Below, one piece after another: positions 1-55,743 of a stretch of DNA of 55,743 nucleotides; position 1 is the first letter of the stretch, and each line of letters begins with the position of its first letter. The notes beneath the pieces were generated by a model. It was not told where the DNA came from. It saw only the letters and a list, made by a program, of their open reading frames with translations, and searched no databases. The translations under genes were made by a program, and so were the position numbers. Source of the stretch: Deltaproteobacteria bacterium (GTDB lineage Bacteria; Desulfobacterota; DSM-4660; Desulfatiglandales; HGW-15); assembly GCA_016930795.1 (NCBI GenBank), contig JAFGFY010000069.1:1-55743 (forward strand), in the 5' to 3' direction.

Positions 1-60
1 GACAATAGCTGACGAGTCTTCCACAGAAGAAGACGAAGCAGCGGGTGCCGGTGGATTAAC

Positions 61-108
61 CAACAATTGAAGCTCCCCGCGGCAAGCCGCGGGGAGCTTC
101 AATTGTTG
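61..108. repeat. Perfect 23-bp-arm inverted repeat (REP-like / possibly IS200-IS605-derived palindrome)
   Basis: caacaattgaagctccccgcggc-aa-gccgcggggagcttcaattgttg; arms 61-83 and 86-108 are exact reverse complements. Confidence 0.85.
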
Positions 109-298
109 TATAGGCTAATTGATAGCACTTCTAGCAAAGGAGTATAAAAACTCCCAGCAAGGCTCCCCCCTGTTCTCCTCTCAAAAGAGGAGTTCTTATC
201 ATCGGATAATCTATTTCATGTTTTAGCAATAATGATGTCCATTCTTCAAAAACAGCCTTCACTGACACAAGACTCTGTGGGGACTTGATATCCCTCTG

Positions 299-1174
299 TT
301 ACGAGAAAAGTGGAGTTTTTGGTTTGCGAATGTAAATAAACCAATAGATCAATCCAACCATTATCACGCCCCCGATTATATTTCCTATGGTAACGGGAAG
401 CAAATTTACTAGGAAAAAATTTCCCCATGTAAGGTTGGAGAAATCTCCCGCGGTTTTACCTATATTTTCCCAGAATTGTAATGGGGCCTTCATTTTAACG
501 AATATCCCTATTGGAATGAAATACATATTCGCTACACAGTGCTCAAATCCGCATGCGACAAACGCGCTTATCGGAAATAGGATGGCATAAACTTTGTCAG
601 TCAAGGTCCTGCCGCTAAAACAAAGCCAGACGGCCAAACAAACGAGTCCATTGCACATCATTCCAAGCGCCACTGCCTGAATGAATCCAAGTCCGCATTT
701 TCCGTTCGCGATTCCCAGGATGTTCAGGCCAACGATCCCCTTCCCGAACATGTATTGTTGTGAGTAGAGTAGAAAAAGTGCCGTTATGATGGAACCTATG
801 AAATTGCCGATATAGACGATGACCCAGTTCCTGATCAACTGATATACGGTTATTTTGCGGCTGGCTAAGGCCATGATGATCAGATTATTACCGGTGAACA
901 GTTCAGCACCGGCTGTGACAACCAGGATAAGACCAACGCAAAAGACAATTCCTCCTAATAATTTTGTGACACCAAAAGAGATATTCCCTGATGCGCCGGC
1001 CGTAACCGTTGTGGCAAATACAGCCCCTATCGCGATGAAAGCTCCTGCCAATATTGCGAGAAGGGACATATTTTTCCATCCCATTGAGGCTTTCGTTACA
1101 CCAACCTCTTCTGCTTTCTTTGCCATCTCAGGGGGAAGCAACATATCAATTCGCTGTAGATTATTATTTTCCAT
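299..1174 (-). CDS. Formate/nitrite transporter (FNT) family channel, FocA-like
   Basis: Motifs LAILAGAFIAIG, GAELFTGNNL, MCNGLVCLAVW, GFEHCVANMY, NLLPVTIGNIIGG; upstream GGAGG RBS. Confidence 0.93.
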   Translation of the reverse strand: MENNNLQRIDMLLPPEMAKKAEEVGVTKASMGWKNMSLLAILAGAFIAIGAVFATTVTAGASGNISFGVTKLLGGIVFCVGLILVVTAGAELFTGNNLIIMALASRKITVYQLIRNWVIVYIGNFIGSIITALFLLYSQQYMFGKGIVGLNILGIANGKCGLGFIQAVALGMMCNGLVCLAVWLCFSGRTLTDKVYAILFPISAFVACGFEHCVANMYFIPIGIFVKMKAPLQFWENIGKTAGDFSNLTWGNFFLVNLLPVTIGNIIGGVIMVGLIYWFIYIRKPKTPLFS

Positions 1175-1294
1175 TTCAAGGCCTCCTATTTATGAAATAC
1201 TATTTCTAAGTATCAACCTCTATTATTCTTTGGGCAATCGCCCTGTTTTTATTATTGGCTCCTATTTTGGAGATATTCCTTAAATCTAGAAAAT

Positions 1295-1774
1295 TTAACC
1301 CTTCCTTTTTGGGAACAGGTCAAAAACAGACGAAGGTGATTCTACGACTTTTTGGATTTTCTCTTGCGTATCCTTATTCTTCTCTTCATTTTTCTTCCCC
1401 CACGCGCCTTCTATTTTGTTTACAAGGTCGTCAATTTCACAAGGCTTGGTCAAATAATCATAGGCCCCCAGCTTGATAGCCTCAAGGGCGGTGTCAATGG
1501 ATCCGTGGCCGGTAAGAATAAGGGTCTGGGCGAAGAGTCCCAGTTTGCCGATCTCTTTCAAGGTCGTGATTCCGTCCATCCCTGGCATCTTCAGATCTAG
1601 GACAATCACATCGAAGTCCTTTTCTCCAAGAATCCGGAGGGCGGCTTCGCCGTTATCCGTGGCCGTTACTAAATACCCTCTAGTAGTCAGAAGTCTCGTC
1701 ATATTTTCGGTAAAGACGGTTTCGTCATCCACCAGCAGAATTCTGGATCCCTTCATCTCTTTGTCCTCCTTCAT
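1295..1774 (-). CDS. Stand-alone response regulator (receiver domain plus short tail)
   Basis: ILLVDDE, VLDLKMPGMDG, LTGHG, YLTKP; no output domain; likely start is the ATG at 1756 behind a GGAGG. Confidence 0.9.
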   Translation of the reverse strand: MKEDKEMKGSRILLVDDETVFTENMTRLLTTRGYLVTATDNGEAALRILGEKDFDVIVLDLKMPGMDGITTLKEIGKLGLFAQTLILTGHGSIDTALEAIKLGAYDYLTKPCEIDDLVNKIEGAWGKKNEEKNKDTQEKIQKVVESPSSVFDLFPKRKG

Positions 1775-1783
1775 TTTCAGTTC

Positions 1784-3562
1784 TTAAGACTTGCCAAGTC
1801 CAACGCTTTCATGGCCTTCCGGCATACTTTCGTTCGGATTCAACGGTGGACGGTAAGGCAGAAAAATGGTGAATTCAGTCCCTTTCCCTTCATGACTCTT
1901 GACAGTAATGTCTCCCCCCAGTTGTTTGATACTGCTGTAGCAGATCGAAAGCCCTAATCCCGTCCCCTTGCCCGCCGGTTTGGTAGTAAAGAATGGATCG
2001 AATACCTTCGCTATGTATTCCGAGGAAATCCCTGATCCTGTATCCGCAATGAGGACCCTTACTCCCTGATTTTGATCGTCGGATTGCGTGCTGATGTGGA
2101 TAATGCCGTAAGGTTTCCCATCATGAGCGTCGATGGCGTTTGTGATCATATTCAGGAATACCTGTTGGAGCTGCGAAGGATCGGAAAGAAGCAAAGGGAG
2201 TCTTTCTTCCAGATCGGAAAGAAATCTAATGCCGCTCGTTTTAGCCTCCCGCTCCACCAGCTCAATAACCTCAATGATAAAGTTATTGAGATCTACGGTT
2301 TCAATAGAAGGTTTGGTGCGTCGAGAGAATCGAAGGAGATTCTGAGTGATCCGCTTGCATCGATGGATTTGGAGATCCATCTGGTTTAGGGAGTGGGTCA
2401 ACTGCCTTCTGAAGCGGTCGTCAAGGTCAGGAGTCTGTTCCGCTGAATCCAGGAGAATCTGTCTTTCGGTCAATACGATGGCCAAGGGATTATTGATCTC
2501 GTGGGCCACACCCGCGGAAAGCTCACCGACAGCGGCCAGTTTTCCTGCCTGCATAAGTTGCCTGTTCAATCGATCTGCTTGGGTGTCCCGCTTCCGAATA
2601 AGCTTAATCATATACCGCGTGATCAGAATCGTCACAATCAGGATGGTGGCCGCGCTCAAATGAAGAAAGACCAAAATGGCAACATTAGCCCGGTTGACCT
2701 CATTGAAGGCCTCCGAGTATTCCTGCATCACCACCAGCATCCATCGAGGTTCATCAAGCCATAAGGTCGCTACGATCTTACCCGGAAAGGGTTGTTGTGT
2801 CTCCTTTGTATCGGATTTTGAGACATATACTCGAATGCCCTCATGGATCGGCCCCGCGGGGAAGGGGGCGTTTTCCATGATTTGTCCCGAAAACCTGGGA
2901 TTCGTCTGAAAGATCCCTTCTTGATTAATCAGATAGACCTCACCTGTTTTGCCGATCCGAACATCTTCCACAAGAGAGCGAAAGGCATCCGTGTCAATGG
3001 TCGCCCTCAAGATCCATGTTTCCTCATTTTCGGCGCGGGTGACGGCAATGACAAAATGAGGGACCTCTCGAAATCCTGAGAACATATCGCTTATGTAGAT
3101 TCCTTTTTCCATCACTTGCCCAAACCAGAGGGCCTCCGAGTAGTTCTTGTCCATGAGGTCATAGGGGCCCACATAGGCCAAATGCTTTCCGTGATCATCG
3201 ATGACCCCTAAATCTGTCAGGGATCCGTATTCCCGATTCATAATTTCAAAAACTCGAAAGAGATTCGCTCTTTGTGTTAAAATATCCCTGGAATGAGTTT
3301 CGGAGATCAAACGAAGTCTGGAACACCTCTCTTGTAGAAAAGACTCTATGATCCTGCGATGGTAGTCCACCAGTGTTTGAAAGGAATCGGTCATTCGGGA
3401 GACGGCAAACCTCTTGTAATGAATGTTTATCGCCCATCCTACCAAGAGAAGGGGCACAAGTGAGCACACAAGGGTCAATCCAATGAACTTAAAATACAAC
3501 CCGGAGTAATGTATTTTCTTCTCTTGTGGATCATCTCTATCAAAATGAGTCGATTTATTCAT
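1784..3562 (-). CDS. Sensor histidine kinase with periplasmic Cache-type domain (NtrB/AtoS-like core)
   Basis: Two TM segments, [18 protein letters not shown] sensor motif, H-box AHEINNPL, N-box, FFTTK, GTGLGL. Confidence 0.92.
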
Positions 3563-3699
3563 CGCCGCAAGGTCTCTTATTTAGGCCTCTATTATCCCGG
3601 ACAATTGTTCAAAACGATATAACCTGTACATAACCTCTTCGTTTCTTAGACAGACACCCGGAAGAAGACGAAGGTCTATGACCAATGGGTCCCTCGGAC

Positions 3700-4389
3700 T
3701 CATTGATTCTCCCAGATTTCACATTCTTCACCTCTATGTTCGACAATATAGAGTAAGGAAAATCTGCTCTTTAGCTCTGATTTCAGTTCCTGCCTTCTAG
3801 ATTCATCAACACCGTAAATACGGATATAGACCTTATGAAAGACCTCAGGAACACGATAAGAAGAGCTTAGAATGCTTTCAATGCGACCGCCAAACATTCG
3901 AATAACGTCGGTGACCTCTTTAATCGAGCCGGGTCGATCTTCCAGCTGAAACGCGAATTGGACTCCATCCTTCCTGGTACCAATAAAAGAAATCAAGGCC
4001 CGAAAAACATCCGTCTGAGAAACAACCCCCTTCAAATTTCCTTCGCGATCCATCACAGGTGCGCTCGATAATTTGTTCTCCATCATAATCTCTGCAGCCT
4101 TTTCGACCGTGTAATAATTCATGATTTTTATGGGATTCCTTATCATAAACTCTTTTACTTTGATGTGAGTAGTCATTCGGTCCATTCCCAGAACATATTC
4201 CAGCCTGCCGATTTCAGAGGCCGACGCTCTCTTTATCTCTCTATCTGTAATGTAGCCGACCAACGATCCCTCTCTCAATACGGGTAATCCCCTTATGTTG
4301 TATGTTCCCATAAGCTTCGCAGCATCTTCCATAGAGCTCTCTACATCGATTGTAATGACCGTATGACTCATCCAATTTTTTACAAGCAT
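3700..4389 (-). CDS. CBS-pair plus ACT domain protein (AcuB-like), copy 2
   Basis: MLVKNWMS N-terminus, CBS pair, C-terminal ACT motif LEDRPGSIKEVTDVIR. Confidence 0.88.
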   Translation of the reverse strand: MLVKNWMSHTVITIDVESSMEDAAKLMGTYNIRGLPVLREGSLVGYITDREIKRASASEIGRLEYVLGMDRMTTHIKVKEFMIRNPIKIMNYYTVEKAAEIMMENKLSSAPVMDREGNLKGVVSQTDVFRALISFIGTRKDGVQFAFQLEDRPGSIKEVTDVIRMFGGRIESILSSSYRVPEVFHKVYIRIYGVDESRRQELKSELKSRFSLLYIVEHRGEECEIWENQ

Positions 4390-4533
4390 CTTTTCCTCCT
4401 TAGCCCCCTAATATCCCGGACAATTGTCAAGGACTGAATAAGAAGATAATGCTTCTTCTATCCCTAAACTCTTCGTTTCTTAGAAAAGTACCCGGAAGAA
4501 AATGAAGGCCGAGGATCAATGTATCCTCTGGAC

Positions 4534-5223
4534 TCATTGATTATCCCATATTTCATATTCTTCACCTTTCTGTTTAACAACATAGAGTAAAGAAAACTTG
4601 CTTTTTAGCTCTGATTTCAGTTCCTGTCTCCTGGATTCACCAACCCCGTAGATACGGATATAAACCTTACGAAAGCCCTCAGGTACACGATAAGAAGAAC
4701 TTAGAATGCTTTCAATGCGACCGCCAAACATGCGAATAATGTCAGTGACCTCTTTAATCGAACCGGGTCGATCTTCCAGCTGAAACGCGAATTGGATTCC
4801 TTCCTTTTTGGTCCCCATAAAGGAAACCAGGGCCCGAAAAATATCCGTCTGGGAAACAACTCCCTTCAACTTGCCTTCGCGATCCACCACAGGTGCGCTC
4901 GATAATTTGTTCTCCATCATAATCTCTGCTGCCTTCTCGACCGTGTAATCAGTCAAGATCTTAATGGGATTCTCTATCATAAACTCCTTAACTTTGATGT
5001 GAGTGATCATTCGGTACATTTCCGGAATATATTCCAGTCTGCTGATTTCAGAGGCCGACGCCCTCTTTATCTCTTTATCCGTAATGTAACCTGCCAATCT
5101 CCCCTCACTCAACACGGGTAATCCCCTTATATGGTGGATTTCCATAAGTTTCGCAGCGTCTTTAAGATAGGTCTCTAAGTCGACTGAAATGATCGGATGA
5201 CTCATCCAATTTCTTACAAGCAT
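4534..5223 (-). CDS. CBS-pair plus ACT domain protein (AcuB-like), copy 1
   Basis: MLVRNWMS, CBS pair, LEDRPGSIKEVTDIIR; colinear paralogue of 3700-4389. Confidence 0.88.
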   Translation of the reverse strand: MLVRNWMSHPIISVDLETYLKDAAKLMEIHHIRGLPVLSEGRLAGYITDKEIKRASASEISRLEYIPEMYRMITHIKVKEFMIENPIKILTDYTVEKAAEIMMENKLSSAPVVDREGKLKGVVSQTDIFRALVSFMGTKKEGIQFAFQLEDRPGSIKEVTDIIRMFGGRIESILSSSYRVPEGFRKVYIRIYGVGESRRQELKSELKSKFSLLYVVKQKGEEYEIWDNQ

Positions 5224-5250
5224 CTTTTCTTCCCCATTTTATATCAACAA

Positions 5251-6162
5251 TTACAGCATATTTCGCTGAATTCTCTCCATTTCAAAGAACAGATCCTGTT
5301 CCCGAATGACGCCTATGGCTTTGCCTGATTTGACGACAAGCAGGCGTCTGACGTTCTGTGTGAACATCATGTGGGCGGCTTCCATGAGATTCGATTCCCC
5401 CTCAATGGTGAGGGGGGCTTGGGACATGATATCTTGGACTCTTGCCCTGATCAGACCTTGAATCGCGCTCGTGAACATGCCCTTCCAAAACATGGGAGAA
5501 TACTGAATACTATCTGCCATGGATGGTTTGACGGCGTTGAGATATCCCGGCATGATCGCTTTAAGTAGGTCCGTGATTGATAGAATGCCCTGAACTTCAC
5601 CCTTCCCATCCAGTACAAGAAGGGAACGGTGTCCGGTTTCCATGATCCGGTTTGTGGCCATCTTCAAGAGGAATGACATCTTCAACTTGATCATGGCTTC
5701 CTTGACTGTCTGGTCGCGATAAATCGTCGTATATTCCTGGAGTGGGATCATCACTTCCTTGGCCATCATCTCGTGAGGAGAACGTCCTCCATCTATCCTA
5801 TATTCAAATGCCTCATGGATTTTGCCGGCGAGAATCGTAATATCGCATGGCTTTGTGAGATAATCGAAAGCCCCTTCGACCAGGGATTCTCTGGCCGACG
5901 GCAGAGCTCCGTGACCTGTAAGCATGATTATCGGGAGATATGGTGAACGTTTCTTGATCTCCCTCAAGACCTGGTGGCCGTCCATGCCTGGCATTTTAAT
6001 ATCCAGAATCACCACATCTGGATTTTCCTTGAGTTTTTCAAGGGCCTCTTCACCGTTTTCAGCCAAAATAGTCTCAAAGCCTCTCCGGCCAAGAAGCTTT
6101 TTAGTCGTAGCTCGAAAACGTTCCTCGTCATCAACCATAAGCACTTTTATTCTTTCATTCAT
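5251..6162 (-). CDS. Response regulator with receiver domain fused to a CBS pair
   Basis: VLMVDDE, ILDIKMPGMDG, LTGHG, LTKP, followed by CBS repeats (AKEVMIPL...; RVQDIMS...RRLLVV). Confidence 0.88.
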   Translation of the reverse strand: MNERIKVLMVDDEERFRATTKKLLGRRGFETILAENGEEALEKLKENPDVVILDIKMPGMDGHQVLREIKKRSPYLPIIMLTGHGALPSARESLVEGAFDYLTKPCDITILAGKIHEAFEYRIDGGRSPHEMMAKEVMIPLQEYTTIYRDQTVKEAMIKLKMSFLLKMATNRIMETGHRSLLVLDGKGEVQGILSITDLLKAIMPGYLNAVKPSMADSIQYSPMFWKGMFTSAIQGLIRARVQDIMSQAPLTIEGESNLMEAAHMMFTQNVRRLLVVKSGKAIGVIREQDLFFEMERIQRNML

Positions 6163-6197
6163 CTTTCAGCTCTCCTTCAAAGGTGCTCTGAAACAGA

Positions 6198-6749
6198 TCA
6201 TCCCTGTCTGCCCGCAAAAAGAGCGAATTGAATCAATAAGAACAGGCAACCGGCCGTGATCAAGATGATTCGAAAGGCCATAGAGGCTGTAATGGGGCCT
6301 ACTTTGGCCATTCCAAGACCTATCAGGCCGTATGTCCAGATCCCTGTGACCCAGGAAATGCCGGGAATCCAGGCAAGCAAGAGTGTGGCGTTGGCATAAG
6401 CCGTAATGCTAAGCACGGTCTGATACGAAAATACATGTCTGCATAGAATCAGGGTCGCGAGATAAGCAAGGAAGGCCGTGATAAATGGCATGAAAAACGC
6501 GTTCATGAAATAGAGGGCTCCGAGGACTGCCTTCTCTCTGTTCGTACACATAGTCGCGCAGATGCTATGAAGCGTACTGCATAAAAAAAGAAAGATGATC
6601 GGATATGTGTATCCGCTCCGTTGGAGAAGTCTTTCATAGAAAGTTCTCGGATGAAACAGTATGGCACAGACGATTCTGAAAATCCGATCAAAGGGCGCCC
6701 ATCCTTGGAAACCTTGTTTATCATTGATGGTGATTGATTTGTCCGTCAT
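6198..6749 (-). CDS. Small integral membrane protein, Yip1-domain-like
   Basis: ILFHPRTFYERL N-terminal motif typical of bacterial Yip1 proteins, about 5 hydrophobic segments. Confidence 0.65.
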   Translation of the reverse strand: MTDKSITINDKQGFQGWAPFDRIFRIVCAILFHPRTFYERLLQRSGYTYPIIFLFLCSTLHSICATMCTNREKAVLGALYFMNAFFMPFITAFLAYLATLILCRHVFSYQTVLSITAYANATLLLAWIPGISWVTGIWTYGLIGLGMAKVGPITASMAFRIILITAGCLFLLIQFALFAGRQG

Positions 6750-6807
6750 TTTCGTCTACACCTTTTTTTACGTCATCTATATTCCATTTCGAGACCCAAT
6801 CTTTTTA

Positions 6808-8655
6808 TCAAAACGAAATCAACCCGGGATATCCCAACCACCTCCAGTAGATGCTCACCAACAACATGAGTCCCGCCATATTCGTGAACCAGAGAATAAG
6901 TCCCACTCTCAAGTAATCCTTAGGCTCTAGGTATCCACTGGCATAGACAATGGCATTAGGCGGCGTCCCGATAACAAGGCAATAGGCAAAGGACGACGCA
7001 ATGGCCGTCCCCATGGCCATAAAGGGGATCATTGCACTCCCCGGATGGACTATCCCTCCCATGGCCAAGGTGACCGGTCCCACCGCCGCGCAAGCAGGCC
7101 CGTCCGCCATAAGTTGTGTAAGCAAACCTGTTATGGCGTTGCCTGTCAGCATGAGGCCAAGACCATGTCCCAATCCCAACGGAATCGTCAAATGCAGCAA
7201 AGACCGTGCGATCCAATAAGCACCACCTGTCTCTACAAGGACACGACCGAATATAATGGCCCCTGCATAGAGCCATACCACCCCCCAGTCCACTTTGGTT
7301 TGGTAGTCACGCCAGTTAACGATTCCGGCAAAAATGTACGCGACGGCACCCATAACGGCAAGCACGCCGATCCCGAACCGGATGCCCGTCCATTTGAGAA
7401 GGAGATTGTTTTCCGTAATCCAGCAAAAAAGCATGATGAGGAAGATCGTAATCGCCACCTTCTGCTGACGAGTCCATCTAGCCCCCACTCTCATAGACTC
7501 TTGTTTCGCTAAATCCAAGGCTTCACCAAGGTTCCTTATAGAGGGTCTGAATCGCCAATTGATCACTATCCATGTGACGGGCATCAAAAAGACCAGAAAG
7601 GGCACACAATATACGCACCACTGTCCAAAACCCATGCTGATGCCGAACATATCCTCAGTATAGTTCATCATGATAATATTGCGCGCGGCACCGGAAGGGG
7701 CCAGAGAACCACCGAGATTGCAGGCCATGGCGATGGTGATCATCAGCATCTTGGCCAACTCGGGGTCTTCTCTGCCCGCAGCACTCATTGAAGCCGTGTA
7801 AAGAAGAATGCCGATGGGAAGAAACATGGCGGCCAACGCGTGATCAGACATGAACATGGTCAACGGCGCGATAACGCATATAATGATGAGACTCACCCAT
7901 TTAATATCCGGGCTTTTCAATCTGCCGAACATCATCATGGCGATCCGTCTATCCACACCGGTTTTGACAAAGGCCGTGGCAAACATGAGGCTCCCCATGA
8001 TAAACCACGTGGCATCGGACCAGTAGAGTCCCGCTACCGTCTCCCTCGTCACAATTCCGCTCATCAAGGCAATAATGCCTATGCTAAACGCCACCATAGG
8101 CAACGGCATGGCCTCGCTCACAAAACAGAGGACCACAAAAAAGACAATTCCTACCGCCATCTTGACATGGAAGCCGGCCCTCATGGCTTCCTTCTTCTCA
8201 TTTTCGCTTAGATTCTCAAACGAGAGTTCCTCGGTCCTTAATCGATAGCCCCTATCCATAACGGACCTAAATTCTTCAGGCGTCATTTGTTCTGCAAAGG
8301 CCCTAATCTTTTCAAGGTGTTCCTTCGCGGTCGGAATGCTATTCGTTTCACACCATCTTTCATTTCTCTTGACAAAGGAAGCACGGGAAAACGATGACTT
8401 CTGAATGCTCTTCTCCATCATTCTGATCATTTGGATCTGCCATTGGGACAGCTCCGTTGTTTTGGTATTGAAAAGCTCTTCGGAAAAGAAATCCTGAACA
8501 TGTCGGGGTCCAAGGGCATATTCGATGCCTACATCAAGCATGCTTTTTGGTAGGGGAAGAAATAGAAGCAGGACGAGCACTCCCACTGGAATGGAAAAGA
8601 GACGCCAGTCGATGTACCTGTCATACCCTGATGTCTTTTTCTTTGCCTCAACCAT
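6808..8655 (-). CDS. SLC13/DASS family anion:sodium symporter with a large hydrophilic insertion after TM1
   Basis: SEAMPLP, FMSDHALAA, ACNLGGSLAPSGAARN, VIGTPPNAIVYASGYL; AGGAGG RBS. Confidence 0.88.
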   Translation of the reverse strand: MVEAKKKTSGYDRYIDWRLFSIPVGVLVLLLFLPLPKSMLDVGIEYALGPRHVQDFFSEELFNTKTTELSQWQIQMIRMMEKSIQKSSFSRASFVKRNERWCETNSIPTAKEHLEKIRAFAEQMTPEEFRSVMDRGYRLRTEELSFENLSENEKKEAMRAGFHVKMAVGIVFFVVLCFVSEAMPLPMVAFSIGIIALMSGIVTRETVAGLYWSDATWFIMGSLMFATAFVKTGVDRRIAMMMFGRLKSPDIKWVSLIIICVIAPLTMFMSDHALAAMFLPIGILLYTASMSAAGREDPELAKMLMITIAMACNLGGSLAPSGAARNIIMMNYTEDMFGISMGFGQWCVYCVPFLVFLMPVTWIVINWRFRPSIRNLGEALDLAKQESMRVGARWTRQQKVAITIFLIMLFCWITENNLLLKWTGIRFGIGVLAVMGAVAYIFAGIVNWRDYQTKVDWGVVWLYAGAIIFGRVLVETGGAYWIARSLLHLTIPLGLGHGLGLMLTGNAITGLLTQLMADGPACAAVGPVTLAMGGIVHPGSAMIPFMAMGTAIASSFAYCLVIGTPPNAIVYASGYLEPKDYLRVGLILWFTNMAGLMLLVSIYWRWLGYPGLISF

Positions 8656-8735
8656 GTTTTCCTCCTTTTCAGGCCAATGATCCGCTCAGCGCGGATCGTC
8701 ATCCCCCTTCACCCGCGAGCTGCGACTCGACCGTC

Positions 8736-8870
8736 TCAAGCACTTAGAAGCCTTGAAAGGACGTACAAGAGAAACATCACCACCGTGGCATAAAAGAAGA
8801 ATGCGCGCTCTGCCTCTCTCGTAAACCATGTTATCCCCGTTCTGCGATTATTTTTCTTCCGTTTTTTCAA
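8736..8870 (-). CDS. Uncalled 44-aa single-TM protein MKKRKKNNRRTGITWFTREAERAFFFYATVVMFLLYVLSRLLSA
   Basis: Hand translation; TTG start 6 nt after GGGTGGT, basic N-terminus and C-terminal hydrophobic helix, fills the gap between the RR and SLC13 genes. Confidence 0.6.
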   Translation of the reverse strand: MKKRKKNNRRTGITWFTREAERAFFFYATVVMFLLYVLSRLLSA

Positions 8871-8906
8871 CGAAATACCACCCTTTATTCATTCCGCGAA
8901 TCAAGC

Positions 8907-9356
8907 TTATTCGGTTTCCCTTAGAATCTCTCTTGGCGTTTTCATAGAGAGGCGGGTCTGAGCCACGCGAATCTTTTCCTCTAATCGCTTCCTCCTCTCA
9001 AAGGCCTCTTCTGCCTTTTCAAGGAGTTCATCGATATCGGCAGGCTTCATCAGATAATCCGTAGCGCCGGACTTAAGTCCCTCCACGGCGGACTCCACTG
9101 TCGCGTGTCCGGTCAACATAATGACCTCCGTCAAAGGATGTTGCCTCTTGATCTCCCGAAGTGTGGCCATGCCATCCATCCCCGGCATCTTGACATCCAG
9201 TATGACCACGTGAATGCTGTGGGAGTTGAGCATTTCCAAGGCCTCTCCCCCACTCAAGGCCGTCAGCAAATCTATTCCTTTTTTTGAAAGCAATTTCTTG
9301 GTGGTGGAAAGAAACCTCTCCTCATCGTCCACTAACATGATCCTCATTTCTTCCAT
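8907..9356 (-). CDS. Stand-alone response regulator (receiver plus coiled-coil tail)
   Basis: MLVDDEE, ILDVKMPGMDG, LTGHA, YLMKP. Confidence 0.9.
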   Translation of the reverse strand: MEEMRIMLVDDEERFLSTTKKLLSKKGIDLLTALSGGEALEMLNSHSIHVVILDVKMPGMDGMATLREIKRQHPLTEVIMLTGHATVESAVEGLKSGATDYLMKPADIDELLEKAEEAFERRKRLEEKIRVAQTRLSMKTPREILRETE

Positions 9357-9427
9357 GTTTCACCTCTCTGCCTTTGATGGGGTTTTTGCGCCTGAAAGTC
9401 GAATTCCTATGAACTGAAACCGACATC

Positions 9428-11113
9428 TCAACCTGAAGCCGGAAGACGAATGGTCACGATCGTGCCGATCCCTTGCTCACTGTTGACCTCCATGGCGCCC
9501 CCCATGTTTCCGATAATCCCGTAACAGATCGAAAGCCCCAATCCCGTCCCCTTTCCGACCGGTTTAGTCGTAAAAAACGGTGTAAAGATCTTGTCCAGAT
9601 AACTCGGATTGATTCCGCATCCGTTGTCTTGAACCGTGATCTTCATATTGGCGTCATCACTCCTTACCGCATCCACGATGATTTCACCCCCCTCGACCCC
9701 GTGTTTATCAATAATTGCATCAATGGCGTTATTAAAGAGATTTAAAAGGACCTGCTGCAACTGTGCCGAATCCATGTAAACAGAGGGGGCGTCTTGATCG
9801 ATTTTTTGCTCGATGCGAATGCCATGGACGCCCGCCTTCTTTTCTATCATAGCCACAACTTCCGGGATTAAGGTCTGAAGAGACACATCCTGGGCCCTGG
9901 ATTCCCCGTGTCTGCTGAATCTGAGGATCGATCGGGTAATCCCCGCGCAACGGTCTGTCTGGATCGCTATTTGACGGACCGAATCTTCAAGCTCTGAAAG
10001 GTCTTCCGACTCTTCTATTTGGCCATTGTCCTTTAGATCCGATAGAATCGTCTGAATAAGGGTCTGTTCCGATTTCATGATTTGAAGGGGATTGTTGATC
10101 TCATGGGCGAAACCGGCGGCCATCTCACCAAGCTCGGCCAAACGGCTTGCTCGTATAAGCTGTTCACCTAACCGATCCTTTTCCGAGTCCATCTCCTCCA
10201 TGCGCCTGACAATCCTATCGGTCAAGTAAAGGGCGATGCCGATGATAGCCCCGCCCCCGATAACGGCAATAAGGACAATGAGGTAGCTTGCCGAACGAAG
10301 GTCCCTGAACACATCGCCCTTTTCCTGTCTGACCACCAGCAACCACTTTTTCTCTTGTATCCAGGTCGTGGCAAAAAAACAGTCTTCTCCTCTCAGGTCT
10401 TTTTGTGAGAACGTCTTTGTGATCGGTTCATCCGAGGTGTGTCTGAGGTTGTCCGGATCTTTGTCCATCAGATTCCCGCCTGAGCGGCGTTCAGTCTGAA
10501 ACATCCCTTCAGCATTCAGGATGTATCCTTCTCCCGTCTTACCAATGCGCACCTTTTTGACGAGATCACTGAAGGTGTGCGTATCGATCGTTGCGCGAAG
10601 GACCCTTTTACCTTCAGCGTCTTCCCTCTTTACGGCGATGATAAAGTGGGGAATCTTTCTAAAACCCATAAAAATATCGCTGATGTAGTATCCCTCTTTG
10701 ATGACCTGATTGAACCAAGCCTCTTGCCCATAGTCCATTCCTGCCAAATGATAGGGCCCGGAGTAATTGACGTGAATACCCTCTTCATTGAAGAGGCCCA
10801 GGTCGACAAAAGCGCTGGATTTCTTTTGCAGCTGAGTCAGGATATCGGGGAGTCTTCCGGGGTCGGCCAGGGTGTCGTAAGAATAAGAATTAAGAATAAA
10901 CTCAAGATCGGCTTTTCTTTCGCGAAGGAACGAATCAATCATTTGCCGGTGGTCTTCGATAATCCGCCTCATGCTGGAAATCGTGCTGGATTCCAGGGAG
11001 GCTGTGAAGTAATAGTACCCGACGCCCAGGACCAGGATAAACGGGATCACCGGCACAAGGATCATGCAGGCCAGAATAGTATTTTTCATGGTCGCGTAAC
11101 GGTCTTGCTTCAT
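9428..11113 (-). CDS. Sensor histidine kinase with Cache-type domain
   Basis: YISDIFMGFRKIPHFIIA, H-box [23 protein letters not shown]; start placed at ATG 11113 (ORF track uses 11128). Confidence 0.92.
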   Translation of the reverse strand: MKQDRYATMKNTILACMILVPVIPFILVLGVGYYYFTASLESSTISSMRRIIEDHRQMIDSFLRERKADLEFILNSYSYDTLADPGRLPDILTQLQKKSSAFVDLGLFNEEGIHVNYSGPYHLAGMDYGQEAWFNQVIKEGYYISDIFMGFRKIPHFIIAVKREDAEGKRVLRATIDTHTFSDLVKKVRIGKTGEGYILNAEGMFQTERRSGGNLMDKDPDNLRHTSDEPITKTFSQKDLRGEDCFFATTWIQEKKWLLVVRQEKGDVFRDLRSASYLIVLIAVIGGGAIIGIALYLTDRIVRRMEEMDSEKDRLGEQLIRASRLAELGEMAAGFAHEINNPLQIMKSEQTLIQTILSDLKDNGQIEESEDLSELEDSVRQIAIQTDRCAGITRSILRFSRHGESRAQDVSLQTLIPEVVAMIEKKAGVHGIRIEQKIDQDAPSVYMDSAQLQQVLLNLFNNAIDAIIDKHGVEGGEIIVDAVRSDDANMKITVQDNGCGINPSYLDKIFTPFFTTKPVGKGTGLGLSICYGIIGNMGGAMEVNSEQGIGTIVTIRLPASG

Positions 11114-11140
11114 AGGCCCAGCCCACACCAGACAATCCAG

Positions 11141-11620
11141 CTACTTCTTGTCTTCCTTTTCCTGGTCAAATACCCTGCCGGGAAATCGCATCAAATCTTT
11201 AATCCTCGCCTTTCGAATCTTCTGTTCATGGGAGTCCTTCTTTTCAAAGGCCTCAGCCAGTTTCATCATCAGATCTTCGAGTTTTACGGGTTTCAGTAGA
11301 TAATCAAAGGCCCCCAGCTTCATCCCCTCAATACTGGTCTCCACTGATGCGTGACCGGTCAACAAAATGACCTCGGCAAGGGGTTGAATCCTCTTGATCT
11401 CTCTCAGGGCTTCGATGCCGTCCATCCCTCCCGGCATCTTGATATCTAGAATGATGGCGTCAAAGAGTTTCTTCTTGACCTCTTCAAGGGCTCTCTCTCC
11501 GCTCAATACACCAATGGCATCCATGTCCCTCTTATTTAACCGGTTGACCAGGGTTTCCAAAAAATCCTGTTCGTCATCGACGACCAATACTCTGAAAGAA
11601 TCCATGCACGCCTCCTTCAA
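11141..11620 (-). CDS. Stand-alone response regulator
   Basis: VLVVDDE, ILDIKMPGGMDG, LTGHA, LLKP; likely ATG start at 11605. Confidence 0.9.
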   Translation of the reverse strand: MKEACMDSFRVLVVDDEQDFLETLVNRLNKRDMDAIGVLSGERALEEVKKKLFDAIILDIKMPGGMDGIEALREIKRIQPLAEVILLTGHASVETSIEGMKLGAFDYLLKPVKLEDLMMKLAEAFEKKDSHEQKIRKARIKDLMRFPGRVFDQEKEDKK

Positions 11621-11621
11621 T

Positions 11622-13289
11622 CTATTTCTTTTCAGGGATAATCGCAGGAATCGTTACGAAAAACGTACAGCCCTTCCCTTCCTGACTGCTAAATGTAATG
11701 TTGCCCCCCATCTTTTCCATAATATTATGACTGACCCACAGACCCAAACCCGTTCCTTTTCCTTCAGCGCTTTTCGTCGAGAAAAAGGGATCAAAGATCT
11801 TTCTCTGCTCTTTTTCCGGGATGCCTGGTCCGTTATCGATGATGTTCACCGCGATATGCGACGAATCCGTCTGCCGGCTTTTCACCTGAATGAGCCCATC
11901 CTTTTGTACGGCGTCAATGGCATTTGAGATCAAGTTCATGAAGACCTGCTGGAGCTGGGCCTGATCACCGGCGATAATCGGCAGATCGGGAGCCAAATCC
12001 GTTCGAATCTCAATATTGTTTATTCGCGCGGAATTCTCTAAAAGGGCAATGGTCTGATACAAAGTGGCGTTGATGTCCACATCCTCTAAATGGGGCTCCA
12101 TTCTCCGTACGAACCCGAGCATGTTATGAACGATTTTTCGAACCCGTTCCAAATGTTCATCGATCTTTCGAATGGAGGAGATGTACTCTTCAAGATGTTG
12201 GCTTTTTTCAAACGCCTCCTCAGCTAAAAGGTCTTCCATCCAACCGATTTTCTGTTGGATTACGGCCAAGGGGTTGTTGATCTCATGGGCCACGCCCACG
12301 GCCATTTTCCCTAAAGCGGTCAGCTTATCTGACTGAACGAGTTGGGCATTGAGTTCATTCATCCTCATGTCTGCCTCCCGTAAGCGGGTGACGGCGAGGC
12401 GTGTGGTAAAGACCGTCATCAAAACGATCGCCACAATCCCGCCTACGATGATAGCTATTTCCACATTTCTCGTTGCAAACAGGCCTCCCATCTCTTCTTC
12501 CGGATCCTGACTGATGATTAAAAGCCAATCGTTGTTCTTTAACCAACTCCCTGCATAGAAGAGCCTTCTACCTTGACCGTTTATCTCTTTGTTAACAGTA
12601 GCGCTCCTTCCAAACATGGTCGTACTGAGGATAGCTTCAGAGAGGATATCCCCATCGAAGCGCGGTTGTGTCTGATAAACCCCTTCTTTGTTCAGAATAT
12701 ATGCGTCTCCGGTCTTTCCCAACTGGGCTGAACGGACGATGCTCCCGAAGATTTCAGGATCAACTGTCGCTCTTAATATCCAGATCTGTTGATTCTCCTG
12801 ACGACGCACCGCGATAACGAAATGGGGGAGCCGGCGAAAACCCATGTAGACATCGCTGATATAAAGCCCTTTACTCATGGCCTCGGCAAACCATGGTTGT
12901 TGATCGTAATTCAGCCCTTTAAGATTGTAGGGACCCACATAGGCGACGTGCTCACCGGAGTTGTCAATTACTCCGAGGTCCACAAAGGCACCGGCCCGAA
13001 GATTGATGACCTGAAATACCTTTGAAAGGTTTTCTTCTTGCTTCAGGTCCTGAAAACTGAGTGTGTCGGCCATGGCCGAGAGAATGGCGGTCCGTTCCTT
13101 TAAAAACAGATCCACGGCCTCTGCCTGAGCTCGCGCTCTGTATAGCATCTGTTCCTCAATCTTATCCTTGTAAACCCGATCAAACTGGTAATAGATCGTC
13201 CCGCCTAGGATCAGAAGCGGCGCAAATGAGACCACCAGAGTAATGGAAATGATCTTTCTCTGAAGACTTGCATAAATGGAGCTTTTCAT
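11622..13289 (-). CDS. Sensor histidine kinase with Cache-type domain
   Basis: YISDVYMGFRRLPHFVIA, H-box [23 protein letters not shown]. Confidence 0.92.
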   Translation of the reverse strand: MKSSIYASLQRKIISITLVVSFAPLLILGGTIYYQFDRVYKDKIEEQMLYRARAQAEAVDLFLKERTAILSAMADTLSFQDLKQEENLSKVFQVINLRAGAFVDLGVIDNSGEHVAYVGPYNLKGLNYDQQPWFAEAMSKGLYISDVYMGFRRLPHFVIAVRRQENQQIWILRATVDPEIFGSIVRSAQLGKTGDAYILNKEGVYQTQPRFDGDILSEAILSTTMFGRSATVNKEINGQGRRLFYAGSWLKNNDWLLIISQDPEEEMGGLFATRNVEIAIIVGGIVAIVLMTVFTTRLAVTRLREADMRMNELNAQLVQSDKLTALGKMAVGVAHEINNPLAVIQQKIGWMEDLLAEEAFEKSQHLEEYISSIRKIDEHLERVRKIVHNMLGFVRRMEPHLEDVDINATLYQTIALLENSARINNIEIRTDLAPDLPIIAGDQAQLQQVFMNLISNAIDAVQKDGLIQVKSRQTDSSHIAVNIIDNGPGIPEKEQRKIFDPFFSTKSAEGKGTGLGLWVSHNIMEKMGGNITFSSQEGKGCTFFVTIPAIIPEKK

Positions 13290-13319
13290 CTCAGGTCACC
13301 CACTTAACGGTCTTTCGGA

Positions 13320-14975
13320 TCAAAAAACATCAGGCCAGGACATAAACTGCCAGTAGCCTAAGATGGTCCACAGCCAGAGGACAAGCCATGCCAGAATGGT
13401 GACGGGAAGGCCATACTTCACAAAATCAAGAACATCCAAGAGTCTTTCCCCCGTCTCAGGATCTTTTCCCATGCCGAATACAATGGCATTGTTGGGGGTG
13501 CCCACCACCAGGAAGTTGGCAAAGGAAGAGGAAAACGCACAGGCCAGACCTAACTTCCATACATGGACATAGGCTAGGTCGGCCATGGGCAGGACGATCG
13601 GCCCTAGGGCGGCCACCGTGGCGCCGTCGCTCATGAAGTTGGTCATGGTTCCGGTTAGCAGGCTGACTCCAATGATTAGCATGTCCCCTTGAGTCATGAA
13701 ATCCGGAAGAAAATCGACGAAACTATGGGCCAGCCAGAGCGCCCCACCGGTAAAACTCAGTCCTACACCCATGGCACAGGCAGCAGCATACAGACCCACG
13801 ATATCAAACGCTACACCCTCCTGAATGTCATCCCAGGTGACAATGCGGCAAATAAACATGGCCATGATGGCATAAAGGGTCGGCCCGCCCAAGCCGGAAT
13901 GTTCCCCCAGGATAACCCAGGCCCCAACCAGAACGACAAGGATGGCCGCCATCATGGCTTCTTTTCCGCTAAACTTCGGCATCTTGGCTACTTCCGCTTT
14001 CACGATCTGTCTGGGATTGACATTTTGAACCTGAAACCTTGGTTTGCAGCGAAGATACATATAGGTCCCTATGACAATAGCCATCAGAGGAACAAAGGGC
14101 ATTCCATATTTCATCCACTCCAAAAAAGATATGGGACTCCCGTGCCCCATCAAATAACCGACCATAATGGCGTTTCTTCCTCCAGCCGCTGGTGAACCGG
14201 GACCGCCGTGGTTGGCGGCAAAACAGACTCCCAGCAACAGAAATACGGCCAGGGCTCTGTCTTTCTCAATCCCATTTATCTTGCAAGTCACTTTGTAAAC
14301 GCCCATGAGGACCGGGATCAGAAGGGCCACCAGGGCATGTTCGGACAAAAAGCTCGCCACTATAGCCAAAAGGGGAAGGAAGACAAAAGAAAAGGCCTTG
14401 GCATTCTTAATGTGGCTCAAGAGTATTAACCCGATTCTTTTATCAAGTCCGGTCTTACCGACACCGACCGCCACCACCAGGATGCCGAATATAAAAAAAA
14501 CGGCATCCTTCATATAGGCCTGGGAGATTTGTTCGATGGGAAGGATACTGAAAAGGTAGAGCATGACACCCACCAGGATATCGGTCGCACCCAGGGGAAG
14601 GGCTTCCGTCCCCCAAAGAAAGACCGCAAGGCCGAAGATGGCCAGCATCGTCTTGGCCATTCGGGCAGCATCTGTCGGTGTGATCAATGGTTTCGTCTCT
14701 GAGTGACTCTCCTTCTCGGTATCTTTGTGGGCCTCATAAGCATGGGGATAGAATTTTTTGTTTATATTATCGGTAATGGTCTCACACCCCGGTGATAAGG
14801 CGTAGCCGGGTGGATGGGCTTTGGACACCAGATTGATCATGCCCTTAGGAGGAGGAACAAGCAATACCCCAGCAAAAACGATCGCGCCGATCAACAATAG
14901 AACCGGTTTATATCCCGGCTTGCTTGCCCACACACTCGTTTTAGGATGAGCCACCTCTCCAGCTGAATTCACCAT
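13320..14975 (-). CDS. SLC13/DASS family anion:sodium symporter
   Basis: GTEALPLG, FLSEHALVA, AANHGGPGSPAAGGRNA, TNFMSDGA, VGTPNNAI; start placed at the ATG after GGAGGAG. Confidence 0.88.
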   Translation of the reverse strand: MVNSAGEVAHPKTSVWASKPGYKPVLLLIGAIVFAGVLLVPPPKGMINLVSKAHPPGYALSPGCETITDNINKKFYPHAYEAHKDTEKESHSETKPLITPTDAARMAKTMLAIFGLAVFLWGTEALPLGATDILVGVMLYLFSILPIEQISQAYMKDAVFFIFGILVVAVGVGKTGLDKRIGLILLSHIKNAKAFSFVFLPLLAIVASFLSEHALVALLIPVLMGVYKVTCKINGIEKDRALAVFLLLGVCFAANHGGPGSPAAGGRNAIMVGYLMGHGSPISFLEWMKYGMPFVPLMAIVIGTYMYLRCKPRFQVQNVNPRQIVKAEVAKMPKFSGKEAMMAAILVVLVGAWVILGEHSGLGGPTLYAIMAMFICRIVTWDDIQEGVAFDIVGLYAAACAMGVGLSFTGGALWLAHSFVDFLPDFMTQGDMLIIGVSLLTGTMTNFMSDGATVAALGPIVLPMADLAYVHVWKLGLACAFSSSFANFLVVGTPNNAIVFGMGKDPETGERLLDVLDFVKYGLPVTILAWLVLWLWTILGYWQFMSWPDVF

Positions 14976-15021
14976 CCTCTCCTCCTCCAAACAGACTCTG
15001 GCGTCTGTTTACGCAATGATC

Positions 15022-15471
15022 CTACTTAGAATCGACACTCCCTTTATCAGTCTGCTTTTCCAAATTCATTTCTGCATCAAACTGCATGTTGGGGGCCTTC
15101 TCCAGCATCTCCGAAACCACACGCTTAAGCTGGTCGACGTTGCTTCCCGTCTTTTCCACAAAAACCGTCGTATCGGATTGACTCGCGTACTCCCTGTAGT
15201 CTGAGAAGAAGGAATGAACGACCACGGGCAATGGGGGGACACGATTCTCAGCCTTCTCCAATATGGACAATTCCTTCGCGCAGGGCACGCCCACATCCAG
15301 GATCAAGAGATGCATATCTCTTTTCTCGTGAATCAGATCTAGGATCTCCTGAGCACTTTTTGCCAGTATGATCTCGTAGCCCTCCCCTGCTAGCTCACGC
15401 CTCAGAAATTCCCTGACATAACGGTTCCGGTCTGCCACTAAAATGGTGAAGTGATCTCTCACGCGATTCAT
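15022..15471 (-). CDS. Atypical receiver-domain protein
   Basis: REC fold pattern with ILVADRN instead of the acidic VDD pocket; LILDV and FVEK retained. Confidence 0.75.
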   Translation of the reverse strand: MNRVRDHFTILVADRNRYVREFLRRELAGEGYEIILAKSAQEILDLIHEKRDMHLLILDVGVPCAKELSILEKAENRVPPLPVVVHSFFSDYREYASQSDTTVFVEKTGSNVDQLKRVVSEMLEKAPNMQFDAEMNLEKQTDKGSVDSK

Positions 15472-15500
15472 TCCTATGCAAGGATTACGTATTCTGAACG

Positions 15501-15517
15501 AGCAATGGCTGTGCCAA
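15501..15517 (-). promoter_or_regulatory. sigma54 -24/-12 promoter
   Basis: Minus strand reads TTGGCAC-AGCCA-TTGCT, 30 bp upstream of the 15471 start. Confidence 0.85.
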
Positions 15518-15611
15518 TCAATGCTCTACAGCCCATCAGCGGCAACTCATTAAAAATGAGGAGAAAAATGGCCTATGGATAAACCCGAATAGCGCATTCA
15601 AATGGCCCACA

Positions 15612-15637
15612 TGTCGGGAACCTTTACAGAATGTAAA
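15612..15637. promoter_or_regulatory. Candidate enhancer (UAS), copy 1
   Basis: TGTCGGGAACCTTTACA-GAA-TGTAAA, starting 96 bp from the promoter TGGCAC. Confidence 0.65.
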
Positions 15638-15702
15638 GGGAAAGTCATTACAGGGGAAATCGAAAAAGGTCATGGATGGAGGATCGAATTTCGGTGAGTT
15701 AG

Positions 15703-17376
15703 TTATTTTACCCCTGCTATGGCCTGTGAAACATTAAAGGAATAGCTGTTGATCTTCTCAAAGGCATTGAGAAGATCAACAAAAATCATGCCTCTCTCGA
15801 TCTCACATGTTCCCCTAACCAATCGATCATAGTGTCTTGATCTCATTTCATCGGCCATTTTGTTAATATCACTCACTGACTTCACAGAGTCTGAAAAAAT
15901 TCCCTTATCTTCTTCTTTCATGGCCTTGACCGTCAAAATAATAAATTCCTTGACCGCAGAAGATATGGTCGCATAGTCTTTCATGGCCCGTTCTGAGAAG
16001 AAAAACCTGTCTTCGATGATCCTCTCGATTCCCTCGGCAATGTCTTCCACCTCATCACCGATTCTCTCAATATTGTTGCTCATCCGCATCAATGAGGCGA
16101 TCTCCTGAGTCTCCTCAATAATAAGGTTCTCCTGCATAATTTTAACCAGGTAGTCGGTGATTTCTCTTTGAAAATGATCCAGCACATTCTCTCTCTCCTT
16201 CCACATCGATAATCTCTTTAAATCTCTTATTGTGAGAGACTCAATGACCTCATCGAACATCAATTGAGCAACCCCTCCCATCCTGATGATCTCACGCCTT
16301 GCCTGCATCAACGCTACTTCCGGTGAGTCCAGGTAGCGTTTATCCAGATATTTGATCTGATAAACTTCATCCGCGTGCCCGTTTTTTCGCCGGGGGGTAA
16401 GCCACATGGCTATATTGACCAGCCAAGGAAGCACAGAGAGAAAAAGGATCGCATTTAGGGTGTTAAAAAGGGTATGGGCATTGGCGAGATGACGGGATAT
16501 ATACGGTTTTTCCTCCCCCATAAGAAGGTCCGGGAAACCGATTCCGTGGAGATTCATGGTGAAATATGTGACTGTCTTTATAAAATAAGGAAAGGTTGAA
16601 ACAACAAGGAAAACGCCGATAAGATTAAATAGGGTATGTGCCCTTGCCGCCTGGTGAGCGCGAAGACTCGCCCCAATGCTCGCCAACTCCGCCGTAATCG
16701 TCGTGCCGATGTTGTCGCCCAAGATGAAGGCGACACCTACTTCAAAGCTGATTAGCCCCTGGCTGGCCAAGGCCATGGTGACGCCGACCGTGGCGCTCGA
16801 ACTCTGTACGGCCATCGTCATAATCGTGCCGATAAGGACACACAGAAGGATTTCTCGAAGGTCTTGAGCCTGTATTTCAGTCAAAAAGTTGATGAATTCG
16901 GGCGAGCTTTTTAGGGGTGCAAGCCCGGCCTTCATGGTGGTCAACCCATAGAAGAGCATTCCGAAGCCCAGTAGGACCTCTCCCCAATGCTGCCATTTTC
17001 TCGATGAAACGAAGAATCTAAGCAGGACCCCCGCGGCAATGGCCGGAAGGGCATAGGCATCCAGTTTGAAAGCAATCAACTGCGCCGTGACCGTCGTGCC
17101 GACATTGGCCCCGAGGATGACTCCGATCGCCTGGGTGAGGCTCATTAGGCCCGCTTCGACAAAGCCGACCAACATCACGGTCGTCGTGCTCGAGCTCTGA
17201 ATAATGCTGGTAACCAGTGCGCCGGTGGCGCACGCGATGATTCTGTTGGAAGATACGGCCGATAAAACAGTACGCAATCTATGACCGGCAACCATTTTGA
17301 GCCCTTCGGACATGATTCTCATGCCGAATATAAAAAGCCCAAGTCCTCCAAGGACCTGATAGGCTACTTGATCCAT
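15703..17376 (-). CDS. Na+/Pi cotransporter family protein with C-terminal PhoU-like repeats
   Basis: GGLGLFIFGM, IIQSSSTTT, GANVGTT, VQSSSAT, GDNIGTT, helical C-terminal half with NIERIGD. Confidence 0.9.
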   Translation of the reverse strand: MDQVAYQVLGGLGLFIFGMRIMSEGLKMVAGHRLRTVLSAVSSNRIIACATGALVTSIIQSSSTTTVMLVGFVEAGLMSLTQAIGVILGANVGTTVTAQLIAFKLDAYALPAIAAGVLLRFFVSSRKWQHWGEVLLGFGMLFYGLTTMKAGLAPLKSSPEFINFLTEIQAQDLREILLCVLIGTIMTMAVQSSSATVGVTMALASQGLISFEVGVAFILGDNIGTTITAELASIGASLRAHQAARAHTLFNLIGVFLVVSTFPYFIKTVTYFTMNLHGIGFPDLLMGEEKPYISRHLANAHTLFNTLNAILFLSVLPWLVNIAMWLTPRRKNGHADEVYQIKYLDKRYLDSPEVALMQARREIIRMGGVAQLMFDEVIESLTIRDLKRLSMWKERENVLDHFQREITDYLVKIMQENLIIEETQEIASLMRMSNNIERIGDEVEDIAEGIERIIEDRFFFSERAMKDYATISSAVKEFIILTVKAMKEEDKGIFSDSVKSVSDINKMADEMRSRHYDRLVRGTCEIERGMIFVDLLNAFEKINSYSFNVSQAIAGVK

Positions 17377-17496
17377 TAAGGTCTAATCCTTTTTGGGTTC
17401 CTTTCAAAGGATCTCAATATTCAAAGGTCGCTTGACAATAGATTCAGATATACTGAATCATGATAGTTTGTCAGACTACTCAAGAAAGTGTGTGCC

Positions 17497-17970
17497 TCAT
17501 CTCTCTTCATACTTCTGTGCTCCATAAGGATTAATCGTCAATACAGGAACGGGTGACATTTTCACCACCCTATCAGCCACACTTCCAAAGAAAATTCGGT
17601 CAAGCCCTTTTCTTCCATGAGTCCCCATGATAACAAGATCAATCTCTTCATCCCCAATGTAATCCAAGATTTTCTGAGCAGGATTTCCAAGTGCGACTCT
17701 GGTTATGACATCCGGATATCCCTTTAAATGCACTTCAGCAAACTCTTCTATCTTTGTCTCCGCTCCTTTTACAAGTTTTGCTTCAAACTGTTCTATGGCT
17801 CCGGGGACAACTGAAAAACTGGCATATTGTCCCAACTCCCGCGCGACGAAAAGCAGATGAATTTCCGTGTCAAACCTCTCCGCCATCAAGATAACCCACG
17901 GTGCAATGTTGGGAGAGTTGTCCGATATATCGACCGGGAACAAAATTTTTTTAAATGGCTTCATCATCAT
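17497..17970 (-). CDS. Universal stress protein
   Basis: FKKILFPVDIS, DLVIMGTHGRKG, FFGSVADRVV, PVLTI; start at the ATG run after AAAGGAGG. Confidence 0.92.
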   Translation of the reverse strand: MMMKPFKKILFPVDISDNSPNIAPWVILMAERFDTEIHLLFVARELGQYASFSVVPGAIEQFEAKLVKGAETKIEEFAEVHLKGYPDVITRVALGNPAQKILDYIGDEEIDLVIMGTHGRKGLDRIFFGSVADRVVKMSPVPVLTINPYGAQKYEER

Positions 17971-18015
17971 CCCTCCTTTGTTTCCTATGTTTTTGAGCGA
18001 TCCCGTCATTCCGAG

Positions 18016-18031
18016 AGCAAGGCCTGTGCCA
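18016..18031 (-). promoter_or_regulatory. sigma54 -24/-12 promoter
   Basis: Minus strand reads TGGCAC-AGGCC-TTGCT upstream of the USP gene. Confidence 0.85.
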
Positions 18032-18130
18032 TAGAAGAGGAGACACTTTTTTCTTCTCTAACATTTTGGGAATACTGGAGGATCATATAAGCGGAAATCG
18101 AGCAAGCAGTGGGAGAATTATCGGCTATCC

Positions 18131-18156
18131 TGTCGAACATTTTTACAGACTGGAAA
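18131..18156. promoter_or_regulatory. Candidate enhancer (UAS), copy 2
   Basis: TGTCGAACATTTTTACA-GAC-TGGAAA, starting 100 bp from the promoter TGGCAC. Confidence 0.62.
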
Positions 18157-18157
18157 A

Positions 18158-19474
18158 TTAAAAAATCGGCTGATGAAAACCCGGTTTCACAAAAACACAG
18201 TCTTCGAGTGAAGCTCGACCATCAACAACGTCTTCCGCGAAAGTTCGGCAGTCAGGGCTGCCACATGCCCCGCATTCCTTGCCCGGAAGCAGTTTCAACG
18301 TTTTCTCCACTTCTCCTTGTCGCCTGATGGCCTCGGAAATGGGTAAGCGCTTTGAATCGCGCCTCTCTAGAAAGTCTTTTCTGTCAATGAAAAACCATCC
18401 CGCGCTGAACAATCTCTCAGCATCCGCATCATGAATTCTCTTGGCAGTACCGAACATTCTAACAAGCCTTCGCAGGTTATTCTTGGCTTGATATCTATCC
18501 TTCAGGGCCATTGGCCCGCCAATACACCCCTCTGGGCAGGCTCGAAACTCCACATATTCGATATCACTCAATAGCCCCATTTCGAGCTTCTCAAGATATC
18601 GAATGGTTTCCTTAATCCCTGATACGGCCAGATATTTCCCTGAATTCAGTCCTTCGATTTCCCCGCCGGACATTCCCCAACCGAGTCCGATCCCGCCGGA
18701 TTGATGCAGCACCTTGCTTGTATCAATCTCTCGAAGGCTCTTGTGGACAATATTGAATAACTCGCTCATGCCCAAGGCGCCATCCAGATAAGATTTTTGA
18801 AGAGTGACCGGCTCCCTTATGGAGATCATTTCCGCCGCACAGGGTGTCACGTCATATACGCCGATCGATTCAAGAGGCACCCCTTCGGATCGAAGACGCT
18901 CCTTCAAATATTTTGCGACAAGCTCCCTTGGCGTAATGATGGGAAGAAGATGCTTCATCAGAGATTGAAAGCGTTGGGCAATGATCCTGTTAACTACCGG
19001 GCAATTCGGCGAGATCAGGGGCCAAAGAGGCGCTTCATCGGAATGATGCTTCCGAATGTACCATTCCGTGGCCAAGTTGAATAATTCGTTCATATATGCC
19101 TGATCGTAGACATAATTAAAGCGACGACGCAATGCCAATAGAATATCGTTGGGCATGACACGCCTATCGGATTGTGTGTAAAAGACTGGTGAGACACTGA
19201 GGAATTGTGTGTAAAAGACTGGTGAGACACTGAGGATCGGATGGCGGGCTAAGCTTGAGAAATCGTCCCCGTTCGTTATGGCCTTGATCGCCCCTTTTGG
19301 GCATGCCCGAATACACTCTCCGCAATAGATACAAGGGCCTTCAATACGAGCTATCCCCTTTCTGACGCGAATAGCTTTTGTCGGGCAGGCCTTCATGCAA
19401 AGCACACACCCGGTGCACCTCTTTTCGTCGATCCGGATATAGTCATGCGAATCATCGAAATCTGCCATCTTCAC
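18158..19474 (-). CDS. [FeFe]-hydrogenase-large-subunit-like Fe-S protein (2x[4Fe-4S] N-terminus, degenerate H-cluster motifs, C-terminal Fe-S module)
   Basis: CTGCVLCMKACP and CIYCGECIRACP; ISPNCP, TPCAAE, EFRACPEGCIGG; LPGKECGACGSPDC. Confidence 0.8.
   Translation of the reverse strand: MKMADFDDSHDYIRIDEKRCTGCVLCMKACPTKAIRVRKGIARIEGPCIYCGECIRACPKGAIKAITNGDDFSSLARHPILSVSPVFYTQFLSVSPVFYTQSDRRVMPNDILLALRRRFNYVYDQAYMNELFNLATEWYIRKHHSDEAPLWPLISPNCPVVNRIIAQRFQSLMKHLLPIITPRELVAKYLKERLRSEGVPLESIGVYDVTPCAAEMISIREPVTLQKSYLDGALGMSELFNIVHKSLREIDTSKVLHQSGGIGLGWGMSGGEIEGLNSGKYLAVSGIKETIRYLEKLEMGLLSDIEYVEFRACPEGCIGGPMALKDRYQAKNNLRRLVRMFGTAKRIHDADAERLFSAGWFFIDRKDFLERRDSKRLPISEAIRRQGEVEKTLKLLPGKECGACGSPDCRTFAEDVVDGRASLEDCVFVKPGFHQPIF
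19171..19236. repeat. Exact 33-bp tandem duplication inside the Fe-S gene (in frame)
   Basis: attgtgtgtaaaagactggtgagacactgagga twice; protein shows LSVSPVFYTQF-LSVSPVFYTQS. Confidence 0.95.
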
Positions 19475-19624
19475 GGTCCCTTACTTGATATGAACCCGTT
19501 TTCATGCCCCTGTAACCACATCGACACATGGTACTTTGGTAAGAAGCTCCTTTGATCCCGTTTTCATCACTCGCGCGCCCGTGGGAATGGCATGTTGTGA
19601 GATATTCCGGACTCCCGATGCCCT

Positions 19625-20398
19625 TTATTCCTTTCCCGATGTGAGGCGGGAGTGACGAGGTTTTGAACTTCCTACAAGATTATCACCCCTCATACGGCGG
19701 GGCGTCTTCTTCAGACGATTTGGAAGGCGACTTTTCTTCTCTGTCAGTTGATAGGCTAACATCCCCAAGGTCATGGAGACGTCCTCGTTCAAAACCGTCA
19801 TCTCTTTCGGGATTATGACGGATCTTGATGCAAGATAGAGTACCCCCGTCAGCCCGACTTTTCCAAGACGATCGATAACCCCCTGGACTTCCGGGGGAGG
19901 CAAGGCGATGACCGCGATGTCGTCCTCTTTGGGATCGATCTCCGTTTCAATCTGATTCATATGATAAACGGAAATTCCCCTATACATGTCCTCTATCTTC
20001 TCTGGTGCCTTGTCGAATATCTTATTGACGGTGAAATGTTGATTGTTCATCACCTGGGAATTGATCATGACATCACTGAACTGCCCTGCCCCTATGACCA
20101 CGATATTCCACTTTCTATCCAATCCGAGTATCTTTGAGAGTTCCCTTTTCAAGGTATGGACATCGTATCCCATTCCCCTGCAACCAAAACATCCGAAATA
20201 GGATAGATCTTTGCGAACCTGCGCCGAATAAGAACCGCTTACCCTGGCAAGCTCCGTGGAATTGGTCGTCATCACAAGGTCTCTTTCCATGAGGTCAATG
20301 GCCCTGTAATATATGAGAAGGCGTTCTACCGTGAATTTTGATATTCTATCTGATAATCTACTTCCGTTTCTGCCCATGCATTCGACCATCCATTTCAA
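19625..20398 (-). CDS. rex: Redox-sensing transcriptional repressor Rex family protein (divergent)
   Basis: TVERLLIYYR, SAQVRKDLSYFGCFGCRGMGYDV winged helix, Rossmann VVIGAG. Confidence 0.85.
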   Translation of the reverse strand: MKWMVECMGRNGSRLSDRISKFTVERLLIYYRAIDLMERDLVMTTNSTELARVSGSYSAQVRKDLSYFGCFGCRGMGYDVHTLKRELSKILGLDRKWNIVVIGAGQFSDVMINSQVMNNQHFTVNKIFDKAPEKIEDMYRGISVYHMNQIETEIDPKEDDIAVIALPPPEVQGVIDRLGKVGLTGVLYLASRSVIIPKEMTVLNEDVSMTLGMLAYQLTEKKSRLPNRLKKTPRRMRGDNLVGSSKPRHSRLTSGKE

Positions 20399-20453
20399 GC
20401 ATACTTTCCCTTTTACACGGAGGTCTCAAAAGGACTTAAAACCCCCATGTCAT

Positions 20454-21065
20454 TCAACAGGAAATGTATTGATTGGTCTTCAAATAACTCATAACCTGAT
20501 GCACGCACTCCCCGACGGATAGCTGATCGGTTCGCAGATGAATCTCTGGTTTCTCCGGAGGCTCGTAGGGGGCACTGATTCCGGTAAATGATTTGATGAT
20601 CCCCTGACGGGCCTTCTGATAGGCCCCTTTGGGATCACGCTTCTCACAAACCTCCACAGGGCAGTCCACGAACACCTCCACAAATGAACCGTCTTCCGAA
20701 AGAGACCGAGCCATTCGACGGTCTTTTCGGTAAGGTGAAATAAAGGCTACCAGATTGACAATGGCACAATCCCGCAGAATCTTTGCTACCTCTCCCAACC
20801 TTCGAATGTTCTCTTCTCGGTCAGTGGGTGAAAAACCCAGGTCCTTATTAAGTCCATGACGAACATTGTCGCCATCGAGAATATAAGTGTGAAATCCCCT
20901 TTCATAAAGGGCCTCCTCGCTAGCCACGGCTAAAGTTGATTTGCCGGATCCTGAAAGCCCTGTAAACCAGATGGTAAATCCAGGATGCCCATTAAGCCGT
21001 TCTCGATCATTGCGGGTAATGGCGCCCTGGTGCCAATATACATGCGTAGCTTTCTGTATAGTCAT
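20454..21065 (-). CDS. cysC: Adenylyl-sulfate (APS) kinase
   Basis: WFTGLSGSGKSTLA, LDGDNVRHGL, DLGFS..DREENIRR, FISPY, RDPKG, FTGISAPYE; start placed at ATG 21065 (track 21122). Confidence 0.95.
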   Translation of the reverse strand: MTIQKATHVYWHQGAITRNDRERLNGHPGFTIWFTGLSGSGKSTLAVASEEALYERGFHTYILDGDNVRHGLNKDLGFSPTDREENIRRLGEVAKILRDCAIVNLVAFISPYRKDRRMARSLSEDGSFVEVFVDCPVEVCEKRDPKGAYQKARQGIIKSFTGISAPYEPPEKPEIHLRTDQLSVGECVHQVMSYLKTNQYISC

Positions 21066-21203
21066 GTTTCGCGCCCTTCTGGCATCCCCTCTCATTCGAT
21101 TCTTCCCTTCTGCCGAATTCATCTAATGTCTCGGCTCTCCTTCCTCCCTTCTGAGCTCCATGAGCCTACGGATCAAGCGAAGTCGCTCTTCTTCCTATAT
21201 TAT

Positions 21204-22505
21204 CTAATGGGGCTCTTCATATGTCAGCACTGTATCTTCTTTTAAAAACGGGCTTTCTTCTTTCACCCGCTTTCCCTCCAGAGTAAAGGTCAGAAAGGCC
21301 CCGACAACGAGAAGTGCAGCCGCCATCAAAAATGAATAGGTGTACCCGCCTGTGGCGCTCTGGAGCATCTGGGAGAGCCGTCCCATCACGAATCCACCGA
21401 CCCCCCAGGCGGTAAATACAATCCCGTAGTTGATCCCGAAATGGCTCATTCCCCATTGATCCTTGGTAAGGGATGGGAAAAGAGAAAGGTTGGCTCCATA
21501 GTTGAAGCCGATAAAGGTCGCCAGAAGCACGAGAACGGCTGCAACGGCATTTTCGGATCCCACCACGGGAATCGCGATCAGCATCAAAACAGCCTGAAAT
21601 ATCAATATGGATAAAAGTGTGGCTCGACGGCCGATCTTGTCCGAAAGCACGCCCGCGACGATTCGCCCCCCCGCGTTGCCGACGGCCAGAATCGCCACAG
21701 CCAGAAACGCCAGATTCCCCATACTCTCCTTCGCCATCCCCGCCACGCTGCCGATAACCATCAATCCCGCCCCGGCGCCTATAAAATAGATAACCCATAT
21801 CATATAGAAGGTGCGGGTCTTCATCATCTCGGAAGGCGGCGAGTTTTTATTCTGAAGGGGCTTTATCAGAGAAGGGCCTTCCAAGTCTGTCTTGCCGGCA
21901 GCCGTTTCAGGCGGAGGATTGATCAAAAGAAGGGAAAGCCCGCATACGACGAAAAAAAAGGCTATTCCGAAAAAGAGCATGGCCTTCTGCAGTCCCCAGG
22001 CTCCAAGCAGGTATTGGGACAGGGGAGCAATATAGACCGAGGCCAATCCGAAACCGGAAACCACGAGCCCTGCAATCAACCCGGTCTTTTCGGGAGGGAA
22101 CCATTTCAGGGCCGGCGGAGTAGCGGATGAATATCCGAACCCGATTCCCGTTCCGGCCAGCACACCGAATCCAAGGACCCAAACAACGTAATTCGTCGAT
22201 TGGGAAATCAAAATAAAGCCTAGGCCCACCAGGAGGCCGCCTATAAACGCCGTGATCCTTGGCCCGAACCTGTCCTGGCATTTACCCGCAAGGATCATGG
22301 CAAATGCAAAGACGATGCAACAGACCGCATACGGATCATTCAAGGAGGCGGGCTCCCATTGAAAGGCCCCTTGTCCTCCTTGGTCGATAGATTCCTTGAT
22401 CGCCCCCTTGAAAATACTCCATGTATAGAGGATACCCAACGCCAGGTTGATGCCCGTCCCACTAAAAGTGACCAACCAGCCTTTGTTTTTTGATTGAGAT
22501 GTCAT
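21204..22505 (-). CDS. MFS transporter, OFA / monocarboxylate family
   Basis: INLALGILYTWSIF, QDRFGPR, KWFPPEKTGLIAG, GRIVAGVLSDKIGRR, GINYGIVFTAWGVGG. Confidence 0.88.
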   Translation of the reverse strand: MTSQSKNKGWLVTFSGTGINLALGILYTWSIFKGAIKESIDQGGQGAFQWEPASLNDPYAVCCIVFAFAMILAGKCQDRFGPRITAFIGGLLVGLGFILISQSTNYVVWVLGFGVLAGTGIGFGYSSATPPALKWFPPEKTGLIAGLVVSGFGLASVYIAPLSQYLLGAWGLQKAMLFFGIAFFFVVCGLSLLLINPPPETAAGKTDLEGPSLIKPLQNKNSPPSEMMKTRTFYMIWVIYFIGAGAGLMVIGSVAGMAKESMGNLAFLAVAILAVGNAGGRIVAGVLSDKIGRRATLLSILIFQAVLMLIAIPVVGSENAVAAVLVLLATFIGFNYGANLSLFPSLTKDQWGMSHFGINYGIVFTAWGVGGFVMGRLSQMLQSATGGYTYSFLMAAALLVVGAFLTFTLEGKRVKEESPFLKEDTVLTYEEPH

Positions 22506-22606
22506 AGTTCATTCCTCGTAGGAAATAATTCGTTCTTCAAATAGCCTTCTTCTAATGCCATACTCCCATTCACCGCCGTGATCACAGCCGAACGCAGAGA
22601 AGCCCG

Positions 22607-24595
22607 CTACTGTCGGCCCTCAATCAATCGATCGACGACATCGGGTTCCGCTAGTGTTGAGGTATCGCCTAGTTGATCAATAGCGCCTTCAGCGATCTTT
22701 CTCAGGATCCTGCGCATGATTTTCCCGCTTCGTGTCTTCGGAAGGGCATCGGTAAAGTGGAGTTTGTCCGGAGACGCGATGGGCCCGATCTCCTTTCTCA
22801 CATGCTGGACGAGCGCCTTTTTGAGTTCCTCCGAAGGCTCAAAACCCTGCTTCAAGGTGACAAAGGCATAGATCCCCTGCCCTTTGATGTCATGGGGGAA
22901 ACCGACAACAGCAGATTCGGCCACGGCCTCGTGAGCCACTAAGGCGCTTTCCACTTCCGCCGTTCCCATCCTGTGGCCCGAGACATTGATAACGTCATCC
23001 ACACGGCCCATAAGAAAATAATACCCGTCTTCATCCTTTCGGGCCCCGTCACCCGTAAAATAGAGACCGGGCATCTGGACAAAGTATTGTGTTTTGAATC
23101 TGTCCGGATCCCCATAGACCGTTCGCATAAAACCGGGCCACGCCTTTCTGATATAGAGGTGCCCTCCCTCGTTTATGTCGGCTTCCGTGCCGTCCTGTCT
23201 TAGTATTACAGGATTGACGCCGAAGAATGGGAGCGCTGCCGATCCCGGTTTCATGGCCATGGCCCCTGGAATCGGTGTAATCATGAACCCTCCTGTCTCC
23301 GTCTGCCACCAGGTGTCCACGATGGGACATTTCTCCTTCCCGATTACATTGTAATACCAAAGCCACGCCTCGGGGTTGATCGGCTCTCCCACTGTTCCAA
23401 GAAGTCGCAGGCTGCTCAGGTCCCTCCTGTTCGGCCAATCATCCCCGTTTTTCATGATCGCTCGAATCGCCGTAGGTGCTGTATAGAAAATGTTTACACC
23501 ATACTTCTCCACCACTTCCCAGAAACGGTCCGGTTCCGGATAGTTGGGGACCCCTTCAAACATCAGGGACGTCGCCCCTAGAGAGAGAGGGCCGTAGACA
23601 ATGTAGCTGTGACCCGTCACCCATCCGATGTCGGCCGTACACCACCAGATGTCTTCGTCCTTGTAGTCGAAACAGTATTTCAAGGTCATCGTCGTATAGA
23701 GGAGGTAACCCGCCGTGGTATGAAGAACGCCCTTGGGCTTCCCTGTACTGCCGCTGGTATAAAGGATGAAGAGAGGATCCTCCGCATCCAGGCTCTCAGG
23801 TTCGCAATGGATAGAAGCCTTAGCCATAAGCTCGTGCCACCACAAGTCCCGGCCTTCCTTCATCTGGGTTTCTTTGTCTACTCGATTCACCACGATACAT
23901 TGCTTGACAGTCGGACACATCTCCAAGGCCGCGTCCGCGCTGGGCTTGCTGGGCAGGACCTTTCCCGAGCGGTATCCCCAGTTGCAGGTAATCAATGTCT
24001 CTGCCTTACAGTCCTGAATCCGATCCCTCAGGGCGTCAGAGCTAAAGCCTCCGAAGACCACACTATGAATCGCACCGATCCTGGCACAGGCCAGCATTGC
24101 GATGGGAAGCTCGGGAATCATTGGAAGATAGATAGCGACTCGATCCCCCTTTTTCACATCAAGCCCCTTGAGGACATTGGCAAACTTGCAGACCTCCCGG
24201 TGAAGACCTTGGTACGTGTAGGTCCTGGATTCTTCCAGGGGCTCTCCTTGCCAGATCAGAGCGGCCTTGTTTTTTCTCCATGTCTTCAAATGCCGATCCA
24301 GACAGTTGTACGAAACATTAAGCTTTCCTCCTGCAAAATAGCGAATGTAGATATCGTCCTTGAAACTGTATTCCTCTGAGGGTCCGTCCCATTTCTTGAA
24401 CCAATCCAGGTACTCTTCTGCAGCTTCCGCCCAAAAACCTTGAGGATCTTCAATCGATCTCTTATAGCGTTCTTCATACGCTTTCATGTTTTTCAAATAA
24501 GCCTTTTCTACAAACGCCTCGGTCGGCTTAAAAGCCCTCTTTTCCGCATAAACCGATTCCACATGACCTGCATTTTCCTTTGTTTTTGCATCCAT
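22607..24595 (-). CDS. acs: Acetyl-CoA synthetase (AMP-forming)
   Basis: [67 protein letters not shown]; start at ATG 24595 after AAGGAG. Confidence 0.96.
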
Positions 24596-24681
24596 CTCTT
24601 TGTATTTCTCCTTTCTTGCGATAAAATCTATTAGTTTGTCGAAGGCCCTGAGCAAAACCCGGGGATAGGAATCGCGAGGCC

Positions 24682-26025
24682 TCACCAGTTATATATAAAA
24701 GAAAACTGAATCCGATTGTCCGTCCCCCTGCTCATCTCTTTGTATTCCGTGTCCCAATGGCTGTATTCCAGACCGACAGTCACGGAGGGAATGACGTCAA
24801 AAAGCCCGTTGAGATAGACAAACCTGTTTTTCGCCCGCATACCGGGATTCAGGTATTTGTCAGAAGGATTATCCAGACCAAATCCCGCATGGAACTGCCA
24901 TTCCTGATCGGGTTGATATCGGAGCTGGGCCCAGCCCCCCGTCGCCTTAATTCCTTCACCTGCTATGACGTTTACTCCCTGGAGAATCCCTCCAAAGTAA
25001 TCATCGAGGTTGCGCCCAACAAATGCTTCCCCTTTCAATGAGATTTGATCGGAAAAAGGGATATCAAAGTCCAAATTGACGGACCACGACTGCAATTCTC
25101 TCTCGATTGTATCCCGTTTCATCTCTTCTTCCCCATAGTGGCCGGAAAGACCGAACACACTCTCCTTCTCAGTGAAGCATTTTGTAGCTAAAGCAAGTCT
25201 GGCTTGAATGGATGGGATTCCTGTGTCCTCGCCGTCATTCTCACCGTCGAGATCTAGGTCCTCGTTGACTAATCCTGACGTCCTCGCTATGGACACAGCC
25301 GTCAACAACCTGTTTCTATTGTTCAGGGCATAATCGGTGGTCAAGCCCAATTGTGGTCGCCGATACCCAATGTTCCCTCCGGCCCATCCGACAGTATAAT
25401 TCAGGGTGTAGGGATTCAGAGGTGAAATCACGTCGGATGTTTGTCCCGCAATGAGGCTCAAACCCTCTTTTTTGATCCTAAGAAAAGCATGCCGCAGCAT
25501 GGGTTCCGCCTTGTTTTCATGCCTCGTAGATCCGTCTCCATAAAAATCAACCTCTATTCTTGCTTGAGCCGTCCAATCAGTAAAAGGCGGGGCCGTGATG
25601 TTCATGCCCAGCCTTGTTTGTCTCGCCGTCATGTTGAACTCATCATCATTCTTGTTCTCGGCTTCTCCTGAAATGTACAACACAAAATCACCATAGTTGG
25701 TCCTGCTGTCGTCGTAGGAGGCATCCAATTTAATATAGCCGTACGGTTTAAATTGGAACTTGTTGCTTGCACGGGGCTCCACAACCTCTTTCTCTGTCTT
25801 TTTGGCGCTGCTTTCCACATTTTGCTCGATTTTTGTTATATTTGCTCCTTCTTCATTTCTCTCTTGTTGCTGTCTCATTAACTGCTTAAGCTCGTTAAGC
25901 TCTTCTTCCAGTTTCTCTATCCTCATTTGGAGGGGCTCCGTTTGAAGCTCCGCACTCACCCTTGAATAGAGGCAAAAACAAAAGACTCCACAGATTATGA
26001 AGGAAAAGAATATTCTGCGCATCAT
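24682..26025 (-). CDS. Outer-membrane porin, DcaP-like (signal peptide, coiled coil, beta-barrel)
   Basis: Signal peptide, heptad coil [33 protein letters not shown]-terminal IQFSFIYNW beta-signal. Confidence 0.78.
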
Positions 26026-26052
26026 GTTTTTTCTCTCTTTCTATTCGCTATT

Positions 26053-26302
26053 TTAACGAACAACCCAAACGGCTTTGTTCTTTGCTGATTCAACGACTTT
26101 CCTGCAGACCCGACCCCTTGAAAATTCCTTTGATCTTCTCTTCCCAGGTCGCGCAAAAATTCCGGGATCTTTCCAAAAAGATGAAATGAAACCACCGTGG
26201 TTTGTCTCGCAGGGAAAACGCGACTCACATACCGCACAGCTTCAAAGGATTGATCCGATCCGTCCACTGCGAGCAGCACTTTTCTTGCGTGTCATTCATC
26301 AT
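26053..26302 (-). pseudogene. Universal stress protein remnant (frameshifts plus large internal deletion)
   Basis: ATG start is out of frame with VLLAVDGSDQSFEAVRYV; the USP-type C-terminus GRVCRKVVESAKNKAVWVVR-stop lies in a different frame from that N-terminal segment. Confidence 0.75.
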
Positions 26303-26389
26303 GGAAGGACCTCTTTTTTGAAGTGGTTTCCTTTGCCGTGGTTATTATCTCATATTTGATAAACAGAACAAATTTAAAAAAACGGTTAG

Positions 26390-26406
26390 AGCAACTTGCG
26401 TGCCAA
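26390..26406 (-). promoter_or_regulatory. sigma54 -24/-12 promoter
   Basis: Minus strand reads TTGGCAC-GCAAG-TTGCT, upstream of the usp remnant-porin-acs-MFS run. Confidence 0.9.
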
Positions 26407-26430
26407 GAAAAATCCTTTTTGGTGATAATG

Positions 26431-26443
26431 TAACTGGTTGATT
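26431..26443 (-). promoter_or_regulatory. IHF binding site
   Basis: Minus strand AATCAACCAGTTA matches WATCAANNNNTTR and lies between promoter and enhancer. Confidence 0.7.
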
Positions 26444-26500
26444 TATAATAAATTGTTTGACAGAAGGGCAGGCTCTGCAAAGAAGTCGATTGCAAAGGTT

Positions 26501-26526
26501 TGTCAGGATTTTTTACAGAGTGTAAA
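26501..26526. promoter_or_regulatory. Candidate enhancer (UAS), copy 3
   Basis: TGTCAGGATTTTTTACA-GAG-TGTAAA, starting 96 bp from the promoter TGGCAC. Confidence 0.68.
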
Positions 26527-26552
26527 AAGAGCAATGGGGGAAAGTTCTTTAA

Positions 26553-27983
26553 TTACCCCTCTCTTACCGTTGTCTCCATTTCAAGCTGATATTTCTCTAT
26601 CTTGGAGTGAAGGGTCGGTCTGGAGAGACCGAGGAGCTTAGCCGCCTGGGAGCGATTGCCACGCGTGAGGTTCAGTGCTTCACTGATAAGAATACTGGCA
26701 AACCTGTTCATGGATGAATCAAAAATGTGTTCTTCCACGGGATCACTCAGAACTTCACGTACCCAGCCTCGGATCGGTTGATCTTCCGTTTGACTCATAA
26801 TCCTTTTCCCGGAATCCCCAATACTGATGGCCTGAGCAATATCTTCGGGGTGGATGGGGGCGCCACGATTGAATATTAAGACTTTATGAATAGTATTGGA
26901 AAGCTCGCGAACATTGCCCGGCCATTCATAGTAACTGAGGGTTTCTTTTGCTTCCTCTAGAAGTCCCGGGGGATCAATGCCCAGTGCCGCTGCGTAATGC
27001 GATATATAGTAATCTGTTAGAAGAAGGATGTCGTCTTTCCGTTCACGAAGCGGGGGAAGCCAAATTGTCACGACTTTAAGGCGATAATAAAGGTCTTCGC
27101 GGAAAAGGCCTTCAGAAATGGCCTCTTCCAGATCCCGATTTGTGGAGGCGATGATCCTCACATCAACGGGAAAGGTCTCTCGGCCACCGAGACGCTCAAC
27201 TTTTCTTTCTTGAAGCAGTCTCAATATCTTCCCCTGAATACTGAAGGGCATGTCACCAATCTCATCTAGGAGAACCGTTCCGCTATTAGCCTGCTCGATT
27301 TTCCCCACACGGCGATGAGCCGCCCCGGTGAAGGCCCCTTTCTCATATCCGAACAATTCACTCTCCAGCAGTGTATCAGGGATCGCCACACAGTTTATCA
27401 CGTGAAAAGGCTTGTCGGATCGAAGGCTATGCTGATAGATGGCTCGAGCGACCAGTTCCTTGCCTGTGCCGGACTCCCCTCGAATAAGGACAGTCGCCTC
27501 TGTTGAGGATACCCTCCCGATGGCCTTGTAGACATCCTGCATGCAGGTACTTCTACCGATGATGGCTTCCCCCGATGTCTCTTCGGGAACGGCATTCATA
27601 TTCACCGGCGAGCGCATGAAACGACCCGCTTCCAGCGCTTGAGCGATCACGCTGAGCATATCCGGAATGTCAAAGGGTTTGAGGATATAATCAAAGGCCC
27701 CCATCTTCGTGGCCTCTATGGCGGTCTCTGTGGTCCCGTAGGCAGTCATGATGATCACAGGAAGCTTGGGCTCGACTTTATGGATGGCCTCGAAGGTTTC
27801 GAAGCCATTCATTCCTGGAAGCCGCATATCCAGAATGACCAGGTCCGGAACTTCCGCCTGGACCATTGAGAGGCCCGCTTCACCGCTGGACGCGCTTTTT
27901 ACTGAATACTCTTCCTCTTTAAGAAGCTTCTCAAAGCTCCTACGCAATTGATCATCGTCATCAATAATCAGGATGTTGTTCAC
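26553..27983 (-). CDS. NtrC-family sigma54-dependent response regulator (REC-AAA+-Fis HTH)
   Basis: ILIIDDD, GESGTGKE, GAFTGA, LLDEIGD, WPGNVREL, GNRSQAAKLLGLSRPTL. Confidence 0.95.
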   Translation of the reverse strand: MNNILIIDDDDQLRRSFEKLLKEEEYSVKSASSGEAGLSMVQAEVPDLVILDMRLPGMNGFETFEAIHKVEPKLPVIIMTAYGTTETAIEATKMGAFDYILKPFDIPDMLSVIAQALEAGRFMRSPVNMNAVPEETSGEAIIGRSTCMQDVYKAIGRVSSTEATVLIRGESGTGKELVARAIYQHSLRSDKPFHVINCVAIPDTLLESELFGYEKGAFTGAAHRRVGKIEQANSGTVLLDEIGDMPFSIQGKILRLLQERKVERLGGRETFPVDVRIIASTNRDLEEAISEGLFREDLYYRLKVVTIWLPPLRERKDDILLLTDYYISHYAAALGIDPPGLLEEAKETLSYYEWPGNVRELSNTIHKVLIFNRGAPIHPEDIAQAISIGDSGKRIMSQTEDQPIRGWVREVLSDPVEEHIFDSSMNRFASILISEALNLTRGNRSQAAKLLGLSRPTLHSKIEKYQLEMETTVREG

Positions 27984-29460
27984 GCTCTGACTCCGTCATG
28001 GGGAGGGTCATCACAAAAGTCACTCCCTCGCCTTTATTTGAGATGAAATCCAGCCACCCGCCATGATTCGCCACAATCCTAGCGGCGATATTCAGGCCGA
28101 GGCCCGTTCCCTCGTCTTTTGTTGTGAAAAACGGCTGAAAAATCTGGTCCCTTATCGAATCCGGGATCCCTGACCCGCTATCAGCAACTCGCACCACCGC
28201 CACACGGCCTAACGGCTCGACAAAACGCTCTTCTTCTTGAATCCGAATACACCCGCCTCCTTCCATCGCCTCGCAGGCATTAATGATCAGATTAACAAGA
28301 ACCTCTTTCAGTTGCTCAGGGTCGGCCTGAATCTCCGGAAGAAAGCGCTCCCGGTGGAGGTCTATGTCTACATCATACGATTTAAGCCGATGCTCCAGTA
28401 ACTGAAGGACCATATCCACCACTTCTGAAGGACTCACCTTCTGCATTTTAAGCTTTGGCGGACGAGCGAACTCGATAAAATTTTGGATGATGGTGTCAAT
28501 ACGACCAATCTCCTCTGAGATCACCGTGAAGTCTTCTTTCTGAACAGGGGTAAGTTTCAGGCTTCGTCCCAGGGAAAAGAGCCTCATCTTGACCGAGGTC
28601 AGGGGGTTGCGAACACTGTGGGCGACCCCTGCGGCCAGTTTACCGACCATAGCCAACCTCTCGGTCTGCAAGAGGTGCTCGCGGCTTTTTTCAAGTTCAG
28701 AATGGGTGTGATCCATATCTTCGATCAGCCCGCGAACACTGCGATCAAGGGCCTCGACCTCATCACCGGATCGATCCATCCCTCCTTTGCGATCCGCATC
28801 CAAAGCCAATCTGCGAACCGGTCCCAAGATCTGGTTGACCAACACGAAGACCAAGAGCAAGCCAAGCAGGATAACTGCCGGCATCGCTGTGGCCGCAATG
28901 ATCCTGAGGTTTTTGGCCTGGACGCTGCTCCTGTCTCTGGCCTCCGTAATCCTGTACCTGTGGATGTCTTTGTATACCTCACACAGATCCAGTGTCTCGG
29001 AGAAGTCCGTGCGCACTCGAACATGAAGCAGGGCTCCCTCTTCCCTTTGATCGGTTTTGTAATAGGCGATCACGTCGTCTTTTCCCGTGATATACCGAAG
29101 GTAGGCCGTCTCGATCCGGTCGATGGCTCGTTTTTCTTCCTCATTCTCGGCCAGCAGCCGCACTTCATGGAGCCTTTCACTAAAGATCTGCCGATAGACC
29201 CCCAGCTGCGTGAGCCAGTCCGGATCATTGTCCATTAAATAGTAGGAAACCAATCCCTTCTGGTTGACGAGGGCCGTCTCAAGGGCCTCGGCTGCCTGGT
29301 AGGCGGCCACATTCTTGTTAATGATACCGTTCAAGAGGCTTTCCATTCGGTAGGTATACCATACCGTAACCAAGGCACCCATCAAGGCGATAAAGACCAG
29401 GACGGTCAAAATTAAGTATATCTGATTGCGCAGGCTGATTTTTTTAACAATCTCCATCAC
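27961..29460 (-). CDS. Sensor histidine kinase with helical periplasmic domain, cognate of 26553-27983
   Basis: Two TMs, H-box AHSVRNPL, FFTTKDEGTGLGL; overlaps the start of the regulator. Confidence 0.9.
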   Translation of the reverse strand: MMEIVKKISLRNQIYLILTVLVFIALMGALVTVWYTYRMESLLNGIINKNVAAYQAAEALETALVNQKGLVSYYLMDNDPDWLTQLGVYRQIFSERLHEVRLLAENEEEKRAIDRIETAYLRYITGKDDVIAYYKTDQREEGALLHVRVRTDFSETLDLCEVYKDIHRYRITEARDRSSVQAKNLRIIAATAMPAVILLGLLLVFVLVNQILGPVRRLALDADRKGGMDRSGDEVEALDRSVRGLIEDMDHTHSELEKSREHLLQTERLAMVGKLAAGVAHSVRNPLTSVKMRLFSLGRSLKLTPVQKEDFTVISEEIGRIDTIIQNFIEFARPPKLKMQKVSPSEVVDMVLQLLEHRLKSYDVDIDLHRERFLPEIQADPEQLKEVLVNLIINACEAMEGGGCIRIQEEERFVEPLGRVAVVRVADSGSGIPDSIRDQIFQPFFTTKDEGTGLGLNIAARIVANHGGWLDFISNKGEGVTFVMTLPMTESEREQHPDY

Positions 29461-29619
29461 CCTTTGCCCTCGTTGGTTCTCCTTTTCATATCCGCTCAGG
29501 CTAATGTTAGCTCAAGGCCCTTTGTGTTACTAGGCCGACGACTAAGCACCCCATTATTTAATGAATTAGGAATTTTCGACTGCCCCTGTTCCGGCGAGAA
29601 CAGGCCGGCCGAAGTGAAC

Positions 29620-30450
29620 CTAATCCGATACTCCGCTTCCGCCTGACATCCAAGACGGAAGACCTCTGATATCTATCTTTGTCTCTTTGACACCCGTAAT
29701 GGTCTTCGAGATTTCATCTATTTCTTGAGCCAGTATTTCTTCCTTTCCTCTAGGTGCTTCACCCTTCACGAAGACCCTTCCACTCTTTGCAGATACTCGA
29801 AGATCCCGCTTGACATCTACTAAAGCCGCTTTTATTTGAGCGGCAAGCGCTAAATCATCAACGTTTTGTTGAGACTCAGGTGTGGCCTGAAACTGCTCCA
29901 AACTTGAGGCTTGACAAATCATGTCCACCGCGTTTTTCACAGAGAATTTCTGAATGTGGATGACCAGATCATAGAGGCTCGAATCCCGTGTGTCAATTCC
30001 ATACAGGGATTTGCTCCATTTGACCCTCTCGTCATCGTCCTTTTTTAGAATTCGTAAAGCTTCCGCTCTTGATATGTCTTCACGCTCCATTTCTAACCGA
30101 ACACGCTCTTCTATGTCGGCAATAATCCTCACCTTTAGAACGTGGGATATGCCTTTAACAAAAAAATGACCGGCCAGTCCATGATAGACGATATTATCTC
30201 TTTTGACATGCTTCAGCATCTCCGCTTCAATGAAGGTCACATATTTCTCTTTGCTGTGGGAGACATATTTGAAAAAGGACGGCGCGTCATGAATGGCTCT
30301 CGTCAGTTTCACCTCCGGGACATTGAATTCTTCCGAGGCTGAAAGAAGGATATCGCGTCCAACGCATTCATACCCAAGCTCTTGGGCGACCTTCTCGGCG
30401 ATCTCCTTGCCTTTGCTATATGAACCTCGACTAATCGTAATAATAGCCAT
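29620..30450 (-). CDS. Cytidylate-kinase-like protein with probable C-terminal BON-like domain
   Basis: IITISRGSYSKGKEIAEKVAQELGY, LKVRIIA, YDLVIH; C-terminus DDLALAAQIKAAL...VSAKSGRVFVKG. Confidence 0.8.
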   Translation of the reverse strand: MAIITISRGSYSKGKEIAEKVAQELGYECVGRDILLSASEEFNVPEVKLTRAIHDAPSFFKYVSHSKEKYVTFIEAEMLKHVKRDNIVYHGLAGHFFVKGISHVLKVRIIADIEERVRLEMEREDISRAEALRILKKDDDERVKWSKSLYGIDTRDSSLYDLVIHIQKFSVKNAVDMICQASSLEQFQATPESQQNVDDLALAAQIKAALVDVKRDLRVSAKSGRVFVKGEAPRGKEEILAQEIDEISKTITGVKETKIDIRGLPSWMSGGSGVSD

Positions 30451-30471
30451 AAATGACCTCCTTGCTTTGAC

Positions 30472-33075
30472 CTATTGAACGCTTAATATTTCATCAATAC
30501 TTTCATTTATTTTCGATCTGTAATAGCGTACCTTTTGATCATTGCCCATAATCACATCCAGTTGTCTCGTATGGATGATAAGGTAGCCTAGAATTCTGAG
30601 GGATTTCTCCATATTCTCCTTTGGCTGATCTTCCAGACCGGCCATCAGAAAATCGTCTTTCACCTCTACTCCGAAACCATACCCTTCCAAGATCTCCATA
30701 AGAAAAAGGACTCTCTTATTCCGTCTTTGATCATCAGCAGCCCCGCCTTTGAACTGAAAACGAATATAGTTTTCTGTCACTCTCTCACTGACAAGGGTCT
30801 CAATAATGGAGAGATGAAAGCCAAATCTTGAATTTAGGCTGCAGTAGTTTTTTGAGATCATGAAATAATTGCGATCCGCATATCTCGACCTCATCCCGGG
30901 AACCAGCGCCGTATTCCTCGTCGCCTCAAACATAACGGACATCAGCCCTTTTCCGTCAACCGGTGGCGGCCCCTCCCAGGGAAAGGCGGTGATTCCCTTC
31001 CATAATGCCAACATGGGAATGGAGACAATGTTTTCCAGTCGAACGTATTTGCCTTCTACCTCTTCTCTAAAGCCGTCATCCAGATTCAGAATCCACCAGT
31101 TCATGGGAATATTCACAAAAAGCTGCTTGCCGGATCTTTCTGGAAATTGATGATCTTTACCGAAACGAAACATCTCATGCACCGATTTTTCGTGGCAGAA
31201 GCGGGTGATATCGTGAAAGGTCTCGCAGTTCCCAGGCCTAAATGAGGTTTTATCCGGGTCAAGAAGAGTTAACGGTACAATATGCCGGGCCGCTCCTTTC
31301 AGGGCTTCATAAACGGGGCTGCCGAGCATCAGGTTTTTTGGTCTTACAGTTTTTTCAAGGAAGCCTTCAACGCGCCCATCAAAGATCCTTCCGCCATCGG
31401 CATCCACTGTGATGATCCGGCCATTCTGCAACCGCTCCATGGCTTTTTGAACCCCAAAAAGGGCCGGTACGGAAAACTCTCGTGCCACATTGGCCAAGTG
31501 ACCGGCGATGCTCCCTTGCTCCGTAACCACTGCAGACGCCTTATTCAGCAGGGTCGCCCACCGCGGCAGGGCCTGTGCGGCGACCAGGACAGCGCCATCC
31601 GGAAATTTCATGACGTCCATATCTTTTTTCAATACAAAGACCGGTCCTGATCCGAGCCCGGGACTTGCGAGGGTCCCCCCTTTGATCAGTACTGATTCCC
31701 CTTCCCACACATTCATTAAATCGGGAAAGTCTCCGGCCGAGGCCTGCACAAGGGGCCGGCATTGGAGAATAACAAAAGATCCATCACCATCAAGGGCCCA
31801 TTCAATGTCCTGTGGACAACCGTAGTGAGTCTCCAGCCTTCGAGCCATGTCGGCAAGCTCCAAGGCCTGCTCATCACTCAAAGATTCTTTAGCACCGTCC
31901 TCACCCGATAGATCCATTCTGCAGACCCCTTCATCCGGATAACACACGAATTTTCGTTCCTTGAAGGCAATCTCCTTGTGCTTGATCTCCATGGGCTCGG
32001 CCCCGGAAATCCAGATGAGGTCTGGTGTGGTGTTCCCGTCCACAACCGATTTGGGAAGACCCCAAACGGAATTGATCAACAAGGCGTCGTCACGGATATT
32101 GACGGGATTTCTCGAGTAGATCACACCTCCCGAGACCGCGTCCGCCATCCGAAGACACCCAACGCACATAACCACATCCTCATCCCGAATACCCCGGTTC
32201 AAGCGATAGGACATGGCGGGAAGACTGAATTTGCTCGCGACCACTTCTTTATAGGCCTGAAGGATATTTTCCTTACTCACGTTGAGCTCTGAACGATATT
32301 GGCCGGCAAAAGAGATGCCTGCTGCGTCTTCCCCCAGGGCACTGCTTCTCATGGCCACAGTGATCCCTCGACCTTCCCGCTCTTCCAGCAACCCGTACTG
32401 CTCCTGAATCGCTTCTTCAAGATCACGGGGAATGGATGATCCAATGATCAGTTGCTGAAGTGATGCGCTGAGGCCGAATAGCTCGTCAAGGGCTTGGATA
32501 TCCGTTGTCTGGATCCTGCGGTCGATCTCCGGCTGCAGATCATTGTATGACATGAAGCGCTGGTATCCACAGGCAGTGATGACAAATCCGTCGGAAATCT
32601 TCAAATGAATTCGGTTCTTAATCTCCGCGAGGTTAGCAATCTTTCCGCCCACCAGGTCCGCCATCGTCCTCTCCACTTGGTCGAGGATAAGGACCAGGGG
32701 GCCTTCCCGCAACCGCCCTCTATCCTTTACAAATGGATTTATTTTTTTCCGGATTTCCTTGAACCTGTTGTAAAGCGCTTCATAGTTTCCTGGGGAGAGT
32801 TCATTAAGATGTCTAATCATCTGCCACACGCTCGCGGAGACGCTGGTGCATCTTGATGAGACGAAATTCATTCCGAACGGTCGAGTCCCTTTCAAGGCTT
32901 CTTCCATGTCCGCCATGATCTCCAAGGCCCTGTTATTGGCATTGAGAAGAAGCTTGAACGCGTAATATCGGGCCTTGAACTCGGTTCGAAGACCCTCGGT
33001 GTCAAGCCTCTCGACATCCGGATTCCTGGAAAGCAACCGCCTAATCATATGTCCTAATGACTCCATGGTGATCAC
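30472..33075 (-). CDS. PEP-synthase-like protein: ATP-grasp (PPDK_N) plus phospho-His swivel domain, with a non-canonical C-terminal domain
   Basis: VGGKIANL, AMRSSALGED..SFAGQY, PQDIEWA, LQCRPL, ASPGLGSG, EQGSIAGHLANVAREF; no pyruvate-binding barrel motifs recognised. Confidence 0.82.
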   Translation of the reverse strand: MITMESLGHMIRRLLSRNPDVERLDTEGLRTEFKARYYAFKLLLNANNRALEIMADMEEALKGTRPFGMNFVSSRCTSVSASVWQMIRHLNELSPGNYEALYNRFKEIRKKINPFVKDRGRLREGPLVLILDQVERTMADLVGGKIANLAEIKNRIHLKISDGFVITACGYQRFMSYNDLQPEIDRRIQTTDIQALDELFGLSASLQQLIIGSSIPRDLEEAIQEQYGLLEEREGRGITVAMRSSALGEDAAGISFAGQYRSELNVSKENILQAYKEVVASKFSLPAMSYRLNRGIRDEDVVMCVGCLRMADAVSGGVIYSRNPVNIRDDALLINSVWGLPKSVVDGNTTPDLIWISGAEPMEIKHKEIAFKERKFVCYPDEGVCRMDLSGEDGAKESLSDEQALELADMARRLETHYGCPQDIEWALDGDGSFVILQCRPLVQASAGDFPDLMNVWEGESVLIKGGTLASPGLGSGPVFVLKKDMDVMKFPDGAVLVAAQALPRWATLLNKASAVVTEQGSIAGHLANVAREFSVPALFGVQKAMERLQNGRIITVDADGGRIFDGRVEGFLEKTVRPKNLMLGSPVYEALKGAARHIVPLTLLDPDKTSFRPGNCETFHDITRFCHEKSVHEMFRFGKDHQFPERSGKQLFVNIPMNWWILNLDDGFREEVEGKYVRLENIVSIPMLALWKGITAFPWEGPPPVDGKGLMSVMFEATRNTALVPGMRSRYADRNYFMISKNYCSLNSRFGFHLSIIETLVSERVTENYIRFQFKGGAADDQRRNKRVLFLMEILEGYGFGVEVKDDFLMAGLEDQPKENMEKSLRILGYLIIHTRQLDVIMGNDQKVRYYRSKINESIDEILSVQ

Positions 33076-33132
33076 AGTAAACGAAAAAAGGTTAAAGGCA
33101 AAGGAAGAGGAAAGCCAAAACTTCCGGATGGC

Positions 33133-33822
33133 TCAGTGTTCCAACTGCATTCCCCACCCCTCGAACATATACATGTAGGCAAACCCGTACCAGAGGGTGT
33201 ATATCACGTAAAAAACCAACGAAAAGATCACAATCCAGATTTTATCCATAATCCTTTGAGGCTCAATCCCAAAGTAGTTGTAGGAGCACTCAACCGCCTT
33301 ATCTTTTACTTCCGTGACGATTTTGGCCTCTTTAAATTTTTTCTGCTTCTTGAGATCCTTGTCCATCTCCCTGAAGGTCAACCACCAGTGGTATAGGGCC
33401 AGTCTCGCGTCATATCCGTATTTCTTTGAAATTTGATCACCGTCGTTTCGATACATGGCCTCGGCATCCTCCAGACAATTCTCCAGAATTTTTCCCAAAT
33501 CACCCGATACTCTGAGGATGTTACCCGACAGAGAGGTCTCTGCGCCTCCTTTTTCAAATAGGCGTGCGCAGTGCTCTGTAGTTTGATGATCCTGCATGAT
33601 GAGCGTCAAGCTGACCATATCACCAAGATAGCCTTTGGTTTCTTCCGTCACCTTGGGGATGTAATAGGCAGAAGCCTTGGATATGGAGTTATAGAGATGA
33701 TCCATGTAATTCAGTCCGTTCTTCCCTTCAAAAACAGGCAGAAAAAAGATGATCAGTAGGACAACAAATCCGATCATCATGGCAAAGCCTCTGAAAAATA
33801 TTCCTTTTCGGGAAATCATCAT
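33133..33822 (-). CDS. Hypothetical membrane protein (two TMs flanking a soluble domain), coupled to the TauE gene
   Basis: Hydrophobic N- and C-terminal segments, overlaps the TauE stop codon, GGAGAGG RBS. Confidence 0.75.
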   Translation of the reverse strand: MMISRKGIFFRGFAMMIGFVVLLIIFFLPVFEGKNGLNYMDHLYNSISKASAYYIPKVTEETKGYLGDMVSLTLIMQDHQTTEHCARLFEKGGAETSLSGNILRVSGDLGKILENCLEDAEAMYRNDGDQISKKYGYDARLALYHWWLTFREMDKDLKKQKKFKEAKIVTEVKDKAVECSYNYFGIEPQRIMDKIWIVIFSLVFYVIYTLWYGFAYMYMFEGWGMQLEH

Positions 33823-35132
33823 AGCACCTCCCCTCCCTTCAGCGTCGATATGTTTTTAAAGAATGTCCCGATCACCCAGACGCCGAAGACTGCGATCACA
33901 ATAAAAAAAGCATAGACGCCGATCTTGTCCAGAACAGAACCGAACGACTTGGAGATGGGAACCACACCCACCTCACCCAGTTTACCCGGTAGGGCGAAGA
34001 TTCGGTTGACAAAGCCGGCCAAGACAGCCATAGCATAGAACCCGCGAATGGTTATCCCCTTGACCACCTTTGTGACCAAAGAGCCTATCTGGATCCCCAC
34101 CAATGATCCGAGGAGCATCCCCATGGCCAGCGTGTAAAAAATAAAACCATAGACGGCATACTGTGTGATCGAAGCATACCCTGCAGTGAAGATAATCTGA
34201 AAGATATCGGTGCCCACTGTGGTCATGGAAGAGACCCCCAGCATGTAAACAAAAATGGGAAAAGTCAAAAACCCGCCTCCCACGCCCATAATGCCTGCGG
34301 CCAGTCCCACCAATGCACCACTCAAAACCAGGAATACCCAGGAGATGCTCCTACCGCCGGGTGTAAAATTATAATCAAACCTGATCATGGGCTGGATTTT
34401 CATGGCCTGGAGTTTTCTGGGAAGATTCCCCACATCCGTACCTTCATCTCGTCCTCCCAGAGACTCTTCGTCGTACTCGTGAAAATCGACTTCGGCCTTT
34501 ATCGCTTTTCTTGCCTTTAGGAAATCGATCAGGGCATAGATCCCCAAAAATCCAAGCATCATTGCATAGACTGTGGTGATAAAGGCATCACTCAATACAG
34601 GGTTGAGTTCATAGAGCACACGATTGATGACACCTCCAAGGGTCGCGCCGATAATGGCCCCGATCAAAAAAACCAAGGCCAAAGGGACCGAAACATTTCC
34701 AAGCTTCTTGTGCATCACGGTCCCCATAATCGCCTTGGCGAAAATATGAAAGAGATCAGTTCCGACGGCAAGAATTCCCTTGATCCCTGCACTCATCAGT
34801 GCGGGAGCAATAATGAATCCACCTCCCGCTCCGATGCAACCGGTAATCAATCCGGCGCCAAGTCCAATTAGAATAGAGACAATAAAAATACCTGATGAAA
34901 AGAATGCCGGACTGTAAGCCTTCTTTCCTCCTAGGACCTCTGGAAGAGCCGATCCGATCTCTTCGGCGAAGGCAATACCTACAAGTAAAACAGGAATCGT
35001 CATCAAACCAAGAATAATCATCCTTTTTCGATCACCCAATATTGTTCTTGAAGCATTGATTTCCCATTCGGCATGGACCTTTGCTCCGATCATCATGAAT
35101 CGCCCCCACTCCTTAAAGAATCTCATCATCAT
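33819..35132 (-). CDS. Sulfite exporter TauE/SafE (TSUP) family transporter
   Basis: Repeated GCIGAGGGFIIAP / GIMGVGGGFLTFP and AVGTDL / TVGTDI motifs. Confidence 0.88.
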   Translation of the reverse strand: MMMRFFKEWGRFMMIGAKVHAEWEINASRTILGDRKRMIILGLMTIPVLLVGIAFAEEIGSALPEVLGGKKAYSPAFFSSGIFIVSILIGLGAGLITGCIGAGGGFIIAPALMSAGIKGILAVGTDLFHIFAKAIMGTVMHKKLGNVSVPLALVFLIGAIIGATLGGVINRVLYELNPVLSDAFITTVYAMMLGFLGIYALIDFLKARKAIKAEVDFHEYDEESLGGRDEGTDVGNLPRKLQAMKIQPMIRFDYNFTPGGRSISWVFLVLSGALVGLAAGIMGVGGGFLTFPIFVYMLGVSSMTTVGTDIFQIIFTAGYASITQYAVYGFIFYTLAMGMLLGSLVGIQIGSLVTKVVKGITIRGFYAMAVLAGFVNRIFALPGKLGEVGVVPISKSFGSVLDKIGVYAFFIVIAVFGVWVIGTFFKNISTLKGGEVL

Positions 35133-35175
35133 TCCAACCCCCGTTCCTTATTTCAAGTAACGTTTTTCCGGTTTC

Positions 35176-35604
35176 TCATTCTCTGCCTGAGGTCATCCGC
35201 TTTATGTTATCTATCTTTTGTTCCTGTATGATCTTCTGTTGATGGGCGTCCTGAATCTTGTACAGGAGATCATCGATCTGCATGGGTTTCATAAGGTAAT
35301 CAAACGCCCCGAACTCCATTCCTTGAACGGCGACTTCCACGCTGGCATGCCCGGTAAGCATAATGACCTCGATGAGAGGGTGCCTCTTCTTTAACGCCCT
35401 CAAGGTCTCAATACCGTCCATTCCCGGCATTCGAACATCTAGGATCACTACATCTATTGGGCTCTGATCCAATGTCTGAAGCGCTTCTTCACCACCTCGT
35501 ACGCCGGTGATATCCACATTTCGCTTTTTCATTCGCTTGATTAAGGTTTCTGAAAATTCTCTTTCGTCATCGACGAGCAAAACCTTTATGTTATGCATTC
35601 TCAT
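35176..35604 (-). CDS. Stand-alone response regulator
   Basis: VLLVDDE, ILDVRMPGMDG, LTGHA, LMKP; start after GGAGGAGG at ATG 35604 or 35598. Confidence 0.9.
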   Translation of the reverse strand: MRMHNIKVLLVDDEREFSETLIKRMKKRNVDITGVRGGEEALQTLDQSPIDVVILDVRMPGMDGIETLRALKKRHPLIEVIMLTGHASVEVAVQGMEFGAFDYLMKPMQIDDLLYKIQDAHQQKIIQEQKIDNIKRMTSGRE

Positions 35605-35703
35605 CACCTCCTCCAAAGGAAACGCTTGCCCCTTCTTTATCAGGCGTGCTTCACGTTTGTAGTTCCTGTCTTCACGGTCACAAACAAACACTTTTGCGCA
35701 TTT

Positions 35704-36102
35704 TCAATCCGGCCATTTTTCGTCAAGCCTTCTCTTTTTTTCCGTGGCTTCTTGCATCCGGGAAATGAGCTGATCAATGTCACAGGGTTTAACCAGGTAA
35801 TCGAAAGCCCCCAATCTCATTCCTCTAATGGCGGAGTCCACGGTAGAATGGCCGGTGAGAATGATAACTTCCACCAACGGATAGTCTCTTTTAATCTCCT
35901 CGAGGGTTCTAAGGCCATTCATACCAGGCATTTTGATATCAAGCACAATGATCTCAATATCGGGATCTTTTTTAAGCTGGGCCAGTGCCTCTTGTCCGCT
36001 AAAGGCCGTTATGATATTGAGTTCTCTTCTCGATAGACGCTTGGTCAATGTCTTTACGAAGGGTATCTCATCGTCGACCAAGAGTATTTTCACGGGATAC
36101 AT
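35704..36102 (-). CDS. Stand-alone response regulator
   Basis: ILLVDDE, VLDIKMPGMNG, LTGHS, LVKP. Confidence 0.9.
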   Translation of the reverse strand: MYPVKILLVDDEIPFVKTLTKRLSRRELNIITAFSGQEALAQLKKDPDIEIIVLDIKMPGMNGLRTLEEIKRDYPLVEVIILTGHSTVDSAIRGMRLGAFDYLVKPCDIDQLISRMQEATEKKRRLDEKWPD

Positions 36103-36130
36103 GCACCTTTCCTTCTAGAAGCTCCTGCCC

Positions 36131-37891
36131 CTATTGTTGAGAATTCAAAATTCTTGACGCTTCTTCGACATTGTTTTTCCCACTCCCCTTGAGTGGGAGC
36201 CTTATACAGAACGTACTCCCTTTATCGATGACGCTGCGGACACTGATCTCCCCTCCCAATTTTTTAATAATCCCATAGCAGATTGACAGGCCTAAACCGG
36301 TTCCCTTCCCGACCGGCTTGGTCGTAAAAAAGGGATCAAAGATTTGTGAAATGTTATCTTCCGGAATCCCGACACCATCGTCTGAAACCTCAATCACGAC
36401 ATGATCTTCTTCCAGTCGGGCGGATATGGATAAAATCCCCCCTTTCTTTTCCATTGCATCCAAGGCGTTATTAATCAGGTTGAGAAGGACTTGTTGAAGC
36501 TCGGTTGGAGAGACCTCAATGGGAGGAAGATCCTTTTTTATTTCCATATTGATGATAATGCCGCTGAACCTTGCCCTTTTTGCGGAAATGGTGACCATAT
36601 CTTCAATCAATTCATTCAACCTGATCGTCTCTATTCTGGAGTCTGTTTTCCTGGCAAAACTGAGCAGTTTGTGGGTTATCTCCTTGCAGCGTTCCCCTTG
36701 AGTGCGAATCTGCCTCAATGCTCTTCTAAATTCACCCAAATTTTTGCTTTCCTGGAATTCTTCCTCTTCCAACAGATCGTCAATCCAGCCGGCTTCTTCA
36801 ACCATAATAGCGACCGGATTGTTGATTTCATGGGCGATACCTGCCGCCAGTTCACCTATCGACGCCAGTTTGCCCGTCTGAAACATCTGTTCGCTTCGTT
36901 TTTGCTTTTCTTTGTCAGCCTGCTGGATTCTACGAAGCATCTTCTTGGAGAGGCTGAGGGTATTGGCCACGATCAACAAACCGACTATCAAGATGACAGT
37001 GAGGGCTATCATCTCTGTCTTTATAAGACCGGAAAACGCCTCAGAGGCCCTTTGATAATAGACCAGGGCCCAATCCCCTCCTTTGAGAAAGCCTGTTACG
37101 TATATGTTTTTATGCCCTGAACCATCCGTCCGCTGAACCATGAAGATGTCTCGCGCCCCTTCTGTGATTCCCAGGAAATCCATTAAGCTTCTTTCTCCGT
37201 GGTCTATGTGGTGAATCGATCCGACCTGATATTGCCCATCCCTATCTATGATAAAAGCGGATCCCCCCCTTCCGGTAACAGTCTCTTTCACGACTCGGCT
37301 GAACACATCGCGATCGATGCCTGTTCGCAAAACCCAGTCTTTTTCCATTTTGTTTTTTCTCACTGCAATGATGATAAAGGGAATGTCTGCCAAGCCGGAA
37401 GGCATATGGCTAATCACATACCCGGTACTCATCGCTTCTCGGTACCAGTCAGTCTTTAAATGTCTTGGATTCTCAGATTTATGAGGGCCTGCATAGGCGA
37501 CCCGAACACCCTCATCGTCAATCACCTCCAGATCTGAAAAGACATGGCCGTAATGCTTCTGTAATCTGTTCAACATCTCCACTAAAAAGAATTCATCCGT
37601 TAATTGTTGGAAATTAAATGTGTCCGCCATCATGCTGATGTCGGCCAGTTTATCTTCCAAGAAACGATCAATATGCTCTGTGCTTTTTTGAATAACTTCT
37701 TCGAGATGCGCCCTAATCTCCTTTTTATAGGACACTCGAGACTGATATAAAATGATGCCGCTGACCAGCACCATGGGTATAAGGGGAACCACCACTCCGA
37801 TAAGAAACATACTTTTCATTAATGATTTATAATGCTTATCAGCTGCCATGCCTCTTTTGAGTCCTTCGAAAAAGGGATTCGACGTCTTCAA
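36131..37891 (-). CDS. Sensor histidine kinase with divergent Cache-type domain
   Basis: H-box [30 protein letters not shown]; sensor motif altered to [18 protein letters not shown]. Confidence 0.9.
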
Positions 37892-37922
37892 GCACTTTAC
37901 TCATTTGACCAGGCTTTCCGGA

Positions 37923-38765
37923 TTATTTGTCATCTTCATTCTCTTCCATAAACTCTTTCATGGTTTCCCTAGCCATTTCCCTCTCGCCTGCCTGCGCAAA
38001 GGCTGAAGCCATAATGAGAGTATCCATAGCCCTCTTTGATTTCTTAATTTTCTTCCATGCATTTTGTAAGGCGCCGACCAGGCGATCAATGTCCACGGGT
38101 TTTCTCATGTAGGCGACTGCCCCTAATTTCTTGGCCATGGCCTCATCTTTGTCCGTTCCATGACCTGTCAGCACAACCACCTGGACATCAGGATTCCTCT
38201 CCTTGGCCTGACGCAGCACCTCTATCCCATCAATGCCGGGCATTCTGAGGTCCAGCACCATCATGTCATGTTTTCCCTCCTTGAGCGCTTCCAGGGCCTG
38301 CTCACCGTCATAGGCGACATCGGCTTCAAGGTTTCGCAGTTCAAGTCGCTCCGAAAGGCTCTCGACAAATTCCTTCTCATCATCCACTAGAAGCACTTTC
38401 ATCTTCTCTTTCTTCATGGCGCCAATAAGATGATCAATATCTACCGGTTTCTTTAGATAGGCGAATGCGCCAAGTTTTTTGGCCATGGCTTCGTCCTTCT
38501 CGGTTCCGTGACCTGTCAGCACAACCACCTGGACATCGGGATTCCTCTCTTTGGCCTGACGCAGCACCTCTATCCCATCAATGCCGGGCATTCTGAGGTC
38601 CAGCACCATCACGTCGTGTTTTCCTTCCTTGAGCGCTTCCAGGGCCTGCTCACCGTCATAGGCGACATCGGCTTCAAGGTTTCGCAGTCCAAGTCGCTCC
38701 GAAAGGCTCTCGACAAATTCCTTTTCGTCATCCACTAAAAGGATTTTCAGTTTTTCTTTCTTCAT
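37923..38765 (-). CDS. Response regulator with two near-identical tandem receiver domains
   Basis: LLVDDEKEFVESLSERL...VLDLRMPGIDG...LTGHGT...KPVDID occurs twice; DNA period 348 bp. Confidence 0.92.
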   Translation of the reverse strand: MKKEKLKILLVDDEKEFVESLSERLGLRNLEADVAYDGEQALEALKEGKHDVMVLDLRMPGIDGIEVLRQAKERNPDVQVVVLTGHGTEKDEAMAKKLGAFAYLKKPVDIDHLIGAMKKEKMKVLLVDDEKEFVESLSERLELRNLEADVAYDGEQALEALKEGKHDMMVLDLRMPGIDGIEVLRQAKERNPDVQVVVLTGHGTDKDEAMAKKLGAVAYMRKPVDIDRLVGALQNAWKKIKKSKRAMDTLIMASAFAQAGEREMARETMKEFMEENEDDK

Positions 38766-38853
38766 GATGGGTCTCCTTTGGTATCTCTGAACCAGTCTTT
38801 AGATTTGAGGCCTTTCTCACTCACAATAAAACAGCCTCTCTGTTTGAGATGAG

Positions 38854-38870
38854 AGCAAAGGATATGCCAA
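38854..38870 (-). promoter_or_regulatory. sigma54 -24/-12 promoter
   Basis: Minus strand reads TTGGCAT-ATCCT-TTGCT; IHF-like TTTCAGGTGGTTA at 38888-38900. Confidence 0.82.
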
Positions 38871-38930
38871 AAATATACTACGTGTAATTTCAGGTGGTTA
38901 TAGGAGGGACAAGAAAATTCCGTAAACAAT

Positions 38931-38982
38931 ATGAAACATAATGGAACCTTCTTATTAAAACGTTATGAGACATTATGAGACA
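38931..38982. promoter_or_regulatory. Candidate operator of 10-bp-phased direct repeats
   Basis: ATGAAACA 38931, ATGGAACC 38941, TTATGAGACA x2 at 38963-38982. Confidence 0.5.
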
Positions 38983-39037
38983 CTTCACGATGGCTAGATT
39001 CTTCAAAGGAGCGGGATCTCTTTTCATCACCGCTACT

Positions 39038-39421
39038 TTAACGGCTTCTTAGTTTTGAGGGCTCGAGGGCCTCGTTCATTCGATTGATCAACTCCTCGAT
39101 ATTGACGGGCTTCATCAGATAGTCAAAGGCCCCTTGATACATGCCCTTGATCCCGTCTTTTGTGGAGCCGTGACCCGTTAAAAGGATGACCTGAATTTCA
39201 GGATGCTTTCTCTTTATTCGCTTCAAGACATCAAGTCCGCCGATGCCGGGCATCAAAACATCCAACACCACTAGAGGCGGTTTGTGCTCTTCTATTAGAT
39301 GAAGAGCCTGTTCACCATTCATGGCTACAAGGGTTTCGATATCTCTAAATTCAAGTCTCTCTGCTAAGGTGGACACAAATTCCTGTTCATCATCCACCAA
39401 GAGCACCTTTATTTTGTTCAT
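39038..39421 (-). CDS. Stand-alone response regulator
   Basis: VLLVDDE, VLDVLMPG, LTGHG, LMKP. Confidence 0.9.
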   Translation of the reverse strand: MNKIKVLLVDDEQEFVSTLAERLEFRDIETLVAMNGEQALHLIEEHKPPLVVLDVLMPGIGGLDVLKRIKRKHPEIQVILLTGHGSTKDGIKGMYQGAFDYLMKPVNIEELINRMNEALEPSKLRSR

Positions 39422-39422
39422 G

Positions 39423-41156
39423 CTATGCCTCCGCCTCCTGTTTAGCGCTCTTGGGAAGAAACACAGTAAATGTGGTTCCTTTCCCTTCCCTGCTATTGAC
39501 CTCGATATGACCGCCCAGCTTCTTGATAATACCGTAAGTAATGGAAAGGCCTAGACCCGTACCGTACCCCTTGCGTCCCGTGAAAAAAGGGTCAAAAATA
39601 CGACTCATGGTCTCTTCCGACATTCCGATGCCGTTGTCCTCTATGGATACTGATACAAGTTCTGGGTCTTGCCGGCGGCTGGTAATGGCAATGCTTCCAC
39701 CATCTTCCACGGCAGAAAAGGCGTTGTTGAGGATGTTGAGAAAGACCTGCTGCAACTGGCCGTGGTCTGAGGAGATCTCCGGAAGTTCTTTATCCAAATT
39801 GAGCCGCACCTCGATGTTGCGATGAAACGCCTCCTTTTCCAGAAAGCCGTACACTTCCTGCACGACTTCGTTCAGGTCTATGGTCTCGATTTCAACATCC
39901 ATGCGACGGGCAAAGCCCAGGAGTCGATGGGTAATCGTGCTACACCGATCCACACAGGCGTTGATCGACTCCGTCAACTTCAGAAATTTCTCTTTTCTTT
40001 CAAAGGTTGGCATGGTCTCGATGAGGTCTTGCAGAAGGCCGGCCTTCTCATTGATAATCGCCATCGGATTATTGATCTCATGGGCGACCCCGGCCGCCAG
40101 TCGACCGACCGATGCCAGTTTGTTCGTGTGCTCGATTTCATGATAGGTCACGAGACGTTCACGGTCAGATATTTCGATCCGTTTAACGAGTATGTCCGTT
40201 ATCTTAAATACAACAAGAAAAATGAGAAGCACGCTGACTATAAAAATGATCAGTATTTCACTTTTCAGTGTGTACCAGGACTTTAAAACCTCACTTCGCG
40301 GTTTTGCCAGCATAAGGACGAACGAAGGGGAGAGAAAGTATTTATAGGCCAGCAGGATTGGATGTCCCTGGGGATCCATCGTTTCCACGACATCCGTCTC
40401 ATAGTTTATGGGAGGCATAGGCATGGGAAACCTCTCCAAAACCTTTCCATAGAACCTTGATGAGGTCTGAAAAACGCCTGAATGGTTCACAATAAAGGCG
40501 TCACTTGATGAATCAAGTCCCATGGAGGCAATGAGACTATTAAACTTCTCCGTGTCGATGGTAGCCCGGAGAATCCAGTTTTCCCCTATTTGGTTTTCCG
40601 TCCGAATGGCGATCACAAAATGGGGAAACTTGCGATATCCCATAAATACCTCGCTGATATGCTCTCCACGAACCGTTACTTCCCTGAACCAGTCATGGTC
40701 CATGTATGTCTTCCCTTCAAGAGAATAGGGACCGACATAGCTCTTTTGCACACCGAAAGAGTCTATTAATCCAAGATCTACAAAACCTCCGAATTTATCT
40801 TTCATGACATGAAAGATACGATTCAGGGTCTTCTGGTCGGATAATTCCTCAAAAGAATAGGCCGAAGCGATGAAACTAACGGCCGAAAGGCGCTCCGTGA
40901 GAAAAAGCTCAAAGGAGTGTTGGGTTTTACTGACCAGGCTCCTCATGGGCGTGATGATCTCACGCCTTAGCGCCTGCTGATACTCATAGTGATTAATGAC
41001 AGCCATCATGACAAGGGGCAATATGGTAACCGCCACCATGATAAGAATCATATTGCGCCTAAGAAGTCTGTAACGCCGAGGAAATTCTTCCTCGCTGGGG
41101 AATCTCACCGGCTCTGCCAAAATAGAAGTGGCTTGATCTGAGTTTCTGTCAGCCAT
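39423..41156 (-). CDS. Sensor histidine kinase with Cache-type domain
   Basis: HISEVFMGYRKFPHFVIA, H-box AHEINNPM, DNGIGM, GTGLGL; start placed at ATG 41156. Confidence 0.92.
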   Translation of the reverse strand: MADRNSDQATSILAEPVRFPSEEEFPRRYRLLRRNMILIMVAVTILPLVMMAVINHYEYQQALRREIITPMRSLVSKTQHSFELFLTERLSAVSFIASAYSFEELSDQKTLNRIFHVMKDKFGGFVDLGLIDSFGVQKSYVGPYSLEGKTYMDHDWFREVTVRGEHISEVFMGYRKFPHFVIAIRTENQIGENWILRATIDTEKFNSLIASMGLDSSSDAFIVNHSGVFQTSSRFYGKVLERFPMPMPPINYETDVVETMDPQGHPILLAYKYFLSPSFVLMLAKPRSEVLKSWYTLKSEILIIFIVSVLLIFLVVFKITDILVKRIEISDRERLVTYHEIEHTNKLASVGRLAAGVAHEINNPMAIINEKAGLLQDLIETMPTFERKEKFLKLTESINACVDRCSTITHRLLGFARRMDVEIETIDLNEVVQEVYGFLEKEAFHRNIEVRLNLDKELPEISSDHGQLQQVFLNILNNAFSAVEDGGSIAITSRRQDPELVSVSIEDNGIGMSEETMSRIFDPFFTGRKGYGTGLGLSITYGIIKKLGGHIEVNSREGKGTTFTVFLPKSAKQEAEA

Positions 41157-41508
41157 GGGATTTCCTTTCCGGCCGATCAAAGAGGATGGACCCGGCCTTA
41201 AGCTTTCCTTGTGCAAAAAGGTTGAGAGCGTGCTCCCAAGACCCCATTACGGAATCCAATACCCTCACCTTCTTCCAGGTAAGATATTCGAAAAATTCTT
41301 CTTCAATTCCGTTACAGATGACCACTTCAATCCCTTCCTTTGAAATCAATTGACACAGATCCTCCGCAGAGGCATGGGCCAGCACGATCGTCCTGTTCTT
41401 CTCAATGCGTCCATCCGCGCCGATAGAGGAAATCATGACTTCGGTGGTCATGTCGAATCGGGGCGCCACAGCATTTTCACATAGGGTAGTCATAACTTTT
41501 TGTGACAT
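41149..41508 (-). CDS. NifB/NifX (dinitrogenase FeMo-cofactor biosynthesis domain)-like small protein
   Basis: VAPRFD and EVVICNGI motifs, 119 aa. Confidence 0.72.
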   Translation of the reverse strand: MSQKVMTTLCENAVAPRFDMTTEVMISSIGADGRIEKNRTIVLAHASAEDLCQLISKEGIEVVICNGIEEEFFEYLTWKKVRVLDSVMGSWEHALNLFAQGKLKAGSILFDRPERKSHG

Positions 41509-41532
41509 TTTTATCGTCTCCCGCCTAAGACA

Positions 41533-42942
41533 CTATGATTGAATCCCATACTGCTTCATTTTTCGCCATAATGTAGACCTGCCCCAGCCTATAAGTTCGG
41601 CGGCTCTACTGCGCCGACCCCTGGCTTTGAGCAAAGCATCAATGATGAGCTGCCGCTCTACAGATGCCCAACTCATGGTGCTCTTCTCCAGAGATGAATT
41701 CGGTCTCGCCGGGGTCGACAAACGGCCTTTCAAACCATTCTTGGTACCGATCATTTCCGTCCCATGATAAAGATAAGTGGGAAGATCCTCCATTCCGATC
41801 ATGTGAGATGAACAGATGCTGGTTGCATACTCCACGATGTTTCTAAGCTCTCGCACATTACCCGGGTAGGCATAATTCAGCACAACATGGCGGGCCTGCC
41901 GTGAGAAATCCTTGACCTTTTTCCCAAAGCGTGTGGAGAAAAGTTTTATAAAGTGATCCAGGAGAAGGTTGATGTCCTCTTCTCTTTCCCTGAGGGGAGG
42001 TAAATGTAGACGAACAACGTTAAGCCTAAAGAGCAGATCCCGGCGAAAAAGCCCCTCTTCAACCATACGTTCCAAATCTCGATTTGTGGCGGCAATGACC
42101 CGAGCATCGGACTGGAAACCATTGGTGCATCCCAATGGATATACGATCTTGTCGTCCAGAAAGGTCAGGAGCTTGGCTTGGAGCGGAAGCGGAAGGTCAC
42201 CGATTTCCGTGAGAAAGAGCGTGCCGTTATGGGCCAACCGCAGGCGTCCCATCTTGTCATTCACGGCCCCTGTAAAAGCCCCTTTCTTATGCCCGAATAG
42301 CTCTGATTCCAATAGAGTCTCCGGTAAGGCCCCACAATTAATCTTGACAAAAGCCCCTTCTGAACGCTCAGAGGCATTATGGACGATTTCCGCGAGCACA
42401 TCTTTGCCCGTGCCTGTCTCCCCGGTAATAAGGAGAGAAGAATCGGTCTGGGCGATTACCGGGACCAACCGGAGTATATCCCTTATTCTCGGGCTTCGAC
42501 CAATAAATTGACTGAAGCTGTCATCAGATTGAGCCTTATCATCACCTCCCTGATGCGCCCTAATGTCTTCCATCGTCTCCAAAAAACCAACAATCCTTCC
42601 TTTGATATCATGCAAGGGCGCGGTCCTCACTCGAACCGGGATTTTTTGACGCCCGCGATTGATGAGGTTTCCTTCAGCGGTCACCGATGAATGGCTCTCC
42701 GTCACTTTGGGTAAAGGGCAATGATAACTGCAAAGGCTGGTTCGCAATACATCTCGGCAGGGGATCCCCCATACCTCATCCCGCGAAAAGCCGCTTAGGG
42801 TTTCCAGGGCACTGTTCATAAATAGGATTCGTCGTTCAAGGTCTGTAATAGCCAACCCCAGGAAGACCTCATCCATGAGGCTGGAGAGTTCCACGGAGGA
42901 GCCGAATAGTTCTCTGATTTTCCCGAATGATCCAGAAGTCAA
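41533..42942 (-). CDS. PAS-domain sigma54 enhancer-binding protein with C-X8-C-X3-C motif (OrpR-like)
   Basis: PAS with CRDVLRTSLCSYHC, GETGTGKD, GAFTGA, YPGNVREL, HTH GWGRSTLWRKMK; Walker B reads LFLTE. Confidence 0.88.
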   Translation of the reverse strand: MTSGSFGKIRELFGSSVELSSLMDEVFLGLAITDLERRILFMNSALETLSGFSRDEVWGIPCRDVLRTSLCSYHCPLPKVTESHSSVTAEGNLINRGRQKIPVRVRTAPLHDIKGRIVGFLETMEDIRAHQGGDDKAQSDDSFSQFIGRSPRIRDILRLVPVIAQTDSSLLITGETGTGKDVLAEIVHNASERSEGAFVKINCGALPETLLESELFGHKKGAFTGAVNDKMGRLRLAHNGTLFLTEIGDLPLPLQAKLLTFLDDKIVYPLGCTNGFQSDARVIAATNRDLERMVEEGLFRRDLLFRLNVVRLHLPPLREREEDINLLLDHFIKLFSTRFGKKVKDFSRQARHVVLNYAYPGNVRELRNIVEYATSICSSHMIGMEDLPTYLYHGTEMIGTKNGLKGRLSTPARPNSSLEKSTMSWASVERQLIIDALLKARGRRSRAAELIGWGRSTLWRKMKQYGIQS

Positions 42943-43123
42943 TACGTTCCCCTTCTTCCTAAAGATGATTCATCTTATTTATGTTTATGTGCGTTGATTT
43001 AAATAAAAATTATCTTTTATAATTTAAAGCCTATAAGTTTTGGAATGAGTACATCTCGAGACATTCTTTAGCATTGATAATGTTTCATATCAAGGCATTA
43101 TAAAACAAATGTTTGAGCTGTGA

Positions 43124-44092
43124 TCATCCGGCAATCACGTGGGTGCCGGCGTTTCCTTCGACGGCTTTCTCGATGTCTTTCAAATGGGTAATGACGGCTT
43201 TCTCGCCCCCGTTGGCAATAAAAGAGATACAGGCATGCACCTTTGGGCCCATGGACCCCGGCGGAAATTCGCCGTTTTCCAGATAATCCTTGGCCTGACT
43301 GACAGTGAGGGTGGGCAGGAAGGTCTGGTCCGCAGTCCCGTAATGAAGTGCAACACCCTTTTCATCAGTCGCAATGACAAATATATCCACACCCACCTCT
43401 TCGGCCAGTTTGGCGCTGGCCAGGTCCTTATCGATAACAGCATCCACACCGCTAAAACGCCTGCCTTCCCTGACTACGGGGATGCCGCCGCCGCCGCAGC
43501 AGATGACGATAAAATCCATTGAGATCAGTCTGCTGATCTCCCGTTTTTCAACAATGGTTACCGGGTTGGGCGATACAACCAGGCGACGGTAACCTTTAGC
43601 CGTTTTGCGGATCGGGTAGGGCTGGGCCTTTGCCTGTCTTTCGGTAAAAACCGGTCCTATAGGTTTCGATGGGGCCTTAAAAGCCGGATCTTTTTCATCA
43701 ACAACAACGTATGTGATGACAGTGATAAGTGGCTGTATCTCGTCAATACCGAGTGCCGTTAATTCGCTGTCCAGGGTGGATTCAATCATGTACCCGATCT
43801 GCCCTTGGGTTTGAGCGACAAGGATCTCAAGAGGCAGTCGCGGTAAGGCATCGCAACACTCTTGTTGGAGCATCAGATTGCCGACCTGGGGACCGTTGCC
43901 ATGAGTGATGATCAACCGGTATTCGCGGGATAATTTTCCCAGTTGACTCATAGGTATCTTTAGGTTGTCGAATTGCTCCTCAATGGTCCCGTCCTGCCCC
44001 TTCCGAATCAAGGCGTTCCCACCTAACGCGACAAGTAATGTTTTTTTTCTTTGTGGCATATTGATCGACCCCGTTGGTTCAATTCTTGACAT
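43124..44092 (-). CDS. arcC: Carbamate kinase
   Basis: VALGGNAL, THGNGPQVG, PSKPIGP, GGGGIPV, AVIDKDLAS, GSMGPKV; start may be ATG 44059. Confidence 0.93.
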   Translation of the reverse strand: MSRIEPTGSINMPQRKKTLLVALGGNALIRKGQDGTIEEQFDNLKIPMSQLGKLSREYRLIITHGNGPQVGNLMLQQECCDALPRLPLEILVAQTQGQIGYMIESTLDSELTALGIDEIQPLITVITYVVVDEKDPAFKAPSKPIGPVFTERQAKAQPYPIRKTAKGYRRLVVSPNPVTIVEKREISRLISMDFIVICCGGGGIPVVREGRRFSGVDAVIDKDLASAKLAEEVGVDIFVIATDEKGVALHYGTADQTFLPTLTVSQAKDYLENGEFPPGSMGPKVHACISFIANGGEKAVITHLKDIEKAVEGNAGTHVIAG

Positions 44093-44124
44093 AAAGACTC
44101 AGGTGGACGGGCGCGACCTGTTAG

Positions 44125-44227
44125 TGTCGTGTCTCAGAAATAGCTTTCATAATTTTATTAGGTTCTATGACACTTTTGAGTCTTTACCGAAGGCACATAT
44201 TATTCAAGTTAATTCTGAGACACGACA
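44125..44227. mobile_element. MITE-like 103-bp element with perfect 15-bp terminal inverted repeats
   Basis: tgtcgtgtctcagaa (44125-44139) and ttctgagacacgaca (44213-44227) around an AT-rich core. Confidence 0.6.
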
Positions 44228-44233
44228 ATATCT

Positions 44234-45568
44234 TTAACTGTCTAATGCCAGGCGTTTTCTTAGGACATCCGCCAAGGTCGGGCCGTCACCATAATCCCGG
44301 TACTCATAGCGGATACGTACCGTCGGTTTATTGATCTTGATAAGCCTCGGCAGGTCGATTGGTGTTGCGAACAACACCAGATCGCAGTCGCAGTTGTTAA
44401 TGGTTGTCTCAAGGTCCTTGATCTGCCGCCGGCTGTATCCCATAGCGGGTAATACATCTTTCACTTGGGGATACTTGGCAAAGGTCTCCGCGATACTGCC
44501 GACAGCGTGCGGTTTTGGCCCTACAATTTCTCTTGCGCCCAGGCGTTGTGCGGCAATGGTGCCGGCGCCGAAGGACATCTCGCCATGTGTGAGGGTCGGG
44601 CCCTCTTCTACGATCAAAACGCGTTTGTCCCTAATGAGTTCCGGTTGATCCGCGGTTATCAGGGATTCCGCATGAATGATGGTCGCGTCAGAATTATTCC
44701 TGCGGATATTCTCCTCAACCCGCGTGATCTGCTCTTTAGTCGCGCTGTCTACTTTATTGATGACGGCGGCGTGGGCCATGAGCATATTGATTTCTCCCGG
44801 AAAGTACAACAATTCATGTCCGCCGCGATGTGGATCGAAAACGGTGACGTGGAGATTGGGGTAGTAGAATGGCGTATCGTTGTTGCCGCCGTCCCATACG
44901 ATGACATCTGCTTCTTCTTCTGCTTTACGAAGGATCTGTTCATAGTCAACACCCGCATAGACAACGATGCCGCGGTCAACAAGCGGTTCATACTCTTCGC
45001 GTTCTTCAATGGTGCAATTGTGTTTGTCAAAATCGTCATAGGAAAAAAATCGTTGAACAACCTGTTTGGTCAGGTCGCCATAAGGCATGGGGTGACGAAT
45101 GACGACAACCCGTTTCCCCGTTTTTTGAAGGATATCGCAGATATGGCGTGTAGTCTGTGATTTTCCGCACCCCGTTCGCACGGCACATACGGCGACCACG
45201 GGTTTTACCGGTCGAAGCATGGTATAGGTGGTGCCGATCAGAATGAAGTCTGCTCCTGCGGCCATGGCGGCCGAAGCCTTATGCATGACGTCGACATGGG
45301 CTATATCGCTGTATGAAAACGCAACCAGGTCGACCTTATTGTCACGGATCAATGGTATAAGGCCGGCTTCGGGAAAGATGGGAATTCCATCCGGATAACC
45401 CTGCCCGCATAATTCAGCCGGGTAGCGACGTCCGTCAATGTCGGGGATCTGAGTGGCGGTAAACGCAATGACACGGTACCGCGGGTTGTTTCTAAAATAG
45501 ACATTAAAATTATGGAAATCGCGCCCTGCGGCGCCCATGATAATGACTTTCTCAATCATTGCTGTCAC
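44234..45568 (-). CDS. Arginine synthetase-like P-loop NTPase (ArcE / cyclic-2,3-diphosphoglycerate-synthetase-like family)
   Basis: MGAAGRDFHNFN, AFTATQIP, RTGCGKSQ, RHPMPYGDL, TIEEREEYE, WDGGNND, GPTLTHG; flanked by arcC and rocD; likely start ATG 45559. Confidence 0.8.
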   Translation of the reverse strand: MTAMIEKVIIMGAAGRDFHNFNVYFRNNPRYRVIAFTATQIPDIDGRRYPAELCGQGYPDGIPIFPEAGLIPLIRDNKVDLVAFSYSDIAHVDVMHKASAAMAAGADFILIGTTYTMLRPVKPVVAVCAVRTGCGKSQTTRHICDILQKTGKRVVVIRHPMPYGDLTKQVVQRFFSYDDFDKHNCTIEEREEYEPLVDRGIVVYAGVDYEQILRKAEEEADVIVWDGGNNDTPFYYPNLHVTVFDPHRGGHELLYFPGEINMLMAHAAVINKVDSATKEQITRVEENIRRNNSDATIIHAESLITADQPELIRDKRVLIVEEGPTLTHGEMSFGAGTIAAQRLGAREIVGPKPHAVGSIAETFAKYPQVKDVLPAMGYSRRQIKDLETTINNCDCDLVLFATPIDLPRLIKINKPTVRIRYEYRDYGDGPTLADVLRKRLALDS

Positions 45569-45653
45569 CTATCATCTATTCATTCTCAGCCTCTTTGGAG
45601 GTGGGTAGACAATGCATGAATGCCTTTTTTGAATCAGATAAAGCCAGCCGTTT

Positions 45654-46856
45654 TTATGGTGCCTTTAAAATTTTTTCGATTCGTTCAAGTGCCCAGTCAA
45701 CATCTTTCCGGGTAATGACCAAAGGGGGTGCGAAACGAATTGTATCTTTATGGGTATCTTTGCACAGCAGGCCTTCCTCTATGAGTTTATAGCAGTACTG
45801 GCGTACGCCGCCGGCCTCGGGGTAGAATTCAACGGCTATCATCAGGCCTCTACCGCGGATTTCTTTGATCAAGGGATTTTTAATCTGCTTGAGGCCCTCA
45901 AGGAAATAAGCCCCCATTTCAGCCGAGTTTTCAACCATGTGTTCTTCTAGCAAAACTTTAAGTGCCGCTCTGGATACAGCACAAGCCAGAGGATTACCGC
46001 CAAAGGTGCTGCCGTGCTCACCGGGTTTCAGCGTTCCGAGGACTTCAGAGTTAGAAAGAACGGCCGAAACCGGGTAAAAACCACCGGACAATGCTTTACC
46101 AACCAACGTGATGTCCGCTTCGATGCCTTCATGTTCTTCGGCCAACAATTTTCCGGTGCGTCCAAGGCCTGTCTGGATCTCATCTAAAACCAGGACCACA
46201 TTTTCTTTTTCACATATTTCCTTGGCCTGTTTCAGATAGCCGTCCGGTGGAATATTCACACCGGCTTCGCCCTGAATAGGTTCGACTAAAAAGGCCACCG
46301 TATTTGGCGTAATGGCGTCTTGAAAAGCTTTGGCATTCCCGAACGGAATAATCTTAAATCCAGGGGTAAAGGGACCGAATTCTTTGCGAGCCGTCGGGTC
46401 GGTGCTGAAACCGATGATGGTAATGGTGCGGCCATGGAAATTATTGGAGCATACGATGATTTCAGCTTTATCCTCAAGCACGCCTTTGACTTGATAGCCC
46501 CATTTTCTGACGGCCTTGATAACGGATTCCACAGCTTCGGCGCCGCTGTTCATGAGTAAAACTTTGTGGGTATGAGTCATTTCGCAAATCTCCTCGTAGA
46601 GTAGACCGAGTTGGTCATTGCGAAACGCGCGCGAAGTCAAGGTGAGTTTTTTAGCCTGTTCAAACATGGCGGCCATGATTTTCGGGTGGCAGTGGCCCTG
46701 GTTAAGAGCTGAGTAGGCTGACAGACAGTCCATGTATCGGTTACCTTCAACATCCCATACCCATATCCCTTGGCCTCTATGTATTACGACATCAAACGGT
46801 TCATAGTTATGGGCGCCATAGGTCTCTTCCAGATCGATAAATCGATTTTTTCTCAT
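45654..46856 (-). CDS. rocD: Ornithine--oxo-acid aminotransferase
   Basis: [67 protein letters not shown]. Confidence 0.93.
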
Positions 46857-47084
46857 GGGTCATTCCTTTACAAGTCAGATTTGGGTTAGTCTTCCTGTAC
46901 TGTCAAATTTTGAATTGCTCTATGAGGTTAACTCCTCATATCACCTTGTAACGGTGTAGAGCTGTTCACACACCTGGAGTTCTTCTGCGACCCCTATGTG
47001 AAAGACAGTTATCTATACGACAATGACTGGTGTTCCTATATACCATCTCTAGTCTCAAAAAGCGATCGACAGATCATGGCGGAC

Positions 47085-47212
47085 ATAGAAAGGTAGCTGT
47101 TTCTGAAATCCCTCACCGATTTTTGGGGCCGATCCCATGGATGATTGAGGTGGCGGTGATTCTGCACGCGGTTTTCCGGAATTGGGTGGATTTTTTCATC
47201 ATCCTTTTTTGG
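47085..47212 (+). pseudogene. Remnant of a plasma-membrane-type H+ P-type ATPase N-terminus
   Basis: LKSLTDFWG then, one base out of frame, GPIPWMIEVAVIL..NWVDFFIIL, matching the FWGPIPWMIE motif of type IIIA P-ATPases. Confidence 0.6.
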
Positions 47213-47460
47213 CCTTCCATTTTGGGCTCGCTAAAAAACGTCCACAATATCATGAGGGGATTTATTTATTGGAATACGGACCAGAATTCAACTATACTCA
47301 CACCACATAGTGCAATCTATTACAGTGCAGACTAATGTCTGAAACACTCAATCATGATATTATCTTAATAATCTTTATAACACAGTTTTTACGAACAGAT
47401 TATAAATGATAGAATCTATTTCAGATATTTTTTTCAACTCAACGTCCGGGGAGATATATT

Positions 47461-49074
47461 ATGGAACTTATTGATTTAACGCCTGAATATGGACTAGGGT
47501 ATCTCGGGCTGCACCATCTGGCTGAGGTGTATTGGAACCTTTCAACCCCGGCTCTATATGAACATGCCATACAGCGCTATGAGGGGCAGATCTCTCATCT
47601 GGGGCCATTGGTTGTTTGTATGGGACAGCATACCGGTCGTGCTGCCAAGGACAAGTATATTGTAGATGAACCCATAACGACAAATGACATCTGGTGGGGC
47701 AAGACTAATGTCAAATACCCGGAAGCAAGATTCAACGCCCTGCTTAACCGCATGACTGCCTATCTGAGGGGAAAAACAGTCTTTGTTCAGGACTGCTATG
47801 CAGGAGCGGAAAGTCAGTATCGCCAGTCTGTAAGGGTAATCAATGAACATGCCTGGCATAATCTGTTTGCCAGAAACATGTTTATTCGGAAACCCACCGC
47901 CCAGGATGTTATCAAGAAGTTTAGGCCTGATTTTACGGTGCTTCAATGTCCTAGCTTTAACTCTGATCCGGATGAAGATGGTACCCGCAGCGGGACTTTT
48001 GTAGCCATAAATGTGGGCAGAAAAATCATTCTCATAGGCGGGACGGCTTATGCTGGCGAAATCAAGAAATCGATTTTTTCCGCGCTTAACTTTCTGTTGC
48101 CGGGGAAGGATGTCCTTTCCATGCATTGTTCGGCAAATGTCAATAAAAACGATCCCAATGATGTAGCTATCTTCTTTGGCCTCTCAGGCACAGGGAAAAC
48201 AACCCTCTCCGCTGATCCGAAGAGGCTGCTCATAGGTGATGACGAGCATGGATGGTCTGATAACGGAGTATTCAATTTTGAAGGTGGCTGTTACGCCAAA
48301 GTCATTCGTCTTTCAAAGGAAGCTGAGCCGGAAATTTATGAATGTACCCGCCGTTTCGGCACAATCCTGGAAAATGTGACCATTAATCCGGCTACACACC
48401 GCGTAGACCTAGATGATGACAGCCTGACCGAGAACACCCGGGCTTCCTATCCAATAAAACACCTCCCTAATATCGTAGAATCAGGAGTCGCCGGTTATCC
48501 CCGTAATGTCATCATGCTGACAGCGGATGCTTTCGGCGTGCTTCCTCCTATCGCCAGACTCACACCCAATCAGGCAATGTATCACTTTATCAGCGGGTAT
48601 ACGGCAAAGGTTGCCGGTACGGAAAAAGGTATAATCGAACCCCTTGCCACATTCAGCGCCTGCTTTGGAGCTCCATTCATGATGCGCCATCCCTCCGTGT
48701 ATGCCCAGTTGCTGGCAGATAGAATCGAAAAGCACAAGGCCCAATGTTGGCTTGTAAACACCGGCTGGACCGGAGGTCCTTATGGTATTGGATCCCGCAT
48801 GAAGATTCAATACACGCGGGCATTGCTGGATGCCGCCCTCGATAAGTCCCTTAATGATGTGGACACGCGGACTGATCCCATATTCGGATTCCAGGTGCCT
48901 GTCTCCGCTCCGGGAATACCGGCTGATATCTTGGATCCTAGAAAGACATGGTCCAACCCTTCTGAATATGATATTCAAGCTAAAAAACTCGCGCTTCTGT
49001 TCCATGAGAACTTTGAGCAGTTCAAGGCACAAACACCACAAGATGTAATTGGGGCCGGACCCAAAAACGGTTGA
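47461..49074 (+). CDS. pckA: Phosphoenolpyruvate carboxykinase (ATP)
   Basis: YAGEIKKS, MHCSAN, FFGLSGTGKTTLSADP, LIGDDEHGW, FNFEGGCYAK, TENTRASYP, NTGWTGG. Confidence 0.96.
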   Translation: MELIDLTPEYGLGYLGLHHLAEVYWNLSTPALYEHAIQRYEGQISHLGPLVVCMGQHTGRAAKDKYIVDEPITTNDIWWGKTNVKYPEARFNALLNRMTAYLRGKTVFVQDCYAGAESQYRQSVRVINEHAWHNLFARNMFIRKPTAQDVIKKFRPDFTVLQCPSFNSDPDEDGTRSGTFVAINVGRKIILIGGTAYAGEIKKSIFSALNFLLPGKDVLSMHCSANVNKNDPNDVAIFFGLSGTGKTTLSADPKRLLIGDDEHGWSDNGVFNFEGGCYAKVIRLSKEAEPEIYECTRRFGTILENVTINPATHRVDLDDDSLTENTRASYPIKHLPNIVESGVAGYPRNVIMLTADAFGVLPPIARLTPNQAMYHFISGYTAKVAGTEKGIIEPLATFSACFGAPFMMRHPSVYAQLLADRIEKHKAQCWLVNTGWTGGPYGIGSRMKIQYTRALLDAALDKSLNDVDTRTDPIFGFQVPVSAPGIPADILDPRKTWSNPSEYDIQAKKLALLFHENFEQFKAQTPQDVIGAGPKNG

Positions 49075-49105
49075 TTTTATTTGGAGATTTCACTGTAAAA
49101 TAAAT

Positions 49106-50230
49106 TTAATCCTCTCCCCTGTCGCTTTTAATATCCACATTGTAGATCCTAAGCCTATCTCCCGGATGGATGGGGTTTTTGATGTTGATACGGTTCCAGA
49201 TAAGAATGGAGGATAGAGACACACCGAACCTATCGGCGATTAGAGAGAGATTATCCCCTCTCTTCACCACATAGATCCTTTCATTTCTTGCGGTTGCGTA
49301 TTTTTCTAGATCAGCTTTGTACCTTTCTTGAAAACCTTTTGAGGCCCCTTCAGGAACAAGGATCTCATGCTTTCCTTTTGCCAGGTAGTGCCCTCGAATT
49401 TCAGGATTCAAATCCTTTATCTCTTTGAAATGTGTTTTTGCTGCATCGGCTATAATCCTGATAGGGACTTCTTGGGAACATTCCAAATAAATCCGGTCGA
49501 ATGTCAGAGGAGGATAGAAGTCTTCTTCGGCAAGGACAAAACCATATCGCTGAGGATCAGTGAAGATAAGCTTCACCGAAAGTATTCTAAAGATATATCG
49601 CTGTGTCTCGAGAGGAAGGTAAAGATCATAGAAATCTTCCGTACCCTGTTCCAGTCTCTCCGCTTCAAGACCCTTCTCCCCCATATTATAAGCGGCCGCA
49701 GCGAGTGTCCATGATTTGAATTGGACCTTCAGTTCCATGAAGTATTTGATCGCGGCCCGGGTTGACGCGAAGACACTTCGTCTTTCATCCACATACTCAT
49801 CAATAACAAGCCCATGTTTCCTCCCCGTATCCCTTAAAAATTGCCAAAAACCTATGGCGCCCTTATTCGAACCCGCATGTGGTCGAAGGGCGCTTTCCCC
49901 GATGGCAACATATTTGAGATCATCAGGCATGCCACTCTCTCGTAGTGCCTTTTCGATATAAGGAAGATATCGGGTAGAACGTTTCAGCCATAGTATGACC
50001 TGAGGCCTATCCCAAAGAGAAAGCAAAAGCTCTTTTTCAAATCGCTCACGGACGTCTTGTTTCTCGAGAGGCACACGCTCATCACAGAAATCAAGAGAAG
50101 TCTCAACGTTAAGAGATGACATCAATGAGGGGTATTCGTCCGGCGCCAGAGACTGTCCATAAAGCCCTACACTGTATAGAAGTAGGGTAAAAAGAAGGGG
50201 GATGTATGTTCTCTGGCTGTTCACCTTCAT
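49106..50230 (-). CDS. Lytic transglycosylase (SLT) with C-terminal LysM, MltD-like
   Basis: DLKYVAIGES, GFWQF, AAAYNMGE, PLETQRYI, LysM YVVKRGDNLSLIA. Confidence 0.88.
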   Translation of the reverse strand: MKVNSQRTYIPLLFTLLLYSVGLYGQSLAPDEYPSLMSSLNVETSLDFCDERVPLEKQDVRERFEKELLLSLWDRPQVILWLKRSTRYLPYIEKALRESGMPDDLKYVAIGESALRPHAGSNKGAIGFWQFLRDTGRKHGLVIDEYVDERRSVFASTRAAIKYFMELKVQFKSWTLAAAAYNMGEKGLEAERLEQGTEDFYDLYLPLETQRYIFRILSVKLIFTDPQRYGFVLAEEDFYPPLTFDRIYLECSQEVPIRIIADAAKTHFKEIKDLNPEIRGHYLAKGKHEILVPEGASKGFQERYKADLEKYATARNERIYVVKRGDNLSLIADRFGVSLSSILIWNRINIKNPIHPGDRLRIYNVDIKSDRGED

Positions 50231-50648
50231 GTCGCGATCTCCTTGATACTGGTCGAAGACTGCATCATTTCGCCGAATCGAAAAAAGTTTATTTTCCAGG
50301 TACTGGGAACTGAATCTCTCAATGTGGGAATACGTTTAGTCCTTGATTCAGTATCCAGTATCCCGCAGAATCATGCAAGACAATATACGGAAAACAGCCA
50401 AACCTCGCTTTTCTCCATACAGGCCTTTGTATACTCCCAATCAAATACGATTGTATAATAATGAACACGTCGTTTATGTAAAACATACAAATCCTTTTCT
50501 GTTTTTTCACGCACAATATTGAAACCCCTTGTTCTTATCTGAATGAAAACACAGACATACTACAATGCTAAAACGGTTGGCATGGTTCATGAAGTTACCT
50601 GTGATATAACTTGCGATCATCAATGCTTAATAGAAGAAGAGGTGGCTA

Positions 50649-50897
50649 ATGACCGGAGAGAAAAAGTCCCCACATCTACACGAGATGGTAGAAGAACATG
50701 CAGGCAAAACATATCGTGAACATTTCATTGTCAAAGGTGATTTGGTCATTTTCGAGATCATGTCTGAAGATGGCACTTCCGAAATAGTATCCACACATAT
50801 AGGACGAGGAGGGCCCGAAGTTGCCGCACGACATCTGCAAAGAGAAATGATCATATCTGGACGAATACGGCCCTCAAAGCTAACCCAAGACATTTGA
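50649..50897 (+). CDS. Small hypothetical protein (82 aa)
   Basis: ATG preceded by GAGGTGG; no recognisable family. Confidence 0.5.
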   Translation: MTGEKKSPHLHEMVEEHAGKTYREHFIVKGDLVIFEIMSEDGTSEIVSTHIGRGGPEVAARHLQREMIISGRIRPSKLTQDI

Positions 50898-51096
50898 GTC
50901 GGCATTTCTCAGAACACATTCCTGTTGGGCTCTCCCGGCTTCTTCGGTTTTTTCCCGGCCTCAGTATCCTTATTATTTCCCTATGATACTTGAAGCGACC
51001 ATTCGTTACGCTCCAATTTTTTCCGCTTGACGCGACAAACATATTGGAGATAATCTTGATATAATAATTGGATATTACTAGGGATCAGGAGTTCTT

Positions 51097-51780
51097 TTGG
51101 CCCTTCATCTGTCTCAGAATATTATTAGATGGCGCCTTGTGCCGGTCTGTTATTTCCTTCTTCGGACCTACCTGTCCCTCTTGAGAATCAAAGTCATCGG
51201 CAAAGAAACCGCCTATGACCAAATCAAGGAACATGGTCGGATCATTGTCCCGATTTGGCATCAACGTCTGGTCCCTGCGCTTGCGTACGCTCGCAGATTC
51301 AAAGAGTTCCGTCCTATTGTCATGATTAGCCAAAGCCGGGACGGTGAATTCATTGCAGACATTGCTCAACGTCTGGGACTTGTCCCTGTAAGAGGTTCCA
51401 GTTCAAGAGGAGGGTCTGAAGCCCTTAAGACCATCGTGAGAAAGCTTGAAGAAAATCCCATTGTCAGTCATATTGTGGACGGCCCAAGGGGCCCCAAAGG
51501 AAAGGTCAAACCAGGTCTCATTCGAATGGCCCAATTGTCCGGTGCCGTTGTTTTGCCACTCATCCTCGCTGTGGACAAGGCTTGGATTGCGGGAAGCTGG
51601 GATCGTTTCCTGATACCAAAGCCCTTCAGCCGAGTGACAGTGCACTGGGGAGAACCGATCACTGTTCCCCGAAAAGCGGATCCTGAGGAATTTGACGCCT
51701 TTAGAAGACAGATCGAGAAAAGACTCATTCAAGCCCACGCGGAAGCTGACCTAAGGTCGGGGTGGAGAAAGCCCCTATAG
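51097..51780 (+). CDS. DUF374 / lysophospholipid acyltransferase family protein
   Basis: WHQR, SQSRDGE, RGSSSRGG, VDGPRGP, SWDRFLIPKPFS. Confidence 0.85.
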   Translation: MALHLSQNIIRWRLVPVCYFLLRTYLSLLRIKVIGKETAYDQIKEHGRIIVPIWHQRLVPALAYARRFKEFRPIVMISQSRDGEFIADIAQRLGLVPVRGSSSRGGSEALKTIVRKLEENPIVSHIVDGPRGPKGKVKPGLIRMAQLSGAVVLPLILAVDKAWIAGSWDRFLIPKPFSRVTVHWGEPITVPRKADPEEFDAFRRQIEKRLIQAHAEADLRSGWRKPL

Positions 51781-52025
51781 ACCGAAAAGTTCTGGTTTTC
51801 TCTGAAAGATGATGTGTGTTTCTATAATCCGCAGGAAAATTCTTTACTTTAAAGACGAGGCGATACCGATATTTTTATAATTAATTCAATAAGTTATTTT
51901 TTAATACCCAGTTCACAACTCAACCTAACTCAATATGCCACAGAACCCGGAAGGAATGCTTCGCATTTCCCCTTGACAAATCCAACGGTTATCGGATATT
52001 GAAAAAGAAAAAGGAGAAGACTGCC

Positions 52026-52316
52026 ATGGCCCTCACGAAGAACGATCTTATGAATTCCTTGCACCAGCGGTTGAAGCTTCGCAAGTGTAAATCTCTGGAA
52101 CTCCTGGAATCTCTCTTAGAGATCATGAAAAAGAGACTGGAGAGTGGTGAAGAGGTCCGGATCAGCGGATTCGGGAAATTCTCTGTCAAAGACAAACGTG
52201 AACGGAGAGGACGGAATCCGCAGAGCGGGGAGGATTTGATGTTGGAGCCAAGGAGAGTGGTGACGTTCAGATGCTCAGAGGTATTTAGGGATAAGATTAA
52301 TCGAGGTAGTGACTAG
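52026..52316 (+). CDS. ihfA: Integration host factor subunit alpha-like protein
   Basis: MALTK, ISGFGKF, RRGRNPQSGE, RRVVTFR; AAGGAG RBS; IHF-like site ATTCAATAAGTTA at 51884-51896. Confidence 0.85.
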   Translation: MALTKNDLMNSLHQRLKLRKCKSLELLESLLEIMKKRLESGEEVRISGFGKFSVKDKRERRGRNPQSGEDLMLEPRRVVTFRCSEVFRDKINRGSD

Positions 52317-52434
52317 GTTCACTATCTTGCTTGTAGTCCACCGGAGATCGATCAGACCGTAAAGACCATATAACTCGTTGAGCTGAATGCCCTGCGTGCC
52401 GGCTCAAGACCGAGTTTTGAATCATTTTAATTAG

Positions 52435-52474
52435 ACAAGAAAGGGTTGGCTATGGGAGGCCAACCCTTTCTTGT
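52435..52474. terminator. Probable terminator hairpin between convergent genes
   Basis: 16-bp stem acaagaaagggttggc / gccaaccctttcttgt with an 8-nt loop. Confidence 0.7.
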
Positions 52475-52522
52475 TCAAGTCATTTCATTCTCAGCAAGAA
52501 CGGGAAGAATGATGATTATAGG

Positions 52523-53143
52523 TTATGCGGTTTCAGGGGAGTATTCATTGTCTCTTATTTCAGTGATTTTTATCAGAACCATATATGCGGCGACAGTCCC
52601 GAGGACAATGGATATAAGATCAATATAATCAAATGTCCCGCGGATAAAGTAGGGTTTGACAGCTTCAAATATCGGAATTCCCTCAAACCAGTCGGGAAGA
52701 TTCTTCATTGGCTGCTTCAGGTATTTTTGACCCATTTCAAAAGCACTGTCTATGAGCAGCCAGCTCAGGCAGATAAAAAGATAGCCCTTTTTTCCACATG
52801 ATGAAATCCCTGCGGTTATTAGGATGAATGAAAACACATGTATAAAGTCAGGTAATGAGTGACCGACAATGCCAAAAAGGATTGGGATACGGTCATGTAT
52901 ACTCAGGTCTTCACTGTATTTATTGACAAAGTATGTTTGATCGGGTGGCCGGTCAATATAATACACCAGTACACCGATCATTAAAGCGATTGATCCGATA
53001 AGAATAAGATAGAAGTTCGCTTTATTGTTCCTGATTATCTTCAACATCCACGACATGTTTTTACAGCAAAGAATGGAATGAGTCCTCTGATTTGTTTCCA
53101 TAGTGTGGACAGAATTGAATCCTCTGCCCTGGTTAACGTGCAT
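52523..53143 (-). CDS. Hypothetical membrane protein
   Basis: About 4 hydrophobic segments, SLPDFIH, FEMGQ and GTFDYIDL motifs; true start probably downstream of 53143. Confidence 0.65.
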   Translation of the reverse strand: MHVNQGRGFNSVHTMETNQRTHSILCCKNMSWMLKIIRNNKANFYLILIGSIALMIGVLVYYIDRPPDQTYFVNKYSEDLSIHDRIPILFGIVGHSLPDFIHVFSFILITAGISSCGKKGYLFICLSWLLIDSAFEMGQKYLKQPMKNLPDWFEGIPIFEAVKPYFIRGTFDYIDLISIVLGTVAAYMVLIKITEIRDNEYSPETA

Positions 53144-53161
53144 ATATAAGGCACTGAATGA

Positions 53162-54574
53162 TTAGGCTGGAATGGGTGTATTTGGGAGAGTGACCGTAAA
53201 TGTACTTCTCTCATTCAGCGTGCTCGTGGCAGAGATGTGACCGCCATGTGCCTCGATGATGGCCCGCGCCCAGCTCAGCCCGAGACCAGTACCAGGCTGT
53301 GACCGACTACGATCGCATCGATAGAACCGTCTAAAGATAAGGGGCAGATCATCCCGGGATATTCCTATGCCGTTATCGTTGACGGTAACCACGACCTGAT
53401 CGGCATTTCCTTCGACGGTGACGGTAATAGTTCCACCGGCCGGCGTATACTTCAGGGCATTATCAAGAAGATTGGACACAACCCTTTGCAGTTTTTGATT
53501 ATCCGCCCAAATGAACGTATTGTCGGACAACCTCTTGATGATCCTCGTGTTTTTGTCTTCGGCAATGGGTCGAAACAACTCACACGTTTCATCCACGATC
53601 TTTGAGATGTCGACCTGAGAAATGTTCAGTTTTGAAAGGCCTGCTTTCGCCTCTGAGATATCCAGCATCGTGTTGATTATTCCGAGCAGTCGGTCGCATT
53701 CTTCAATAATGCTTCCGGTCATGAGTTCATAATCCCGGTTATCCCTAGCGCTTGTTATCGTCATCTCGGCAATGCCTCGTATCCTTGTGATCGGACTCCT
53801 CAGATCGTGGGCCATATTATCGGTGATTTCCCTCATTCCCGTGACCAGCGCTTGTATCCGCTCAGCCATATTATTGAAAGTGGCGGCAAGCCGGTCTATC
53901 TCTTCACCTCTTCCTGTTATCGGGACCCTGCTGCTGAAGTCCCCACCGGATATCTGAATCGCCGTCCGTGTAACCTCCTCCACTCCCTTGAGGGCGCTTC
54001 TTATAACGAACCATCCGACAAAGGTGGAATAGACAATGAGGACCGCCATGACTATGCCGAATTCCCTCCACCGCTTCTCGATTATCCGTTGAAGGCCTTC
54101 CTGTGATGTTCCTATTTGGAGAACCCTGTCAGGCCCGATGGCATAGGAAAGGATGCGTGCCTTATAGTGACTCTGAGGTAGGGGTAAGGTCTTAAAGGCA
54201 TGCCCAGTTTCACTATTGAGAATCCCTGTGACAATCGGGCTCAAGTCCATACCCAGGGAAGAAGTATCCGAAGACGCGAATACCTCCCCGTTTGGTCCAA
54301 GGAGACGGACAAACAGTCTATAGGAGTTTTTAATCTCATAGTCAAAAAGCCTCGCTATGTCTTCCTCAGTCATCCCTTTTACCGAGTCTAAGAGGAGAGA
54401 GAGCTCCTTTGCCTCCTCCAAGAGCCCCAGATCCACATCTCGGTAGTGGCCGGAATCTCTATGGAGGCGATAGCCCACAAAAGCCCCTAAAAAAGCGATA
54501 ACGCTCAAGAAATACAAGAGGGTTAACCGGAAAACAAGTGTATGTCGAAGTCTAAGAAGCTTCTTTAATGGCAT
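53162..54574 (-). CDS. HAMP-domain sensor histidine kinase (CusS/BaeS-like)
   Basis: EEIDRLAATFNNM HAMP, AHDLRSPI, NLLDNALKYT, DNGIGI, GTGLGL. Confidence 0.9.
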   Translation of the reverse strand: MPLKKLLRLRHTLVFRLTLLYFLSVIAFLGAFVGYRLHRDSGHYRDVDLGLLEEAKELSLLLDSVKGMTEEDIARLFDYEIKNSYRLFVRLLGPNGEVFASSDTSSLGMDLSPIVTGILNSETGHAFKTLPLPQSHYKARILSYAIGPDRVLQIGTSQEGLQRIIEKRWREFGIVMAVLIVYSTFVGWFVIRSALKGVEEVTRTAIQISGGDFSSRVPITGRGEEIDRLAATFNNMAERIQALVTGMREITDNMAHDLRSPITRIRGIAEMTITSARDNRDYELMTGSIIEECDRLLGIINTMLDISEAKAGLSKLNISQVDISKIVDETCELFRPIAEDKNTRIIKRLSDNTFIWADNQKLQRVVSNLLDNALKYTPAGGTITVTVEGNADQVVVTVNDNGIGISRDDLPLIFRRFYRCDRSRSQPGTGLGLSWARAIIEAHGGHISATSTLNERSTFTVTLPNTPIPA

Positions 54575-55229
54575 ATCCCACTCCCCGGACGGTCTTAATC
54601 ATTGTTTTGCCAAAGTCTCGATCAATTTTGTCTCTCAATCTGCACATTCGTGTTTCAACCACGTTTGTTTGAGGATCGAAGTTGTGTTCCCAGACATGTT
54701 CCATGATCATGGTCTTTGAGATGATCTTCCCCGCATTGCGCATGAGGTATTCAAGAAGCGCAAACTCACGAGGCTGCAGCTCGATATCCCTGCCTGCTCG
54801 AATCACTCTGCGGGAGATGAGATCCATGGACAGGTCCCCCAAGGTGAGACGAGTGGGCTCGGAGACACCGCTGGCCCTTCGTATCAGGGCCTGCACGCGG
54901 GCGAGAAGCTCGGAGAAGGCGAAAGGCTTGGTCAAATAATCGTCGCCTCCAGTCTGTAGCCCCTTTACTCGGTCATCTACAGAGCGTTTGGCGCTCAGGA
55001 TGAGTACCGGCGTTTTGACCTCTTGAGCCCGAAGCTTCTCAATGAGCGTTAAACCGTCAAGCTTTGGCAGCATGACATCAATAATCGCAGCATCATAGGG
55101 TTCGCTCAAGGCCATATAAAGCCCCCCCTCGCCGTCAGCAACATGGTCCACGGCAAAGCCCGCTTCCCTTAGACCCTTTACGACAAAAGAAGCGATCTTC
55201 AAATCATCTTCGACAAATAGGACTCGTAT
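54552..55229 (-). CDS. OmpR-family response regulator (CusR/CzcR-like)
   Basis: RVLFVEDD, IDVMLP, DDYLTKPF, LQPREFALLEYLM, IKTVRGVGY; family-typical start position is an ATA codon (ORF track extends to ATG 55310). Confidence 0.88.
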   Translation of the reverse strand: MRVLFVEDDLKIASFVVKGLREAGFAVDHVADGEGGLYMALSEPYDAAIIDVMLPKLDGLTLIEKLRAQEVKTPVLILSAKRSVDDRVKGLQTGGDDYLTKPFAFSELLARVQALIRRASGVSEPTRLTLGDLSMDLISRRVIRAGRDIELQPREFALLEYLMRNAGKIISKTMIMEHVWEHNFDPQTNVVETRMCRLRDKIDRDFGKTMIKTVRGVGYAIKEAS

Positions 55230-55578
55230 GGTTTGCCTCCCTGATTCGACGTTTGGAGATCTCCCTGTCGCTTGTTCACCTTCAAGTCGGCCTGACCATC
55301 CCCCCTTCATGGATTCCTAAACGAACATGCGCACCAGTGACAGAAGAACACGAGCTAAGACCGGGATGGATGAGAAAGTTTGGGAGGTAGTCGGACTTAA
55401 CTTCTTGTAACATAAGATAAAATAGAAGTCAATAGGCCAAATCCACCATCTAATATGGATATATTCTTTCAAATCAAGTGGTTTGGACTTATCCCTGATC
55501 ACCTGCAAGGTATTAGATGTAAGGCGCCGAGGAGCGACAACTGAGGCGTATAGGTCATATTCAAATACACCCTCTTAT

Positions 55579-55740
55579 GGAGCCCCACGGGTAAACCCGT
55601 GGTTCCCATTACATGACCCGCCTTCGCACAAGGCTTCGGCGGGTTCATCCGCCCCAGCGCCAAGGGCGACATCCGCCGAAGCGGATGACAAGAGCATTCC
55701 TCCCCGCATAAATGCGGGGTTTCCTGCGAAGGCGGATGAA
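55579..55740. repeat. GC-rich multi-hairpin element (REP/MITE-like)
   Basis: Hairpins ccacggg-taaa-cccgtgg, cccgcc...ggcggg, catccgc-cgaa-gcggatg, ccccgca-taaa-tgcgggg; ttcatccgcc pairs with ggcggatgaa. Confidence 0.7.
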
Positions 55741-55743
55741 AAA

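Follow-up and report, generated by a model that had tools for sequence, protein, structure and literature searches.

A probable copy of the DASS-type uptake-and-regulation cluster, with sigma-54 promoters and receiver-only regulators, in an uncultured Desulfobacterales genome

Background

A 30.5-kb "DASS-type sulfate transporter" cluster, present in 26 species, was described in Desulfosarcina variabilis (PMC11887813, 2025). It contains abundant DASS transporters, Cache kinases and CBS proteins, and the same paper proposes a model of its regulation. According to PMC5840216, citing Tarpgaard 2017, DASS transcription in Desulfobacterium autotrophicum shifts with sulfate concentration; judging by locus tags, these genes probably belong to the corresponding cluster.

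We analysed a stretch of 55,743 nucleotides (the window). The island at 1295-42942 is, with high confidence, this genome's copy of the DASS-type uptake-and-regulation cluster of Desulfosarcina and other Desulfobacteraceae. The initial annotation knew of no mechanistic description of such loci; given the published cluster and model, this is outdated. What is added here to section 14 of PMC11887813 are the receiver-only regulators, the sigma-54 promoters with a common palindrome, and a CHASE3 kinase with an NtrC-type activator. Identity and two-tier control, taken jointly, form the best overall explanation, to which we give a little less than an even chance.

Modules and their conservation

All Pfam-supported genes from 299 to 46856 lie on the minus strand (Table 1), and their domains confirm the co-directional island of five dCache kinases, receivers and anion transporters. 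The kinase-receiver pairs are co-directional with two DASS transporters, one TauE transporter, and REC-CBS and CBS-ACT proteins. Related loci were taken from the best 80 of 116 related stretches, D. variabilis and D. alkanivorans among them. Two modules, DASS1-kinase-receiver and kinase-receiver-REC-CBS-DASS2, recur in Desulfobacterales including cultured Desulfosarcina. So does a third, with the order pseudo-receiver-kinase-receiver-receiver-TauE-unknown-PEP-synthase-like. The island comprises M1, (pseudo-receiver)-DASS1-HK_C-REC_C; M2, HK_B-REC_B-DASS2-unk183-REC-CBS; M3, REC-REC-HK_D-REC-REC-TauE-unk229-PEP-synthase-like, where relatives have a pseudo-receiver in place of REC-REC; and two extra pairs, HK_A-REC_A and HK_E-REC_E. 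The modules are contiguous in loci L022 and L026-L029. DASS1 orthologs with at least 73% identity occur in the genomes of 9 of 40 relatives, from three families; those in Desulfobacterales including Desulfosarcina are 70-87% identical. Synteny of the modules is thus kept across Desulfobacterales, and the first ground on which the initial annotation would have given up its reading, a lack of such synteny, does not hold.

The kinase lineages keep their own receivers: HK_C is followed by REC_C in 69/75 cases, HK_B by REC_B in 34/43, and HK_D by REC_D in 16/17. Under the strictest adjacency (kinase, then receiver, each within 300 bp) the count is 53/73. Among the 64 loci with sufficient sequence, 62 have REC_C downstream of DASS1 at a distance of no more than 3 kb. 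DASS2 is adjoined by REC_B in 27/28 loci, and TauE by REC_D2 in 17/19 and by the PEP-synthase-like gene in 16/19; other neighbours are given in Table 1.

Table 1. Genes and regulatory sites of the cluster, in order of position
Feature	Position	Strand	Support and remarks
Formate/nitrite transporter (FNT)	299..1174	-	Form_Nir_trans 263 bits; final gene of the block
REC_A, receiver-only, C-terminal tail	1295..1774	-	Response_reg only; 9 bp after HK_A
HK_A, dCache histidine kinase	1784..3562	-	dCache_1, HisKA, HATPase_c; two TM segments
CBS-ACT protein, copy 2	3700..4389	-	CBS pair, weak ACT; 79% identical to 4534-5223
CBS-ACT protein, copy 1	4534..5223	-	CBS pair, weak ACT
REC-CBS response regulator	5251..6162	-	Response_reg, CBS pair; by DASS2 in 25/28 loci
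unk183, small membrane protein	6198..6749	-	Four hydrophobic segments; no match in Pfam or NCBIfam; by DASS2 in 21/28 loci
DASS2, SLC13/DASS anion symporter	6808..8655	-	Na_sulph_symp, TIGR00785
REC_B, receiver-only, cognate to HK_B	8907..9356	-	Response_reg only
HK_B, dCache histidine kinase	9428..11128	-	Pfam domains
REC_C, receiver-only, conserved NtrC1-like linker tail	11141..11620	-	Response_reg only
HK_C, dCache histidine kinase	11622..13289	-	Pfam domains
DASS1, SLC13/DASS anion symporter	13320..14990	-	Pfam, NCBIfam; 110-aa N-terminal extension
pREC, degenerate pseudo-receiver	15022..15471	-	Response_reg 34.1 bits; opens DASS1 operon
Sigma-54 promoter TGGCACAGCCATTGC	15502..15516	-	Zero mismatches; intergenic
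Palindrome TTTACATTCTGTAAA, candidate activator site	15623..15637	-	Upstream of 15502 promoter; kept in relatives
Na/Pi cotransporter with PhoU domain	15703..17376	-	Pfam domains
Universal stress protein	17497..18009	-	Usp
Sigma-54 promoter TGGCACAGGCCTTGC	18017..18031	-	Zero mismatches
Palindrome variant TTTCCAGTCTGTAAA	18142..18156	-	
[FeFe]-hydrogenase-like Fe-S protein	18158..19474	-	Fe_hyd_lg_C, FeS, Fer4; every NCBIfam match under cut-off
Rex-type redox repressor	19625..20398	-	Put_DNA-bind_N, CoA_binding
APS kinase	20454..21122	-	APS_kinase 227 bits
MFS transporter, L-lactate SfMCT type	21204..22505	-	NF049980, 402.7 bits (cut-off 320)
Acetyl-CoA synthetase	22607..24685	-	ACAS_N, AMP-binding
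DcaP-like outer-membrane porin	24682..26025	-	DcaP 27.3 bits
Sigma-54 promoter TGGCACGCAAGTTGC	26391..26405	-	Zero mismatches
Palindrome TTTACACTCTGTAAA	26512..26526	-	Upstream of 26391 promoter; 27 bp past the activator gene's stop
NtrC-type sigma-54 activator (REC-AAA+-HTH_8)	26553..27983	-	Pfam; GAFTGA present
HK_F, CHASE3/4HB histidine kinase	27961..29460	-	Pfam; two TM segments; gene overlaps activator gene
Cytidylate_kin2-family protein	29620..30450	-	Pfam
PEP-synthase-like protein	30472..33075	-	ATP-grasp and swivelling His domains
unk229, no known family	33133..33822	-	TM segment at both ends; by TauE in 17/19 loci
TauE/TSUP-family transporter	33819..35132	-	TauE 130.7 bits
REC_D2, receiver-only	35176..35691	-	Response_reg only
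REC_D1, receiver-only	35704..36102	-	Response_reg only
HK_D, dCache histidine kinase	36131..37891	-	Pfam domains; motif diverged
REC-REC tandem receiver	37923..38765	-	Response_reg twice, 190 bits
Sigma-54-like promoter TGGCATATCCTTTGC	38855..38869	-	One mismatch; upstream repeats differ
REC_E, receiver-only	39038..39421	-	Response_reg only
HK_E, dCache histidine kinase	39423..41216	-	Pfam domains
Nitro_FeMo-Co-domain small protein	41149..41508	-	Pfam; linked to HK_E ortholog in L117
PAS-AAA+-HTH_8 sigma-54 activator	41533..42942	-	Pfam; OrpR-type cysteines

Kinases and receivers

HK_A to HK_E have the same layout, TM / dCache_1 / TM / HisKA / HATPase_c, and are 33-38% identical to each other in full-length alignment, in agreement with the five paralogous kinases noted initially. 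The genome encodes six full-length members of this family, five of them in the window. The dCache_1 domains of HK_D (43.3 bits) and HK_E (32.7 bits) fall under the Pfam cut-off of 45 bits, with E-values of at most 7e-8. The previously noted motif ISD/E.F/Y.G.R..PHF.IA is found in all five kinases except HK_D. The true start of HK_E is probably later than 41216. The initial annotation had proposed a phosphorelay. However, the dCache kinases are non-hybrid and there is no Hpt domain in the window, the sole one of the genome being on contig C127; a classical phosphorelay is therefore unsupported.

In REC_A, REC_B, REC_C, REC_D2, REC_D1 and REC_E the only Pfam match is Response_reg, and the regulators adjoining the Cache kinases have 127-171 aa. 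Neither Trans_reg_C nor any other DNA-binding domain was found in the regulators here or in those of D. variabilis Montpellier, D. alkanivorans and Eth-SRB2, and thus the receivers lack an output domain in cultured Desulfosarcina as well. In the PhoRB-like model of PMC11887813 (section 14; Fig. 5D legend), the regulators are of the "WalR type" and, once phosphorylated, make direct contact with the promoters of the transporter genes. However, domain content contradicts this label, since the regulators are receiver-only both here and in three Desulfobacterales genomes, and the promoters are of the sigma-54 type, which requires an AAA+ activator (PMC4641369); we consider direct binding extremely improbable.

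The pseudo-receiver pREC lacks the second acidic residue and the conserved Lys. The REC-CBS protein is a natural fusion of a CBS pair with a REC_B-like receiver (54.5% identical to REC_B); such proteins occur again among the closest longer relatives (P0023, P0037, P0044). No receiver-transporter fusion was observed among 75 longer relatives.

Phosphate-sink receivers are known from chemotaxis systems. The receivers described here could also be sinks or decoys, the dCache kinases signalling to DNA-binding regulators encoded elsewhere, a case that the initial annotation itself named as a refutation; indeed, the genome offers other partners, with 72 receiver-like regions and 25 sigma-54 AAA+ domains. 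However, the pairs are co-inherited across genera at the frequencies given above, the paired genes overlap or are spaced by 9-71 bp, the receivers are conserved end to end including the C-terminal tail, and the closest receivers elsewhere in the genome are at most 44% identical to them. A sink or decoy role thus seems quite improbable.

Sigma-54 promoters and the activators

The window contains three perfect sigma-54 boxes and one with a single mismatch, all of them between genes and in the orientation of the genes. The perfect ones have a common upstream palindrome TTTACA-N3-TGTAAA, about 106 bp away and conserved across genera. The 4.2-Mb genome has two copies of the strict palindrome and three of the relaxed composite element, all inside the window. 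The best 80 of 116 related stretches contain 60 composite elements, 58 of them on the gene strand; the ORF that follows is DASS1 (33), HK_B (10), REC_B (3), pREC (2), CBS-ACT (2), HK_C, REC_D2 or NtrC-like (1 each), an ORF with no hit (6), or none (1). The consensus of 66 distinct copies is cCTTTACA-N3-TGTAAAAAAT.CTGACA, an A/T-rich tract, then TTGGCACA-N4-TTGC. D. variabilis, with a genome of 9.6 Mb, has a single composite and D. alkanivorans has three; the reversed control pattern is found in neither (0 and 0). Among 72 testable regions upstream of DASS1, 43 have the box and 38 the palindrome; many of the remainder appear to precede internal genes of operons. No box was found in the window upstream of DASS2, HK_A, the CBS-ACT genes or HK_F. 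The genome encodes rpoN.

The only transcription factors within 1295-42942 are, as initially listed, the two sigma-54 activators and Rex. We think it probable that the modules are under control of the sigma-54 promoters and the palindrome via the NtrC-type activator of the cluster. Transcription would start from the promoters downstream of the palindrome, whose binder would most likely be this activator, phosphorylated by HK_F; this sixth kinase and the activator likely form the transcriptional arm. Of 40 relatives, 15 encode an ortholog of the activator (68-77% identity), and 7 of these are among the 9 with DASS1; G001 has a partial copy (87%). In relatives the orthologs lie within the cluster, the element being found by the kinase-activator operon in 6/10 loci; in D. 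variabilis about 6 kb separate the ortholog and the DASS locus. On the other hand, in G030 (98% complete), where both DASS1 and the composite element are present, the top activator match is just 45% identical, which leaves the activator a candidate binder of the palindrome.

A purely post-translational output, proposed initially, is not a full account of a cluster with sigma-54 promoters and a cross-genus palindrome by its CHASE3-kinase and activator genes. Of the initial interpretation, synteny and the output-less receivers stand; the phosphorelay, the exclusively post-translational output and the lack of a description do not.

Action of the receivers

Because the promoters share one upstream site, module-specific control would need another level. 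Each periplasmic dCache kinase may phosphorylate its own receiver-only regulator, which, unable to bind DNA, would work by protein contact. The co-encoded transporter or CBS-domain proteins are its most likely targets, though we put this at somewhat less than even odds; receivers or CBS proteins could plausibly gate the transporters directly. The REC-CBS fusion and the N-terminal extensions of DASS1 and DASS2 speak for such targets, the absence of receiver-transporter fusions among the longer relatives against them. If so, control would be fast and module-specific, beyond the reach of a shared promoter type.

Another possibility is that the output is transcriptional only: the receivers would pair with the receiver-linker of an activator or compete for kinase phosphate, several periplasmic signals converging on shared promoters. 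Indeed, the solved structure nearest to the REC_C family profile is 1zy2, the receiver of NtrC1, with a match that spans positions 4-137 of the 153 in the profile and takes in the linker; in NCBIfam the receivers score best against the receiver parts of AtoC and ZraR, and the transmitter domains of the kinases are nearest to ZraS and AtoS, partners of AtoC/ZraR-type activators. In L113, L116 and L120 the genes for the CHASE3 kinase and the activator have a receiver-only gene immediately upstream. Both this order and the NtrC1-type likeness would suit either target, the activator or a transporter. Further, the PAS-AAA+-HTH_8 activator has no receiver and is encoded ahead of HK_E-REC_E; in Desulfovibrio vulgaris, DVUA0025 is the receiver for the split activator DVUA0024 (PMC4641369), and DASS transcript levels respond to sulfate (PMC5840216). 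However, with one activator and one promoter type, one-to-one linkage of kinase, receiver and transporter would have no obvious use, and the NtrC-type activator has a receiver and kinase of its own. The PAS activator has C62, D64, C71 and C75, compared with C52/C61/C65 and D/E54 in OrpR (PMC8359166), and this Fe-S motif suggests redox rather than receiver control. Exclusively transcriptional output is rather unlikely, and we retain protein contact as the second tier.

Transporters and inserted genes

The DASS transporters of the cluster probably carry sulfate, as suggested by transcript and proteome data in the literature. The DASS2 core matches both VcINDY and SLC13A1; its N-terminus has about 165 extra residues, forming one TM segment and a 130-aa hydrophilic domain, and is 41% identical among orthologs versus 64% for the core. 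The N-terminal extensions of DASS1 and DASS2 are retained and have no counterpart in solved DASS structures. In the PEP-synthase-like protein the TIM barrel is replaced by a conserved 290-aa C-terminal domain of no known type.

In the DctB/DctD paradigm a double-PDC kinase and a sigma-54 activator control a dicarboxylate carrier. The island could be a similar carbon-uptake regulon for di-/tricarboxylates or other anions: some members of the DASS family carry dicarboxylates or citrate, the core matches VcINDY besides SLC13A1, and in the window a palindrome and promoter of the same type stand ahead of the operon for the porin and acetyl-CoA synthetase, after which comes the L-lactate-type MFS gene. 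However, sulfate concentration affects the DASS genes of D. autotrophicum (PMC5840216), the orthologs in D. variabilis are abundant, constitutive and assigned to sulfate (PMC11887813), and a TauE/TSUP transporter and APS kinase are co-located. Moreover, the block of carbon and redox genes, roughly 14-kb, is an insertion into the cluster in this genus, the carbon genes being missing from most related clusters. Transport of carboxylates or other anions is therefore improbable, and sulfate remains the more probable substrate.

The initial annotation called the MFS gene OFA, although it passes the L-lactate SfMCT cut-off, and left out HK_F, APS kinase, acetyl-CoA synthetase, the DcaP-like porin, and the [FeFe]-hydrogenase-like and Nitro_FeMo-Co proteins. 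The domain of the latter is also that of the orange protein. The true start of the universal stress protein is probably a downstream Met, since a promoter abuts 18009. The Cytidylate_kin2 gene is missing from the core loci, similar ORFs (26-38% identity) being confined to L103 and L104.

Conservation of the cluster

The cluster of transporter and two-component genes is real, conserved and biologically important, and it is of a published kind. The available text of PMC11887813 (Sci Adv 2025) describes a 30.5-kb cluster of DASS anion symporter, two-component and CBS genes in Desulfosarcina variabilis 3be13, with transporters that are assigned to sulfate and abundant in the proteome, related clusters in 26 species, D. 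variabilis included, and 28 Cache kinases with common sensory residues, for which sulfate is the proposed effector. The initial observation is correct, and the mechanism put forward with it is partly supported. The statement of the initial annotation that no mechanistic description was known is superseded, as this type of cluster has been published together with a model, and the window adds one more copy, not another kind of system.

The symporters DASS1 and DASS2, the dCache kinase HK_C and the receiver REC_C of the window are 72%, 54%, 54% and 72% identical to those of D. variabilis Montpellier (locus L081). The correspondence extends to several Cache kinases, to receivers and to REC-CBS and CBS proteins, and the order is conserved. 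However, the window copy is interrupted by an insertion of ~14 kb (15.7-30.4 kb) that separates the two halves of the cluster and contains a CHASE3 kinase-activator pair and the genes porin-Acs-MFS-APS kinase-Rex-hydrogenase-like-USP-Na/Pi. A 14-kb contig of the same genus (G001) matches the order of the window over DASS2 through pREC (a degenerate pseudo-receiver), Na/Pi, hydrogenase-like and Rex.

A synteny search, as proposed in the initial annotation, demonstrated that the modules recur in related genomes. Orthologs of DASS1 with at least 73% identity are present in 9 of 40 relatives' genomes, from three families of the order; at a threshold of E<=1e-30, 24 of 41 genomes have a match, that of the window included. 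ORFs of the relatives were identified with our own caller and labelled by the best BLASTP match to the window proteins (E<=1e-8). Several genomes contain the contiguous order pREC-HK_D-REC-REC-TauE-unk229-PEP-synthase-like, then DASS1-HK_C-REC_C-HK_B-REC_B-REC-CBS-DASS2-unk183, where TauE is a TauE/TSUP transporter and unk183 and unk229 belong to no known family. This order looks ancestral.

The best 80 of 116 related stretches from a scan of one genome per species were analysed. They are mostly from Desulfobacterales and Desulfatiglandales assemblies and include D. variabilis Montpellier, D. alkanivorans PL12 and Eth-SRB2. Three modules were found again among these 80, in shuffled order. In 62 of the 64 loci with enough sequence, REC_C follows DASS1 within 3 kb. 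Under stricter adjacency (kinase, then receiver, each within 300 bp) the count is 53/73, the misses being mostly gaps above 300 bp, split ORFs and the effect of our own filter. HK_C is followed by REC_C in 69/75 cases, HK_B by REC_B in 34/43 (8 cases are at edges or have no neighbour), and HK_D by REC_D1 or REC_D2 in 16/17. DASS2 neighbours REC_B (27/28), REC-CBS (25/28) and unk183 (21/28), and the neighbours of TauE are REC_D2 (17/19), unk229 (17/19) and the PEP-synthase-like gene (16/19).

Kinases and operon structure

All Pfam-supported genes between 299 and 46856 are on the minus strand. The host genome is a 4.2-Mb assembly of 285 contigs, 94% complete. The common architecture described for the kinases at 1784, 9428, 11622, 36131 and 39423 (HK_A to HK_E) was recovered: dCache_1 between two hydrophobic segments, then HisKA and HATPase_c. 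These five proteins are 33-38% identical to each other across at least 546 residues, sensor domain included. The motif ISD/E.F/Y.G.R..PHF.IA, initially assigned to four of them, is indeed found in four, and the kinase at 36131 has a diverged form. Of the full-length members of this family in the genome, six in number, five are encoded in the window. The sixth (G000, contig C48:2131-4580) lies outside it, likewise with flanking receiver-only genes, two in this case (126 and 117 aa).

Candidate operons were proposed from short gaps or overlaps between genes (Table). Genes for APS kinase, acetyl-CoA synthetase, a porin-like, a [FeFe]-hydrogenase-like and a Nitro_FeMo-Co protein are present in the window and were absent from the initial annotation. 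DASS1 and DASS2 are 27% identical. The CBS-domain proteins of the window are two CBS-ACT and one REC-CBS. The Rfam scan of the whole window at gathering thresholds yielded no matches, and a search of sequencing runs listed none of RNA type with this stretch; one DNA run contains it and may be the source of the assembly.

Table. Candidate sigma-54 boxes, candidate operons and the additional kinase of the window
Feature	Position	Strand	Genes or location	Remark
CHASE3/4HB kinase (HK_F)	27961		Overlaps the NtrC-type activator gene at 26553	Absent from the initial annotation
Sigma-54 box TGGCAC-N5-TTGC	15502-15516	gene strand	Intergenic, upstream of pREC-DASS1	Perfect
Sigma-54 box TGGCAC-N5-TTGC	18017-18031	gene strand	Intergenic, upstream of USP	Perfect
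Sigma-54 box TGGCAC-N5-TTGC	26391-26405	gene strand	Intergenic, upstream of porin-Acs	Perfect
Sigma-54 box	38855-38869	gene strand	Intergenic, upstream of REC-REC-HK_D	One mismatch
Candidate operon			pREC-DASS1-HK_C-REC_C-HK_B-REC_B	Gene spacing
Candidate operon			DASS2-unk183-REC-CBS-CBS-ACT	Gene spacing
Candidate operon			HK_A-REC_A	Gene spacing
Candidate operon			REC-REC-HK_D-REC-REC-TauE-unk229-PEP-synthase-like-Cytidylate_kin2	Gene spacing
Candidate operon			HK_F-activator	Gene spacing
Candidate operon			porin-Acs	Gene spacing
Candidate operon			(OrpR-like activator)-Nitro_FeMo-Co-HK_E-REC_E	Gene spacing

Receiver-only regulators

Six genes (REC_A, REC_B, REC_C, REC_D1, REC_D2, REC_E) encode receivers of 127-171 aa that match Response_reg only, in agreement with the initial observation that they have no DNA-binding domain. 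They are 37-52% identical to one another. The other receiver genes of the window are one REC-REC, one REC-CBS and the pseudo-receiver pREC at 15022. The neighbours of the Cache kinases are receiver-only also in D. variabilis, D. alkanivorans and Eth-SRB2. Judged by their domain content, the receiver-only regulators of the cluster cannot bind DNA.

The genome contains 72 receiver-like regions and 22 receiver-only ORFs, six of the latter in the window, and the receivers encoded elsewhere are at most 44% identical to the receiver-only proteins of the window. REC_B and REC_C are conserved end to end, including the C-terminal tail (...KIR.A...). The nearest relative of the REC_C family profile is the NtrC1 receiver, and the match continues into the linker. 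The closest longer relatives of the receivers are REC-REC proteins, REC-kinase fusions, REC-CBS proteins and sigma-54 activators; a transporter domain was found in none of the 75 longer relatives.

The multi-input phosphorelay of the initial annotation was not confirmed. A classical phosphorelay is unsupported because the Hpt domain (PF01627) is absent from the window, the genome having one on contig C127, and because no kinase is a hybrid with a receiver domain.

In the available text of PMC11887813 the cluster regulators are termed 'WalR type', and the model is PhoRB-like, with promoters as the target of the regulators and CBS proteins possibly touching the transporters. A PhoRB/WalR-type reading was considered and rejected, as the regulators of the window, of the Desulfosarcina genomes and of Eth-SRB2 have no Trans_reg_C winged helix. 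The published model places 'WalR type' regulators on promoters, whereas the window has receiver-only regulators and sigma-54 promoters. No earlier description of either feature was found in the literature searched; the supplements of that paper may hold domain maps.

Sigma-54 promoters and the upstream palindrome

Sigma-54 matches with at most two mismatches number 27 in the window, under the shuffled mean of 39.3, and therefore only the intergenic sites with zero or one mismatch are considered as evidence (Table). The genome has rpoN (Sigma54_DBD on contig C114) and 25 sigma-54 AAA+ domains.

The three perfect boxes are preceded, ~106 bp upstream, by the palindrome TTTACA-N3-TGTAAA (TTTCCA-N3-TGTAAA at USP). 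The 4.2-Mb genome has two copies of the strict palindrome and three of the relaxed composite element (palindrome plus sigma-54 box), all of them inside the window. The best 80 related loci contain 60 composites, 58 of them on the gene strand. The ORF that follows is DASS1 in 33 cases, HK_B in 10, REC_B in 3, pREC in 2, CBS-ACT in 2, and HK_C, REC_D2 and an NtrC-like gene in one each; it is unlabelled in 6 and absent in 1. The distance between palindrome and box is 104-109 bp in 59/60. The consensus of 66 distinct copies is cCTTTACA-N3-TGTAAAAAAT.CTGACA, an A/T-rich tract ~35-50 bp ahead of the sigma-54 box, and TTGGCACA-N4-TTGC. The 9.6-Mb genome of D. variabilis has a single composite, upstream of DASS1, and that of D. 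alkanivorans has three; the reversed pattern gave no match in either genome. Upstream of DASS1, 43 of 72 testable regions contain the box and 38 contain the palindrome. By its position, DASS1 without its own box, usually close behind REC-CBS or REC_B, looks like an internal operon gene.

The element of the DASS module is found also ahead of porin-acetyl-CoA synthetase (22607-26526, minus strand), followed by an L-lactate-type MFS gene, APS kinase and Rex. In this genus, the regulon of the sulfate cluster may have gained genes for carbon uptake. Between this promoter and the porin gene (26026-26390, minus strand) there is an 85-aa ORF, starting with VLLAVDGSDQSFEAVRYV..., that looks like a truncated universal stress protein; when the gap is read more widely, it contains stop codons. 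The annotated ATG of USP (18009; region 17497-18031, minus strand) is just 8 bp from the -12 element, and translation probably begins at the Met cluster ~13-15 codons downstream. In the promoter region of REC-REC-HK_D (38870-39037, minus strand) two copies of TGTCTCATAA and one of ATGTTTCATA replace the TTTACA palindrome. These repeats are unlike the palindrome and therefore suggest a second, putative activator for this operon.

Candidate transcriptional arm

The likely palindrome-binding protein is the NtrC-type activator at 26553, with Response_reg, Sigma54_activat and HTH_8 domains and a GAFTGA motif seen in the alignment. In the window the palindrome lies 27 bp past its stop codon. Of 40 relatives, 15 have an ortholog (68-77% identical), among them 7 of the 9 that carry DASS1; in G001 the copy is partial and located at the end of a contig. 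In 10 loci fetched from relatives, the kinase-activator pair is situated amid DASS, kinase and receiver genes. The composite directly follows the activator gene in five of these loci and precedes pREC-kinase-activator in one; it was not found in the other four, of which three lie close to or at the end of a contig. The D. variabilis ortholog (70% identical) lies ~6 kb from the DASS locus. Counting against this protein as the binder, G030 (98% complete) has the composite, and its best activator match is 45% identical.

The CHASE3-kinase/NtrC-type pair is likely to be the transcriptional arm of the cluster. The CHASE3 kinase would act on the NtrC-type activator, and the latter on the modules at their palindrome and sigma-54 promoters, as conserved sequence features and gene neighbourhood suggest. 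In L113, L116 and L120 (genomes G035, G010 and G008) the CHASE3 kinase and activator are immediately preceded by a receiver-only gene, 57-60% identical to REC_D1. In L111 and L112 this place is taken by a third paralog of the DASS symporters, which shares 37-38% identity with DASS1. Hence in relatives the activator arm is itself a transporter-kinase-regulator module.

Control of the transporters

As one upstream site is common to all modules, module-specific control has to be placed elsewhere. Control of the cluster transporters at the protein level, module by module, is favoured by the one-to-one linkage of kinase-receiver pairs and transporters, the REC-CBS fusion, the free CBS-ACT proteins and the DASS N-terminal extensions, which are 40-41% identical among orthologs versus 64-80% in the core. 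The idea is that of the initial annotation, and its CBS part appears also in the available text of PMC11887813.

A specific version is offered only tentatively: receiver-only regulators phosphorylated by the periplasmic dCache kinases, together with REC-CBS, might bind and gate the co-encoded DASS/TSUP transporters, directly or via CBS-ACT. The dCache kinases would then sense sulfate or a related oxyanion, and uptake would be turned on or off within seconds. The complex prediction for DASS2 and REC-CBS, the sole pair modelled, scored 0.01 against a mark of 0.32 and counts neither way. It is nearly as likely that the receivers act on the activator rather than on the transporters, given that they are NtrC1-like and that receiver-only genes precede the CHASE3 kinase in relatives. 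If gating of the transporters is true, two-component phosphorylation is a post-translational gate on secondary transporters, atop a sigma-54 transcriptional tier.

Dissimilatory sulfate reduction begins with sulfate uptake, and the regulation of uptake decides the response to falling sulfate in sediments. The available text of PMC11887813 credits these bacteria with a major part of the carbon oxidation in marine sediments. That of PMC5840216 reports that the DASS genes HRM2_38230 and HRM2_38300 of Desulfobacterium autotrophicum are expressed at low sulfate (citing Tarpgaard 2017), that high sulfate turns off the high-affinity system, and that two Desulfobacula DASS proteins, six locus tags apart, are 27% identical. 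The published working model is revised in three respects: regulators that do not bind DNA, sigma-54 promoters with a sharply defined and very rare site, and the CHASE3-kinase/NtrC-type arm. Phosphorylation-dependent gating of transporters thereby becomes testable in cultured Desulfosarcina or Desulfobacterium.

Similarity to other systems

In the rhizobial DctB-DctD-dctA system the kinase is of the periplasmic double-PDC/Cache type, the activator belongs to the NtrC family, the sigma-54 promoter has a site upstream of it, and the target is a carrier of divalent anions. A Cache kinase, an NtrC-family activator, such a promoter and an anion carrier are present also in the window. However, here the dCache kinases are paired with receiver-only proteins and the activator with a CHASE3/4HB kinase, and the carriers are of the DASS and TSUP types, not DctA. 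GlnK, a PII protein controlled by uridylylation and ligands, has been demonstrated to bind AmtB. The similarity is a small signalling protein encoded in one operon with the transporter that it would control, which is the idea behind the post-translational reading; in the window the candidate pairs are linked by operon. NtrC1 is regulated by dimer repression. The best solved relatives of REC_C are the Aquifex NtrC1/DctD receivers with a coiled-coil linker (PDB 1zy2, 1ny5), matched past helix 5. Unlike NtrC1, the REC_C family has no AAA+ and HTH domains.

In the region 41149-42942 (minus strand) the PAS-AAA+-HTH_8 activator at 41533 precedes the gene of the 119-aa Nitro_FeMo-Co protein, whose domain we take to be that of orange protein. 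This arrangement resembles OrpR of Desulfovibrio vulgaris, for which the available text of PMC8359166 gives cysteines C52, C61 and C65 in the PAS domain with D/E at +2, C-X8-C-X3-C (+D/E) as the Fe-S-binding motif of this redox sensor, and the palindrome GGGCGYRTTTTGCGCCC. The window activator has C-X8-C-X3-C with an acidic +2 residue (C62, D64, C71, C75; positions counted by eye). In contrast to OrpR, the Nitro_FeMo-Co gene of the window is followed by HK_E-REC_E, a linkage found again in L117.

The REC-REC-HK_D-REC-REC genes can be compared with the 'four-component' system RedCDEF of Myxococcus xanthus, an operon which, in the available text of PMC2755868, encodes kinases with one dual and one single receiver and lacks an output domain. 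The differences are that its second protein is kinase-like, that it controls development, and that no transporter is linked to it.

Other proteins and regions

Residues 575-867 of the PEP-synthase-like protein (30472-31350, minus strand) form a 290-aa domain that replaces the PEP/pyruvate TIM barrel. It is very strongly conserved (e.g. TFHDITRFCHEK, PWEGPPPVDGKG, NYFMISKNYC) and had no Pfam, NCBIfam or PDB relative. The AlphaFold2 model from 20 sequences had a mean pLDDT of 54.1, too poor for a fold search. In the Protein Atlas, this region and unk229 matched just unnamed or 'PEP-utilizing' Thermodesulfobacteriota clusters. Pfam at E<=1 gave no credible match for unk229, unk183, the ends of the PEP-synthase-like protein or the DASS N-terminal extensions, and the PDB sequence search found no solved relative of the kinase sensor domain, the DASS extensions or the PEP-synthase-like C-terminus.

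In the region 18158-20398 (minus strand) a 438-aa protein with Fer4, Fe_hyd_lg_C and, at its C-terminus, a PF04060 Fe-S domain is encoded next to Rex. It scores under every [FeFe]-hydrogenase NCBIfam cut-off and could be a hydrogenase-like protein with a sensory or non-catalytic role.

The tandem CBS-ACT genes are 79% identical, and their upstream regions are duplicated too (3563-3699 and 4390-4533). Both contain the inverted repeat CTTCGTCTTCTT...AAGAAACGAAG; they also have a TTGACA/TTGAAC...TATTAG/TAATAG pair, the spacing of which is unusually short.

Follow-up and report, generated by a model that had tools for sequence, protein, structure and literature searches.

Three sigma-54 promoters sharing one upstream element beside a candidate NtrC-type activator in a deltaproteobacterial genome

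Sigma-54 enhancers are classically represented by the sites of NtrC at glnAp2 and of NifA, together with IHF, at nifH. Here we ask whether three look-alike sigma-54 promoters in the genome of a Deltaproteobacteria bacterium (HGW-15), a relative of sulfate reducers, are served by one such enhancer, which regulator might bind it and which genes it would control. The stretch analysed (hereafter the window) comprises 55,743 nt of contig JAFGFY010000069.1 (GCA_016930795.1), and genome-wide searches covered 4,216,487 bases (4.2 Mb). Judging from sequence and comparative evidence, we consider it likely that the three elements upstream of these promoters (Table 1) are enhancers (upstream activating sequences, UAS) of a single sigma-54 activator, namely the NtrC-type regulator encoded next to them with its partner kinase. 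The switch itself is of a textbook type, while the genes under its control are poorly understood.

Table 1 Features of the window discussed in the text
Feature	Coordinates	Strand	Basis and remarks
Sigma-54 promoter P1, -24/-12 element TGGCACAGCCATTGCT	15501..15516	-	Exact match; precedes REC gene starting at 15471
Sigma-54 promoter P2, TGGCACAGGCCTTGCT	18016..18031	-	Exact match; precedes usp
Sigma-54 promoter P3, TGGCACGCAAGTTGCT	26390..26405	-	Exact match; followed by a ~350-nt leader, then the porin gene
UAS1, TTTACATTCTGTAAAGGTTCCCGACA	15612..15637	-	121 nt upstream of P1; 30.6 bits (matrix from other genomes)
UAS2, TTTCCAGTCTGTAAAAATGTTCGACA	18131..18156	-	125 nt upstream of P2; 30.4 bits (matrix from other genomes)
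UAS3, TTTACACTCTGTAAAAAATCCTGACA	26501..26526	-	121 nt upstream of P3; 38.4 bits (matrix from other genomes)
IHF-type site of P3, AATCAACCAGTTA	26431..26443	-	0 mismatches to consensus
Weak IHF-like site of P1	15543..15555	-	2 mismatches to WATCAANNNNTTR, by eye from anchored listing
Weak IHF-like site of P2	18059..18071	-	2 mismatches to WATCAANNNNTTR, by eye from anchored listing
NtrC-type response regulator, putative UAS binder	26553..27983	-	Pfam, translation, motif co-occurrence
Cognate sensor kinase (predicted)	27961..29460	-	Pfam (HisKA, HATPase), hydropathy
P1 unit: atypical single receiver, DASS carrier, two Cache kinase + receiver pairs	8907..15471	-	Pfam, NCBIfam
P2 unit: Usp, Na/Pi-cotransporter-like protein with PhoU domain	15703..18009	-	Pfam, NCBIfam
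P3 unit (contents in text)	18158..26279	-	Pfam, NCBIfam and related searches

Promoters and their shared upstream element

The sequence TGGCAC-N5-TTGCT occurs three times in the window, each time exactly and on the minus strand, at the positions given in a preliminary description of this DNA; shuffles put the chance expectation in the window at 0.04, none of 100 shuffles reached three or more, and the whole genome holds 17 matches. The elements have GG and GC doublets 10 nt apart within a TGGCAC-N5-TTGCW context, and the genome encodes rpoN (contig C114, 213.5 bits). A further promoter at 38854-38869, nearer the gene for a PAS-type activator (41533-42942), has a different upstream repeat.

Read on the minus strand, the 26-nt UAS is TTTMCA-NN-CTGTAAA-N7-GACA, the reverse complement of the TGTC-N7-TTTACA-GA-N-TG(T/G)AAA motif noted previously, and one copy stands before each of P1–P3. 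The edge-to-edge gaps of 96, 100 and 96 bp reported for it were reproduced and correspond to start-to-start distances of 121, 125 and 121 nt. UAS2 starts 2 nt past the Fe-S gene's stop codon, and UAS3 is placed 27 nt past that of the regulator. The pattern is neither unconserved nor frequent at random: it has three matches in the entire genome, all inside the window, and is kept across relatives and many families of the phylum. When scored with a matrix trained on 32 sites from other genomes only, with the window sites left out, the best site elsewhere in the genome reached 15.0 bits (compare Table 1) and was without a promoter.

Those 32 further UAS and promoter pairs were located in loci encoding orthologues of the regulator. 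Across all 35 sites, the four letters of GACA at +22 to +25—which were not part of the pattern used to find the 32 pairs—are present at 31, 33, 35 and 30 sites respectively, and C at +8 is found in 26. The element is asymmetric, its GACA arm always lying on the promoter side, and the spacing from UAS to promoter is 119–125 nt in 28 of the 35 pairs. Among 31 fetched motif instances, five had no -24/-12-like element 90–170 nt downstream.

Candidate IHF sites were scored against the consensus WATCAANNNNTTR, and the sites proposed earlier, a full consensus at P3 and weak matches at P1 and P2, were all recovered. Over the 35 promoter regions an A/T block and TT at -29/-28 are conserved (T at -28 in 29/35), and the IHF consensus, allowing at most one mismatch, begins at -38 to -40 in 11. 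This IHF-like block was the sole conserved block seen between -70 and the UAS. Five Bac_DNA_binding genes (HU/IHF family, with HU and IHF counted together) are present in the genome, and IHF may act at these promoters.

The candidate activator

The regulator combines a receiver domain (Pfam Response_reg, 114.5 bits, residues 4–113, with the phospho-acceptor aspartate in an LVILD context), an AAA+ domain (Sigma54_activat, 235 bits) containing an exact GAFTGA and a C-terminal Fis-type HTH (HTH_8, 49.9 bits, residues 432–465) that is conserved among orthologues. Motif-bearing orthologues retain the HTH stretch SRPTL[H/L].KI, which is altered in a group at 50% identity without the motif. The protein scores under every NCBIfam equivalog cut-off, including those for NtrC (488.1 vs 558.6), AtoC (449.9 vs 714), the PEP-CTERM regulator PrsR (421.7 vs 502.6), ZraR (367.9 vs 760), GlrR and others. 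In its predicted partner kinase, two membrane segments flank a stretch of ~150 residues resembling CHASE3 or a four-helix bundle, with HisKA and HATPase domains after it; the kinase gene lies directly upstream of the regulator gene in 30/33 orthologous loci.

Motif and regulator occur together across genomes. Among 40 relatives, the motif was found in all 16 genomes with a regulator orthologue (15 full-length matches at 68–77% identity and, at the end of a contig, one fragment of 87% identity), compared with 5/24 without; over these genomes and the window's own (41 in all) the search returned 61 matches, and a reversed control pattern two. In a sample of 301 genomes from the phylum, with a regulator match defined at E ≤ 1e-180, the motif was present in 45/51 genomes with a match and 14/250 without, a contrast for which Fisher values overstate the association because the genomes are related. 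In four of the six exceptions a variant of the motif lies next to the regulator gene, in three of these with a promoter 120–121 nt away; in two orthologue-bearing genomes (G081 and G298) the motif was not found within 4 kb. Conversely, 10 of the 234 phylum-sample genomes with no regulator match at E ≤ 1e-140 carry the motif, and several motif-bearing genomes without a detected regulator are incomplete. The motif frequently lies 25–150 nt beyond the orthologue's stop codon; as read from the tables, it comes no more than 500 nt after that codon in 17 of the 49 genomes of the phylum sample that have both.

The assignment of the motif to this regulator and kinase, first made from the window alone, thus finds support in co-occurrence across genomes, conservation of the motif just past the regulator gene, the conserved kinase–regulator pair, the conserved spacing with its positional IHF-like element and the presence of rpoN and HU/IHF-family genes.

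Under the textbook model, the periplasmic CHASE3-like sensor kinase would phosphorylate the regulator upon an external signal. The regulator would then assemble on three TGT/ACA half-sites that form one composite site ~121 nt upstream of the -24 element, in the order TTTACA, 3 nt, TGTAAA, an A-rich 7 nt and GACA, with the GACA end toward the promoter; DNA bending of the IHF type near -38, counted from TGGCAC, would carry the ATPase to sigma-54 RNA polymerase, and the promoter would open. Regulator binding, the use of IHF, the transcription start sites and the signal are the parts of this model that we infer. The regulon in the window's genome would consist of exactly three promoters, P1–P3.

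Known sigma-54 enhancers and rival readings

This arrangement resembles the classical sigma-54 architecture in having an activator site ~100–130 nt from a GG-N10-GC promoter with an IHF-type site in between, and in a regulator that likewise joins a receiver, a GAFTGA-bearing AAA+ domain and a Fis-type HTH. Unlike NtrC and NifA systems, it has one composite site of three half-sites and not two separated dimer sites, and its targets are carriers and signalling proteins, not nitrogen genes.

There are also parallels among sulfate reducers. In Desulfovibrio vulgaris Hildenborough, the TSUP permease operon DVU0132-0133 is preceded by a site predicted for DVU0110/DVUA0057, TGTAAAAAAAGCTGACA, of the form TGT-N11-ACA (Kazakov et al., 2015; PMC4641369). 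The promoter-proximal 3′ 17-mers of our elements (TGTAAAGGTTCCCGACA, TGTAAAAATGTTCGACA and TGTAAAAAATCCTGACA) have this same form, TGT-N11-ACA upstream of sigma-54 promoters, when set against supplement file 3 of that paper, and TauE/TSUP operons are found behind our motif in relatives L028, L031, L034, L040 and L102. However, the motif as published lacks the 5′ TTTACA-N3 extension found here, and the Desulfovibrio site (-442) and promoter (-232) are ~210 nt apart as opposed to ~121 nt (PMC4641369). Within the 42-residue DNA-binding stretch published for DVU0110, and for that stretch only, 13/42 residues match our regulator by eye; among 80 loci there was no Desulfovibrio-level regulator orthologue above 46% identity. 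The DVU0110/DVUA0057 regulators are tied to exopolysaccharide and PEP-CTERM genes, and another sulfate-reducer sigma-54 activator, DVU2956, binds in EMSA to a motif of three half-sites (PMC4641369). By description, the UAS shares this threefold form, but DVU2956 is a one-component activator with other targets and no receiver domain, unlike the regulator here. Given the 17-mer's resemblance to the DVU0110/DVUA0057 site and the island's match to a DASS cluster in the literature (see below), the term ‘uncharacterised system’ used in the preliminary description was too strong as to the kind of system.

Another sigma-54 activator, either the PAS-type protein or an NtrC-type paralogue, could be the one that binds the UAS, with the neighbouring regulator merely co-inherited with the island. 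The genome does encode several regulator paralogues (41–46% identity), a second activator is encoded in the window and the similar Desulfovibrio 17-mer was left unassigned between two regulators (PMC4641369). We nevertheless regard this reading as unlikely: a second activator gene flanks just 5/33 orthologous loci, the motif follows the regulator orthologue over 301 genomes and is often sited shortly past its stop codon, and the promoter nearer the PAS-type activator has its own, different repeat.

Less probable again is that the palindrome TTTACA-N3-TGTAAA serves as the operator of a non-ATPase regulator (a repressor or nucleoid protein), the real enhancer being elsewhere. A lone 15-bp palindrome is typical for many dimeric regulators, and Rex is encoded in the P3 unit; yet the element is asymmetric with a constantly promoter-facing GACA arm, keeps its near-fixed distance from the -24 element and is followed, down to -70, by no conserved block besides the IHF-like one. 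Furthermore, several sigma-54 activators of Desulfovibrio are reported to have sites of the TGT-N11-ACA form (PMC4641369). Finally, although the three promoters fall within 11 kb and Usp-type sequence follows both P2 and P3, it is scarcely credible that the copies arose by chance or through recent local duplication and carry no regulatory meaning, since the promoter–UAS spacers (95–99 nt) are no more alike (0.52–0.58 identical) than shuffled sequence (mean 0.56–0.57), the observed counts are far above expectation and both the conservation in many families and the foreign-site matrix scores contradict it.

Gene units and the DASS island

With the UAS read as enhancers of the neighbouring NtrC-type regulator, three units would come under its control. 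Their content had been described as porin-acs-MFS-cysC-rex-FeS, usp-Na/Pi and REC-SLC13-kinases, which Pfam and NCBIfam bore out. The P1 unit probably extends beyond the kinases into a second DASS gene (6808-8655), a REC-CBS gene and further, given that relatives L027 and L036 have their genes in this order behind the UAS. No terminators bounding the three units were found. The P3 unit comprises an 85-aa Usp remnant, a DcaP-like porin, an acetate-CoA ligase and an SfMCT-type monocarboxylate MFS carrier, followed by APS kinase, Rex and a HydA-like Fe-S protein. In relatives, the UAS recurs ahead of genes for DASS carriers, for Cache kinases accompanied by output-less receivers, and for CBS, Usp, TauE and PPDK_N-type proteins. 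TauE and PPDK_N genes also exist in the window (30472-35132), but this UAS does not precede them.

All on one strand, the island in the window holds two DASS genes (Pfam and NCBIfam TIGR00785), five Cache kinases, nine receiver proteins and three CBS proteins. When compared by gene families—DASS carriers, many Cache kinases, response regulators and CBS proteins—it matches a putative sulfate-uptake cluster with DASS-type transporter genes, described in Desulfosarcina variabilis 3be13 and in other sulfate reducers (Sci Adv 2025; PMC11887813). There the cluster is described without a sigma-54 element: the main text assigns it neither a sigma-54 promoter or enhancer nor an NtrC-type regulator, and uses ‘sigma54’ once, in another context. 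That such carriers may transport sulfate and respond to its level is drawn from literature on other species (PMC5840216, citing Tarpgaard 2017). Our best guess from gene content, and a tentative one, is that the switch may respond to scarcity of sulfate or energy substrates by turning on scavenging carriers. In the published model, Cache kinases sense sulfate and ‘WalR type’ regulators work at promoters (PMC11887813); in contrast, none of the nine window receivers has a Pfam DNA-binding domain, and the DNA-binding outputs encoded in the window are the two sigma-54 activators only.

Three promoters and a shared upstream element

An exact pattern scan of the window found exactly three copies of TGGCAC-N5-TTGCT, all on the minus strand (predicted sigma-54 promoters P1, P2 and P3), against a chance expectation of 0.04, and three copies were reached in none of 100 shuffles. 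Upstream of each promoter lies the pattern TTTMCA-NN-CTGTAAA-N7-GACA, a candidate upstream activating sequence of 26 nt (UAS1, UAS2 and UAS3; hereafter the element), at start distances that are equivalent to the edge-to-edge distances of 96, 100 and 96 bp in the preliminary description. The observation of three promoters with a common upstream element is confirmed. The three spacers between element and promoter (95–99 nt) are no more similar to one another than shuffled sequence, so recent copying of a single cassette does not account for the three sites. The IHF consensus is WATCAANNNNTTR; as previously described, the IHF-type site is perfect at P3 and weaker at P1 and P2 (two mismatches each).

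Scanning of the whole assembly (4,216,487 bases in 285 contigs, 48% G+C, 94% complete) showed that the motif is not frequent at random: the 26-nt pattern occurs three times, each time at one of the window's promoters, while the promoter pattern occurs 17 times. A 27-column matrix trained only on 32 sites from outside the window was then run over both strands of the genome and scored the window's three sites at 38.4, 30.6 and 30.4 bits; as the next best site reached only 15.0 bits and had no promoter downstream, the predicted regulon in this 94%-complete assembly comprises these three promoters.

Features of the window, with gene assignments from Pfam and NCBIfam
Feature	Coordinates	Strand	Remarks
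P1	15501-15516	minus	TGGCAC-N5-TTGCT
UAS1	15612-15637	minus	starts 121 nt from TGGCAC
P2	18016-18031	minus	TGGCAC-N5-TTGCT
UAS2	18131-18156	minus	starts 125 nt from TGGCAC
P3	26390-26405	minus	TGGCAC-N5-TTGCT
UAS3	26501-26526	minus	starts 121 nt from TGGCAC
Atypical single receiver	15022-15471	minus	first gene behind P1
DASS carrier, two Cache kinase/receiver pairs		minus	behind P1
Usp, then Na/Pi-cotransporter-like protein with PhoU domain		minus	behind P2
Start region of longest usp ORF	17964-18009	minus	ORF starts 7 nt past -12 element of P2
85-aa ORF	26022-26279	minus	in leader of about 350 nt behind P3
DcaP-like porin		minus	behind P3; score just at cut-off
Acetate-CoA ligase		minus	behind P3; 1055.8 bits, cut-off 657
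SfMCT-type monocarboxylate MFS carrier		minus	behind P3
APS kinase		minus	behind P3
Rex		minus	behind P3
HydA-like Fe-S protein		minus	behind P3
NtrC-type regulator	26553-27983	minus	just upstream of UAS3
Partner sensor kinase	27961-29460	minus	
Sigma-54-like promoter, one mismatch	38854-38869	minus	
Tandem direct repeat	38963-38982	minus	starts 113 nt before the one-mismatch promoter
PAS-type sigma-54 activator	41533-42942		
HU/IHF-family gene	52032-52301	plus	
Signalling island	299-46856		nearly all genes on minus strand

Conservation of the element and its association with the regulator

According to Pfam, the translated NtrC-type response regulator (hereafter the regulator) has a receiver, a sigma-54 AAA+ domain and an HTH_8 domain. 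The AAA+ domain contains an exact GAFTGA, and the protein scores under every named NCBIfam equivalog cut-off. In the partner kinase, two hydrophobic segments flank about 150 residues resembling a CHASE3 or four-helix-bundle domain. The genome encodes rpoN and five HU/IHF-family genes, one of which falls within the window. Orthologues of the regulator (68–77% identity) were found in 15 of 40 relatives, and a sixteenth relative has an 87% fragment lying at the end of a contig; the regulator's paralogues show at most 46% identity. Named records with orthologues at 63–75% comprise uncultured Desulfobacterales, Desulfobacteraceae, Desulfatibacillum, Desulfomonile, Syntrophobacteraceae and Syntrophales.

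Orthologue loci were searched for a 15-nt palindrome (≤2 mismatches) followed 105–130 nt downstream by a −24/−12 element. This yielded 32 further element-promoter pairs, in 8/15 loci from relatives and 18/33 from named records, several other loci ending at contig ends. Positions outside the search criteria were conserved as well: across all 35 sites, the GACA at +22 to +25 was kept in 31, 33, 35 and 30, C at +8 in 26, and A at +15 and +16 in 29 and 30, giving the consensus yTTTACAnnCTGTAAAAAAnnyyGACA with the GACA arm on the promoter side in every case. Spacing was 119–125 nt in 28 of the 35 pairs. In 11 of the 35 regions an IHF match (≤1 mismatch) begins −38 to −40 relative to TGGCAC, against a rough chance expectation well below one. 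Column counts over the same regions show A/T blocks from −52 to −48 and from −43 to −38, and 29 of the regions have T at −28.

In three places, G007:C182:41163-41199, G010:C188:792-828 and G155:C12:23311-23347 (genome, contig, positions), two oppositely oriented copies of the element overlap, forming a fully symmetric TGTC-N7-TTTACA-N3-TGTAAA-N7-GACA with two adjacent TGT-N11-ACA sites; the double element in G007 has a sigma-54 promoter on one side only.

The 26-nt pattern (≤1 mismatch) was also sought in 41 genomes, the window's own and those of the 40 relatives, giving 61 matches in 22 genomes against two for a reversed control pattern. It was present in all 16 relatives with an orthologue of the regulator and in 5 of the 24 others (G006, G012, G019, G029 and G030, the G029 site lacking a promoter). 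Among 31 motif instances in 30 fetched loci, 26 had a −24/−12-like element 100–143 nt downstream and five had none. In a phylum-wide sample of 301 genomes, 59 carried the element and 51 a regulator match at E ≤ 1e-180; the element was found in 45/51 regulator-bearing genomes versus 14/250 others (49/67 versus 10/234 at E ≤ 1e-140), an association that Fisher values overstate because kin genomes are not independent. Of the six regulator-bearing exceptions, four carry a variant of the element next to the regulator gene, in three cases with a promoter at 120–121 nt. In 17 of the 49 genomes with both, the element lies within 500 nt past the regulator's stop codon.

The kinase gene lies immediately upstream of the regulator in 30/33 loci, and a second activator gene occurs in the flanks of only 5/33. 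Taken with co-occurrence and placement, these figures support the earlier interpretation that the adjacent regulator and kinase drive the three units through the element, which stands as a supported prediction. No such element lies near the regulator's sister group at about 50% identity (loci L137–L142, from G113, G237, G221, G178, G076 and G322). Motif-bearing orthologues retain SRPTL[H/L].KI, whereas this sister group has a different recognition-helix stretch, RNTLRSK against RPTLHSK in the helix-turn-helix, a difference that could represent a specificity switch.

Genes of the three units and the signalling island

Pfam and NCBIfam upheld the gene content previously assigned to the three units. 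The receiver encoded by the first gene behind P1 is divergent: its Pfam score is weak (34.1 bits), and its N-terminal acidic pair is reduced to one Asp. Homologues of this gene are the commonest first gene after the element in other genomes. The longest usp ORF begins too close to the −12 element of P2 for its start to be real; the likely start lies 13 codons downstream, where three ATG codons follow one another, and the Usp Pfam match begins at residue 19. Between 8000 and 27000, a terminator scan returned 20 candidates where 19.3 were expected, and none of them lies in an intergenic gap, so that no predicted terminator delimits the three units. The 85-aa ORF behind P3 has no Pfam match at E ≤ 0.1; in tblastn, residues 1 to 44–48 match the N-terminus of enhancer-linked Usp-type genes in relatives and the remainder is unrelated, so that the ORF is probably what is left of a usp gene that the porin-acs block displaced. 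Among RNA data sets, none containing the stretch was listed. Two metatranscriptome runs, belonging to the study that supplied the best-matching DNA data set, yielded just pieces of 31–37 nt at 95–99% likeness, which are uninformative on expression and probably represent conserved parts of other organisms.

The units belong to a signalling island of about 46 kb with five Cache kinases, nine receiver proteins (none with a Pfam DNA-binding domain), two carriers of the DASS family, which includes putative sulfate transporters, three CBS proteins, TauE and a formate/nitrite-type channel. Recurrent genes behind the element in relatives encode an atypical single receiver resembling that behind P1, DASS carriers, CBS-pair proteins, Usp, Cache kinases with single receivers, TauE and its unknown partner, Cytidylate_kin2 proteins and PPDK_N/PEP-utiliser proteins some 870 residues long; Pat-like acetyltransferases, an AMP-binding ligase, a PstS-like binding protein and a GGDEF protein are less frequent.

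Named Desulfovibrio regulons were compared and rejected as homologues: that of DVU3305, which concerns general stress and has Usp targets, is a different system, its regulator having a GAFSGA loop and its partner being a Lon-protease receiver, and the sites of DVU0539/DVU0946 are of the TGCAAAC-N-GTTTGCA type. The predicted DVU0110/DVUA0057 site TGTAAAAAAAGCTGACA, reported ahead of a TSUP permease operon in Desulfovibrio, matches the promoter-proximal 17-mer of the window's elements in form, but is without the 5′ extension and stands some 210 nt away from its own promoter (PMC4641369).

Desulfosarcina variabilis and 25 further species are reported to carry a 30.5-kb cluster of DASS-type sulfate transporters with many two-component systems and CBS proteins; the sole published model of such an island proposes that Cache kinases sense sulfate and that ‘WalR type’ regulators act on promoters (PMC11887813, 2025). 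For the cluster, the main text of that paper mentions neither a promoter type nor a DNA site, and no sigma-54 element. Expression of DASS genes in Desulfobacterium autotrophicum is reported to shift with sulfate level (PMC5840216, citing Tarpgaard 2017). No description of this enhancer turned up in literature searches that paired sigma-54 with sulfate or DASS transporters of sulfate reducers; within their reach the regulon prediction, which we consider sound, is absent from print.

The element bears on how high- and low-affinity sulfate uptake is regulated in sulfate reducers. In a speculative and rather unlikely reading, the sulfate-carrier signalling island as a whole would have only one transcriptional output across Desulfobacterota, the pair of CHASE3-type kinase and NtrC-type regulator. 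The numerous Cache kinases and output-less receivers, unable to bind DNA, would either feed into this activator or be its products; behind the enhancer, an atypical receiver very often comes first. If true, this reading would place electron-acceptor uptake under a sigma-54 switch, not the published WalR/PhoB-like scheme, and in this genome the same switch would couple porin, Acs and monocarboxylate carrier (acetate scavenging), APS kinase and the redox repressor Rex to sulfate supply; the signal for the kinase-regulator pair can be guessed at from gene content. The switch itself is of an ordinary, textbook type, and its value lies in the poorly understood, ecologically important gene island attached to it. 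Three handles permit regulon prediction across many uncultured genomes: the 26-bp element as defined here, the regulator-kinase pair named above, and a fixed, predicted enhancer-IHF-promoter geometry, conserved in about one-sixth of the sampled Desulfobacterota genomes.

A further sigma-54-like promoter in the island

The window also holds a sigma-54-like promoter with one mismatch (TGGCATATCCTTTGCT), preceded by two tandem copies of TGTCTCATAA that differ from the UAS. It heads a gene string encoding REC-REC, a Cache kinase, two receivers, TauE, an unknown gene, PPDK_N and Cytidylate_kin2, which ends with the sensor kinase and the regulator. This fourth promoter upstream of the kinase-regulator pair, with a PAS-type sigma-54 activator nearby, suggests a regulatory cascade.
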